From Reclinomonas americana ATCC 50394 (taxonomy: Eukaryota): a DNA stretch of 43,185 nucleotides. Location of the stretch: contig PS015130.1 in NCBI GenBank assembly GCA_048213135.1, forward strand, positions 56,785 through 99,969, written 5' to 3'. Shown here piece by piece: positions 1-43,185 of the stretch. Numbering within the stretch: position 1 is the first letter of the stretch; every line of letters starts with the position of its first letter. Below the pieces are notes generated by a model. That model was not told the DNA's origin, made no database searches, and worked only from the letters and a program-made list of their open reading frames with translations. A program made the translations under genes and the position numbers.

Positions 1-803
1 AATGCGCTGCACAAAGGAAACGGCGATTACGAAGAGAGTTGCGACATGCTGCTGCTCCGCCAACGCGCTCACCATCAAGGACAGTCTCGCCGGCCACGGT
101 TTGGTACCCTACGCACCAAACTCGTGAACTCAAGACGCTCTCCGATGATTTGGCACTCAATTCAGCGACGACAAACATACCGTATTCTTACAAGACCAGA
201 TGCACGTCACAGTCTGTCCGGCATTCAGCGTCACTCCTTCCTCCGGGCACTCGAGCGTGGCGCCGACAGCCAGCTGCGGAAGCCGCAGTTCCGGCAACCC
301 AAACGCCAGACCCTCCGACTCCATCTCGCCCCTCAGACTAAACACGTCAGCCGCACTCGGCGACCGCACCACCGACAATGCCGACAACGCTGCGGCATGA
401 GGTGGTGGCGAGAAGCCACTGGGAGCCGCCAATCCACCCGATGATCCGCCAGCACCATTCACAGTGCCCCTGCGTGATCGAGATGTTGGCTGCAGTGGCC
501 GGACCAACTCCGCAGCCAAGTTGGCCACCTGCATGGAGCGACGATCACAAGGGTGTCAGCGCTGCGTCACGCACAGCCGGGATCTTGCAGTGATCACACA
601 CCTCGATGGGAATACCGACGTCGGTGAGCTTCTGCAGGAAGCTCTGCGTTCCCCTCGAGTGCAGCACATCGCTCATTTGCTGTGCTGACAGCAGCTCGCC
701 CATGTCCGAGTACTGCATAAGCGCGTGATACTCGTCGACATCGTACTCCTGCAAGCCGAGCTGCATCTGAATCACGCGCAGAACATCCAAGCAACTCGAG
801 ACT
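1..803 (-). CDS. Partial multi-exon gene containing an NBR1/ILRUN-type FW (Ig-like) domain; runs off the window start, 5' exons lie in or beyond the 882-1462 gap
   Basis: Spliced minus-strand exons (about 803-601, 531-181, 108-73) with GT..AG boundaries read ...LDVLRVIQMQLGLQEYDVDEY...|VANLAAELV...GVTLNAGQTVTCIWSCKNT|GTKPWPARLSLM. The WxxxNxGxxxWP pattern matches the NBR1 FW domain. A further minus-strand exon ending in a GTAAGT donor near 1488 may belong to this gene. Confidence 0.55.
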
Positions 804-881
804 GTCGCGTGTGTTGTGTGCGTGTGTGAGTGATCGAGCGGGGAGGGAGAGAGAGTGTGTGCGTGTGTGTATGCGTGCGCA

Positions 882-1462
882 NNNNNNNNNNNNNNNNNNN
901 NNNNNNNNNNNNNNNNNNNNNNNNNNNNNNNNNNNNNNNNNNNNNNNNNNNNNNNNNNNNNNNNNNNNNNNNNNNNNNNNNNNNNNNNNNNNNNNNNNNN
1001 NNNNNNNNNNNNNNNNNNNNNNNNNNNNNNNNNNNNNNNNNNNNNNNNNNNNNNNNNNNNNNNNNNNNNNNNNNNNNNNNNNNNNNNNNNNNNNNNNNNN
1101 NNNNNNNNNNNNNNNNNNNNNNNNNNNNNNNNNNNNNNNNNNNNNNNNNNNNNNNNNNNNNNNNNNNNNNNNNNNNNNNNNNNNNNNNNNNNNNNNNNNN
1201 NNNNNNNNNNNNNNNNNNNNNNNNNNNNNNNNNNNNNNNNNNNNNNNNNNNNNNNNNNNNNNNNNNNNNNNNNNNNNNNNNNNNNNNNNNNNNNNNNNNN
1301 NNNNNNNNNNNNNNNNNNNNNNNNNNNNNNNNNNNNNNNNNNNNNNNNNNNNNNNNNNNNNNNNNNNNNNNNNNNNNNNNNNNNNNNNNNNNNNNNNNNN
1401 NNNNNNNNNNNNNNNNNNNNNNNNNNNNNNNNNNNNNNNNNNNNNNNNNNNNNNNNNNNNNN
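882..1462. other. Assembly gap (others at 5543-5786, 6426-6445, 12663-12682, 40596-40718)
   Basis: Runs of N. Confidence 1.
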
Positions 1463-1712
1463 CTGTCGAGAAGCTCTCTTATACTTACGTAGATGAGCTC
1501 GTCTGGCTGCATGCGCACACAGAAATGCAAGACGTCGACGTCGACTTGCACGGCTGTATATACAGCAATGCGTATCCTTGGAGAAGTGGTGTGAATGCGC
1601 AGACCGCAGTCCACTGAGAGCAGTAGTGTGGGGGAGCATCCTGGTCGAAATCGCGTCGAAACGCGCCAGAGATACATATCTGTGTCCCGCACCCCCACAT
1701 TACGTCTTCATC

Positions 1713-4700
1713 ATGTCGGAGCGCGCGGTGCGTGGTTCTGCGGGTCTACGTGTGTCTCAGAGAGACCACTCGCGCCTTGGTCTTACTCTGACTCCACGCG
1801 CAGCAATTCTCACTCACGGTGACTGCGCAATTCGGCACCGGCATGGTCACCGTGGTCTTGCACAACCTGGACGCTGAGTGTACGCTGCAACAGCTGGTCG
1901 ACACCATCACGGAACGCATCCGCGCCATCGTCAGCGATGCGACGCTCCAAGTCGAGTCGATCGACCATCTCGGCGATCTGCGTGAACTGAGCGACCACAC
2001 CCTCTTATCGCTGGGCGTCCACCACGGGGCTGAGTTGACGGCCGTGGTGATCGCTGCTCCAGCGTTGCGTCACAGTGGAAGCGAGTGAGTGGATTTCAGC
2101 GCTGCCTAACCACAGCCGTCTCGCAGCGAATATGTTGACAAGCAATCGCGTTCCTCCAGTCACGATTCTGCGCGCAGTGACGCAGGCGAGGATATGGGCA
2201 ACGGAAGAGAGCAGACAAAGCGCAGCGAGGTAGACTGTGTGTCTTGTCAGGCCGTGAAACGCGCCAACTGATGCCAACTGATGCTGACGATATTTTTTTA
2301 GCTCTCTCAGGAGTTGGTGGTTCGCGTCAAAATCCATGGACAGGCTGGTGAAGTGGAGGTGTGCGGACTGCAGCGTTCGTCCACTGCAGCGCAGTTTATC
2401 GCGGCCGCCACCGAGGCGTTGCGTGAGACGACTGGGAATCAGTCGTTGCACATTGTGGAGGTGCTGAAGCCCAAGGCCTTCTCAACAAGTGCCACCCTGC
2501 ACCGTTTCAACCCGGGCACCACGTTTGTGGTGAAAGTGGGCGAATCAACGTTGCGCAATGTTCCTTCCACAAGCTCGGGTGCGCATACTTTCTTCTCAAC
2601 CGACAATCCATCTCTGTCCGCAACAGCATCGCCGAGCAGCAGGCGAGGACTGGAGACACCTCCGAGTCCACTGCTGACACCGCTCATGCGGTAACTAGCA
2701 GCGCACGGTTTTCACACGGTGCATATGGGCGCAACTCTGCCAGTTTCACGTTCCAGGTTGGCGTCATCAACTATGGACGATTGTCGGCAGCGTTGGACAT
2801 TGTCACCGAGTTGCTGCGAATCCGACTGCAGCGACTCCTGCCCGACTTCTGTCGTGCATTCGACGTCAGAGTCACCGAGTGGTACAAGCCAGATCCGCCG
2901 CGTCGGTTGCGTTTTGTAGCTTGACAAAGAGAGGTGTGAAAAGGGGAGTATTGTCACCAACTAATATGTTATTCCCTGTGTGTATTGTGTCGCTAGGCTG
3001 CGGTCGCGCACTGGTCGAGTCATGGTTGTTGATGCTGCGGACAAGTTGGCGCTGCAGAAGTGGATGGATGAGTTTGAGGCCTCCGGACGCACATCGGCTC
3101 CCAGCTGCTCAACCTTCAGCTTCATGCTGGTGTGCTCCCTTCTCCTCCATGGTGGAGTCGACGTCGACGACAGCGATAGGCACGAAGTCCTCATGAGCGA
3201 TACTATCGAAGTGCGTTTCCATCCCCGCCGTCATGACAAGTGGAAAGAATGCAGCCCCACTGACAAGTGTATACTATCCGTGACACTTGCAGCGTGGGGT
3301 CATTGATCGCCTTCGTGGCTTCCGCAATGAGGTCGTGCATCGATCTGGCACACACAATTTGGCACCAGAGGTCAACCTTTGGCTGGGAACCGACGGGAGC
3401 AACGGACAGCTTGGTATGCTCTGCGACCTCCTCCATGTTGACGAACGAGTCAAGGCCACAGCGAGAGATCACTTGAAGCAAGTTCGGCATGGTTTGTGCA
3501 CCTGTTTGCGAATCGTTGACTATTTCATGGGCATGCCTGCTGAGTTCTAGTCGTCGTTTTCCTGCAGCCAATGTGCATATCAGCACTTTCGAGGAACACC
3601 TGCATCGACTGGCTGCACGAGAGCTCTCGTTCTATGAGCACGACGAGAGTGTGCGCAAGGACATGCAGATGTATGTGCCATTGCTGTGCTCACGTGAGCG
3701 TGACGTTGCGCCGAGGGAGAAGCTGCTGGACCTATTGACGGAAGCTGATGCTTTCCTCTCTGACACCAACACCACCCACCGTGTGCTGGTTCTGTTTGGC
3801 AACAGCGGTGCCGGCAAGACCACCACCATGTCGATGTTGGCCGAGCGAGCATGGCGACAGTGGCAGGAGGCAGGAGAGAGTCGACTGCGACGAGTGCCTG
3901 TGCGTGTGCCTCTTGGTGCTCTACGCAATGCCGACGAGAGATTGCTCGAGGAGGCGTTGGAGCGACTCTCACCCGAGTTGGGATTCAGTGAATCGGATGC
4001 GCGACGGTTGAAGGAGGAACCACTGCTGTTGTTACTGGACGGGTACGATGAGTTGTATCGTGGTGTGAATCTGTTTGTCAAGAACCGGTTGGATGCATCT
4101 GTGTGTCGCGACGTAAAGGTGATTATCACCTGCCGTGAGGATTACGCACTGACGGCATTGGGTGGAGCGGCACAGTATCGACGATGTTTTGCTCCCGTGG
4201 ACGCACGCGGACAGTTATGCATGCAGCAACTGATGGAGCGACACATTGCGCCGTTCAACAAGGAGCAGATTGAGGAGTATTTCGTGAGACTGGTGAGAGT
4301 GAGTGGTGATGATGACGATATCGGTGATGTGCGATGGTCAACTGCCGAGGAGTACATTCGTGCGCTGAAGAGTGTGCATGGGCTGGATGCACTGGTGTCG
4401 AATCCCTTCCTGCTTGCAGTGGTGGCTCGTGTGTTGCCGCAGTTGGTGGCGAGTGGTGTGCAGCGACCGACACGATGCGATGTGTTTGACCGATTCATTC
4501 GACAGTGGATTGTGAGGGAGCAAGAGAGGCAGATACGGCTCGGTGCGGATCGTGTTCCCAGTGAGGAGACGTGTCTGGCGTTCTGTGAGGGACTGGCACG
4601 GCTGATGCATGAGAGGAACGTGGTGCGCGTGGTGTCTGAAGAACGAGCTTTCGAAGAAGACATTGCCGAGTTTGGTGGTGCCCCGATCAGCTTCCGTCGA

Positions 4701-7415
4701 GTTGAAGAAGGACCATTTGACAAGTTCCTCGGCCGCAAGAACCAGCATGTGCGAGTGTGCTGTCCGATTGTGCGACGGTATGGGACGGATCAGTGGGGTT
4801 TCGTGCATCTGTCGTTACTGGAGCATTGTGTGGCACGGCATGTATTTGCATGGGAGACGTGGGATGAGGAGAGGCGATTGACGATTCAAGACGTGCAGCA
4901 GCACGTGCTGGCAGTGCGGCTGCTGAATGATCGACCGCCGCTAGTTGAGCAGATTGCCGAGGTGGTGCGACGGTCACCTCGATTGCAAACGAGACTGTGG
5001 GAGGTGATTAAGATGTCACGAGAGATGGATGAGGAGGAGCGAGTGGTGACGGCAGCAGCGAATGCAGCAACGGTGTTGTGTGTGGCACAAGTGCCGTTCA
5101 GCGGGCGAGATCTGTCGGGTGTGCGAGTGAGGGGTGCGGATTTGAGGGATGCGGTGATGCACAGGACGGTGTGGAGGGGAGCGGATATGCGCGGGGTGAA
5201 TATGTGCATGGCGTATGCGAGGGAGGCGGATTTCAGGGGGGCCGATGTGACGGGGATGAAGTGGCCGAGGAAGCCGATGGTGGGGCACACTGACTGCGTA
5301 ATGTCTGTCGCTGCCACTCCCGATGGTCAGCACATTATTAGCGGGAGTATGGACAAAACAGTGCGTGTGTGGTCTGTGACGAGCGGCCAAGAGGTGCGAC
5401 GGTTCGAGGGACATGTCGGAGGTGTGCAGTCTGTCACCGTCACTCCCGATGGACAACACATAGTGAGCGGAAGTGGGGACAAATCCGTTCGAGTGTGGTC
5501 ACTGATAAATGGACAAGAAATGCGACGGTTTGAGGGGCACATNNNNNNNNNNNNNNNNNNNNNNNNNNNNNNNNNNNNNNNNNNNNNNNNNNNNNNNNNN
5601 NNNNNNNNNNNNNNNNNNNNNNNNNNNNNNNNNNNNNNNNNNNNNNNNNNNNNNNNNNNNNNNNNNNNNNNNNNNNNNNNNNNNNNNNNNNNNNNNNNNN
5701 NNNNNNNNNNNNNNNNNNNNNNNNNNNNNNNNNNNNNNNNNNNNNNNNNNNNNNNNNNNNNNNNNNNNNNNNNNNNNNNNNNNNNNACCCACCCAGCGTG
5801 CCCCTCCAGTCGCCGCACTTCTTCTCCACGCTCAACGTACCACACGCGCACCGTCTCGTCATCACTCGCACTCACAATGTGCTGGCCATCAGGAGTGATG
5901 GCGACAGAATTCACTACATCAGTGTGTCCCTCCAACCGACGCACCTCTACACCGGTTGCCAGTGACCACACTCGCACCGTCATGTCCCAACACCCACTCA
6001 CGATATGCTGACCAGAGGGGGTGACGGCAACTGACCACACTTCCCGGGAGTGACCCTCCAACCGTCGCACTTCTTCACCAGTCGCCAGTGCCCACACCCG
6101 CACTGTCTTGTCCCAGCTGCCACTCACGATGTGCTGACCGTCGGGAGTGACGGCAACAGCGTTCACCCCACCGTTGTGTCCCTCCAACAGTCTCACTTCA
6201 TCTCCACTCACGAGCGACCACACCCGCACAGTCCTGTCCCCGCTCCCACTCACGATATGTTGACCAGCGGGGGTGACAGCGACAGAATACACACAGCTGG
6301 AGTGTCCCTCCAACCGTAGCAATTCGACTCCGCTCACAAGGGACCACACGCGCACCGTCTTGTCCCCACTGCCACTCACGACGTGCTGACCATCGAGAGT
6401 GACAGCGACAGACAGCACTCCTCCCNNNNNNNNNNNNNNNNNNNNGTGCTCCGTCGCCGTCACCCCCGATGGTCAGCACGTGGTGACTGGCAGTCAAGAC
6501 AAGACGGTGCGAATGTGGTCGGCGACGACTGGTGAAGAGTTGCTGCGATTGGTGGGACACTTTTTTGGAGTATGGTCTGTCGCTGTTACCCCCGATGGCC
6601 AGTACATCGTGAGTGGCGGTGATGACGAGACAGTGCGGTTGTGGTCAATCACGAGTGGAGAGGAGGTGCGACGGCTTAAGGGACACATTGGTGCGGTGCA
6701 CTCGATTGCCGTCTCTGCTGACAGCCAGCACATTATCAGCGGAAGTGAGGACAAGACAGTGCGAGTGTGGTCACTGACGAGTGGCGAGGAGGTACGACGG
6801 CTGGCGAGGCATACGGGAGAGGTGTACTCTGTCGTCGTCACTCCCGACGGTCAGCACGTCGTAAGCGGTAGTCAAGACAAGACCGTGCGAGTGTGGTGTC
6901 TGGCGCGTGTGGAGGAAGAAGTGCAACAGCTGGAGGGACACACTGGAGGGGTGAACTCGGTTGCCGTTAGTCCAGACGGTCACCACGTTGTGAGTGGGAG
7001 CGCAGACAAGACCGTACGTGTGTGGTCGCTGGTGAGTGGGAGAGAATTGCGACGGCTGGAGGGACACACCTGTCCAGTGCGGTCTGCCGTCGTCACTTCC
7101 GATGGTCAGCACATTATCAGTGGCAGTGACGACAAGACAGTGCGCATGTGGTCGCTGGCGACCGGTGGGGAGGTGCAAAGTGTTGGTGTCGGCTTTGTTG
7201 ATTTGCAAGCGGCAAGTGCGGACGACAGTCAATGCTTAGATGGACACACTGGTCTGGTGACCTCAGTCGCGGTCTCTCCAGACGGTTCGCACATCGTAAG
7301 TGGCAGCGCGGACATGACGGTGCGCGTCTGGTCGTGCCACCACCACCGTTCCGCTCTCTTGGACCGTGTTTTCGGTTCTTTCCTTCCTGACTTTGCCGAT
7401 TCTCTCGGAGAGTAG
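1713..7415 (+). CDS. NLR-like STAND protein: UBL-like, UBL-like, HEPN (DZIP3-type), NACHT NTPase, pentapeptide repeats, 14 WD40 repeats
   Basis: Phase-consistent exons 1713-1727, 1804-2063, 2127-2229, 2311-2690, 2744-2905, 2997-3210, 3293-3491, 3568-7415, all GT..AG. Walker A GNSGAGKT at 3798-3821, Walker B LLLLDGYDE near 4025-4052, IITCR, NPFLL, WGFVHLSLLEH, AAANAATVL followed by pentapeptides (about 5097-5265), then GH...WS repeats. HEPN RNEVVH at 3323-3340. The model requires re-orienting 5787-6425. The NACHT-WD40 part is the firmest and the UBL calls are weaker. Confidence 0.8.
5282..7335 (+). repeat. Array of high-identity 126-nt (42-aa) WD40 coding repeats; 5787-6425 is in minus orientation as assembled
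   Basis: Repeated GHxxxVxSVAVTPDGQHIVSGSxDKTVRVW units: 2 before the first gap, 5 in the inverted block, 7 after. Confidence 0.92.
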
Positions 7416-7522
7416 ACGCAGTTGGAGTAGTAGTATGATGTAGATTTTCTTCTTTAAACAGTGTGACAAGACGGGCTCAATTGACAAGTGGATATTGAGG
7501 AAGCGCGTCGGCTGGTCACACA

Positions 7523-7568
7523 TCACAGTGAGGGCAGTGGTAGAAGCCGTGTCTGTACACACACACAC

Positions 7569-7599
<31 letters not shown>

Positions 7600-8975
7600 A
7601 GTCAGCATGTGCCACGCCATGCACGCCGGCGGTCGCCACAGCATTCGTACCTGTGGGTCGTAGAAACTTGGCAGAGCAGCGGGCGATTCGGCAGTGGTGC
7701 TCGTCTTTGAAGGCGAGAATGCATTGGTTCCCTGTGTGCCCAAAGGCAGCGAGTGAGTGCAAGCGGGAAACGGGGCGGGCAGGATGCTTGTTGCCATACC
7801 AGTTGCGGCGGCAGCGACTCGCTTCCGGCCAACTTCATCCGCGACTGCGAGGGGGTGTGTACTCGCCAAAGTTAGCTGCAAGAACACGGCAAGCAGACGC
7901 CCCCCCCCCCAAAAAAAATATCGTCTTACCAGCGTCGATATCTCGACTTCTACGGGGGTCGGGAGCGAGACTGCTGTTGCCGTCGTCGCGGCTGCTGATG
8001 GCACCTCGCTGGCCATGGGGAACGGCGACGCGGTGGGCGATGAGGCCGTCGGCGAGGAGGCAGAGGGCGATGACGAGGAAGCTGCCGATGAAACTGACGA
8101 CGGCGAGGCGGAGTGGAGGCCCTTGGGGCGCAGTGCGGCAGCGGATTTCGACGACGCCTGTCGTTGCATAATGCCGGGTTCAAATGGGCCGGTCGCCACT
8201 GCGTTGCCCATGCTCATGAACGGCTGCAGTGCTGGTGAGTGTCCCACGCACGGGACCATGGGTCCGGTCATTGCTGGAGAGGGCATGATGTTGGGTGGCG
8301 GCAGAGAGAAGCCCGCGGCACCTCGCGCTGTCGGTAGCATCGGACTGAATCCGCGCGTCATCTGTCCCATGGCCAACACGCCACCACTGGTGCCGATGGT
8401 GCCGGCGCCGATGAAAGGCAGGGTTCCCGGGTTGAACGGCTGCTGCAGGTCGCCGAAGCCTCCTCCAAGCAGTTGCTGCTGCTGCTGCTGCTGCATCATG
8501 CCACTTGTGGCGCCGCCGAGAAACTGTGCGTACGACGACGTCGGCAACATGGCGAGCGGTTTTATCGCCGACGACGACGGCGGCTGCATCAACTGGTGCT
8601 GCAGTGGCGGCGGTGCCGGTGGCAACGGGAACATGTTGGCAGCGCTGAGATGTGGCGCACCGACGTTGATGGTTGGCTGCGGCCGCGCGCCACTCCACTG
8701 GCCAGTCCGTCTTCGTTTCTTGCGCTCGTTCTCGAACCAAACTGAGGGAATGGTGAAAAATGTGCAACCAATGAAAAAAACCCAAACACACAGCAAGTGG
8801 CTCCACGTACTGTTGATTGAGCGAGCGGAGCGCTGCAACTCGGCAGCCAGTACTTGCTTTCTCCGTTGATCCGGGTACTGAGCGAGTGGTGGGTACTGAG
8901 TACAAGCTCGACAACAAAGAAACAGACAAGGGACTGGAGGTCACAGTTCGCGAATGAAGACACGGAGAGGAAGAC

Positions 8976-9008
<33 letters not shown>

Positions 9009-9340
9009 GTAACGCGTGCAACGTGAGTGTCAGTGACAACAAAAAATACAACATGAGGAGAAGTATGGGCAAGAATTGGGGTGCGAATGTTGTCGCACAT
9101 ACTTGACTGACTTTTCCACCACATCTCTCAAGTATCTCCCTCACTGACAGCTCTCCCACTGTTTGTTCGCGTGTTCGTGCGAGCGTGGCACACGAGTGTC
9201 TGAGTGCTACAGTGTGTGAGTGTGTGTGTTGTCTGGTGACGCACTGGATTGGAGTCAAACTCGGCTCTGAGACGCGCCTTGGCGTCGCTGGAGAACTTGA
9301 GGTACTCACGTCGTCGATCGTTGGCAACCATGCTCAGCAT
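7523..9340 (-). CDS. Homeodomain transcription factor with long Pro/Gln/Ser-rich tail
   Basis: Exons 9340-9245, 8877-8811 and 8741 onward splice to RRREYLKFSSDAKARLRAEFDSNP|YPDQRRKQVLAAELQRSARSIN|IWFENERKKRRR, showing homeodomain residues L16, F20, NPYP and W48-F49-N51-R53. The 3' exon structure and stop near 7523 are tentative. Confidence 0.85.
7556..7598. repeat. (CA)n microsatellite
   Basis: Direct reading; probably inside the last intron of the homeobox gene. Confidence 0.9.
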
Positions 9341-10138
9341 AATGGCGGCAGAGGTCGCCGCCGCAGAGGGGTAACTCTGTGTGAAAAAACGCACATTTGT
9401 AGACGTATGGGCGCGAAGAAACGGCAGCAACAGTGTGTCACTCTGCGCGCGCGCGCGTGTGTGTGGTGCGAGGTTGTGTTTCGCTGTTACGAACCGCTTG
9501 TAGAGAGGGAGACTGAGGATGCTGATGCGCCATGGTGTGTGTGTGTGTGCGTGTGCTGCGCAAAGAGCACACAATTTTCACTACCTTTTGCCCAACCGGC
9601 GGACTTGATTCGTGTGCGACTTCAAGTGGGGTCCTTTGGTGCACTTTCCTCGACATTGTCACCGGCACTGACTCCCAGTGTGTGTTGCGCGTGACACAAC
9701 ACCACACGTCGTGCACTAGTACTTACCGCGCATATTTACCGCGGTATGGCCTCACGAAGCGGCCAAGCGCGAGCGCGCGCAGCATTGCGGTTTTGCTATC
9801 GAGCATACCACTCCTCATGTGCACAATAGTCACACGCACAGACACGCGAACATGGACAGTTTTGCAACATTCATGGCAGTCGTCAAAGTTTCACTCACCT
9901 TCGATTTTTGCCTGCAACTCCTTGACTCCGCGCGAAAAAACGGTCACGAAAGTGTCGGCGGCGATATCGCAGCGACCAACAAAACACGGGTGGCGCACGT
10001 GGCACACGTGACCTGGAGACGAATTCATTATGTTCCCATCACCAGGCATGCACGCAACTAAACGACAACGGACTGGGCAACAACACACGAAAAGAAGAAA
10101 GAACAAATGTACACACATCATCAATACGGTATCTGTTG

Positions 10139-12415
10139 TCAAACGGCAGCCGCTGTCGCACCACCGTGCCCGGTCTCCATCACGCCTTGCACAATAGCCC
10201 TCCAGTCATGCAGCGACCGCAAGAAGTCAGGCATCAACACACGCAGTGCCGACGGGTTACTGGTCCGCATGTCGACAGTGGTGTGCATCAGGAGGAGGTT
10301 GTTCTTGGACGAGATGCCGGCACCGCCGCCACACATGTCGCGACCGAGGATGGAACCGCTGAGAACACGCTCAAACAGCGCCAGCCGATGAGCGGGATCC
10401 GTCGGCAGCGACGTGAGGAGCGTGCTGTAGACGTGCAACCGGAAAGTCTCCGGGTCGTACGTCACCAGCACGTTGGTCGGCTCTGGTGATTCGCTGTCGC
10501 GTGACTCGATGGCGATTACGCATGTGTAATTCTCGTCGCTGAGAGTGAGAGCGTGTGCGTGAGAGAGAAAGATAACAACTGTCAACAAGAAAAAATTGTG
10601 CACGCAACAAGGCAAGCTGACGGCCGTCCAGATCCTTGCCGAGCTCCATGAGATTGGTGACGGCGTTGCGGTAGGCACCCTGATTGGAACGCTGTGCCGA
10701 TTCCGCCGGTGTCGCCGACGGTCCCGCAGGTGCAGCCTGTCGCAGTCGCGTTGCGTGAGTGAGTGATCAGAGTGAGAGAGAGACACACATACAATAGTGA
10801 GCGGACGCAACTCGACGCGGGGGCGAGAGGCTCGTTTTCTTCGCGTCGGTGGCGGCTGTGGTTCCATTTCGCGCACGTGTGCCATTGGCGGACGATGCCT
10901 GCTGCTGCGGTGGGGACGATGCACGCTGTCTCGTGGCGGCGGACGGGGCGGATTTTCCACCGCGAGTGGGTGTAGTTGACGAGGTGCGAGTCAGATCGAC
11001 ACTCACTGAACAACACACTTTCTTTCAGCCAAACGAGACCGGAAGCACATTCTCTCGTGCTGCGACGCAACCAATAGGTGGCGGTATAGTGGAGTGAGTC
11101 AGGCTTGTCTCGTGCTCGGTGACGCTGTCGTCGGTCGGCGGCTCGACCGTCATGTGTGGCCGAATCGACTCGAGAGCCACCGGCGGCGAATGCAATCCGC
11201 TGTGCCGATCGTACGCATTCATCGTTGATTTCGATGGTGGTGGCGGCGGCAGCGGTGGCGGTGAAGGCCTTCGTGTGTGCACCGGTGAAACAACGGCGGG
11301 AGCGTGATCGACAGGAGCTGGGGGTGGTGACGCCGCCATTCGCTGCTGCTGCTGCCGTTGTTGCTGCACACGCGCTAGACTCTGCTCCAGTGCAGTCGGC
11401 GCGGAGAACGTGACCGTAGCAGGAGTGGGCGTGCTGAACACGGGCGCCGACGACGCAAAACTAGAACTCGGCTGTGGCGTAGCCGCCTGCCGCCGCGACT
11501 GTGGCGCTTGCCGCTGCGGTGACGACGGCGCCGATCCACCACCTCCCGACGAAATGAGACGTGACGAGGAGCGAGTCGTTGACGGTGGCCGCAGCTTCCG
11601 CGGCGAGCTGTACGCCACTCGCGACGAACCACCAGAACCTGTGGAATTCCACACACTGTGAGCGGGCAGCGGCGATTGATATACATGAGCAGCAAAAGAG
11701 CGCAACGGCTCAGCAGGCCATCGGCGAGCGACACCGACGAAGCCGACATGCGCGATGCGTTCGACATCGGCGACGACGGTCGACTGTTCCCCGGCGACGA
11801 CATCAACACCGACGACGACGACAAGTACGGCTGCTGCGACTGATACAGCTGCTGTCGCTGTGCGACTGCAGCAGTGGTCGGCGACGTCGGCAGCACAGAG
11901 AGCAGCTGCTTACGCGCCATGGTGCACGTGGCTCCATTGGAGATGCCATACTCGAACGCATGCCGATCGCCAATGAGTTCGTCGCCGAGAAACTTGAGGA
12001 TTTGCTCTGCGCGCGCGTGTGTATGTGAGAGAGCGGGATGAGCAACGACACAAGAGAGTGAGTGAGTGTGTGTGTGTGCGCGCGCGCCTTCTGGTGGCAC
12101 CCCAGAGAATCGATGCAAGTAACGCTTGATCTTGGAGACGCGCAAGTTCGCGACACTGCCGCGCATGAGCAACTTGAATCGCTGTCCATCGATCTCCGAG
12201 AGCACATTCAACACCTCGCGACCACTCTCACTCCCCTGTCAGAGAGAGAGAAAGAGAAGTGAGTTGTGTGCGCGCGCGCGAGAGTGTGTGTGAATCTGCA
12301 CTGACCAAGTCAGAGGTCTGATCGTCTGCAGTCGATGACCTGTGCGCGCGCCTAGGTGAGACAGACACACACTCACAGAGAGAGGCGAGAGAGAGAGGAG
12401 AACGCACCCAGGCAT
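10139..12415 (-). CDS. Protein with N-terminal ubiquitin-like domain, disordered linker and C-terminal CesT/YbjN-like chaperone-fold domain
   Basis: N-terminus VLSEIDGQRFKLLMRGSVANLRVSKIKRYLHRFSGVPPE|EQILKFLGDELIGDRHAFEYGISNGATCTM looks ubiquitin-like. C-terminus LMELGKDLDGRQLAF|DENYTCVIAI...VTYDPETFRLHVYSTLLTSLPTDP...LFERVLSG resembles the CesT-type L.FDEN..C pattern. The start at 12415 is tentative. Confidence 0.65.
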
Positions 12416-12497
12416 CGTTGACGACGTTTTCCCGCGCTTTGTGCGGCAGCGAGCAGCGATTGTCTTGTTTTTTGTCACACGCACACACGCACACACC

Positions 12498-15385
<2,888 letters not shown>

Positions 15386-15563
15386 ACGACGACTATTTTT
15401 TTTTGCACGTGCATGTGTGTCTGTGTGTGTGTGCTTAATGGAAAATGACCGACAATGATGACTGTCCACACCGGCGAGCTTGCACTATCTTTCGATTCTC
15501 GGTGATAGATTCTCAGTGAGTGTACCTCCACTGGTTGTCCTCACGGACAGGGTCTCCGTGTTT

Positions 15564-16641
15564 CTACTGCTGCTGCTGCTGCTGCTGCGGTGGCGGCGGC
15601 GGCGGTGCTTGTGCTGACGGTGAAGCGGCGGGGGCGGGGGCGGGAGCGGGAGCGTGCGCAGTTTCCTTTGGCTTGACAAAGCGAGAGGTGGCCAGGTGGA
15701 AGGCAACTGCGAGTGCAAACGCACGGGGTGAAACACGGGGAGGTTGCGCTGGCAGCGCAGGAGGCAGCACGCAACGAGCAGTGGCAACGCCAATGGCTGC
15801 ACCACCGACAACTTGTGCCACCGTGGGAGAGTCGGTCTTGTACGCAATCGCACCTCCAGCAGCCGCGCCCAGCAGCGCACCTGACCACACACCGCATGAG
15901 TGAAGACAAGACACACACACACCGGCCACACTGCCGACGCACCAATGTCACACAACCGGTCCGCACGCTTCTGCAGAGCATTGTTGCGCCTGTGCACAGC
16001 GAGGTCAGCCTCTGCACAAGCATCCAGTCCTCACAATCACGCAACAGCCGATAGGCGCGATCGTACGCGCCCTCCTCCGTCATGCCCTGCATGCGTGTGT
16101 ACATAACAGCCGTCAGCACAAAAGGCAATGAGAGAAAAGAGAGAGAGAGAGAGAGAGAGGAGAGATGGGGAGAGAACCTTGAACTTGTACGCCATCATTG
16201 GCGCAGTGATGGCCGTGCTGTAGGCCAGTGCACCAATGGCCGAGCACTGACCGGCGGTGCCCACCATCTGCCACCACTGTGTGTCGTCATCACGGCGGTA
16301 GAACGCGAGTGGAATGCCAATCAGCAGGCCAATCAGAGAGCCTGCATGCATGCAAGGCAGAGGAGGAAGAGGAGAAAGAAGAGGAGGAGGGGGTTGTTAT
16401 GCAAAAAGGCGGGCGATCGCATCTCTCTCGCCTGCTCTCTCATGTGGCCACTCACCACCCTGAATGCCTTTGCGCACCACGTGGACGGCCGTCTGTGTGT
16501 GAGAGAGGAGGAGGAGGAGGAGGTGGGTGAGGTGACTTGCATGCTCTCTCTGCCTTTGTGGAACACACACGCGCGTGCGCGCACCTCCAGGTACGGGTGC
16601 GGGATGTTGGCCAACTTGTCAAGCTCTTCCATGTTTGCCAT
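15564..16641 (-). CDS. DUF1757-like small membrane protein, paralog A
   Basis: Spliced IPHPYLE|TAVHVVRKGIQG|GSLIGLLIGIP...YKFK|GMTEEGAYDRAYRL|RNNALQKRAD followed by glycine-zipper helices. The DRxYRLRxNxxQxRxD motif is recalled as DUF1757-type. Confidence 0.6.
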
Positions 16642-16781
16642 GATGCCAGCACGGAGTTGTTGAAAGAGAGAGTGAGAGTCAGTGGAAAGAGAGGTACAGG
16701 ACAAGTGCGGTGCTGAGAAGTTGTTCACTCTCGAGGTACTCAGTGCCCTCTTGACACTGGAAAGAAACTACGAGCGATTGC

Positions 16782-17792
16782 TTACTGCGGCTTGGGTGCG
16801 GAAACAGCAGGCGCCGGTGGTTGCGACGGTGACGAAGGAGGTGTTGCTGCAGTTGTCGAGCTCGACTCCTCGCTCTTTTGCAAGAACGGTGTGGTGACCA
16901 CGTGGAAGATCACTGCAAACCAAAACAGAACAAAAGCAACTGTTGATGAGTACTCGCTGCTGTGCGGTGCATCATACAAAGCACGGGGGGCTGGCTACTG
17001 ACCGCCACTGGCGAGGCCAATGGCTCCCAATTCGGCGACAGCACTCAGCACGGAGACACCGGTGCGCGCGGCAACCACTCCGCCAACTGCAGCGCCAAGG
17101 ATCATTCCTGCAGAAGGCGAGTGAGAGCCAAACAAACGAAAAAGAAGGCGAGATGGAGCACACAAAGAGCACACCGAGCGAAGAGACATGGTCGACACGG
17201 TTTTGCAGAGCGTTGTTTCGCCTAGACAATAGACAGGAATGTGTAAGCGACCATGCAACAAGTGCCGGCAGTGGTGGTGCATACTCAACAGGCGATAGGC
17301 ACGATCGTACGCGCCCTCCTCTGTCATATCCTATAATACACCGCAGCACAGCAAACACATGAGATGCGAGCAACGCGCGCTCACTGGCACGCCCACTTGA
17401 ACCTTGAGTTTGTAGGCCAGCATCGGTGCTGCCACCAAGAGAGTGAACCACAGCGTTCCGTTCAGAGAGCAGCGGCCGACAGTGGAGACGATTTGTGAGA
17501 GAGTGCGCTCCTTGCGACGAAAGAGTGCCCACGGAATGCCGCCGAGGAACCCGAGGAGGGAGCCTTGTCAATGCGAAAAAGTGAGAGTGAGAGAGAGAGA
17601 CGCGAATGGGGAGGAGTGAGACTCGCCTGCTTGCAAGCCCTTCTTGTACACATGCACCGAGGTCTATGTGTGCGTGGGAGAGAGTGAGTGACAGTTGTGG
17701 CGCAGGTTGCATCACTGGAAGAGACGAGCCTCCCAGTACGGGTGTGGGATGTCAGCCAGCTTGTCGAGGTCTTCATCGCTCATCGGCGCCAT
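16782..17792 (-). CDS. DUF1757-like small membrane protein, paralog B (tandem duplicate)
   Basis: MAPMSDEDLDKLADIPHPYWE|TSVHVYKKGLQA|GSLLGFLGGIP...YKLK|DMTEEGAYDRAYRL|RNNALQNRVD, with the same intron positions as paralog A. Confidence 0.6.
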
Positions 17793-18112
17793 GTCAATCA
17801 ATAATCGGAAAAAACGTCGCGGACACGCGATGACAGTGCAAGCTGTTGGTTCGTGGAGTGACATGACTTGATGGAGGACGGCAGCATGCTGTTGCAAGCA
17901 TGCAGTGGATGCGCACAGCTTCGGAGATCGTTTCATTTTCGAAGTTGGCATTAACGTTGATCAGACGTCGCAGTACGTATGTTGTTGCGACTGCTCAGCT
18001 TGTCCTTGCATGGTCGACGCAACAATGCGGTACTCCATCCCCCACAAGCACCGCTGTCAGAACATCCTTCAAGTTCGGTTTCCAAGTGTCCTGCAATCGC
18101 AAGTCGGCAACA

Positions 18113-19641
18113 ATGCGCGCGCCAACCGCTCTCCTCCTCTCCAGCGCACTGCTATGCACCTACTGCTTGCTACTACTGTTGCTGCTGCTGGGAGACACTG
18201 GTGAGTGCAATTTGATATCGCGAGAGTGGCGTCTTTGTGCAGCTCACGCTTGTTCACAGTGACGGCGACGGACCTGCCTACGTTTATCACTCTCGGCGAG
18301 GAGGTGCATGTGTCTGTTTGTGCATGTTGTTTTCGCGGCCATTCACTCACGCGTTTGTGCGCAGCGGCGGCGCTGTGTGTGCATGTTTGCCAGCGATAGC
18401 GAATCTCAAGTGGCCCACATTGCCCTCAGCATTCAGTGCCATCAGCGGTGGTGTCAGGCCGATCCCGACAGTGGGCGGGTGACCAACGTCTTTCGCTGCA
18501 CATTGCGCGATTACCCTCCCGACGACATTCGTCGCTTCCCCTCCAACGTCTATCGTGGTGCGTGGGAGCTGGAGAGCGACGAGGTGCAGGTGCAGGCGCG
18601 CGCTGGTCTCAACAATGTGTGCCCACCTGCAACCGACAATCTGCACAGCTGGGTGCGTTTGCCATGTGCGCGCTCCGGATCTGTTGTTGCCGGTGCTCAT
18701 TTTTTTTTTTTTTTGCGTTGCAGCTGATTGACGACGACGCCGAGATGCGTACGGTGTCGCTGGGCGTCTCGTTCCCGAATCTGCCGGAGGAGATAGCAGG
18801 CATCGCCGTGCGTAACTGGATGCAGGTGCCGATGAAGCTCCCCAACGCCAACGGCCTGCCGCTCGTCTCGTGCCTGATGATCACCACCGGTCGAGTGCAC
18901 CTGGCCATGCGAGCCGTGCACATGTTCACACAACAGACGTATCCGCGCCGCGAACTGGTCATCGTCACGCACGACGACGACTTGACAGAGTTGCAGTCGG
19001 CGCTGGCGGCGTTGGTGGGAACCGCAGGTGGCGAGGCGGATCGCATTCGTGTCAAACAGGTCGACCGACAGTCGGTGCCGACGCTTGGTGACATGCGCAA
19101 TGTGGCGGTGTCGGAGGCCGCCGGCGAGTTCGTGGCCACGTGGGACGACGATGATGTGTACGATCGCGATCGTGTGCGAGTGCAACTGATGGCGATCCTG
19201 GCGGCGGGTTCACGCGAATCGACGGTGGTCGGCTGCGTGCTGCATCGCGTGCAGGTTCGCCTGGCTGCCGATCTGACTGCCGACGAGGACGGTCGTGCGT
19301 TCTCCAAGGAGTCTGGCCTCGGCATTAGCCACCACCATCCGTGGGAGATGACCATGTTGATGTCCAAGGCACACATGGAGCCCTTCGCGTCGAAACAGCT
19401 GGGTGAGGACTCGGCGGCTTTGGAGGCCGTCAACCGCAAGTACTCGGTGGTGTGGCTGGACGACCCGGCACTGTACACATACTTTTACCACGGTGGCAAC
19501 ACGTGCAAGGCTCCGCACTTTGCACACATTTGGCGCTCCGTCTCCGTCACGTTCACCGGCACCGCTGCGACCCGGCTGGTGGCGCAGACGCAGAGAAGAG
19601 CCGGCCTCGACGCTGACTGGAACATTCCGCTGCGGCAGTAG
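18113..19641 (+). CDS. GT2 (GT-A fold) glycosyltransferase with signal/anchor and Cys-rich domain; divergent copy 0
   Basis: Hydrophobic leader exon, then RRRCVC...CHQRWCQADP...FRC...W...VCPP...W exon, then one long exon (18724-19641) with PLVSCLMIT, QTYPRRELVIV, TLGDMRN, GEFVATWDDDD (DxD), GED and YFYHGGNT. Confidence 0.85.
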
Positions 19642-19810
19642 TTTGAATAGTAATGAATGGTGATTGTAATACGTTCCCGCTTGCAAGCTTGCGCAGCAAC
19701 TTCGACGTTACCTCTGCCAACCTCGACCGCGGGAAATTTGCGCGCGAAAAAGTGCCGCTGCGCACTGATCAAGCAAAACAAGCGTAAGAGGTGCACACCT
19801 GCGGGCATCC

Positions 19811-22800
19811 ATGGCCACCACGCGCCCTGTGTGGCTGCCTCTCATTGCGTATGCTCTGCTTGGTGAGACTGCAGGCGGTTATTGGCACTCACACACACTC
19901 ACATCTTTTGCTGACTGTGTGTGTGTGCGTGTGTGTGTGCGTGCGTGTACGTGTGTGTGTGCCTGTGCATCGAGCAGTGTGTCTGGTGTACGCACCTAGT
20001 GGCGCACTCGCCCAGTCGTTTCGTCTCACTAGCGTCGCTTACGATGCACCATCAATCGCCGCGGGCGACCTGATTGGTTTCATTGTTGCTGTCGCACCCA
20101 CGGACGACGCCGACTGGACCTACGCCATCGGCAACTGCGTGCCCTTCTACGTGGACAGCACCTCGTCGCCACCCTCTCTGCGCGTGAGTCGTGCGGGTGA
20201 GAGTCGCGATGCACTCAGCGTGACCATTGTGGGCACCTACCGCTCCTCGGCCGTGGTGTCGCTGTCGTTTGTGATTCGTGTTCGTCCGCCTCTGTATGTT
20301 CTCAATGGGGCCGTCGACTACGCGAATGCGTCAGCTGCCGCCACACTGGTCACTGTGAGAGCGAGCTCCGGTCAAGTGCTGTCGGTGAGTGCAATGTGCG
20401 CGGCAGCAGCACTCGCAGCGGTTTCGCCCTGATGCTGACTGTGGTGTTTGCTGTTGCGCAGTCGGTGGCCATGAGCGGCACTCCTGGATACACTGCACTG
20501 GCGGTGCATCCGACCACCGGCACACTCTATACGATGCGTAACAGTGCGGCAAGTGCAGCCGCACTGCTGACCGTGGATGCAACGGTGCGTAGAGTAAATA
20601 TTTTTTCTGCAGTGAGTCGGTGCTCATGTGTTGTGGCCGCGGCTACAGTCGGGCACCACTGCCTTGGTGGGGTCTACCACCGGCATTCGTTCGTGGACTG
20701 GTCTGGCATTCCGCTCCGATGGTCAGCTGTACGGTTGGGCCGAGTATAACACGAGCAACGTGGCGGTGGATCGCCTGTACAGGATCGCGCTGCCCGGCAT
20801 GACTCTCACCGCCCTCTCACCGACACCGTGTCTGCAATACTGCGTCAGTGTGGCCATCTACTTTGATGCTAATGATGTTGCGTGAGTATCGCAGCACTGC
20901 GCCTTGTCTGTCTCTCCTGCTCATCATCACCATGACCACCACCGCTCGACAGAATCTCTACCGCAAATCCGGTATCGTGCTGATGCAGATGAATTCGGCG
21001 ACTGGCGTCGATGTCGGCTCTGCGCGCACGCTGGTCAGCGATCCCGGCTCGGATCCACTGGCCATTGTCGGTATCGACGGAGTGCTGTATGTCGGCCGTG
21101 GCGACGTCAACAATCAAGTCGTCGGCTCGCTGTACAGTGTGAACGAGTCCACGCTGGAGGTCAGCTTGACCGGCTCAGGAGCGTACGGCCGGTTCAGTGG
21201 AATGGCCTTTGGCGTCCCCGCTCCACTGGCATGCACCGCCGGTCTTGCTTGTCCTGGCGCGTGCGTACCCGATCCCAGCAACATTCAAGAGCCATTCATC
21301 TCCACTGTGAGCATGGTGCCGGCGGTGCCGACGTTGAACCAACCGCTCACTCTCGTGGTGATCGGCGGCAATTTTACGCCGTGCTCCGCTGTTTCACTGG
21401 AAGCCGCTGACGCGCCATGCAGCGGGTCGAACGCACCGAGTGTGTCCGCGCTCTCTGTGACTCGCACGCGGTGTAACGGCTGCTACTGTGCCGGCTTGGA
21501 GATCTCGCTGCTGCTCACCAGCAATGCCTCGTTGCACGTGTGCATCCGTCGCTCCGACGCCGCCTCGTACACCACCTCGGCCAAGTCCGCAGCGCCTCTC
21601 GTTGTTGGCAGCCGTTGCGTGCTGGCGCGCGCTGTGTGTTCCTACGTGGGAGATCAGCAATTGAGAGCTCACGCGTGTGTGCATTGCAGAAATTCGAACC
21701 GGTACTGTGGATTCTGCTTCGTTGCCGTCGTTTTCCAGCAGCGGCCTCGCGTCCAGCTCTGGTGGAACGCGCTCATGGACTTTTCCGATCACGTTTACGC
21801 CGCCATTTGGTGAGTGCCTGTGAGACTGTGCGTGTGCGGTATCGTTTGCTCACCGATTCCCCCGCCACCAGCTGGCACGCCGGCTGTCATGCTGGCCATC
21901 GCGGGTGTCACATTCGGCACCCCGCACTCGCGAATTTATTGCTCCTCCGAGGTTTGCTCGTGTTGTCATTCTACGACATTGTCGCATCTACTCACCTGCC
22001 ATGCGTGTGCGTCTGCCAAGGCCGTGCGGGCTGGACAGGTTATCTGCAAGTGCACGACGCATGGGTGAGTGTGTGTGGGTGCCTGTCTGACGACGCTTTT
22101 GTCAAGGAGCCTTGAACGCTCACGTCGTGGAATGCTGTCGCAGTGCCTCCGTCATCACTGCCCTGCACATTGCCTATTTGGCGCATTACACCAACAAGAC
22201 GAGTGAGACTCGCAACAATACGGGTACTCTGTTGTATTCGTCGCTGGAACGTCGCGACTGGTGCGTGTGTGGCTGCGACTCCACGAGTACTTCTCTGTCA
22301 CTCACTCACGAGAGAACGCCCAGGTGGAGTGGACCCACCACCGACGACGAGCTGGACATGCGCGTCATCACTGTGACCGAGCCACTGCTGGGGTATGAGA
22401 AGGGCCAGGAGGCGCCGTCATTAGTGTTTGGCGTGCGACACGCTCACCTGCTGCCGGAGACGGCCAACGCGTTCACCAGTCGCATGACATTTTCCAACTG
22501 GCAGTACTTTAGACACCAGTTGCGTGCCGCGTACTGCTCGGTCTGTGTGCGCGCTCATATTGTGTCCACTCATGAGGCCGTCGGCACGCAGAGTGTCAGC
22601 CGTCGACGACTGTCGCCTCAGTATGCTGGCGTTTTCGTGGATGGCATACCCACGTCCACCCACAAGTGGTAGCGGTATTGGCATGCAGTCTGGCGTGGGG
22701 CGCCTGCTGGCCGACGGTGCATGCAACACGCATGCCTTCGCGCCGGTTTTTGCCAGTCCTCCGCAAGTCGCAGCGTTCGCCCGCGGCTGGCAGTTTACGC

Positions 22801-23036
22801 AAAGCAGCAATGCTGCGAGCGGGATCAGCTTCGATTTGACCATTGGAGCGCAGTCAGAAACGGCAATCTCAGTGTGTCTCACTGCCACACCACCAGTCGC
22901 CGGTGGTCCCACAGGTGAGCGTGAATTCGAAGTTCATACTGGTGCAGCTGCTTTTTTCCTTGTCTGACCTGATGATGATTTCGTCTCTGCAGTGGTGTTT
23001 GTTGATTACTCGTGGGGCGCCATCGGGCAAGTATGA
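19811..23036 (+). CDS. Secreted multidomain protein: cadherin-like domain, beta-propeller-like repeats, Ig/IPT-like domain, three C-terminal H-type-lectin-like repeats
   Basis: Signal peptide MATTRPVWLPLIAYALL|VCLV. Cadherin-like GDLIGFIVAV...WTYAI...PFYVDS. Propeller-like ALAVHPTTGTLY and TGLAFRSDGQLYG. IPT-like PFISTV...LTLVVIGGNF. Lectin-like GTRSWTFPITFTPPF|AGTPAVMLAI...LHIAYLA and FAPVFASPPQV...DYSWGAIG. No C-terminal transmembrane segment is visible. The gene call is firmer than the domain calls. Confidence 0.65.
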
Positions 23037-23148
23037 AATGTGTAATTAAGGGGTGACGACGTCGTGCAGATGTGTCCTTCCGTCGTTGGTTGTCGTCCAA
23101 TCATGAATTTAATCATTTTTCGCGCCCATTTCGCGCGTGCAGCTTCCA

Positions 23149-24764
23149 ATGCTTATGTGGTGGCATTGGCTGCTATGTGTGGTCGCCGCCATCTTGCTGC
23201 ATGTGTGCGCGGTCGCAGCGGCCAATGGTATGAAGAGTGGTGGGTTTGAGAGCACCAAATTTCGATAATCATCGTGTGCACGCATGCATGCGCAGACCGC
23301 AATCCATCCTTCGTTACCGCGCATGAGACTGAGGTGCGTGGGCATATATGTGTGCGTGTGTGCGACAGAGAGAGAGAGAGACAGAGTTCGATTGTTTGAC
23401 TGCGTGAATCCGTACATGCTGCTGTGTGCGCGGCAGCGACGACGCTGCACGTGTCCCGATTACTTGGGATTGCTGCCCAGTGAAACCACCTTGTGTGGTA
23501 AACGATGGTGCCAGGTGGATCCTGACACTGGCCGCACTTTGGTGTTCCGGTGCACCCGGCGTCAATACGAGGGTAACACGCACCGACTGGATGTGAGCGC
23601 ACAGCACAGCGGTGGCTTGTGGCGACTGGATAAGGCCGTTCATACGCGACAGCATCTGGACAAGGTGTGTCTACCAGCCACGCACGGCATGCACGAATGG
23701 GTAAGTGCATGTGTTGTCGCATCAGCAATTGTATGCGCTCTCTCTGTGCTCAGTCCGCGCTCGTTGTCGCATTCAGCTGGCGACGAAAGGTGGTGCGTAC
23801 GCGTGCAACTTGAGGCACTATTGCATGTTTTGGTTGTTGTTGTCGTTGCTGTTGCTGTTGGTGGTCAACTTTTCCCACGTGTGCAGGCTTGGAGGATATT
23901 GCGTACACCATTCTTGAGCCAAAGGTGAACCCGGCAGTGGAGGCGACGCCGCTGCCGCCACTCACATCTGACGTGCCGATGGTGTCGTGCTTGCTGGTGA
24001 CGCGAGGCGGTGCGCGCCTCCGCTTGGCCATGCGCGCCGTGCACATGTTTATGCAGCAAACACATCCGCGGCGTGAGCTGCTGGTGGTGACGGAGACCGA
24101 GCATGTTGCGGAGCTCGCCGCAGCACTGGAGGAGTTGGTGGGCAACGCGGTGGAGCAGCAAGTGGCAGGCGTGCGGTTGATTGGCGTGGAGAGGAATGAG
24201 GCGCCGACACTCGGCGACCTGCGCAACTTTGCGATTCGTGAGGCCGTCGGCGACTACGTGACGCAGTGGGACGATGACGATGTGTACGACCGCGATCGCA
24301 TCACCGTGCAGCTCCACGTTCTGCGCAAGCTGCAGAGCGAACGTTCCGCCGACGCTCGGCCACTGGTCGGTATCGTGCTCTGTCGGGTGATGTTGTACGC
24401 CCCGGCCCTGCATGCCGATGCTGTGTCGATCACACATCGTCGAGTGTGGGAAGGCACGCTTCTGTGCCTGCGGTCGCACATGGCGCTGTACTCGTCGGAT
24501 GCACGCGGCGAAGACTCGGCTGCATTGAACAAGCTGCGAGAGAAGTACGACTTGGCGGCAGTTGACGCGCCCATCCTCTACTTGTACACCTTCCACGGCG
24601 ACAACACGTGGGACGACACGCACTTTCGCTACCACTGGTCAGCCGCATCGGTCAGCTTTTCTGGCCAGGCTGCACAGCTGCTGTTGGCGCAAGCCAAGGA
24701 GCGCGCCGGGCTCGATGGCAACTGGGAGATCCCGACGACGGCGTACCGTAATAGACGTCAATAA
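23149..24764 (+). CDS. Signal peptide, Cys-rich domain, GT2 glycosyltransferase; tandem copy 1
   Basis: Five exons including a 16-nt micro-exon at 23777-23792. MLMWWHWLLCVVAAILLHVCAVAAAN leader, RRRCTCP...CGKRWCQVDP...FRC, PMVSCLLVT, WDDDD, WEGT, GED, HGDNTW. Confidence 0.88.
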
Positions 24765-24933
24765 AGGGGTCGGATGCAGTGAGTGTGTGTGTGTGTGCGC
24801 GCACGCTGTGTGCAGCGATGTCGAGGAAAAAGAACGACGTCGGCCGACGTCGCCGCGAGTGACGACTTCGCCTAGAGTCCTGCCAACCACATTTCCCGCC
24901 ATTTCGACTCGTCGTGTACGCGGTGTTCCCCAC

Positions 24934-26551
24934 ATGCGTGTGTGGTGGCATCTGTTGCTGTGTGTGGTCGCCGCCATCTTGCTGCATGTGTGCGCGGTCG
25001 CAGCTGCCAATGGTATGGGGAGTGCGGTGAGTCCACGTTGGGAGAAACCAAACTGCGATAATCATCGTGTGCACGCAGACCGCAACCCCTCCTTCGTCAC
25101 CACGCAAGACAGTGAGGTACGTGTGCGTGCACGTGTGCGTGCGTATGTGTTTGTTTGTGTTGCGTCGTCTTGTACGTGTGAGTCTTCTGTTTGTTCGTGT
25201 TTGCCCCCGGCACGTACTGATCATGAAGTGTGCGACAGCGACGACGCTGCACGTGCCCCGATTACCTGGGGGTGCGGCTAAATGATACCACCATGTGTGG
25301 CCAGCGGTGGTGCCAGGTGGATCCTGACACTGGCCACATCCTTGCGTTTCGGTGCTTCCGGCATCGACAGGCGCGACATGCTTCTTTGATGAATGTGAGT
25401 GCCAATCATTCTGGTGGCGCGTGGCGGCTGGACAAGGTCATACACGCGCAGCAGTTAGTGGACAAGGTGTGTCCACCAGTGGAGCAGGAGATGACCGAGT
25501 GGGTGAGTGAGCGGCTCGTGTTGCGCGCATTTGTATTCTTTCGCACTGATGCATTGCACTGGCACCACTCACGCAAACAGCTAGCGTCGAAGGGTGGTAC
25601 GTACTGTACAGGTTTCAGTTGCTGCTGGTCAACTTTTTGCTGTGATTCATTCTGTTGCTGTGCACGTGCACAGGGTTGCAAGGCGTCGGTCACTTTATCC
25701 TCGAGCCAAAAGTGAAGCCGACGAAAAAGCCGACGCCGCTGCCACCACCCTCGTCTGACGTGCCGATGGTGTCGTGCTTGATGGTGACACGAGGCGGCGC
25801 GCGCCTCCGCTTGGCCATGCGCGCCGTGCACATGTTCATGCGGCAGACACATCCGCGGCGCGAGCTGCTGGTGGTGACGGAGACCGAGAACGTGGCGGAG
25901 CTCGCTGCAGCCCTGGAGGAGCTGGTGGGCGACGCGGTGGAGCAGCAAGCGGCAGGCGTGCGGCTGCTCGGTGTCGAGAGGAATGAGGCGCCGACACTGG
26001 GCGACCTGCGCAACCTGGCGATTCGTGAGGCCGTCGGCGACTACGTGACGCAGTGGGACGACGACGACGTGTACGACCGCGACCGCATCACCGTGCAGCT
26101 CCACTATTTGCGCAAACTGCAGAGCGAACGTTCCGCAAACGCTCGGCCACTGGTCGGTGTCGTGCTTCATCGGGTTATGTTGTACGCCCCGGCCTTGCAT
26201 GTCGATGCTGTGTCGATCACGCATCGTCGAGTGTGGGAGGGCACACTGTTGTGCCTGCGGTCGCACATGACACGCTACTCGTCGGATGCACGCGGCGAAG
26301 ACTCGGCTGCATTGGACAAGCTGCGGGAGGACTATGGCTTGGCGGTGATCGACGCGCCCATCCTCTACATGTACACCTTCCACGGCGACAACACGTGGGA
26401 CGACACGCACTTCCGCTACCACTGGTCAGCCGCATCAGTCAACTTCACTGGCCACTCTGCGGAGTTGCTGCTGGCGCAAGCCAAGGAACGCGCCGGGCTC
26501 GACGATAACTGGGAGATCCCGGCGACGGCATACCGTAATAGACGTAAATAA
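24934..26551 (+). CDS. Signal peptide, Cys-rich domain, GT2 glycosyltransferase; tandem copy 2
   Basis: Same five-exon structure (micro-exon 25581-25596), open reading frame, same motifs. Confidence 0.88.
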
Positions 26552-26690
26552 AGGGGTTGGAAGCAGTGAGTGTGCGTGTGGCGTATGTGGCGACGACGAG
26601 AAAAGACCACAGCGTCTACGTCGCGACTTCGCTGTTAGTCCTGCCTCATCACTCGTTCCCGCCATTCCGTGCGTGTAGCCAAGGTTTCTC

Positions 26691-28239
26691 ATGCTTTTGT
26701 GGTGGCATTTGCTATTGTGCGTGGTCGCCGCCACCGTGTTGCATGCAATCGCAGTCGCAGCTGCCAATGGTACGATGAGAGTGTGCTTTCGAAACCAAAT
26801 TGCAGTGCTCATCATCGTGCACACAGATCGCAATCCCTCTTTTGTTGCAATGCAAGACAATGAGGTGAGAGGAGAGGGAGAGAGTTCGTGTGTCTTGCAT
26901 GTGCATGTGTTTGTTTCGTTTCCAACACGTGCGACAGCGCCGACGCTGTCTGTGCCCCGATTACTCGGGAGCGGTGTTCCTTGATATGACGATGTGTGGC
27001 CGACGATGGTGCCAGGTGGACCCGGAAACTGGCCGCACGCTCGTGTTTCGGTGCACGTACACACAAAACAGCGACACAAACTTCTACCGACGAGGCGTGG
27101 ATCTGACGCACAGCGGTGGCTCGTGGCTGCTGGAAAGAGACGTACACGCACAGCAGCAAGTCAACGAAGCGTGTCCACCAGTCGCGCACGACATGAGCGA
27201 GTGGGTGAGTGGGACTTGTCGCAGCGGTTCTTGCATGTATTTGTGTGCGCTCAGTTTGCCGTCGATGTCACTTGCAGCTGGTGGCAAAGGGTGGTGTGTG
27301 ACTGGATGTCAGTTGCTGTTGATCAACTTCTCTCTGTGATTCACTCTGTTGCTGTGCACAGGGTTGCAGGGCATCGGTCACATTATCCTCGAGCCGAAGG
27401 CGAAGCCGGCAGTGGAGGCGACGCCGCTGCCGCCACTCACTCTTGACGTGCCGATGGTGTCGTGCTTGCTGGTGACGCGAGGCGGTGCGCGTCTCCGCTT
27501 GGCCATGCGCGCCGTGTACATGTTCATGCAGCAGACACATCCGCGGCGTGAGCTGCTGGTGGTGACGGAGACCGAGCATGTCACAGAGCTCGCTGCTGGC
27601 TTGGAGGAGCTGGTGGGCGACGCGACGGAGCAGCAAGCAGCAGGCGTGCGGTTGATTGGCGTGGAGAGGAACGAGGCGCCGACACTCGGCGACCTGCGCA
27701 ACCTGGCGATTCGTGAGGCCGTCGGCGACTACGTGATGCAGTGGGACGACGACGATGTGTACGACCGCGATCGCATCAGCGTGCAGCTTGGTTCGCTGCG
27801 AACGCTGCAGAGCGAACGCCCCGCAGACGCTCGCCCACTGGTCGGTGTCGTGCTTCATCGAATTCTGCTCTACTCCCCCGTCCTTCAAGTCGACGCTGTG
27901 TCAGTCACGAATCGTCGAGTGTGGGAAGGCACGCTGTTGTGCTTGCGGTCGCACATGACGCTGTACTCGTCGGATGCTCGCGGCGAAGACACTGCGGCGT
28001 TGGACAAGCTGCGAGAGAAGTACGATTTGGCGGTGATTGACGCGCCCATCCTCTACTTGTACACCTTCCACGGCAACAATACGTGGAACGACACGCACTT
28101 CCGCTATCATATGCAGGCAGCATCGACCAGTTTCACCGGCCACTCTGCAGAGTTGCTGCTGGCGCAAGCCAAGGAGCGCGCGGGACTCGACGACAACTGG
28201 GAGATCCCAGCGGCAGCATACCGTAATAGACGTCAATAA
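26691..28239 (+). CDS. Signal peptide, Cys-rich domain, GT2 glycosyltransferase; tandem copy 3
   Basis: Same five-exon structure (micro-exon 27278-27293), same motifs. Confidence 0.88.
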
Positions 28240-28326
28240 ATGGTGGCGAGATAGATGATACTCGAATCTTATTTCTCCGACGTTTGCAGTATGTCCGCCG
28301 TCGAGGGACACATAATAATATTGATC

Positions 28327-30010
28327 ATGCGTGTGTTGTGGCAATTGCTGCTGTGTGTGGTCGCCGCCATTGTGCTGCATGCATGCGCAGTCGCGGCTGC
28401 CAACGGTGAGAATGTGGTGCGGTTTTGCGAAACATGCAAACAAACTGATTGCTCATGATCATGATGTGCATGCGCATATGCATGGCATGCGCATGCACGC
28501 AGACCGCAATCCATCCTTCACTACCACGCAAGACAATGAGGTGTGCATGTGTGTGTGTGTGCGCGCGTGCGTAAGTGTGCACTAGTATGTTCTCTCTGTT
28601 CGTGAGTGTGAGTGTGAGTGTGTGGTGTGCTTCGGAGTGGCTTTCGGTTTGCTCTAATGTGTGTCCGTGATGCAACAGCGACGGCGTTGCGTGTGCCCCC
28701 ACGACTCGGGAGTGAAGTCGCTGGATCCCGTGATGTGTGGCCAGCGGTGGTGCCAGGTCGACCCACTCACTGGCCGCACGCTGGTGTTTCGGTGCGCCTA
28801 CGCAGAATATCACAACACACTCTTCTACCGACGAGCCCTGGATGCAACGTACTACGGTGGCCTCGGCGCGTGGCGACTGGACAGAGATATACACGCGCAG
28901 CAGCAAGTCAACGAGGTGTGTCCGCCGGTTGACCATGATATGAGCGAGTGGGTGAGTGGTTGTGTTTTGTCGCAGCGTCACTTGCACGTTGGTTTTCTGT
29001 GTGTTCTCAGTTCGCACTCGGTGTCGCGATCGCTGCTTGCAGCTGGTGGCGAAGGGTGGTATGTGAAGCTTGAAAGCACACACTTTATATCGCTGGTTTC
29101 GGTCTGCCGACTCAGTTGCGCTGCGTGCACAGGGTTGCAGAACATCGGCTATCTCACCGTCGTGCCTACTGCGAAGCCGGCAGTGGAACCGACGCCACAG
29201 CCGCTGCCGTCGTCGACAGTGCCAATGGTGTCGTGCTTGCTGGTGACGCGAGGCGGTGCGCGTCGGAGTATGGCCATGCGCGCCGTGTACATGTTCATGC
29301 AGCAGACACATCCGCGGCGTGAGCTGCTGCTCGTGACGGAGACCGAGCATGTCGCGGAGCTCGCTGCAGCACTGGAGGAGCTTGTGGGCGACGCGGCGGA
29401 GCAGCAAGTAGCAGGCGTGCGGTTGATTGGCGCCGAGAGACACGAGGCGCCGACACTCGGCGACCTGCGCAACCTGGCGATTCGAGAGGCCATCGGCGAC
29501 TACGTGATGCAGTGGGACGATGACGATGTGTACGACCGCGACCGCATCCGCGCGCAGCTCCACATTCTGCGCACTCTGCAGAGCGAACGCCCCGCCGACG
29601 CTCGGCCACTGGTCGGTGTCGTGCTTCGCCGGGTCCTGCTGTACGCCCCGGCTCTGGATGTCCACTCGGTGTCAGTCTCGTATCGTCGAGTGTGGGAGGG
29701 CACACTGTTGTGCCTGCGGTCACACATGACACGCTACTCGTCGGATGCACGCGGCGAAGACACCGCCGCGTTGGTCAAGTTGCAAGAGATGCACGATGTG
29801 GTGATGATAGACGCGCCCATACTCTACTTGTACACCTTCCACGGCAACAACACGTGGAACGACGAGCACTTCCACAAGCACGTGCAGAGTGCGTCGGTCA
29901 CCTTCTCTGGCCACGTTGCAGAGTTGCTGCTGGCGCAAGCCAAGGAACGCGCCGGACTCGACGACAACTGGGAGATCCCAGCTGCAGCATACCGTAATAG
30001 ACGTAAATAA
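28327..30010 (+). CDS. Signal peptide, Cys-rich domain, GT2 glycosyltransferase; tandem copy 4
   Basis: Same five-exon structure (micro-exon 29043-29058), same motifs. Confidence 0.88.
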
Positions 30011-30136
30011 AGGGGTCGCTGCGGATGCAGTGCACGCACGCGTGTGGCGACAAGAAGGAGCGACGGCGGGACTTCCGACGGAGTCCTGCCAAAACATCAC
30101 CCATTCCCGCCATTCAGTGCGCACTTGGTGTTCCCC

Positions 30137-31840
30137 ATGCGTGTGTGGTGGCATTTGCTGCTCTGTGTGGTCGCCGCCATTGTGCTGCATGCATGCGCAG
30201 TCGCGGCTGCCAACGGTGAGTGTGGTTGCGCGCTGCAAACTGAAATCAGATTGATTATGATGCACACATTCTCATATGTTGGCATGCGTGCAGACCACAA
30301 TCCCTCCTTTGTTGCCACGGCAGACATTGAGGTGTGTGTACATAAGTGTGTGTGAGAGAGAGAGATGGTACGCTTCTCTCTGTTGGTGTGACTGTGACGA
30401 GTGTGTGTGTCGTTTTACGTGTTTGTGTGTCAATGCGCGTAGCTGCGCACCCACTGCTGCTGGTTTGCTCTGCGTGCGACAGCGGCGACGTTGTGTGTGC
30501 CCCCACGACTCGAGAGTGGAGTCGCGCGATCCCATGATGTGTGGCCAGCGGTGGTGTCAGGTCGACCCACTCACTGGCCGCACGTTGGTGTTTCGATGCA
30601 CTTATCCGGAGGAACGCGATCTAGAAACACTCTTCTACCGGCGAGGCGATGATCTCACGTTTCTTAGCGGCCGCGGCATATGGCGACTGGATAGAGACAT
30701 ACACGCGCAGCAGCAAGTCAACGAGGTGTGTCCGCCAGTTGACCACGATATGAGTGAGTGGGTGAGTGAGTCTTCTCGCAGCGCATCGTCTCTTGCTGTT
30801 GCGCATGCATGTTGTCTCTCTGCGTACATGTGCTCAGTTTCGTGCTCCCCGTCACTTGCAGCTGGTGGCAAAGGATGGTATGCAACGCTTGAAACACAGG
30901 AACTCAGCGGTGAACTGTTGGCTCACCGGTTTGCACAACCACAGGCCTCGGAGTGCGGGCAGAAAGCGCCGGCATCGGTTTCCTCGTCGTCGAACCTACG
31001 GTGAAGCCGGCAGTGGAGGCGACGCCGCTGCCGCCACCCTCGTCGAACGTCCCGATGGTGTCGTACTTGATGGTAACACGAGGCGGCGCGCGCCTCCGCT
31101 TGGCCATGCGCGCCGTGTACATGTTCATGCAGCAGACACATCCACGGCGTGAGCTGCTGGTGGTGACGGAGACCGAGCATGTTGCGGAGCTCGCTGCTGG
31201 GTTGGAGGAGTTGGTGGGCAACGCGGCGGAGCTGCAAGCGGCAGGCGTGCGGTTGATTGGCGCCGAGAGACACGAGGCGCCGACACTCGGCGACTTGCGC
31301 AACCTGGCGATTCGTGAGGCCGTCGGCGACTACGTGACGCAGTGGGACGACGACGATGTGTACGACCGTGACCGCATCACCGTGCAGCTCCACGTTTTGC
31401 GCACGCTGCAGCGCAGTCGTTCCGCCGACGCTCGCCCACTGGTCGGTGTCGTGCTTCATCGAGTTATGCTGTACGCCCCGGCTCTGGATGTCCACTCGGT
31501 GTCAGTCGCATGTCGCCGAGTGTGGGAAGGCACGCTGCTGAGTCTGCGGTCGCACATGACACGCTACTCGTCGGATGCACGCGGCGAAGACACAGTGGCG
31601 TTGGACAAGCTGCAAGAGAATTACGACTTGGCGGTGATCGATGCGCCCATCCTCTACTTGTACACGTTCCACGGCAACAACACGTGGGACGACGAACACT
31701 TTCAGGAGCTCGTGCAGATGGTGTCAGCGAGCTTCTCTGGCCACGCTGCACAGCTGCTGTTGGCGCAAGCCAAGGAACGCGCGGGACTCGACGACAACTG
31801 GGAGATCCCGGCGACGGCATACCGTAATAGACGTCAATAA
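30137..31840 (+). CDS. Signal peptide, Cys-rich domain, GT2 glycosyltransferase; tandem copy 5
   Basis: Same five-exon structure (micro-exon 30862-30877), same motifs. Confidence 0.88.
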
Positions 31841-31942
31841 ACGGTGACGATGGTGAAGGCTGTGCGCGATCGCTCACATCGTCTTGACAGGCTCAGCGGT
31901 GGGGCAACGTCGGTCGGTCTGCGTCCCACACAACGATTTGCG

Positions 31943-32905
31943 ATGGAGAGCGCGGAGGTCACCCGCGAACGTGCCCGAGCGCGCAACACCGAGTCGTCGC
32001 TGCGTCGTGCCGAGCATTATGCCGCGGTGCGAGCGACGAGTTTTGTGGGAGCTGTCGACGAGAGCGCCCGATTTCATACCGGCGAGTCATTTTCCAACTC
32101 GACCGCCGGGAGCAGAAAGAGAGAGCGTGGTGGTGATGATGATGATGGGGGCAGCGGCAGCGGCGGGGAGGAAGAAGACGACGAGCCTGTGGAGAAGAAG
32201 AAGAGGCGAGTGCAGTCGTCTCGTGAGTTGTACGACGAGCTCGTGTCGAGCAAGAAGAGAGTGGACGAGGAGGAGACGACGGCGATCGCGACAACGACGA
32301 CGACCAGTGTGCAACAGACTTGGCGCTGCGAGGTGTGCAACGTGGAGGTGGCCGCGGAGGCGCGGGCGGGCCACGAGAGGAGCATCCTCCACTTGTTTTC
32401 CGTCAATCAAGGTCTGTCCCCCCAACTCCACACCCTCGCTTGCACTCTCTCAGTTTCTTTCTCACGCGCTGCTTTTCTTCTTCGTGGGAGCACAGATAAG
32501 CCGCCCGCTCGGCACTTTGGCGTGAGCGGCCGTGGATACAGCATGCTGCACCGCATCGGATGGGACGGCGAGGGCGGACTCGGTGCGCGCGAACAGGGGG
32601 TTGTGGAGCCCGTCAAGACTCGCTTCAAGAACGACCGGCTGGGACTCGGACATCGTGCAACGCTGCAACAACCGGCGCGTGTAACACATTTCCGCTCGGC
32701 GCACACGGAGAAGATGGTGCGCCAGGTGTCGCAGGAGCAGGAGGTGGCACAGGGTCGTCGGACGGCGGCCAAGGTGGCCGCCGATGTTGCCGCCGCCAAG
32801 GCTCAGGCTCGCGTGCCGAATAAGCGCGACAGGGAACGCTTGTGGCAGCGAGAGAAAGCGCGTGAGGCGTACCTGCGTGAGCTTCTCTACCACGACTACT
32901 GTTGA
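31943..32905 (+). CDS. G-patch domain protein with CxxC...H...H motif (like the GPANK1 C-terminal region)
   Basis: WRCEVC...HERSILHLFS, then RGYSMLHRIGWDGEGGLGAREQGVVEPV...KNDRLGLG (G-patch). One in-frame GT..AG intron near 32412-32496. An alternative start lies at 31850. Confidence 0.85.
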   Translation: MESAEVTRERARARNTESSLRRAEHYAAVRATSFVGAVDESARFHTGESFSNSTAGSRKRERGGDDDDGGSGSGGEEEDDEPVEKKKRRVQSSRELYDELVSSKKRVDEEETTAIATTTTTSVQQTWRCEVCNVEVAAEARAGHERSILHLFSVNQGLSPQLHTLACTLSVSFSRAAFLLRGSTDKPPARHFGVSGRGYSMLHRIGWDGEGGLGAREQGVVEPVKTRFKNDRLGLGHRATLQQPARVTHFRSAHTEKMVRQVSQEQEVAQGRRTAAKVAADVAAAKAQARVPNKRDRERLWQREKAREAYLRELLYHDYC

Positions 32906-32977
32906 TGGACGGGATTGAGACAGCAAGATTGCATTGCAGATCTGCCGCTGTCGCCGCCACCATCACCACCGCCTCGC

Positions 32978-34846
32978 TCATTTTGCTGCCATGTATGCGG
33001 TGATTCGGGTGTCCCGGGTGAATCGGTATCTCTCGGGAGTCTGCTTGACGATCAGCGGCCCGTGTTCTGCATGTGACACTACATTACACACACACACACA
33101 CACATGTATGTTGAGCAACGCCGATCTCGTGAGACGAGCACGCTTGTAGCGAGACGCAACAGCTGACATCGTAGGGCGTCACGCCGAATATTTTGACCAG
33201 AGCAGTGACGATTGAAGATAATGGTTGATTCTGGCGATGCGGGGCTGATGGGTCAGAACACAGGAGAGAACCAACAGAAATGAATGGCACGACTCACCGC
33301 GCGCATGTGAAACGTGAGCACGTCGGCAGCGGCGGGATCGGCAGGCACATTTGACTGCACCTCCAACGCGACGTGAACTGTGACATCGGCGGAGCCGATG
33401 GGCTCTGGTTGCGGTGCCACGGCGGCGACCGTGGGCGGCGCGCCTGTCGGCTTGCCTCGTACATCCACCAGGTTTTCCACTTCCATGTCCAGCGACTCTG
33501 GCGTCTCGACAGCACCCACAACCGCCCCGTCAAACAGTACTGCAGAACGAGAGTTGAGAAAACGAGCAGGGCAGGAGAGGCCAAGTTTGAATGGCACGCA
33601 CACTTGGCAGAGGCAGGGTCCAAAGCGAGTGCCGCGCACACCGTCGGCAACATGGACACCAATGGTCTTCTCAGTGGGCACTCGAGTTTCACTGGCGCCC
33701 CCGACGAGCCGCGGAACTGCAGCAGGATACGTGGGCCCTCCTGCTGCGCAGCGACCGGCGCCGGCGCCGGGGTTGGTGTCGGCGTCGGTGTCGGTGCCGG
33801 CGTCGGGGCGGGTCGCGGTGCTTGCAATACTTGCGGTGCTGGTGGTGTCGGTGGTGCTGGTGGTGCTGGTGGCGCAGTTCGTATGGGTGCCGGTGGTATC
33901 GCGTGCTTCTGCAGGGGTGTTGGTGCACTGGCACTGGACTCGGGTTTCACAGGCGGTGCTGATTTGGTGGTGGTGGTGGTGGTTGTCGTAGCCGTGATGG
34001 CGCTGACGGGAGGCACACTGCGCCCCGCTGATATTATCATCTGCCGGCTGAAGTTGGTCGACGGCAGCACAGTCAGTGTCAACGGCGTGATCTCCTCCAC
34101 CGGCCCCATTGCACGCTGTTGCTTCATGATGCGCGCGCGTTCCTTCATCACACTAGTCGCCCACTCACCAGTGAGCAAAGCACACTGGGCCAAACAACTC
34201 TCCTTCTCTCTCTCTCTTTCACACGCAACGTCAAGGAACTGGAGGCTGGCGACGGCTGCAATCTGCCCAGTGCAAACTCGAAAAAATGAGACGGCAGCGA
34301 ACCACCCGAGCACCACATCTCTATGCCGCACCTCTTGTTGTACCGAGTCGCATTGTAGTTTGCCTCGGCGACCTCTGCCGACACGAGACGATCGGCCTTC
34401 TCACCATAATCACCACCACCATCATCATCATCATCATTGTCGGCATCGCCCGACGACGACAATCCACTGCTAGTGATCTCTTGCACATCGGGTGTCGTAT
34501 TCAACTGCATGTTGAGTATCGCCTTGCGCTGTCGCTCCTCCTGCACGTAACGTGAGAGCGAGTGTGTGAATGAGCGAGAATGCGTGTATGTGTAGCATCG
34601 CAACTCGCTCACGAGCTGACACGCGCTGCACGGGTGCCATTATGTCACGCGCCAGTGGACTAGCAGCGTCGTCGTCGTCGTCTGTTATGTCCACCACACG
34701 CACTGCATGCAACTTGCGATGTTGGCCACCTCGACAACTTCCGACGTGTTATTGCACTCACCAACGACATGCTGCCGCCCAGAGGGCCTCTTCATGGAGA
34801 ACATGTCCTCCTCCTCCTCTTCCTCTTCTTCGTCGGCGCGAGGCAT
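32978..34846 (-). CDS. Rad60/Esc2/NFATC2IP-like protein with tandem SUMO-like domains
   Basis: Acidic and SIM-like N-terminus (VVDITDDDD), Pro-rich linker, then ILLQFRG...VKLEC...PL...LFDGAVVGAVETPESLDMEVENLVDV (SUMO-like FDG...TP.SLDME), and a second degenerate domain ending QTPERYRF...ITAY. Confidence 0.65.
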
Positions 34847-34918
34847 CGTGTGAAGCGCAAAAGTGAAGCAAACCCCCACCTCTCCAATTGGTCGACTTTC
34901 GTTTGTCACTTTGTTTGC

Positions 34919-36742
34919 ATGTTTTGGCTGAGCATTCTGTGCGCCCTGCTCGTCGCGTGTGGCGTGCTGGCGCTGATCGACCAGTGGACGGTGTGCATTA
35001 TTCACACTCGCACACACGCATGCATCTCCTCACCTGCACACACACACACACACAGCGTCGCAAGTCTGTGGAGAATGCATCGGCGACGGCCTCTGCTTCC
35101 GCAGCCAAGCCCACGCACGATCAAAAGGCGTTCCGTCGCTTCCGGCTGACGTACCTGGTGGCGTTCTTCTTGGCCTTTGGTTCGCTCCCTGTCGCGCGAT
35201 ATGCAGCAGTGAGCTTCCCGCCATTTAATCGCCATATGCATTCGCCAGGTGCCGACTGGCTGCAGGGTCCCTACGTGTATCAGCTGTACTCGGCGTATGG
35301 CTTCTCGCGCGGCACCATTGGTCTGCTCTTTATCGCCGGCTTTGGCTCGAGCTTCCTGTTTGGCACCGTGTTTGGATCGCTGGTCGATGTCTTGTTGCGT
35401 TGTTGCATGTCGACTTCTCCGGCCCACGCTGCGTCGTGGCATTGACACGCTTGGTGGGGCAGCGGGCGACGGGCAGGCGCGTTGCTGTACTGTGCGCTGT
35501 ATGCAGTCGCGTCGTTGACCAAGCACGTCAAGCTGTTCCCGGTGCTGCTGATCGGACGAGTGCTGGCCGGTGTCGCCACCTCGCTCCTCTACAGCGCTTT
35601 CGATTCGTGGATGGTGGCCGAGCACCACCAGCGCAAGTTCTCCACCGAGTCGTTGAGTAGCACGTTTGCGGTCGCCAACATCGGCAACTCGTTGGTGGCC
35701 ATCACCGCGGGCGTCGTCGCGTATTTTGTGCAGGCGTCATTCGGTGTGTCGCCCACCTTCTCTTCCATTCGTCTTGGTGAGCGCGCCCCACTGAGTGTGC
35801 GCGTGCAGGTCTGGTGGCGCCATTCGACGTGGCGGCCGTGCTCCTGGTGTTGTGTGCCGTGGTGGTGGCCATGTACTGGAACGAGAACTACGGGCAGGCC
35901 TCGCACAGCAGTCTCCAGCTCATTCGTCGCGCCCTGGTCTTGTCGCGCGCTGGTACACAAAGCACATACTCCACTTTTTTCCGATCGTCTTTCCCCTCCC
36001 TCTTACGTGTGCGACGAAAAATCACAGATTTCCGCATCTGGTGCCTGGTGGTGGCCGACGGACTCTTCCAGGCCTCCATGTTCACCTTTGTGTTCATGTG
36101 GACACCGGCGCTGGAGGAGTTGGAGCCGGAGATCCCGCATGGTGTCGTCTTCTCGACGTTTATGGTGGCCTGCATGCTCGGCTCCATGATCTTCAAGTTG
36201 CTGCGCTTGCCCGTTGGTCTCGGATTCTCGGCGGTCCTTGCCGTGGCGTGCCTGTGCATGATTGTGTCGACGGTCACCACGGTTTGTGTTGCTCCGAATA
36301 AGTGTGTGCGCGCGCGTTGCTGGACAACTCTGACCCACTGCACGCAGAGTGCCGTCGTCATGTACGCGGCCTTCCTCGGTTTCGAGGTGTGCGTCGGTGC
36401 ATTCTGGCCGTCGGTCGGCGTGTTGCGCAGTCGCCTGTACCCAGACGAGTGCCGCTCGGCGTTTATCAACATCTCCCGTTTGCTCATCAATGGCTTGGTG
36501 GTGTCCCTGCTGTGCAATGTTGCGCGGTGGCCACGAGAATGTCTTTGTTGTTGTCGTTGTTGTCTGCTGACTCGTGTGCTCGTGTCAGATTGGTGCACTG
36601 CAGACGCACGTGGTGTTCCTTCTCGGGAGCGTCTCGCTCGGTGTCTCCCTGGCTGCCTCGCTCGTGCTGCTCGGACGTGGCGACGAGGCCAAAGAGTCGC
36701 ATGCACCACCCGTCAAGGCCAACGACAAGAGCACCAAAGTAG
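34919..36742 (+). CDS. MFS transporter, MFSD5/MOT2 (molybdate-anion transporter) family
   Basis: GADWLQGPYVYQLYSAYGF, LFIAGFGSS, GSLVDVFGRR, GRVLAGVATSLLYSAFDSWMVAEH, APFD, WNENYG, SMFTFVFMWTP, PHGVVFSTFMVACMLGS, FEVCVGAFWP. Seven GT..AG introns. Confidence 0.9.
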
Positions 36743-36779
36743 AATAAACCAGATCTCCCTTCGTACAAACATCGTCGTT

Positions 36780-38881
36780 TTACCGGAATGCAGTCATGGT
36801 GCGTGTCGACAGTTCGCTGAGAATGTCGTGCGACACCTGACTGCACCAGGTGAGAGCTGTCAACAGAAAAACTGTGAGTTGAACGACAGAGAGAGAGTGA
36901 GGCGTCGACAATGGCACACCAAATTGTCTCAGTCGCGGGAGCATGGCCACCATTTTCCGCACACCATCTGGAGACGGACATGAGAGGCGACAACAACAAT
37001 AGTGAAGAGAGGGGCAGGCTGGCACTCACCATTGGTCACGTGGTGATTCCACGAAAAGTTCACCCTGTGACACCCAGTATGATGATCAGAAAAGGAATTG
37101 TGTTGTGCTGCTGACGAATTGCACTCACATGCGTAGCATTGAGCAGCGGCTTGCAACCTCGAGGAAACCAGCTTCGCCAACCTGCTTGCAACCCTCCATG
37201 ATCAACTCTTGCAGTCGCGGACAACTCGCCGCCAGCACCCCACAGAACAGATCCGTCACCTGCCCGCCAGCGGAAAAATGAAAAAAGCGACGAGCACGCC
37301 ACGCAACGCACACGCAGCACGCACCGGACACCAACTGACGTCCAGCATGGTGAGCTGCGTGCACGCTTCGACCACCTGACACAGACTCTCGTCGGTGAGA
37401 TCGTCGCAGCGACCGAGGTCGAGGTGCGTCAGATGCGTCAGGTGCTTCATGTACGCCGCCCCCACATCGGTAAGGTGGGGTGCCACACGCAGTGCGAGCC
37501 ACGTGAGTTCCGTACACCGCACGCTGAGCATCATGATCAACGTGTCTGTCGTGCATTGGGGTCGACGTCACCGAGTGAGGCACACTGCAAGCAGCACCAA
37601 CAAAAGGCAGACGGCACAACTCACCGTCCACACACTCGCACCAGGAGAGATCGAGCTCGGTGAGCTTGATAAGCTCCTGTGGAATCTCTGCAATGGCGTC
37701 GGTGTCGATCATGTCGCACTCGGGGAGGTACAGACGCGTCAAGCACGGACACTTCTTGCAGAGGGTGTTGATCGCCGTGTTGGTGACCTGCATGCAGCTT
37801 TTTTTTGGTACAAAACCACTCAGCGAGCGACTGCGAGTGCATGTTCTGCACACCTGACAGCCACGCAAGCTCAGCGTGCGCAGCGTCGCACCACTGCTGG
37901 ACACCAGCAGGCGAATGCACAGAGTGCTGACGGCGCGCACGCCATCCACCTTGACCTCACGCAGCGCGGTGAATCGCTGAAACATATCCGCAAACGCAGC
38001 CTCCTCGTCCATCCGTGTGCAAAACGACAAGTCAAGCGACTGCAGCTGCGCGTGTAATCTCTCATTGTTGGCCAGGCTCCACACGGGCGCGCACTCCAGT
38101 TGTGAACACTGCAGACAACACATCGTGGTGAGTATGCCACGAGCAGCAACAGCAGCAGCAGGATTCGCGCTTCATCCGCAACTTGCACCAGCGACAGGCT
38201 CGTCAGCGACGCCGGCGCCGATCGGCAAAAAAGCGAAGCGCCCGCATCGCTCACATGAGAGCAGGCCACCATTTCCAGCGTGGTCAGCGACGAGCACACA
38301 CGCGCCACAGTGGCCACAAACAGGTCATTGACAGTCTCGTCGCACCCACGCAGTCGGAGTACCGTCAGTGAGCCACCCATGGTTGTCGCCAGCATGCGCA
38401 GCGGTGCATCCGGGGCCGGGAAGGCCACACGCAAGTGGTGCAACTGCTTGCAGCTCTCGGCAACAACACCGAACACCTCGGCCGACGCCGCCACCTCGCC
38501 CGACAGCCACAGCTCCTCCAGTCCCTGCTCGCCGAGCTCGCTCACCAGTCGTTCCACTGCCATATACGCAGAACAGCGGTGAGGGAGTGAACCAGTGGAC
38601 TCTTGTTTGAGACGGACGCAACATGCAGAACGACTTGTCTCGGTCACCTATCGCACACAGCAGTGAGTGAATGTGATGATCAGACAACTGAATCACGATG
38701 TGCAAACGCAACTGTCGGTGGTAGGCGAAGCGACATCACACCTCCACTGCCGCACCGTTCGCGCACATGCTCCAGCACGTCCTCATCGATCTCGCAGCAG
38801 CACGTCAGGTTCGGCTCGGTGGAATCATTGGCCTCCACACACAGATCGACACGCTGCACAGAGCATTGTGTGTATGGATGC

Positions 38882-38913
<32 letters not shown>

Positions 38914-39109
38914 CCACACACACACGCACCTCTGTGCCATAGTCAACCAGTGCCTTGACAATCGCTGCTGTGACATATTGGTGCGCTTCGACGGTGCGAG
39001 TGAGCAGTCGCTGGCGATACTGAATGGGCACGCTGCGCAGCTCGTCGGCGTCTGTGCAGTAGGCGTCCAGGTGTCGACATATAAAGTCGGTGCATAGATC
39101 GCTCAGCAT
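36780..39109 (-). CDS. Cys-containing (RNI/AMN1-type) leucine-rich repeat protein with possible N-terminal BC-box
   Basis: MLSDLCTDFICRHLD (BC-box-like) and many LxxLxLxxCxxVTD units (LTVLRLRGC, LQSLDLSFC, LRTLSLRGC, LTELDLSWC, LTHLDLGRC, LQELIMEGC). Confidence 0.8.
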
Positions 39110-39187
39110 CGACGGTGTTATTATTAACTAAGGGGGGAGTTGTCCTCGTCGGAAGCATGACAGTTCTTGTTGTGCTTTTATCCATCT

Positions 39188-41123
39188 TCAGCACCATGTC
39201 GGATTGTGCTCCCAGTTGTACGCGTCGCACCACGTCTGCAATTGTGGATTGTGCAGGCCAAAAAGCGCAAAGGTCTCTTGCAAAAAGTCCTCATCAAGAC
39301 AGGGAGCCTGGCGCACGCAGTCGCACTGGTGAGCGTGTGGCACACACACACAATGCGGACAACGACAGCGGCACAACAACACGCACTCTTGCCATGTTCT
39401 GGATGCTAAAGTCGGGAATGATGGGTGTGTGCTCCATCTGGATAAACGACGACAGCACCGACGGCGATCGAATGCACTTGTCGTAGTAGCCGGGTGCCAC
39501 CGTGTAGTGCTGCAGCCGCTTGTTCATGCCAGCCACAGCAGTGCTGAATGTGGATGCGCGGGTACCGATAAAAACCTGCCAGTGGCGATGAGTGGACACG
39601 CAGCATGTCACCCTCCCTGCTCATTTTCAGGTCACGCAACCTCCGCCCGCGATGCCACCAGCATGTCGATCCACGCTGCATCCAGTTTGCCATCGGGGCC
39701 ACGACCCTTGGCGTCTTTGTTCCACACCACCATATCGCCAAGCATACTCTGCGCCTTTTCCAACACCGACGGCTGATCGGTGGCCACGTACACCTTGACC
39801 TTGTCCTCGTCCCACTTGTGGAAGCGGATGAGGCTCTCCACGCACTCGAAAAACACCTTGACCTGGTCCTCCTCGCCCTTGGGGAAGTACAGATCGTTGT
39901 CGCCGATGCGTCCACGACGAATGTGGATGGCCACCTGTCGTCGGCATCGCAGGTGTGAGCGAGTGTGGAGAACGAGAGGAGATGGTGAGGGGCCCACCTT
40001 GCAGCCGTCGGAGCCACACGATTTCCGCTCCACTTCGTCGGCAACCTCTTTCCAGTGTGTATTCGGTTGGAAGAACCACTGCCAGATGTGATTGAAGCCG
40101 TAGCCAATGTGCTTGTGCGTCCACTCACGCATGCTGGGGTTCAACAGCACCTGCATTGCGTGTGTGTGCGTGATGAGTTGATTGGCACAGCGCAGTGGAG
40201 GAAAGAAAGAGAGGGAGAGACGCAACAACATTCATCGGCAGCGCTCCTGACGGTTTCAGCATCCATACCGTGTCGTCGCCGGGCACTGCCTGACGGAAGA
40301 ACACCTGCATGCACAACATTATCGGTTGAGCTCAACTCCCGATGCCTGCCGCCGACGACGAGCGAGTGGAACACAAAACCTTCGGATCATCGAGGTTCGC
40401 CTTGGTGTAGTCGCTGCACATCGCATCGTGGTACTCGCCTGTTGACACGCCGAATGAGTCCAGAGAGGGGAGACGAAAGAAGAGAAGGGGGGGAGTTCGA
40501 GACGCAACACCAGGACGAGTGATGCCTCCTCCAATACGGCGCCGTGTGCAGTACCGCCTTGGCTTGATCTCTGTACGGCTGCGGCATGTGCTCGANNNNN
40601 NNNNNNNNNNNNNNNNNNNNNNNNNNNNNNNNNNNNNNNNNNNNNNNNNNNNNNNNNNNNNNNNNNNNNNNNNNNNNNNNNNNNNNNNNNNNNNNNNNNN
40701 NNNNNNNNNNNNNNNNNNCTTCGGCAGTGTCTGCGCATCGATCGACGAGTCCATCATACTATCGTGCAACTGGCGATAGGCAAACAGTGTCTCCTTGGCT
40801 GGCGCCACCAAGTCCTTGTCGCACACCGCCGACTGCGGCGGTGCAAACTTGGGTCGCGTCTGTCGCGCACACTCATCCTTCCAACTGACACGACGCGGTC
40901 TGGCAAACACGGGTGAGGGCAGGCTGGTCAGGTTCTGGAAGACCAGCACCGCTGCAAGCGAGTGTGCGTGCGCGTGGGCGAGGGCGTGAGTGTGCGAGGA
41001 GGGAGGGGCGGCATGTGTGACACTTGCGCGCACACACGCACCAAATACTGCAAATGCCACAAAGAAGAGGAGGAATGCTCGTCCACGAGGGGATATGTTG
41101 CGCCACCAGGATGGCGCGCTCAT
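39188..41123 (-). CDS. Type II membrane GT-B fucosyltransferase-like protein (alpha-1,2/alpha-1,6/O-FucT superfamily); contains an assembly gap
   Basis: N-terminal anchor AFLLFFVAFAVF|AVLVF, motif I VAIHIRRG, motif II VYVATD, motif III AWIDMLVASRAE|VFIGTRASTFS. Confidence 0.8.
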
Positions 41124-41170
41124 GATGGTGAGAGGGACGGAGAAGAGAGTCGTGTCCCAAAGGACTTCAT

Positions 41171-43013
41171 TCACATTGGTGGTCGCGGGCGAATGTGGAA
41201 CGGAGGTGCGGAGAGGGATGGGGCTGACAATGGCACTGGACCGCTGTCGCCACCACCGCCAACTCCACCACCGCGACCTCCTCGCCCGCCGCCACGTCCA
41301 CCGCGACGTCCTCCACCACGACGTCCACCGCGACCACTGCCGTCGTCTCCTCCTGCTGCCGCGCCTGCAGACGATGCTGGAAGTGGTGGTGGCGGTGCTC
41401 CTGCTGCGGCCAGCATCGGAGGTGGGCCTGATCCACCAGCTGGAGGGCCGTGATCATCGCCACCACCACGACGTCCACGTCGACCGCCGCCCCGGCCGCC
41501 ACGGCCACCGCGACCCCCTCCTCGTCCACCACGTGCCTCACCCTCGCCCCACGGTGCTGCGGCAGGAATACCAGCGGCACCTGCCGGCGGGGGACCTGCA
41601 GAAGGGGGAGGAGGTGGCGCAGACGCAGCTGTGACCGTCGTTGTCGCTGCCGGCGGACCATCGTCGCCTCGGCGCTTCCGACCGCCGCGCCCACCACCTC
41701 GTTCCCCTCGCTCTCCCCTTTCTCCTCCTCCTCCTCGTCGCTTTCCGCTCTTGCCACCACGCTCTTTTTTCGGCGGGCGACCACCAACCAGCGGCTCACC
41801 AGCGGCAGCCGCGGCCGACATGGGGCGCACCGGCAACATTGGTGTTGTGGACGCAACACCACTGCCGGATGCCGACTGTGGTCGGCGCATAATCTGCACG
41901 CCGGCCGCCATCGTGGGCATGGTCATGGAGGCGACTGCTTGCATGTCGGCAGCAAGCCGCGCGGCACGCTGGCCGGCACGCTTCGCACGCTGATCCAATC
42001 GCTTCACCTCTGCGCCGTGTGAGTGCTTGCCGTGCACACTGCTGCGTGCAACCAGCGTGTGACGTACCCTTGTAGAGTGCCTTGGCGTCCTCGCCCTTCA
42101 GACCGCGTGCTGCAATCTCTTTCATGGCACGCTCGCGAGCCTCTCGCGCCTCCACCACCCGCTGGTCGGCGCGACGCGCGGCCTTGTCCGCCTGCGTGAC
42201 AAACAAACCTGTGGTGAGACGACGCAGCGCAGAGGCGACAGCCAAACACATAAGACGAGACCTTGTTCTGCTTGGCAGACGCCTGCTGCTGACGACGCGC
42301 GACTTTGCGGAGAATCTTCAGCTCCGCCGACTTGGACGGATGCTTGCCGACACCACGAGTGACGCGCTTCTCCTGTGGGAAGAACTCGTCAACGGGGGCA
42401 ATCGCGGTGCGAGAAAACAAACACGTGCACCGACCTTTGCAGCAAGGTACTCGCGCACCAGCAACGTGGTCCGCTCCGCCGGACCCTTGATACCGGCAGC
42501 CGCTGCGAGACACAAGGAGTGGTGAGCGTGTGTGTGTGGGAAGACGACGATACAAGCAAGGCACACGAACGCACCATTTTCGGCCTCCTGCTGCCGCAAC
42601 TGCACCTCGGCGCTCGGCGTCTGCGGTGGCGGTCGGCACAGCGACTCCACGAAAACCAAGTAGTCGTCGTCTGGCGACACACAGTGAGGAGAGCGAGACA
42701 GCGAGAGAGAGACAGCGAGACTAAACGCGCAACTCTCCAACACCGAGATCGGGGCAGCCTCAGCAGGGACCGCCACCGGCGCCGCAATGCCATTGACAAG
42801 CCGACGACCGGGAATGCGTTGAAAGGGCGCGTACTCGACCACAGCACGACTCTCCAGTCCTTCTCTCACACACACAGACAGACAACAATGAGCGGGGTGC
42901 TGAATGTGCGAATCACATAAAGGAGACTTGCCTTTGCTGTCAATGAATGCGTGGCCGTCAAATGCATGCGCAAAGTCCACAGCAGCGCGTGCGCGGTCGA
43001 AGCCAAGGTACGC
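41171..43013 (-). CDS. UPF3: Nonsense-mediated decay factor UPF3, 5'-partial, with RGG-rich C-terminus
   Basis: AYLGF...AVDFAHAFDGHAFIDSK|GLESRAVVEYAPFQRIP, DDYLVFVESL and TTLLVREYL match the Smg4/UPF3 domain. Upstream exons are outside the window. Confidence 0.85.
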
Positions 43014-43106
43014 CTGCGACTGACGAGAGGTGCGCGTGCTGCACCGATGCAAGAAGAGAGAGTGAGAAAGAGAGAGAGAGAGTGACGTGGAGTGCTCTCT
43101 CCTCTC

Positions 43107-43108
<2 letters not shown>

Positions 43109-43185
<77 letters not shown>
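43109..43185. repeat. (GT)n microsatellite at window end, probably intronic in UPF3
   Basis: Direct reading. Confidence 0.95.

What the first reader, a model, noticed from the sequence alone, without database searches (positions are those of the whole stretch)
2064..42733. Pervasive +1-shifted 5' splice site class GTTGCG(T)
Seen: donors needed to restore reading frames begin GTTGCG (variants GTTGAG, GTTACG) at + strand 2064, 2906, 13595, 13917, 14090, 14446, 14807, 20877, 21614, 22519, 35394, 36519 and - strand 10608, 10811, 11071, 11706, 16045, 17289, 33160, 38182, 42733. This is the ordinary GTGCGT/GTGAGT/GTACG donor with one extra T, moving the conserved G from +5 to +6. Most follow an exon ending in A, C or T rather than G. 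Junctions in PRP4 kinase (RPPEV-I-LG, FEPM-E-MSL) and the MFS gene (DV-F-GRR) are anchored by conserved protein sequence. Known: shifted or bulged U1 pairing of GUUAAGU-type sites is described as a rare class in mammals. Inference: here it is a major donor class, suggesting altered U1/U6 pairing or a variant snRNA.
Basis: partly seen in the sequence, partly recalled or inferred. Interest (0 to 1): 0.8.

Follow-up and report, generated by a model that had tools for sequence, protein, structure and literature searches.

The report
Shifted GTTGCGT splice-donor class
In this unidentified GC-rich eukaryote roughly four in ten introns appear to begin with GTTGCGT instead of the usual G|GTGNGT, a one-base-shifted splice signal that is known only as a rarity in humans.

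Summary
All 21 listed sites carry GTTGCG, GTTGAG or GTTACG. GTTGCGT occurs 28 times against 12.95±3.55 in shuffles.

Four donors (14090, 14446, 14807, 35394) are fixed to the base. Exon-by-exon alignment to human PRP4 kinase leaves one split codon per junction, and donor-blind GT-AG enumeration scored with homologue HMMs picks the same sites. That is 4 of 8 anchored junctions, against a 1.4% background share (p=2.7e-6).

I found six more members, giving 27 shifted and 39 ordinary donors. Ordinary donors are G|GT[G/A]NGT with -1 G in 37 of 39. Shifted donors have -1 G in 3 of 27 (p=1.3e-12). They are not a mobile-intron family.

At least four listed sites (2064, 13595, 20877, 36519) have a competing donor nearby and remain unproven.

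Most likely the same U1 reads the sites one base out of register, or with a bulged U, and this needs a perfect downstream GCGT. A dedicated or co-evolved snRNA cannot be excluded. No genome, snRNA gene, RNA run or close relative could be reached.

I rate it a new variant of a known kind, and interesting.

The parts
14090..14159 (+). S-class intron c|GTTACGC...CAG, PRP4 kinase, phase 1
   Evidence: It is the only frame-keeping GT-AG pair within +/-45 nt. The flanking exons map to 6cnh_A residues 6-21 and 23/25-116.
14446..14525 (+). S-class intron a|GTTGCGTG...CAG, PRP4 kinase, phase 2
   Evidence: Best of 18 GT-AG pairs by 9.9 bits. The flanking exons map to 6cnh_A residues 25-116 and 118-206.
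14807..14879 (+). S-class intron a|GTTGCGTG...CAG, PRP4 kinase, phase 1
   Evidence: Best of 12 pairs by 16.5 bits. The flanking exons map to 6cnh_A residues 118-206 and 208-286.
35394..35462 (+). S-class intron t|GTTGCGTT...CAG, MFS_5 transporter, phase 2
   Evidence: tblastn of homologues P0097/P0098 shows a 23-residue gap here. Best of 8 pairs by 11.7 bits.
13595..13601 (+). S-class donor candidate a|GTTGAGT (PRP4 kinase N-terminal region)
   Evidence: Frame-consistent. It is ambiguous: donors 13616 and 13612 score within 5 bits.
13917..13923 (+). S-class donor t|GTTGCGC (PRP4 kinase)
   Evidence: The two top-scoring pairs use this donor; the acceptor could be 13995 or 14016.
36519..36525 (+). 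S-class donor candidate t|GTTGCGC (MFS_5, before the last helix)
   Evidence: It restores the frame of the C-terminal hydrophobic segment. The alternative 36527/36629 scores the same.
2064..2070 (+). S-class donor candidate c|GTTGCGT (gene A, no family)
   Evidence: Supported by frame only. It competes with a|GTGAGTG at 2085, in the same phase.
2906..2912 (+). S-class donor candidate g|GTTGCGT (gene A)
   Evidence: Supported by frame only. It passes the donor-blind frame test.
20877..20883 (+). S-class donor t|GTTGCGT (gene G, secreted-looking protein)
   Evidence: Frame continuity. It passes the donor-blind test. c|GTGAGTA lies 5 nt downstream.
21614..21620 (+). S-class donor c|GTTGCGT (gene G)
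   Evidence: Frame continuity only.
22519..22525 (+). S-class donor a|GTTGCGT (gene G)
   Evidence: Frame continuity only.
10602..10608 (-). S-class donor t|GTTGCGT (gene C, before the CesT-like C-terminal exon)
   Evidence: Frame continuity. A signal-poor gene finder recovered it.
10805..10811 (-). S-class donor a|GTTGCGT (gene C)
   Evidence: Frame continuity only.
11065..11071 (-). S-class donor g|GTTGCGT (gene C)
   Evidence: Frame continuity only. My regex found no YTNAY branch motif.
11700..11706 (-). S-class donor c|GTTGCGC (gene C)
   Evidence: Frame continuity only.
16039..16045 (-). S-class donor t|GTTGCGT (orphan small-protein paralogue 2)
   Evidence: Same intron position as 17289 in the tandem paralogue. 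The junction AYRL-RNNALQ is conserved in both.
17283..17289 (-). S-class donor t|GTTGAGT (orphan paralogue 1)
   Evidence: Paralogous to 16045.
15769..15775 (-). New: S-class donor candidate c|GTTGCGT, 69-nt in-frame intron (orphan paralogue 2)
   Evidence: Intron-like signals and 0.66 pyrimidine content. Read-through also stays open, so splicing is uncertain.
33154..33160 (-). S-class donor candidate t|GTTGCGT (gene I)
   Evidence: Frame only, and weak.
38176..38182 (-). S-class donor a|GTTGCGG (LRR gene), phase 0
   Evidence: The junction gives LTSLSLVQ-CSQL, which fits the LxxLxLxxCxxL repeat (Pfam LRR).
38616..38622 (-). New: S-class donor t|GTTGCGT after a 25-nt micro-exon (LRR gene)
   Evidence: Frame continuity.
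38706..38712 (-). New: S-class donor a|GTTGCGT (LRR gene)
   Evidence: Frame continuity. It passes the donor-blind test.
39634..39640 (-). New: S-class donor g|GTTGCGT (fucosyltransferase-like gene), phase 0
   Evidence: The junction gives LVASRAE-VFIGTRASTFS. It passes the donor-blind test. Weak NodZ/FUT8 similarity, E=0.015, below the cut-off.
40220..40226 (-). New: S-class donor t|GTTGCGT (fucosyltransferase-like gene)
   Evidence: Frame continuity; following 70 nt 0.70 pyrimidine.
40502..40508 (-). New: S-class donor t|GTTGCGT (fucosyltransferase-like gene)
   Evidence: Frame continuity; following 70 nt 0.73 pyrimidine.
42727..42733 (-). S-class donor a|GTTGCGC (UPF3 gene), phase 1
   Evidence: Joins ...PISVLE to N-DDYLVFVESL. 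The upstream exon matches Pfam Smg4_UPF3. The junction region is variable, so it is not anchored to the base.
15179..15241 (+). Ordinary intron g|GTTTGTG (PRP4 kinase), for comparison
   Evidence: Best of 9 pairs by 4.4 bits.
35180..35248 (+). Ordinary intron g|GTTCGCT (MFS_5), for comparison
   Evidence: Best of 12 pairs by 14.2 bits. tblastn shows a 23-residue gap.
35953..36027 (+). Ordinary intron g|GTACACA (MFS_5), for comparison
   Evidence: Best of 4 pairs by 18.4 bits.
35744..35808 (+). Ordinary intron g|GTGTGTC (MFS_5), for comparison
   Evidence: The best-scoring pair uses this donor. The acceptor is uncertain: 35781 would give only 38 nt, 35808 gives 65 nt.

Best explanation
Shown:
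- These are real U2-type GT-AG introns of one nuclear genome, and they fall into two donor classes.
- The ordinary class is G|GT(G/A)NGT(G). It depends on a G as the last exon base and tolerates almost anything at +3, +4 and +6.
- The second class is H|GTTGCGT(G). It is used where the exon does not end in G.

Inferred:
- The second class is the best form of the ordinary site, G|GTGCGTG, read one base out of register. The intron's own first G sits where U1 normally meets the last exon G, the U at +2 is unpaired, and +3 to +7 (UGCGU) fill the slots of ordinary +2 to +6. A bulged U at +2/+3 is the other possible geometry.
- One pair near the junction is lost, so every downstream position must pair. 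That would explain the near-invariant GCGT.
- Cleavage still happens in front of the GU, set later by U6, U5 and Prp8.
For: - Four class members are fixed to the base by protein homology without using the donor sequence. That is 4 of 8 anchored junctions against a 1.4% background (p=2.7e-6).
- Position-by-position match of the two classes when one is slid by one base, and much stricter letters in the shifted class.
- -1 G in 3 of 27 shifted against 37 of 39 ordinary donors (p=1.3e-12). With paralogues collapsed it is 3 of 26 against 24 of 26 (p=3.6e-9).
- The shifted class's -1 base (T11 A8 C5 G3) resembles the ordinary -2 base (A15 T10 G8 C6), not the ordinary -1.
- Branch-like motifs, 3' ends and intron sizes look the same in both classes, and both classes sit in the same genes. 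This points to one spliceosome.
- 22 of 27 shifted donors have no GT[AG]NGT within -30 to +36 nt that could be the real site.
- Both the shifted and the bulged (+2/+3) U1 registers are established for human sites (passages of Tan et al. 2016, PMC4856993).
- Pairing counted by hand against the U1 5' end printed there (AUACUUACCUG): GUUGCGU makes 2 Watson-Crick pairs plus 1 wobble in the canonical register, and 4 plus 1-2 wobbles in the shifted or bulged register.
Against: - No U1, U6 or U5 sequence of this organism and no RNA data were available, so every pairing is inferred from the human U1.
- The C at +5 (25 of 27) pairs with nothing in a canonical U1 in any register. GTTAAGT, the form expected for a canonical U1, occurs 0 times in the window.
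- Shift and bulge cannot be told apart. The -1 argument is weak because the ordinary -2 is close to background.
- T, not A, is the commonest -1 base.
- Possible H|GTGAGT or H|GTGCGT donors exist (2085, 13612, 37128, 39386). A G in the '-1 slot' may therefore not be obligatory.
- 19 of the 27 shifted donors rest on frame continuity only.
- All of this comes from 43 kb.
Confidence: 0.5

Rival explanations
1. A dedicated or co-evolved snRNA reads the class. Either a second U1-like (or U11-like) RNA has a 5' end complementary to all seven bases of GUUGCGU, or the single U1 has ...ACGCACC... instead of ...ACUUACC.... Under this reading GTTGCGT is a fully paired site and not a compromise.
For: - Seven near-invariant positions without any exon-side requirement, as with U12-type 5' sites.
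- The C at +5 (25 of 27) and the absence of GTTAAGT (0 in the window) cannot be explained by a canonical U1.
- Variant U1 genes exist in human cells (titles and abstracts of PMC3561869 and PMC10870369 in the listing).
Against: - Nothing in the window speaks for a second snRNA: no Rfam match at the gathering score, and no snRNA family match at E<=1 either (3 weak unrelated matches only).
- The shifted class's variants (GTTGAG, GTTACG) track the ordinary variants, as expected if one reader serves both.
- Branch and 3' signals do not differ between the classes.
- The U1 5' end is almost universally conserved (recalled, not checked here).
Confidence: 0.25
2. A U is bulged in the normal register: +1 G and +2 U pair as usual with U1 C8 and A7, the extra U at +3 (or +2) loops out, and GCGU pairs as ordinary +3 to +6.
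For: - It makes the same number of pairs as the shifted register (hand count against the U1 end printed).
- Bulge +2/+3 is the commoner noncanonical register in human sites according to the passages of Tan et al. 2016.
- It would also let U6 pair one base further in.
Against: In this register a -1 G would add a pair and should be favoured. It is depleted instead: 3 of 27 against a genomic G share of 0.294 and 37 of 39 in ordinary donors. The register also does not explain why plain H|GTGCGT is not the usual answer to a missing -1 G.
Confidence: 0.17
3. Mis-placed junctions: the true donors are other nearby GT (or GC) sites, and GTTGCG is a by-product of reading frames by eye.
For: - No RNA evidence.
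- Four or five listed sites have workable alternatives.
- Three naive gene-finder passes without signal models often chose other GTs.
Against: - Four junctions are the best or only GT-AG solution under homologue HMMs and match human PRP4 kinase residue for residue.
- The motif is twice as frequent as in shuffles, and 19 of 28 copies sit at frame-restoring places on the coding strand.
- GTTGCG is the top hexamer in the donor-blind test.
Confidence: 0.03
4. The shared start is inherited, not selected: the introns are copies of a mobile intron (an introner-like element). Alternatively, the extra T is a systematic assembly error.
For: The first 7-8 bases are uniform, the sizes are similar at 63-90 nt, and the assembly is a draft with 988 N.
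Against: - Intron bodies of the class are no more alike (mean local score 7.96) than class against ordinary (7.91) or ordinary against ordinary (8.03).
- The 3' ends show no inverted copy of the start.
- An assembly error inside introns could not depend on the last exon base, and exons show no frame-breaking T insertions (an ORF of 844 codons and intact kinase exons).
Confidence: 0.05

Closest known systems
Shifted-register 5' splice sites of human genes (Roca & Krainer 2009, Nat Struct Mol Biol 16:176). I saw only the description and Figure 1B legend in Tan et al. 2016, PMC4856993; the 2009 paper itself is not held.
   Same: A GU site followed by an extra pyrimidine, with a consensus that fits U1 when every pair is moved by one position. 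Cleavage stays at the GU.
   Different: In humans this is a rare class with an AAGU core that matches canonical U1. Here it is about 40% of curated donors, has its own strict core GCGU, and is coupled to the absence of -1 G. No U1 experiment or U1 sequence is available for this organism.
Bulge (+2/+3) registers of human 5' splice sites (Roca et al. 2012, Genes Dev 26:1098). I saw it only as cited and described in PMC4856993 and PMC9311317; the paper is not held.
   Same: GUU... sites in which one U is left out of the U1 helix, moving the conserved G from +5 to +6.
   Different: A bulge register should keep or raise the preference for -1 G. Here -1 G is depleted.
U12-type (minor spliceosome) introns
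   Same: A second intron class in the same genes, with a long and nearly invariant 5' motif and no requirement for a G before the cut (recalled knowledge).
   Different: The motif is not RTATCCTT (0 of 27). The branch regions look like those of the ordinary introns (YTNAY, no TCCTTAAC).
Compensation between the exon side and the intron side of 5' splice sites ('seesaw'; recalled from comparative studies such as Carmel et al. 2004, not read here)
   Same: Donors without -1 G carry a stronger intron-side match.
   Different: The strong intron side here carries an extra base. The plain strong form H|GTGCGT or H|GTGAGT appears in 0 of 8 anchored junctions, and only as an unproven alternative elsewhere.

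Membership tests
U2-type GT-AG spliceosomal introns | GT at the start and AG at the end of the removed piece | tested here: met
   27 of 27 class members start with GT. The four anchored introns end in CAG.
U2-type GT-AG spliceosomal introns | Removal restores a conserved protein without gain or loss of residues | tested here: met
   Met for 4 of 27: 14090, 14446 and 14807 against 6cnh_A, and 35394 against MFS_5 homologues. The rest rest on frame only.
U2-type GT-AG spliceosomal introns | Branch-site-like YTNAY a few tens of bases before the 3' end | tested here: met
   Of the 27 curated donors, 24 have a YAG preceded by such a motif 45-130 nt downstream in the table. 11071 has none and 33160 only at 120 nt. 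The motif carries little information.
U2-type GT-AG spliceosomal introns | Spliced out of the RNA | not testable with these tools
   No RNA holder was listed, so read laying could not be used.
Shifted-register 5' splice sites | More base pairs to the U1 5' end in the +1 register than in the canonical one | tested here: inconclusive
   Hand count against the human U1 end printed: 4 Watson-Crick pairs plus wobbles in the shifted register, against 2 plus 1 wobble in the canonical. The organism's own U1 is unknown.
Shifted-register 5' splice sites | Rescue by suppressor U1 only in the shifted register | not testable with these tools
   This is a bench experiment.
Bulge +2/+3 register 5' splice sites | Canonical pairing of -1, +1 and +2 is kept and one U is looped out | tested here: inconclusive
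   The pair count equals that of the shifted register. The depletion of -1 G (3 of 27) speaks against it but does not exclude it.
U12-type introns | 5' motif RTATCCTT and branch motif TCCTTAAC | tested here: not met
   0 of 27 donors carry the 5' motif. The branch regions read show CTGAC, CTCAC or CTAAC types.
Introner-like mobile introns | Copies alignable over their bodies | tested here: not met
   Mean local alignment scores are 7.96 within the class, 7.91 between classes and 8.03 within the ordinary class; 348, 1035 and 635 pairs, with paralogous pairs left out.

The most novel reading that the evidence does not exclude
This lineage runs two parallel ways of recognising the 5' splice site in its major spliceosome. 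One is an ordinary U1 that needs G|GU. The other is a second U1-like RNA, or a U1 whose 5' end has changed to ACGCAAC or ACGCACC, that pairs with all of GUUGCGU. The handover to U6 would be shifted by one base. That would amount to a third intron type beside U2-type and U12-type.
Probability: 0.2. Interest if true: 0.9.

Novelty: new variant of a known kind. Interest (0 to 1): 0.66.

Why it matters
In every well-studied eukaryote the conserved G of the 5' splice site sits at +5, and sites read out of register are rare exceptions found one by one in human genes. A genome in which a large share of introns uses a strict, shifted motif would be a natural experiment on three questions:
- how far U1 binding and the choice of the cut can be uncoupled;
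- how U6 copes with an extra base;
- whether the near-universal U1 5' end can change.

It also has a practical side. Gene finders trained on GTRAGT will mis-annotate such genomes. No protein more than 67% identical to the PRP4 kinase exon was found in 5.8 billion proteins, so this organism appears to have no annotated proteome on record.

Tried and rejected
- Whole genome: none is held, so U1, U6, U5, U11, LUC7, U1C and PRP8 could not be inspected.
- RNA runs: no RNA holder was listed for 10001-20000.
- snRNA or tRNA in the window: no tRNA and no Rfam match at the gathering score. At E<=1 there were 3 weak unrelated matches (snoZ178, mir-460, isrG) and no snRNA family.
- Earlier findings of the scan: nothing for this genome or for look-alike stretches. 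Word hits concerned other genomes.
- Close relatives for comparative work: the best PRP4 kinase hits are 67% identical. The 80 metagenome loci are at most 67% identical. The loci were not used further.
- Naming the organism: not achieved. The Atlas look-up of a GT2 ORF gave only bacterial and viral GT2 clusters.
- De novo gene finding without donor information: a candidate scan, a Viterbi pass with GT/AG only and a pass with a crude acceptor filter were too noisy. For example, 14829 was chosen instead of the homology-proven 14807. I dropped them as census tools.
- Donor-blind frame test split by -1 base: sensitivity is too low to say whether H|GTGAGT donors exist. It scored 0 of 41 G|GTG[AC]GT sites at the first setting although several are real by paralogy.
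I did not repeat that step. Single exons were sent by reference instead.
- Homologues of the orphan small-protein pair: none found. No Pfam family either.
- Pfam on the fucosyltransferase-like exons gave only a sub-threshold NodZ match, so 39640 is not anchored.
- Literature: 'GTTGCG'+'intron', 'GUUGCG'+'splice site' and 'GTTGCGT'+'splice' returned primer and construct sequences only. I found no description of this motif as a donor consensus. Logos in figures and supplements cannot be searched.
- Rejected readings: U12-type introns, an introner family and an assembly error (see the rival explanations).

Full report
**What the window is.** It is 43,185 bases of eukaryotic nuclear DNA, about 58% G+C, with 988 N in five gaps. 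Genes lie on both strands and carry short introns. Recognisable genes:
- a NACHT-WD40 gene (3477-7373);
- a PRP4-type kinase (12936-15385, +);
- six tandem GT2 glycosyltransferases (18400-31837, +);
- a G-patch protein (31841-32902, +);
- an MFS_5 transporter (34919-36745, +);
- an LRR protein and a fucosyltransferase-like protein (39120-37000 and 40560-39190, -);
- UPF3 (43020-41700, -).

No whole genome is held. No RNA run was listed. The window holds no tRNA gene and no snRNA match, even at E<=1. The best protein relatives of the kinase exon are 67% identical. The best of 80 metagenome loci are no closer.

**The motif is there and is not chance.** All 21 coordinates carry GTTGCG (18), GTTGAG (2) or GTTACG (1). 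GTTGCGT occurs 28 times against 12.95±3.55 in dinucleotide shuffles, and none of 100 shuffles reaches 28.

**Junctions proven without looking at the donor.** I sent single kinase exons by reference to the solved-structure search. Against human PRPF4B (6cnh_A):
- exon 13996-14088 covers residues 6-21;
- exon 14162-14444 covers 25-116, with its third residue on 25, so its first residue falls on 23;
- exon 14527-14805 covers 118-206;
- exon 14882-15178 covers 208-286.

Exactly one residue is missing at each of three junctions, and that residue is the split codon. I then listed every GT-AG pair within ±45 nt of each junction that keeps the frame, and scored the resulting proteins with HMMs built from homologues.
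- 14090 is the only candidate.
- 14446 wins by 9.9 bits.
- 14807 wins by 16.5 bits.
- 35394 wins by 11.7 bits. It also coincides with a 23-residue gap in tblastn alignments.

The same procedure fixes four ordinary donors: g|GTTTGTG at 15179, g|GTTCGCT at 35180, g|GTGTGTC at 35744 and g|GTACACA at 35953. So 4 of 8 donor-blind junctions belong to the class. GTT[GA][CA]G makes up 87 of 6130 GT sites, and the binomial p is 2.7e-6.

A cruder test over all 6042 usable GT sites asked for four things: an open coding frame upstream, a YAG plus branch-like motif downstream, a restored frame, and a stop in read-through. It ranks GTTGCG first of all hexamers, with 9 of 66 against 127 of 6042 (p=8.1e-6).

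**What is not proven.** Several listed sites have working alternatives.
- 13595 competes with 13616 and 13612 within 5 bits.
- 36519 ties with 36527/36629. I had first counted it as anchored and withdraw that.
- 2064 has a|GTGAGTG 21 nt downstream in the same phase.
- 20877 has c|GTGAGTA 5 nt downstream.

Nineteen of the 27 class members rest on frame continuity alone.

**A census.** I read the genes exon by exon and curated 66 donors.
- 27 are of the class.
- 39 are ordinary.
- 19 of the 28 GTTGCGT heptamers are curated donors.

The ordinary donors include three intron positions shared by five GT2 copies. There the exon blocks are conserved and the introns diverge with indels. In the genes I annotated end to end (kinase, MFS_5, UPF3, orphan paralogue 2, fucosyltransferase-like, LRR and one GT2 copy) the class makes up 16 of 40 donors. 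This share may be inflated, because GTTGCG is easier to spot than a weak ordinary donor.

**The two classes.** Ordinary donors:
- -1 G in 37/39;
- +3 G in 24/39;
- +4 any base (A10 C15 G2 T12);
- +5 G in 33/39, +6 T in 25/39, +7 G in 20/39.

Shifted class:
- -1 G in 3/27 (T11 A8 C5);
- +3 T in 27/27, +4 G in 26/27, +5 C in 25/27;
- +6 G in 27/27, +7 T in 21/27, +8 G in 11/27.

The -1 contrast gives p=1.3e-12, and p=3.6e-9 with paralogues collapsed. If the class is slid by one base, it reads as the ordinary consensus in its best form, G|GTGCGTG, with the ordinary +1 G replaced by T and the cut moved one base upstream. The class's -1 base resembles the ordinary -2 base (A15 T10 G8 C6).

**Rivals tested.**
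- Mobile-intron family: intron bodies of the class are no more alike than any other pairs (7.96 against 7.91 and 8.03), and the 3' ends do not mirror the start.
- U12-type introns: the motif and the branch regions do not fit.
- Hidden canonical donors: 22 of 27 class sites have no GT[AG]NGT within -30 to +36 nt.
- Assembly error: an inserted T could not depend on the last exon base, and exons show no such insertions.

**How it most likely works.** The shifted register and the +2/+3 bulge register of U1 pairing are established for rare human sites. I read passages of Tan et al. 2016, PMC4856993, and of the review PMC9311317. The original papers of 2009 and 2012 are not held.

I counted pairs by hand against the U1 end printed. 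GUUGCGU makes 2 Watson-Crick pairs plus a wobble in the canonical register. It makes 4 plus one or two wobbles when shifted or bulged.

The depletion of -1 G favours the shift. A bulge would profit from -1 G. In the shifted register the intron's own G already fills that slot.

The strictness of GCGT fits compensation for the lost pair at the junction. An S-type motif would be maintained only where the exon cannot end in G. With -1 G, almost any GT works here (G|GTTCTC, G|GTTCAA, G|GTCTCG).

These steps are inferred, not shown. The C at +5 is unexplained by a canonical U1 in any register, and GTTAAGT is absent from the window (0). This keeps open a U1 with a changed 5' end, or a second U1-like RNA.

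**Novelty.** Three literature searches for the motif with 'intron' or 'splice' returned only primers and constructs. Sequence logos in figures and supplements cannot be searched, and the organism is unknown, so prior description cannot be excluded. On what I could see, this is a new variant of a known kind. A noncanonical-register donor, known as a rarity in humans, is here a major and strictly defined class, coupled to the last exon base.

**Verdict.** Interest is 0.66.

Noticed in passing
window 5543-6445: WD40 repeats are encoded on the minus strand at 5804-6229, between two N runs (5543-5786 and 6426-6445). The flanking NACHT-WD40 ORFs (3477-5540 and 6468-7373) are on the plus strand. The piece between the gaps was probably placed in the wrong orientation in the scaffold.
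   Followed up: no
window 42931 (-), 17626 (-), 17729 (-), 39392 (-): Candidate GC-AG introns, all with -1 G: aaag|GCAAGTC in UPF3, gcag|GCGAGTC and ggag|GCTCGTC in orphan paralogue 1, and catg|GCAAGAG. The UPF3 junction would give DSKG-LESRAVVEYAP. Paralogue 2 has GT donors where paralogue 1 has GC. The last site competes with a|GTGCGTG at 39386.
   Followed up: partly
window 38623-38647 (-): A 25-nt micro-exon in the LRR gene lies between two shifted-class introns (donors 38712 and 38622). It was inferred from frame continuity only.
   Followed up: partly
window 18400-31837 (+): Tandem array of six GT2 glycosyltransferase genes. Five are close copies with a Cys-rich upstream exon, a 16-nt mini-exon and three shared ordinary introns. 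The nearest Atlas clusters are bacterial and giant-virus GT2 families.
   Followed up: partly
window 15565-17791 (-): Two tandem paralogues of a small glycine/alanine-rich protein with shared intron positions. No Pfam family and no homologue was found. In my notes I nicknamed them 'Tim17-like', but nothing supports that name.
   Followed up: partly
window 13612, 2085, 20882 (+): Canonical-looking GTGAGT sites lie 5-21 nt inside three shifted-class introns. These could be alternative donors and would be the first places to look in RNA data.
   Followed up: no
window 43110-43185 and many introns: Long (CA)n/(GT)n and (CT)n microsatellites occur at the window end, in intergenic DNA and inside introns.
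   Followed up: no

Follow-up and report, generated by a model that had tools for sequence, protein, structure and literature searches.

The best-known coupling of glycan writing and glycan reading in the secretory pathway is found in the polypeptide GalNAc-transferases (GT27), in which a GT-A catalytic domain is fused to a ricin-type lectin domain. H-type lectins (PF09458) belong to another lectin family, which includes the Helix pomatia agglutinin, the Dictyostelium discoidins I and II, and a multi-H-lectin protein of Acanthamoeba castellanii. The partner domain of the lectin differs between these proteins: discoidins have a discoidin domain, whereas the Acanthamoeba protein has an IAP domain. 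Two reports treat the H-type lectins of Acanthamoeba as candidates for pattern-recognition receptors, one protein among them having multiple H-lectin copies (PMC4053784, PMC11377244), arranged in tandem (PMC4053784). Tandem multi-copy glycosyltransferase (GT) arrays are also known from protists. Those of the trypanosomatid UDP-glycosyltransferase families are lineage-specific expansions linked to cell-surface glycosylation, and the accessible part of that account reports no embedded lectin gene (PMC5853035).

The locus described here lies in a 43,185-nucleotide stretch of Reclinomonas americana ATCC 50394 DNA, which is called the window. From the ATG of u0 at 18113 to the stop of u5 at 31840, it comprises seven consecutive, intact, intron-bearing genes on the + strand, in the order u0, MG, u1-u5 (spliced models). 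The first-pass annotation had described seven consecutive co-oriented genes with short spacers; the models fill precisely 18113-31840, and the spacers measure 169, 112, 169, 139, 87, and 126 nt in order, so that both statements hold. The layout is real, and the locus is an ordinary-to-moderately interesting gene cluster. Its genes are as follows.

18113..19641, + strand: u0, divergent GT2 gene, 445 aa, with leader, Cys-rich domain and GT2 core; four exons, 18113-18200, 18260-18303, 18365-18652, 18724-19641; intact spliced ORF
19811..23036, + strand: MG, predicted secreted multidomain protein, 820 aa; 11 exons, 19811-19862, 19978-20384, 20462-20584, 20649-20876, 20953-21613, 21690-21809, 21872-22064, 22144-22260, 22324-22518, 22592-22914, 22993-23036; intact ORF
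23149..24764, + strand: u1, tandem GT2 gene, 424 aa; exons 23149-23227, 23296-23333, 23437-23700, 23777-23792, 23887-24764; spliced model
24934..26551, + strand: u2, tandem GT2 gene, 424 aa; exons 24934-25012, 25079-25116, 25239-25502, 25581-25596, 25674-26551; spliced model
26691..28239, + strand: u3, tandem GT2 gene, 425 aa; exons 26691-26769, 26827-26864, 26938-27204, 27278-27293, 27362-28239; spliced model
28327..30010, + strand: u4, tandem GT2 gene, 427 aa; exons 28327-28405, 28503-28540, 28679-28951, 29043-29058, 29133-30010; spliced model
30137..31840, + strand: u5, tandem GT2 gene, 429 aa; exons 30137-30215, 30294-30331, 30483-30761, 30862-30877, 30963-31840; spliced model
29043..29058, + strand: 16-nt micro-exon (exon 4), u4 as the example; the frame is kept only with it

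The tandem genes u1-u5 (424-429 aa) have five exons each, and exons 1, 2, 4, and 5 are 79, 38, 16, and 878 nt long in all five. Between these copies the exons are 68-86% identical and the introns 38-52%, with intron lengths that vary. Because the exon lengths stayed constant while the introns drifted, the gene models are validated; CAG acceptors were partly imposed during modelling. The micro-exon is 16 nt in every tandem copy and 69-94% identical between diverged introns. Across all 33 modelled introns the sizes range from 57 to 151 nt. In tblastn searches, the window holds six catalytic-exon copies and no more (E 3e-52 to 0), each preceded by a copy of the Cys-rich exon, and this six-copy exon pattern is not chance. 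Read as table-11 ORFs, the region has the look of frameshifted pseudogenes; this interpretation was dropped once short introns were seen in the copy-to-copy alignment. No Rfam matches occur within the window.

Each of the seven proteins has a single hydrophobic stretch at its N terminus (Kyte-Doolittle 15-mer 2.56-2.91), in line with the signal or anchor sequences noted earlier for every product, and a hydropathy scan found no TM-like segments after the leader in any of the seven. A cleaved signal or a signal anchor would fit these predicted leaders equally.

The sequences of u0-u5 are those of GT-A/GT2-type glycosyltransferases, and their assignment to GT2 is secure. Of the six copies, three were compared with PF00535 (GA 23.3): u1 (28.6 bits) and u0 (25.0 bits) score above the threshold, and u4 scores below it at 20.8 bits, with a read-through ORF that included intron translation as the query. 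An alignment of 35 sequences, the six window copies and 29 database relatives, keeps the DxD motif W127-D128-D129-D130 without exception. A profile of the family matches 18 PDB chains at E<=0.1, the best being E. coli K4 chondroitin synthase (2z86/2z87; 1.8e-19), heparosan synthase B (8vh7; 1.1e-16), and B. subtilis SpsA (1qg8; 3.9e-14). This profile homology covers the nucleotide-binding half including the DxD motif, and good alignment is limited to the N-terminal half, ~130 residues. Because the acceptor half is family-specific, donor and acceptor are not transferable from the solved GT2 enzymes. The NCBIfam resemblances to WcaA, TuaG, and PglI are all far below threshold. With the Pfam matches, the invariant motif, the matches to solved GT2 enzymes, and leaders in six of six, the earlier description of six secretory GT2 enzymes is borne out.

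The 45 database relatives of the GT2 core are 29-42% identical to it, and the seven with a named organism all come from bacteria; relatives are encoded at no fewer than 521 prokaryotic loci. The closest found are bacterial Gly_transf_sug (PF04488) - GT2 (PF00535) - Anp1 (PF03452) proteins, exemplified by P0002 (locus L001) on plasmid pTA1.1 of Azospirillum sp. B2RO_4 and by homologues from Streptomyces, Chloroflexota, cyanobacteria, and Parvibaculum. They have in common with u0-u5 a Q-W-D-D-D-D motif, a C-terminal HG-x-NTW block, and 33-39% identity over ~250 residues. In P0002 and at all five bacterial loci examined, the GT2 domain sits in the middle of a ~780-1300 aa protein that has at least two further GT domains, whereas the protist genes are stand-alone, have introns and a leader, and carry a six-Cys domain in place of the other GT domains.

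The bacterial affinity of every named relative could point to contaminating bacterial DNA, to transfer in the very recent past, or to decaying pseudogenes. This is hardly credible and is already contradicted by the intron structure: each copy has three to four spliceosomal introns with the donor types of the host genome, as well as a leader of eukaryotic type and an additional Cys-rich exon. Moreover, the six ORFs are all unbroken and have omega below 1, and the array sits amid the eukaryotic genes G-patch, MFS_5, and LRR. What the locus documents is a bacterial-type GT2 subfamily that was taken into a eukaryote, where it gained introns (with a 16-nt micro-exon), a leader, and a six-cysteine domain, and was amplified six-fold.

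The added domain is encoded by the third exon.

28679..28951, + strand: exon 3, six-cysteine N-domain (~90 aa), u4 as the example; a counterpart is present in all six GT genes

Six invariant cysteines and an RWCQxDP motif are present in all six copies. The domain has no Pfam match at E<=10, the ESM Atlas gave no usable match, and its profile has no meaningful match in the PDB; pattern matches in metagenome contigs included none that was confirmed as a relative. Unlike the GT27 enzymes, then, u0-u5 have an extra domain that matches no lectin family. This previously undescribed domain is probably a disulfide-bonded stem or an acceptor-recognition module.

The six enzymes form one clade (SH-aLRT 100), with u0 sister to u1-u5; the u0 core is 42-43% identical to those of the other copies (43% to that of u4). 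Between the tandem copies, the core retains 79-89% amino-acid identity and the Cys domain 45-81%, with omega at 0.19-0.33 and 0.23-0.49, respectively. The catalytic cores are under purifying selection, and the Cys-rich N-domain diverges faster than the core and is the sole strongly diverged part. An array that builds variable surface glycans, as had been proposed, finds no backing in these values: the cores are alike and constrained, and even the diverged Cys domain has omega below 1.

The best explanation, to which we give a probability of about 0.6, is a lineage-specific tandem GT2 expansion with the lectin gene as an uncoupled neighbour through local duplication history. A bacterial-type GT2 with a GT-A fold and DxD motif would have expanded in tandem in an intron-rich protist, each copy, as modelled, comprising a leader, a 13-residue segment (the 38-nt exon 2), the ~90-aa six-Cys domain, and a ~290-aa catalytic domain. 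The enzymes would be luminal enzymes of the secretory pathway, and may pass a sugar, with inversion, from a nucleotide-sugar donor onto a glycoconjugate that is secreted or displayed at the surface. The part that diverged between copies would be the Cys-rich domain in its role as stem or in acceptor recognition. The unrelated MG gene separates u0, in this account the oldest copy, from the younger u1-u5, and the lectin gene and the enzyme array would then be neighbours through local duplication history that use a common secretory route. This history is the most likely origin of the adjacency.

MG appears to combine an orphan N-terminal half with three C-terminal modules of ~110 aa; its 490-aa N-terminal half stands where discoidins have a discoidin domain and the Acanthamoeba protein an IAP domain as partner of the lectin. 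It is predicted to be secreted, the leader being its sole candidate membrane anchor. Its ten introns are 62-115 nt long. Residues 17-202 of the database protein P0049 align to MG 621-818 in one BLASTP segment (35% identity over 201 columns, E 2e-24); the alignment spans three MG splice junctions and so gives them outside support. For the N-terminal half (19811-21613), the hand model and its junctions are tentative. No Pfam family was found in the N-terminal 490 aa, and a homologue search with exon 5, which lies within them, was empty. For MG, a crude gene-finder had proposed a junction 20293/20419 and an extra intron 21183-21278; as the finder was inconsistent across paralogues, these were replaced by hand models. 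A shift from frame 0 into frame 2 that had been supposed for exon 21872-22064, together with an odd GTGTGG donor, was also rejected, since the splice phases fit frame 0 throughout with canonical GTGAGT donors. The first-pass annotation had placed a product at 21690-23036: 23036 is indeed the MG stop, but 21690 is only an exon start, at the acceptor of intron 21614-21689. The three modules lie within this interval.

21690..22183, + strand: MG module A (aa 491-608, spliced), H-lectin-like core motif TFTPPFAGTPAVMLAIAGVTF and a Cys-rich insert; the splice phase sets the frame
22184..22649, + strand: MG module B (aa 609-718, spliced), conserved module; homologue of the P0049 N-terminal domain
22650..23036, + strand: MG module C (aa 719-820, spliced), H-type-lectin homologue by PF09458 and P0049

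Judged from sequence comparison, module C is an H-type-lectin homologue. Its exon matches PF09458 and no other family (17 bits, E 0.0064, below GA 24), and that query was missing the last strand, which is encoded by the next exon. The family HMM also matches P0049, which passes it at 41.5 bits (E 1.4e-10, residues 134-201, profile positions 3-67 of 67). Module C in turn matches the C-domain of P0049 at 39-40 bits, and a protein language model places P0049 next to clusters of H-type lectins (score 0.92). From its family, module C probably binds a Gal/GalNAc-type sugar. Neither the P0049 sequence nor a 3-row lectin profile matched a solved H-type lectin in the PDB. For the six-stranded beta-sandwich that characterises the fold of Helix pomatia agglutinin, AlphaFold2 models were too poor to speak for or against it (pLDDT 43.6 for the C exon and 38.5 for P0049 from a 3-row alignment), and Foldseek with the low-confidence P0049 model found nothing in the PDB at E<=0.001. 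Relatives of the lectin modules number two among 1.84 billion representative proteins, both on contigs of ~1.4 kb. A homologue search with P0049 returned only itself, and pattern matches for the modules in metagenome contigs included no confirmed relative. A family of tandem lectin-like modules exists, though very sparsely sampled at two relatives.

Of the earlier claim of a secreted triple H-type-lectin-like protein, the secretory leader, the multidomain make-up, and the lectin homology of module C stand. The other two modules do not fit as well, A resembling module C in a 21-residue motif only and B having no detectable similarity to C. The C-terminal region may instead hold one H-type lectin domain (C) after two unrelated beta-rich spacer modules, a reading to which we give somewhat less than even odds. 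It agrees with the absence of detectable similarity between B and C (hhalign E 0.61, phmmer ~0 bits) and with hhalign E 0.32 between A and B, values that come from profiles of 1-3 sequences and so have little power. It also agrees with P0049, in which H_lectin occurs once (134-201) despite the presence of B-like and C-like modules, the B-like one being its N-terminal domain (E 5e-13 to module B), and with the A and B exons, which have no Pfam match even when frame-0 21874-22062 is included. Against it stand the similar size of the three modules, ~100-120 aa, and, by eye, an x-[ST]-G-x start and a hydrophobic-x-[IW]-[AM]-Y/A end strand that are alike in all of them. Module A also has the F-x-P-x-F-x-x-x-P-x-V core of module C; its likeness to the C family covers this 21-column motif only (hhalign P 0.009, profiles of 1-3 sequences), and phmmer gives 5-8 bits between A and C.

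A protein of this kind could have a role of its own. MG as a secreted lectin that binds microbes or prey, of the pattern-recognition type and unrelated to the neighbouring enzymes, is possible, if on the unlikely side. The candidate receptors of Acanthamoeba (PMC4053784, PMC11377244), the predicted secretion of MG without an anchor beyond its leader, and the NACHT-WD40 gene in the window would fit with it. The large N-terminal half of MG, however, is an orphan, and binding is putative.

The adjacency could also be functional. In a writer-reader module, the six GT2 enzymes would build related surface glycans that the lectin-like MG binds or carries, for coat assembly, self-recognition, or evasion. 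The genes are on the same strand with spacers of 112-169 nt on either side of MG, all seven products are predicted to enter the secretory pathway, and the N-domains of the GTs differ strongly. MG has seven N-x-S/T sequons and Ser/Thr-rich linkers, and so could itself be glycosylated. Because the split between u0 and u1-u5 (42-43% identity) is old, the linkage of MG is long-lasting; its retention between them since that duplication could reflect selection for linkage, against the uncoupled reading. We nevertheless regard such a module as improbable. Adjacency is the sole link, the identity and omega of the cores are not suggestive of diversified sugar specificities, and just one of the three MG modules is a demonstrable lectin homologue. 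Among the 80 nearest bacterial GT loci, none has a lectin module within 6 kb (tblastn with the MG modules, of low sensitivity), and H_lectin occurs in 0 of 31 flanking ORFs at the five bacterial loci scanned.

A long shot is a long-lived cassette, in which an H-lectin-type protein has been kept inside a bacterially derived, intron-invaded GT2 array. Six-Cys domains would diversify while gene conversion keeps the cores alike, so that the same transfer is made to different acceptors and the lectin reads the product, as a eukaryotic "glycan identity" locus. Should one glycan prove to be the target of both the enzymes and the lectin-like protein, the locus would be a rare eukaryotic case of physically linked glycan-making and glycan-binding genes, and would offer a way to learn how the surface coat of a free-living protist is built or recognised. 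It would differ from GT27, where one polypeptide carries an R-type lectin, in having a separate gene and another lectin family. The trypanosomatid arrays resemble u0-u5 as lineage-specific tandem expansions but belong to another GT family (PMC5853035). Literature searches retrieved no account of a GT array with a lectin gene inside it, which is no proof of absence.

One further candidate enzyme lies in the surroundings of the array.

~39350..41123, - strand: fucosyltransferase-like (GT23-like) gene with leader, outside the array; crude model with an assembly gap at 40596-40718

A fucosyltransferase-like gene downstream had been noted before, and its sequence does resemble GT23 (NodZ / FUT8). 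The family matches are below threshold, with 14.6 bits for NodZ (E 0.015, GA 28.3) and 11.7 bits for FUT8_N_cat (E 0.1, GA 27.6), so that the gene is best called GT23-like only; it is on the opposite strand, and three unrelated genes (G-patch, MFS_5, LRR) separate it from the array. A NACHT-WD40 gene is also present within the window. In the PDB, FUT8 accounts for eight of the ten matches of the fucosyltransferase-like gene at E<=10 (E ~0.1), with the HxRR and VYxATD motifs aligned.

The locus at 18113-31840 combines known kinds of genes, a tandem glycosyltransferase (GT) family and a secreted H-lectin-type protein. Its novelty is modest and lies in the domestication of a bacterial-type GT2 subfamily, now furnished with introns and micro-exons, and in an orphan six-Cys domain. 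The seven-gene layout claimed for this interval by the first-pass annotation is accurate to the base: a divergent GT2 gene (u0, 18113-19641), a gene for a secreted 820-aa protein (the middle gene, 19811-23036), and five tandem GT2 genes (u1-u5, 23149-31840). The 43-kb window comes from a draft eukaryotic contig with a GC content of about 58-60% and has five N gaps. At 3477-7415, a large NACHT-like NTPase is followed by many WD40 repeats, with two assembly gaps interrupting; a WD40-encoding stretch can be read on the opposite strand too (5327-6472), probably an assembly problem.

Read with the bacterial code, 18113-31840 seems to consist of disordered frames that overlap or break off; models with short introns give intact ORFs instead. 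In a DNA alignment of the six GT units, highly conserved blocks alternate with diverged stretches that begin with GT and end with CAG. Gene models were built by hand on the conserved blocks, and the ORF is intact in all six. u0 has four exons and encodes 445 aa. u1-u5 have five exons each and encode 424-429 aa, and exons 1, 2, 4, and 5 are exactly 79, 38, 16, and 878 nt in every one of these five copies. GT introns range from 57 to 151 nt, and mean pairwise nucleotide identity among u1-u5 is 68-86% in exons versus 38-52% in introns. The 16-nt and 38-nt exons thus keep their length while the introns around them are only 38-52% identical. Because dropping the 16-nt micro-exon would break the frame and five copies retain it, it is good comparative evidence for the GT models. 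By tblastn, the window contains exactly six catalytic exons, each with a Cys-rich exon ahead of it, and none elsewhere. The short features of the array are:

23777-23792, 25581-25596, 27278-27293, 29043-29058, 30862-30877, plus strand: 16-nt micro-exon (exon 4) of u1-u5
23296-23333: 38-nt exon 2 of u1, with paralogues in u2-u5, of constant length across all five tandem copies
19642-19810, 23037-23148, 24765-24933, 26552-26690, 28240-28326, 30011-30136, 31841-31849: intergenic spacers

From u0 to u5, the seven genes are spaced 169, 112, 169, 139, 87, and 126 nt apart, and the u5 stop is followed after just 9 nt by the first ATG of a G-patch ORF. Spacers of 87-169 nt, and of 9 nt after u5, leave very little space for a 3' UTR, a promoter, and a 5' UTR, and so raise the question of co-transcription. 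An AGGGGT[CT]G...GCAGTG block opens three of the spacers. Three of the 33 modelled introns, all in the middle gene (20877, 21614, and 22519), start with GTTGCG, and the exon before each of them ends in T, C, or A. The remaining 30 begin with GT[AG]N[GA] and are all preceded by an exonic G. All 33 acceptors are CAG, as the modelling required.

PF00535 (GT2) was the top Pfam match in all three copies scanned, with u1 and u0 above the gathering score and u4, scanned as a read-through version, just under it. A search of 5.8 billion proteins returned 45 relatives with 29-42% identity that match the C-terminal catalytic part only, and the seven whose organism is named are all bacterial. When the six copies are aligned with 29 of the 45 relatives, the DxD motif, W-D-D-D, does not vary. 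The profile matched the solved GT2 enzymes chondroitin synthase K4CP (1.8e-19), heparosan synthase (1.1e-16), and SpsA (3.9e-14). On these grounds, the earlier GT2 assignment is right.

At least 521 prokaryotic loci, from one genome per species, encode GT relatives with 33-39% identity, and 80 loci were kept. Five of these, chosen for taxonomic spread (L007, L011, L016, L018, and L043; a sixth choice, L001, was left out), were scanned for domains. In all five, the GT2 relative sits in the middle of a large protein with several GT domains, Gly_transf_sug - GT2 - Anp1 (PF04488-PF00535-PF03452). These closest bacterial relatives are three- to five-domain "assembly-line" glycosyltransferases. The precomputed domains of the Azospirillum relative P0002 have the same order. 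The assembly-line proteins sometimes also carry GT1/GT28 or GT4 domains. A quick maximum-likelihood tree groups the six window copies in one clade (SH-aLRT 100), with u0 sister to u1-u5, amid sequences of bacterial and metagenomic origin; being midpoint-rooted, it carries no direction of transfer. Contamination as the source of the protist genes is ruled out by their spliceosomal introns, leaders, and extra domain.

That extra domain, encoded by exon 3, is about 90 residues long; all six GT copies share its six invariant cysteines and its RWCQxDP motif. It matched no Pfam family at E<=10, had no neighbour in the Atlas, no relative in the PDB by profile or among metagenome contigs, and is covered by none of the 45 GT relatives. 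It is treated here as an orphan domain. Among u1-u5 pairs, identity is 79-89% in the catalytic core (dN/dS 0.19-0.33, dS about 0.3) and 45-81% in the Cys domain (dN/dS 0.23-0.49, dS 0.5-1.8). Both are therefore under purifying selection, and dN/dS gave no sign of positive selection in either. The lower dS in exon 5 than in exon 3 of the same gene pairs suggests that gene conversion of the 3' part of the unit homogenises the catalytic core, with the N-domain retaining older differences.

The middle gene is modelled with 11 exons and 10 introns of 62-115 nt, without a frameshift. One in exon 21872-22064 was considered and rejected; the splice phases give one frame throughout, with ordinary donors. 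The protein begins with a typical leader. Residues 31-490 matched no Pfam family, and no homologue was found for exon 5 (20953-21612, 220 aa). The C-terminal third consists of modules A, B, and C (118, 110, and 102 residues). An insert in module A (21920-22060) has nine cysteines within about 40 residues; modules B and C are without it.

Module C is an H-type-lectin homologue because PF09458 (H_lectin) is the sole Pfam match for the exon bearing most of it, and because P0049, a database relative that aligns to the middle gene, passes the H_lectin threshold. The exon itself reached 17 bits (E 0.0064), below the threshold of 24, when scanned without the last strand, which is encoded by the following exon. 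HMMER, run exhaustively against 1.84 billion representatives, found seven matches. Two, P0048 and P0049, are real relatives, from contigs of about 1.4 kb each, too short to show neighbouring genes; the other five are bacterial Ig-like repeat proteins aligned on low-information stretches only. P0049 scores 41.5 bits (E 1.4e-10), matching profile positions 3-67 of 67, and in language-model space it lies next to H-type lectin clusters (score 0.92). Residues 621-818 of the middle protein align to P0049 residues 17-202 in a single segment (35% identity, E 2e-24) that spans three modelled splice junctions, which supports both the gene model and the homology. Sequence searches matched no solved H-lectin, and AlphaFold models of the module C exon and of P0049 were too poor to read a fold.

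Module B corresponds to the N-terminal domain of P0049 (E 5e-13), has no detectable similarity to C, and Pfam H_lectin was not seen in the B-like part of P0049. Modules A and C have a 21-residue core motif in common (hhalign P 0.009) and nothing further. The "triple H-type lectin" of the first-pass annotation is thus unproven: its family calls stand for the enzymes and for module C, and the other two modules are not established.

It is likewise unproven that enzymes and lectin form a functionally tied writer-reader module, for which adjacency is the sole link obtained. Two points favour some tie: ever since an old duplication, the middle gene has stayed between u0 and u1-u5, and every one of the seven products takes the secretory route. 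The near-identical catalytic cores speak against it, giving no hint of a palette of different glycans. No relatives of the Cys domain or the lectin module turned up in the metagenome collection, and around the GT in the 80 bacterial loci, tblastn, at low sensitivity, found no lectin module out to 6 kb. Passages of PMC4053784 and PMC11377244 discuss amoebal proteins with multiple H-lectin domains as microbe sensors. If the middle protein were such a sensor, it would not have to be linked to its neighbours.

Three further genes lie downstream:

34867-36983, plus strand: MFS_5 transporter gene, intron-split (Pfam E 9e-27)
37125-38171, minus strand: LRR protein gene
about 41123 to 39350, minus strand: fucosyltransferase-like gene with a leader, spanning an assembly gap

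The label of the last gene is fair, with sub-threshold resemblance of its central exon to NodZ (E 0.015) and FUT8 (E 0.1). Eight of its ten PDB matches are FUT8 chains (E about 0.1), with HxRR and VYxATD motifs aligned. It is convergent to the array, though, with G-patch, MFS_5, and LRR genes in between. In the cyanobacterial MAG locus L043 (5167-12641), the genes after the GT relative encode GT4, GT32-like, epimerase/dehydratase, and GT10 fucosyltransferase proteins; that a GT10 fucosyltransferase and a GDP-mannose-dehydratase-like gene adjoin a GT relative there is an anecdote only. On the way from the array to the fucosyltransferase-like gene, the coding strand changes near 37 kb.

Follow-up and report, generated by a model that had tools for sequence, protein, structure and literature searches.

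An orphan six-cysteine domain precedes the catalytic exon in a tandem family of bacterial-type glycosyltransferase genes of Reclinomonas americana

We find that the glycosyltransferase (GT) genes of a tandem array in Reclinomonas americana, an intron-dense protist, each carry an exon for a small cysteine- and tryptophan-rich domain ahead of the catalytic exon, and that this domain is, on the strength of its sequence, a real, lineage-specific orphan without detectable relatives in the collections searched. It combines a strictly conserved scaffold, which contains six invariant cysteines, with two variable segments that evolve at close to the neutral rate. The domain is probably an accessory module specific to this lineage, disulfide-bonded and located in the secretory pathway. 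Our best explanation, to which we assign about even confidence, is that it forms the N-terminal, noncatalytic, secretory accessory part of a tandemly expanded, bacterial-type family of GT2 enzymes.

The window, by which we mean the whole stretch of 43,185 nucleotides analysed here, contains exactly six copies of the domain, as judged by motif search in all six frames and by HMM scanning; all lie on the + strand and every one of them (6/6) is upstream of a GT2 exon. The exon of copy 0 occupies 18365-18652 (96 aa; HMM E 9e-36) with its FRC-to-W loop at 18500-18562. Motif and HMM scans place the exons of the other copies at 23437-23700 (copy 1, 88 aa, loop 23554-23619), 25239-25502 (copy 2, 88 aa, loop 25356-25421), 26938-27204 (copy 3, 89 aa, loop 27055-27123), 28679-28951 (copy 4, 91 aa, loop 28796-28870) and 30483-30761 (copy 5, 93 aa, loop 30600-30680). 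An initial annotation of this DNA had given a span of 23439-30761, with copy 0 at about 18365-18652, which agrees with our scans to within 2 nt. It had also described the domain as a single exon in all six GT genes and this too is borne out: ...CAG immediately before and GT(G/A)(A/C)GT immediately after flank each copy, and all exon lengths (264-288 nt, for 88-96 aa) are divisible by three, each exon beginning and ending between codons.

Gene models can be built from the sequence for all six copies, with four or five exons, reading frames that are all intact and predicted products of 424-445 aa. Exon phases are compatible in all six predicted models, and all 23 of their introns read GT...CAG following an exonic G. 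The models predict a hydrophobic signal at the N-terminus, then a short exon and the Cys domain, and after these a micro-exon of 16 nt, a Pro-rich linker and the GT2 domain. The micro-exon is present in copies 1-5 and absent from copy 0, whose gene (18113..19641, 445 aa) has four exons, at 18113-18200 (hydrophobic N-terminus), 18260-18303, 18365-18652 (Cys domain) and 18724-19641 (linker and GT2). The remaining genes, likewise on the + strand, have five: copy 1 (23149..24764, 424 aa) at 23149-23227, 23296-23333, 23437-23700, 23777-23792 (the micro-exon) and 23887-24764 (linker and GT2); copy 2 (24934..26551, 424 aa) at 24934-25012, 25079-25116, 25239-25502, 25581-25596 and 25674-26551; copy 3 (26691..28239, 425 aa) at 26691-26769, 26827-26864, 26938-27204, 27278-27293 and 27362-28239; copy 4 (28327..30010, 427 aa) at 28327-28405, 28503-28540, 28679-28951, 29043-29058 and 29133-30010; and copy 5 (30137..31840, 429 aa) at 30137-30215, 30294-30331, 30483-30761, 30862-30877 and 30963-31840. 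The block that forms the micro-exon is kept inside otherwise saturated introns and matches the continuous exon of copy 0 in the alignment; an alternative donor 4 nt downstream, which skips the micro-exon, would likewise leave at least some copies in frame.

Aligning the six copies leaves 22 invariant columns (R1 R2 R3 C4 C6 C20 R23 W24 C25 Q26 D28 P29 G32 F37 R38 C39 G60 W62 L64 C78 P80 W88), among them RRR, all six cysteines and three tryptophans, in agreement with the motif RRRCxC...CxxRWCQxDPxxG...FRC-(loop)-WxL...VCxP...W that had been proposed for the domain. The cysteines are spaced C-x-C-x13/18-C-x4-C-x13/14-C-x38-43-C, with no CC pair. For the scaffold, dN/dS comes to 0.16 with the Nei-Gojobori method (NG86) and to 0.21 with maximum likelihood; because these values are low while synonymous changes are many, and because the RRR codons vary at their third positions yet always encode Arg, the domain is not a product of chance, and the scaffold is under strong purifying selection. 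Two segments vary, namely the FRC-to-W loop, which is 21-27 aa long with 4-48% identity between copies, and the stretch between CxC and CG; both carry in-frame indels. The five loop strings quoted in the initial annotation are exact, and the loops differ in sequence and length as it had said.

Searches with this domain brought up only chance matches or matches at the level of a motif. With the six ORFs holding the domain exon as queries, Pfam returns no family at E up to 1, and when each of the six members is searched at E up to 10 no family is common to them; three unrelated families appear, with one member each and a best E of 0.12. NCBIfam has no match for the domain, and the best match of a PDB sequence profile search has an E of 0.94. 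An HMM search of 1.84 billion representative proteins gives 11 matches, all of them repeat proteins whose score adds up from 4-9 weak stretches, the ESM Atlas gives only unnamed clusters below its recognition mark, and scans of metagenome, viral and prokaryote contigs give only chance matches seeded by the pattern, in frames with stops. AlphaFold2 has little confidence in its model of the domain, with a pLDDT of 54 for the domain by itself and of 25-54 when it is modelled together with the GT, and therefore no argument from fold or surface is possible; the best fold match, Z 2.9, was obtained with a model of pLDDT only 54. The initial annotation had not recognised the domain as a known family, and none is matched in Pfam, NCBIfam, the PDB profile search, the 1.84 billion representatives and, for a low-confidence model, the fold search. 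The profile searches found no match to a known stem domain; such a match is what the initial annotation had named in advance as speaking against its reading. The W-C...D-P...C motif resembles that of the small disulfide domains kringle and fibronectin type II, but Pfam lists neither Kringle nor fn2 at E up to 10 for the six members, and the PDB gives no sequence match. Orphan domains with unconstrained loops are common in poorly sampled protists.

The catalytic exon is more readily placed. PF00535 scores above its cut-off of 23.3 bits in copy 1 (28.6) and copy 0 (25.0), and reaches 20.8 bits, under the cut-off, on the read-through ORF of copy 4; the W-D-D-D-D stretch (the DxD motif) is invariant or nearly so in 62 sequences. 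For copy 4 the GT part is modelled by AlphaFold2 at pLDDT >90, and Foldseek with the GT model retrieves SpsA, heparosan synthase 2 and K4CP, with E values from 1e-9 to 8e-12. There is no PDB sequence match for the GT part, and the sequences closest to it belong to bacterial GT-A proteins that are 29-43% identical. By sequence and by predicted structure, then, the catalytic exon is a glycosyltransferase of family 2 with a GT-A fold and of bacterial type. The likeness to the bacterial GT2 enzymes is confined to this exon (PF00535, DDDD, the predicted GT-A fold) and stays at or below 43% sequence identity: signal, Cys module and linker are absent from the 10 inspected of 120 bacterial matches, each of which begins at the catalytic domain.

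Now we consider how the variable segments evolve. The loop has an omega of 0.83 (maximum likelihood) or 0.91 (NG86) and the second variable segment an omega of 1.02 or 0.88, that is, both evolve near the neutral rate (omega 0.8-1.0), with the caveat that values near 1 here come from a saturated dS, a loop of 22-27 codons and an uncertain alignment, and that they are also compatible with some sites being constrained and others positively selected. Fisher tests of loop substitutions are not significant in any of the four pairs tested out of ten (p 0.10-0.57). At the DNA level the loops give a ratio of matches to length of 0.61, against 0.54 for shuffled sequence, and the introns 0.49-0.60 against 0.47-0.54, which is near saturation. 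The initial annotation had inferred diversifying selection on the loop and had stated that loop divergence no greater than neutral intron divergence would speak against it; neither the omega values nor the tested pairs support that inference, and loop divergence does not exceed that of the introns. Its description of the GT exons as close to identical is an overstatement: copies 1-5 are similar, at 79-89% amino acid identity, but copy 0 shares only 42-46% with the others. The dS of the GT exon is about 2.7 times lower. Some of the difference between loops that vary and GT exons that look alike thus stems from slower evolution or homogenisation of the GT exon; gene conversion, or constraint on codons and GC, are possible causes of its low dS. 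We find that the variability of the loops is best read as lack of constraint rather than as demonstrated adaptive diversification.

How might such a domain serve the enzyme? In the accessory reading, each protein would begin with the N-terminal hydrophobic signal, followed by a 13-aa segment, RRR and the Cys domain, then by ~45 aa of Pro-rich linker and the catalytic domain; the GT protein would enter the secretory pathway, its six invariant cysteines would pair into three disulfides, and the Cys domain would act as a tethered module that binds or positions an acceptor (a glycan or a protein) or a partner enzyme for the catalytic domain, much as stem or lectin domains do in certain Golgi glycosyltransferases. 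The hydropathy of the predicted proteins is consistent with the first of these steps: the best 19-residue Kyte-Doolittle window scores 2.5-2.8 at residues 7-8 in 6/6 copies, with values of 1.55 or less elsewhere, so each has one N-terminal hydrophobic signal segment and no other. In copies 1-5 the segment ends in small residues (AVAAAN). This segment is a predicted signal peptide or signal anchor, and three disulfides formed behind it by the six invariant cysteines are plausible.

Two alternatives would take the domain out of this setting. The genes are tightly packed, 87-169 nt apart, and the Cys exon could in principle belong to a small gene of its own or to untranslated sequence, outside the GT protein; we regard such an artefact of the gene models as extremely improbable, given that the same exon order, phases and canonical splice sites recur in 6/6 copies, the distant copy 0 included, that the spliced frames are open from ATG to stop, and that the GT exon alone has neither an ATG before the first strand of the catalytic domain nor a signal. 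Alternatively, the N-terminus could be an anchor with the remainder of the protein cytosolic and the six cysteines binding zinc. This is the orientation of bacterial relatives and of some eukaryotic GT2 enzymes, the bacterial relatives are of cytoplasmic type without signal peptides, the CxC and Cx4C pairs are potential metal ligands, and the invariant RRR lies 13 residues past the hydrophobic segment; basic residues usually remain cytosolic. Against it, the N-terminus of copies 1-5 resembles a classical signal peptide, in which the n-region is basic or short, two His frame a hydrophobic core of 11 residues, and the small residues AVAAA follow; the domain has no CxxC knuckle and no conserved His, and zinc-finger families go unmatched in Pfam at E up to 10. 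We consider a cytosolic metal-binding domain very unlikely.

The other alternatives concern what the loops and the scaffold do. In the reading of the initial annotation, the loops are under positive selection and the loop of each paralogue sets its own acceptor or partner specificity, which would turn the array into a combinatorial system of specificities. All six genes are intact, the 5' exons diverge more deeply than the GT exon, and the range of loop identities and lengths stands against a scaffold that is 100% identical in copies 4 and 5 (53/53 residues at a dS of 0.41, with loops only 44% identical); NG86 omega also exceeds 1 in 2 of 10 pairs, copies 1 and 4 (1.61) and copies 3 and 4 (2.13). 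The whole-loop omega, the non-significant Fisher tests in four pairs and a DNA divergence not above that of the introns all weigh the other way, as does the fact that loop dN is at most about the scaffold dS of the same pair (0.45 versus 0.41 for copies 4 and 5, 0.43 versus 0.92 for copies 3 and 4), and we find this reading distinctly doubtful. Near-neutral loops also fit a purely structural stem, a folded spacer or a module for oligomerisation or for folding and quality control, with no ligand specificity and loops free of constraint. The domain does lie where a stem would, between a membrane or signal segment and the Pro-rich linker, and carbohydrate-binding families were detected neither in Pfam nor in the PDB profile search. 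What makes us think a pure stem rather unlikely is that the 22 invariant positions (three Trp, a Phe, four Arg, a Gln and an Asp among them) persist although the GT identity of copy 0 to copies 1-5 is 42-46%, which is more than a spacer needs. These positions are also compatible with a dimerisation surface.

A bolder version of the accessory reading is that a bacterial cytoplasmic GT2 gained a signal and a newly invented one-exon disulfide domain, that the gene was then amplified into the array, and that catalysis stayed uniform while the loops aimed each paralogue at a different acceptor. The catalytic exon would be kept uniform, perhaps by gene conversion, and both loops would be free, or selected, to differ. 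If this were true, glycosylation would here use a constant catalytic part and a variable aiming part built on a domain family without known relatives, and we think it improbable; what the data show goes no further than an orphan domain whose loops are unconstrained. Should the module truly bind, the accessory domains of glycosyltransferases would gain a new fold family, and the module would be a clear case of a bacterial-type enzyme fitted for the eukaryotic secretory pathway, with signal, Cys-rich domain and linker on exons of their own. The array is also a compact natural experiment: its scaffold is strict, its loops are free and its catalytic exon is more uniform, which would suit the study of how the specificity of paralogous glycosyltransferases diverges.

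Several known systems resemble parts of this arrangement. BACON domains (PF13004 / PF19190), which often lie N-terminal to carbohydrate-active enzymes, have in common with it a short motif, of the form Q/R-x-W-C-x-V-x-P-x-(S/T)-G, that leads into a strand, and BACON-repeat proteins account for 6 of the 11 HMM matches. Their scores per repeat (listed for P0121) are -0.3 to 11.4 bits and confined to the W-C-x-V-x-P-x-G motif, hhalign gives a probability of 29% over 53 columns, at E up to 10 the Pfam BACON models match no copy of the domain, and BACON lacks the six-Cys pattern. CysRReps are cysteine-rich repeats of secreted eukaryotic proteins, in which they stand on the N-terminal side of enzyme domains of prokaryotic origin (bioRxiv 10.64898/2026.06.07.730663). 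The shared features there are a signal peptide (a predicted one in the protist proteins), a eukaryote-only Cys-rich module and an enzyme domain closest to bacterial proteins, and an intron marks the junction; the module of the protist GT genes is single-copy rather than repeated. Membership of that family (Daugavet et al.) can be set aside on spacing, the published pattern being Cx6-9Cx5-7Cx8-11Cx7-8CC against C-x1-C-x13(18)-C-x4-C-x13(14)-C-x38-43-C with no CC here.

Two further comparisons bear on the possible role of the domain. B3GLCT also has an additional N-terminal noncatalytic domain on a GT-A enzyme, and hypervariable loops of that domain form the acceptor site and recognise the acceptor (PMC13597200); it is described there as a degenerate GT-A fold of about the size of the catalytic domain, whereas the protist domain has a length of 88-96 aa, contains six Cys and shows no similarity to GT-A that could be detected. 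POMGnT1 belongs to another catalytic family, and the protist domain has no detected sequence relationship to its stem domain nor, with a low-confidence model, a fold relationship. The likeness is one of layout: POMGnT1 is a secretory-pathway glycosyltransferase with a noncatalytic folded domain between membrane anchor and GT-A domain, and this stem carbohydrate-binding domain (FAM3/PANDER-like) binds both the growing glycan and a partner enzyme (PMC8478517, citing Kuwabara et al. 2016).

The Cys/Trp domain (hereafter the Cys domain) occurs in the window only in the six GT2 glycosyltransferase genes, copies 0-5, each time in an exon of its own. A six-frame scan for its W-C-Q-x-D-P core returns six occurrences, all on the plus strand and all within these exons: 18365-18652 (copy 0), 23437-23700 (copy 1), 25239-25502 (copy 2), 26938-27204 (copy 3), 28679-28951 (copy 4) and 30483-30761 (copy 5). 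A hidden Markov model (HMM) built from the six copies recovers just those six in all six frames (E 1e-47 to 9e-36), and the remaining stretches of the window score below 0. Each exon is bordered by ...CAG on its 5' side and GT(G/A)(A/C)GT on its 3' side, has a length divisible by three and encodes 88-96 amino acids. Motif scan, HMM, exon borders and alignment therefore agree with the initial annotation, which had placed a single-exon domain ahead of the catalytic (GT) part in all six genes; the five loop sequences it listed also match the DNA exactly.

In the six-copy alignment 22 columns are invariant, among them RRR, six Cys and three Trp together with Q, D, P, G, F, R, G, L and P, and the cysteines are spaced as C-x-C-x13(18)-C-x4-C-x13(14)-C-x38-43-C. 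As a coding module the Cys domain is conserved; besides its six invariant cysteines it has two unconstrained segments: the loop between FRC and W, and a second segment between CxC and CG (the rest we call the scaffold). The invariant Arg-Arg-Arg lies just ahead of the first Cys, in codons 1-3 of the exon (e.g. 25239-25247), and is preserved in 6/6 copies despite synonymous codon changes; it may mark a site of dibasic processing or determine topology or charge.

To obtain gene models, the six repeat units were aligned and in-phase splice sites were then sought. In these models the tandem copies 1-5 have five exons: a 79-nt exon 1, which holds the start codon and encodes a hydrophobic segment, a 38-nt exon 2, the Cys domain in exon 3 (both ends of which fall between codons), a 16-nt micro-exon 4, and an 878-nt exon 5 encoding a linker and the GT part. 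Four exons make up copy 0, in which the stretch that matches the micro-exon is continuous with the GT exon. A single intron (18653-18723) thus lies between Cys and GT exons in copy 0, whereas copy 1 (23701-23886) and the equivalent regions of copies 2-5 have two introns around the micro-exon, which aligns with the start of the copy 0 GT exon; judged from the alignment, an intron was gained or lost among the paralogues. Introns read G|GT...CAG in 23/23 cases across the six models, and the spliced frame is open in all six genes (424-445 aa). That the joining of the Cys exon to the GT part is an artefact of the gene models is a very unlikely rival reading. The splice pattern itself has some play: an alternative donor 4 nt 3' of exon 3 would, in some copies, also keep the frame with the micro-exon skipped. 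Under either pattern, micro-exon used or skipped, the reading frame runs on from the Cys exon into the GT exon, and in copies 1-5 the micro-exon block is kept amid introns that are otherwise unalignable. Simple repeats of the (GT)n, (GA)n and GTGCGT-like types abound in intron 2 of the tandem copies (73 to 151 nt), for example at 23334-23436, 25117-25238, 28541-28678 and 30332-30482.

The initial annotation had further proposed that the loop evolves under diversifying selection. We quantify selection in copies 1-5 using codon alignments from the spliced models, with both NG86 counts and maximum-likelihood (ML) omega (GY+F1X4). The scaffold (53 codons) is constrained, with dS 0.93, dN 0.15, a ratio of 0.16 and ML omega 0.21. 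For the loop (22-25 codons), dS is about 0.96 (saturated in 4/10 pairs) and dN 0.88, giving a ratio of about 0.9 and ML omega 0.83; the second variable segment (13 codons) is similar, with dS 0.57, dN 0.50, ratio 0.88 and ML omega 1.02. The linker (0.46 by both methods), the signal peptide plus exon 2 (ML omega 0.40) and the GT part (262 codons; dS 0.34, dN 0.09, ratio 0.27, ML omega 0.28) take lower values. Two pairs do have a loop ratio above 1 (1.61 and 2.13), and Fisher tests on four loop pairs give p 0.10-0.57. Between copies 4 and 5 the scaffold residues are identical at 53/53 positions with a scaffold dS of 0.41, the loops are 44% identical, and loop dN (0.45) is about equal to that dS. 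Introns give 0.49-0.60 matches per length against 0.47-0.54 when shuffled, so they are near saturation, and the corresponding values are 0.61 for the loop (0.54 shuffled), 0.80 for the scaffold and 0.87 for GT. From the omega values and these matches per length, therefore, the loops change at an approximately neutral rate, no faster than introns. Reading them as diversifying specificity loops is not supported by this analysis, and because the loops are short, saturated and indel-rich there is room for such selection.

The other side of the contrast is the uniformity of the GT exons, whose synonymous divergence is about 2.7 times below that of the scaffold in the adjacent exon. Third-position divergence falls sharply where the catalytic domain starts, from 0.37-0.57 to 0.09-0.20 (23887-24764 in copy 1, and the GT exons of copies 2-5), and GC3 is 0.77 in the catalytic domain versus 0.67 before it. 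Scaffold and GT trees share the topology ((c1,c2),(c3,(c4,c5))), where c1-c5 are copies 1-5; the GT tree is short and star-like and the Cys-exon tree is deep. Proportional branch lengths between scaffold and GT are rejected over all codon positions (2dlnL 27.3, df 6, p 1e-4) and are not rejected for third positions only (p 0.12). These data suggest that the GT exon is subject to codon constraint or to gene conversion, the latter perhaps GC-biased, and they are compatible with (GC-biased) gene conversion restricted to the 3' exon. Either process would inflate the difference between loop and GT exon that the initial annotation had remarked on.

What kind of enzyme carries the domain? The GT exon matches PF00535 at 28.6 bits in copy 1 and 25.0 bits in copy 0 (cut-off 23.3; the copy 4 read-through ORF stays below it at 20.8), and its W-DDDD motif is invariant. 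AlphaFold2 models the GT part with pLDDT above 90, and Foldseek matches this model to SpsA, heparosan synthase 2, K4CP and other GT-A enzymes. A search of the GT part against PDB sequences gave no match, and NCBIfam gave weak matches to WcaA and TuaG and nothing stronger. Its closest relatives by sequence in a set of 5.8 billion clusters number 120 and share 29-43% identity with it; such organism names as they carry are all bacterial. We inspected ten of the 120: the Cys module is present in none of them, and their N-termini are either unrelated or lacking, the protein then opening directly with strand 1 of the catalytic domain.

The Cys domain itself was called unrecognised in the initial annotation, and this holds: no family emerges from Pfam, NCBIfam, a PDB profile search, the HMM, ESM Atlas, contig scans or a fold search. 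Pfam yields no families for the six domain-bearing ORFs at E up to 1, and three unrelated families, each matched by one of the six copies, when these are searched singly at E up to 10. NCBIfam gives none, the sole PDB profile match is ribosomal protein bL27m (E 0.94), and a word-based protein search with residues 1-95 of the copy 4 read-through ORF collected 21 candidates (243-776 aa only), of which 0 scored. Against 1.84 billion representatives the HMM has 11 matches at E up to 1e-3: six BACON-repeat proteins, one Sushi-repeat protein, three tandem-repeat or low-complexity proteins and one PPC-domain protein. We reject all 11 as homologues, each score being the sum of 4-9 weak stretches. The BACON matches depend on one short motif, as seen in the local alignments of one such protein (P0121) and part of a second (P0122); the full repeat table, made for P0121, runs from -0.3 to 11.4 bits per repeat. 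Aligning the domain with hhalign to 27 BACON repeats from P0121, P0122 and a third protein (P0127) gives a probability of 29%. In ESM Atlas the 30 closest clusters are all unnamed, with a recognition value of 2136 (below the 2300 mark).

Scans of contigs seeded with patterns from the domain alignment found four loci, all of which we attribute to chance: two in metagenome contigs (both matching at KRWCQVDP, in a frame interrupted by stops), one in viral contigs (a GC-rich frame with a stop) and one in prokaryote genomes (21 residues matched, the frame again interrupted by stops). From the six-sequence alignment AlphaFold2 reaches pLDDT 54 and predicts short helices, a hairpin over WCQVD...VFRC and one more strand; a second model, made in the context of the GT part from the copy 4 read-through ORF and a 67-row alignment, does not raise the confidence of the Cys domain (pLDDT blocks 25-54). 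With the pLDDT-54 model as query, a wide fold search with VIA-align gives 27 chains at Z of at least 2, the best 2.9 and none at or above 5. Predicting a complex of the Cys and GT domains scores 0.00, for a partner of uncertain fold and with the alignments made here not used. Literature word searches, which cannot find a motif, did not return a description of the domain. The W-C-x-x-D-P...C pattern may resemble kringle or fibronectin type II motifs, a likeness supported by none of the searches. At the depth of these searches the Cys domain is an orphan, and the databases apparently lack proteins of this organism and its close relatives.

How might such a module work? The order of parts is a sole hydrophobic signal, the Cys domain, a Pro-rich linker and the GT-A catalytic domain. 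Each protein has one strongly hydrophobic segment, at the N-terminus (Kyte-Doolittle 19-residue mean 2.5-2.8, versus at most 1.55 elsewhere), and in copies 1-5 it closes with small residues (AVAAAN). It looks like a signal peptide, and a signal anchor is possible instead. The protein would then enter the secretory pathway, the six cysteines would pair into three disulfides, and the module, tethered to the catalytic domain, may take on binding or positioning for it. A cytosolic zinc-binding domain is an unlikely rival reading of the same six invariant cysteines. The domain could also be, with lower probability than a binding or positioning module, a purely structural stem. Comparable domains are known from other glycosyltransferases: the POMGnT1 stem domain binds the growing glycan and fukutin (PMC8478517), and hypervariable loops of the N-terminal non-catalytic domain of B3GLCT make up the acceptor site (PMC13597200). 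Both are functional analogues of the Cys domain, not homologues. The architecture of copies 0-5 also parallels that of CysRRep proteins, which, according to a 2026 preprint (10.64898/2026.06.07.730663), combine a signal, a eukaryote-only Cys-rich module and an enzyme domain with bacterial affinities; we reject membership in that group because the Cys spacing published there differs. An accessory domain on a glycosyltransferase is of a known kind, represented here by a sequence family without detectable relatives.

The window is eukaryotic and GC-rich, with a GC content near 0.56-0.62 along most of the sequence. Only 87-169 nt separate the stop of one tandem gene from the next ATG (spacers 24765-24933, 26552-26690, 28240-28326 and 30011-30136), which leaves scant space for promoter and terminator and invites the question whether transcription reads through or is polycistronic. 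The TAA stop sits within an AATAAA hexamer in 5/5 tandem genes, and a GTGAGT donor-like site lies about 20 nt past the stop in the spacers between copies 1 and 2 and between copies 2 and 3. Between copy 0 and copy 1, the plus strand at 19788-22900 holds one or more genes with long ORFs (19788-20432, 20201-20749, 20803-21813 and 22091-22672) that are rich in Ser, Thr, Ala and Val; Pfam gives them one weak DUF6391 match and no other family, and the product may be secreted or sit at the cell surface. Elsewhere the window encodes a NACHT and WD40 protein (3477-7415, plus strand), a G-patch protein immediately 3' of copy 5 (31841-32905, plus), an MFS_5 transporter in two ORFs (35446-36983, plus) and a Smg4/UPF3-like protein (42318-43184, minus). 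Runs of N, which are gaps or masked stretches, lie at 882-1462, 5543-5786, 6426-6445, 12663-12682 and 40596-40718 (988 bases in total); the GT array is free of them.
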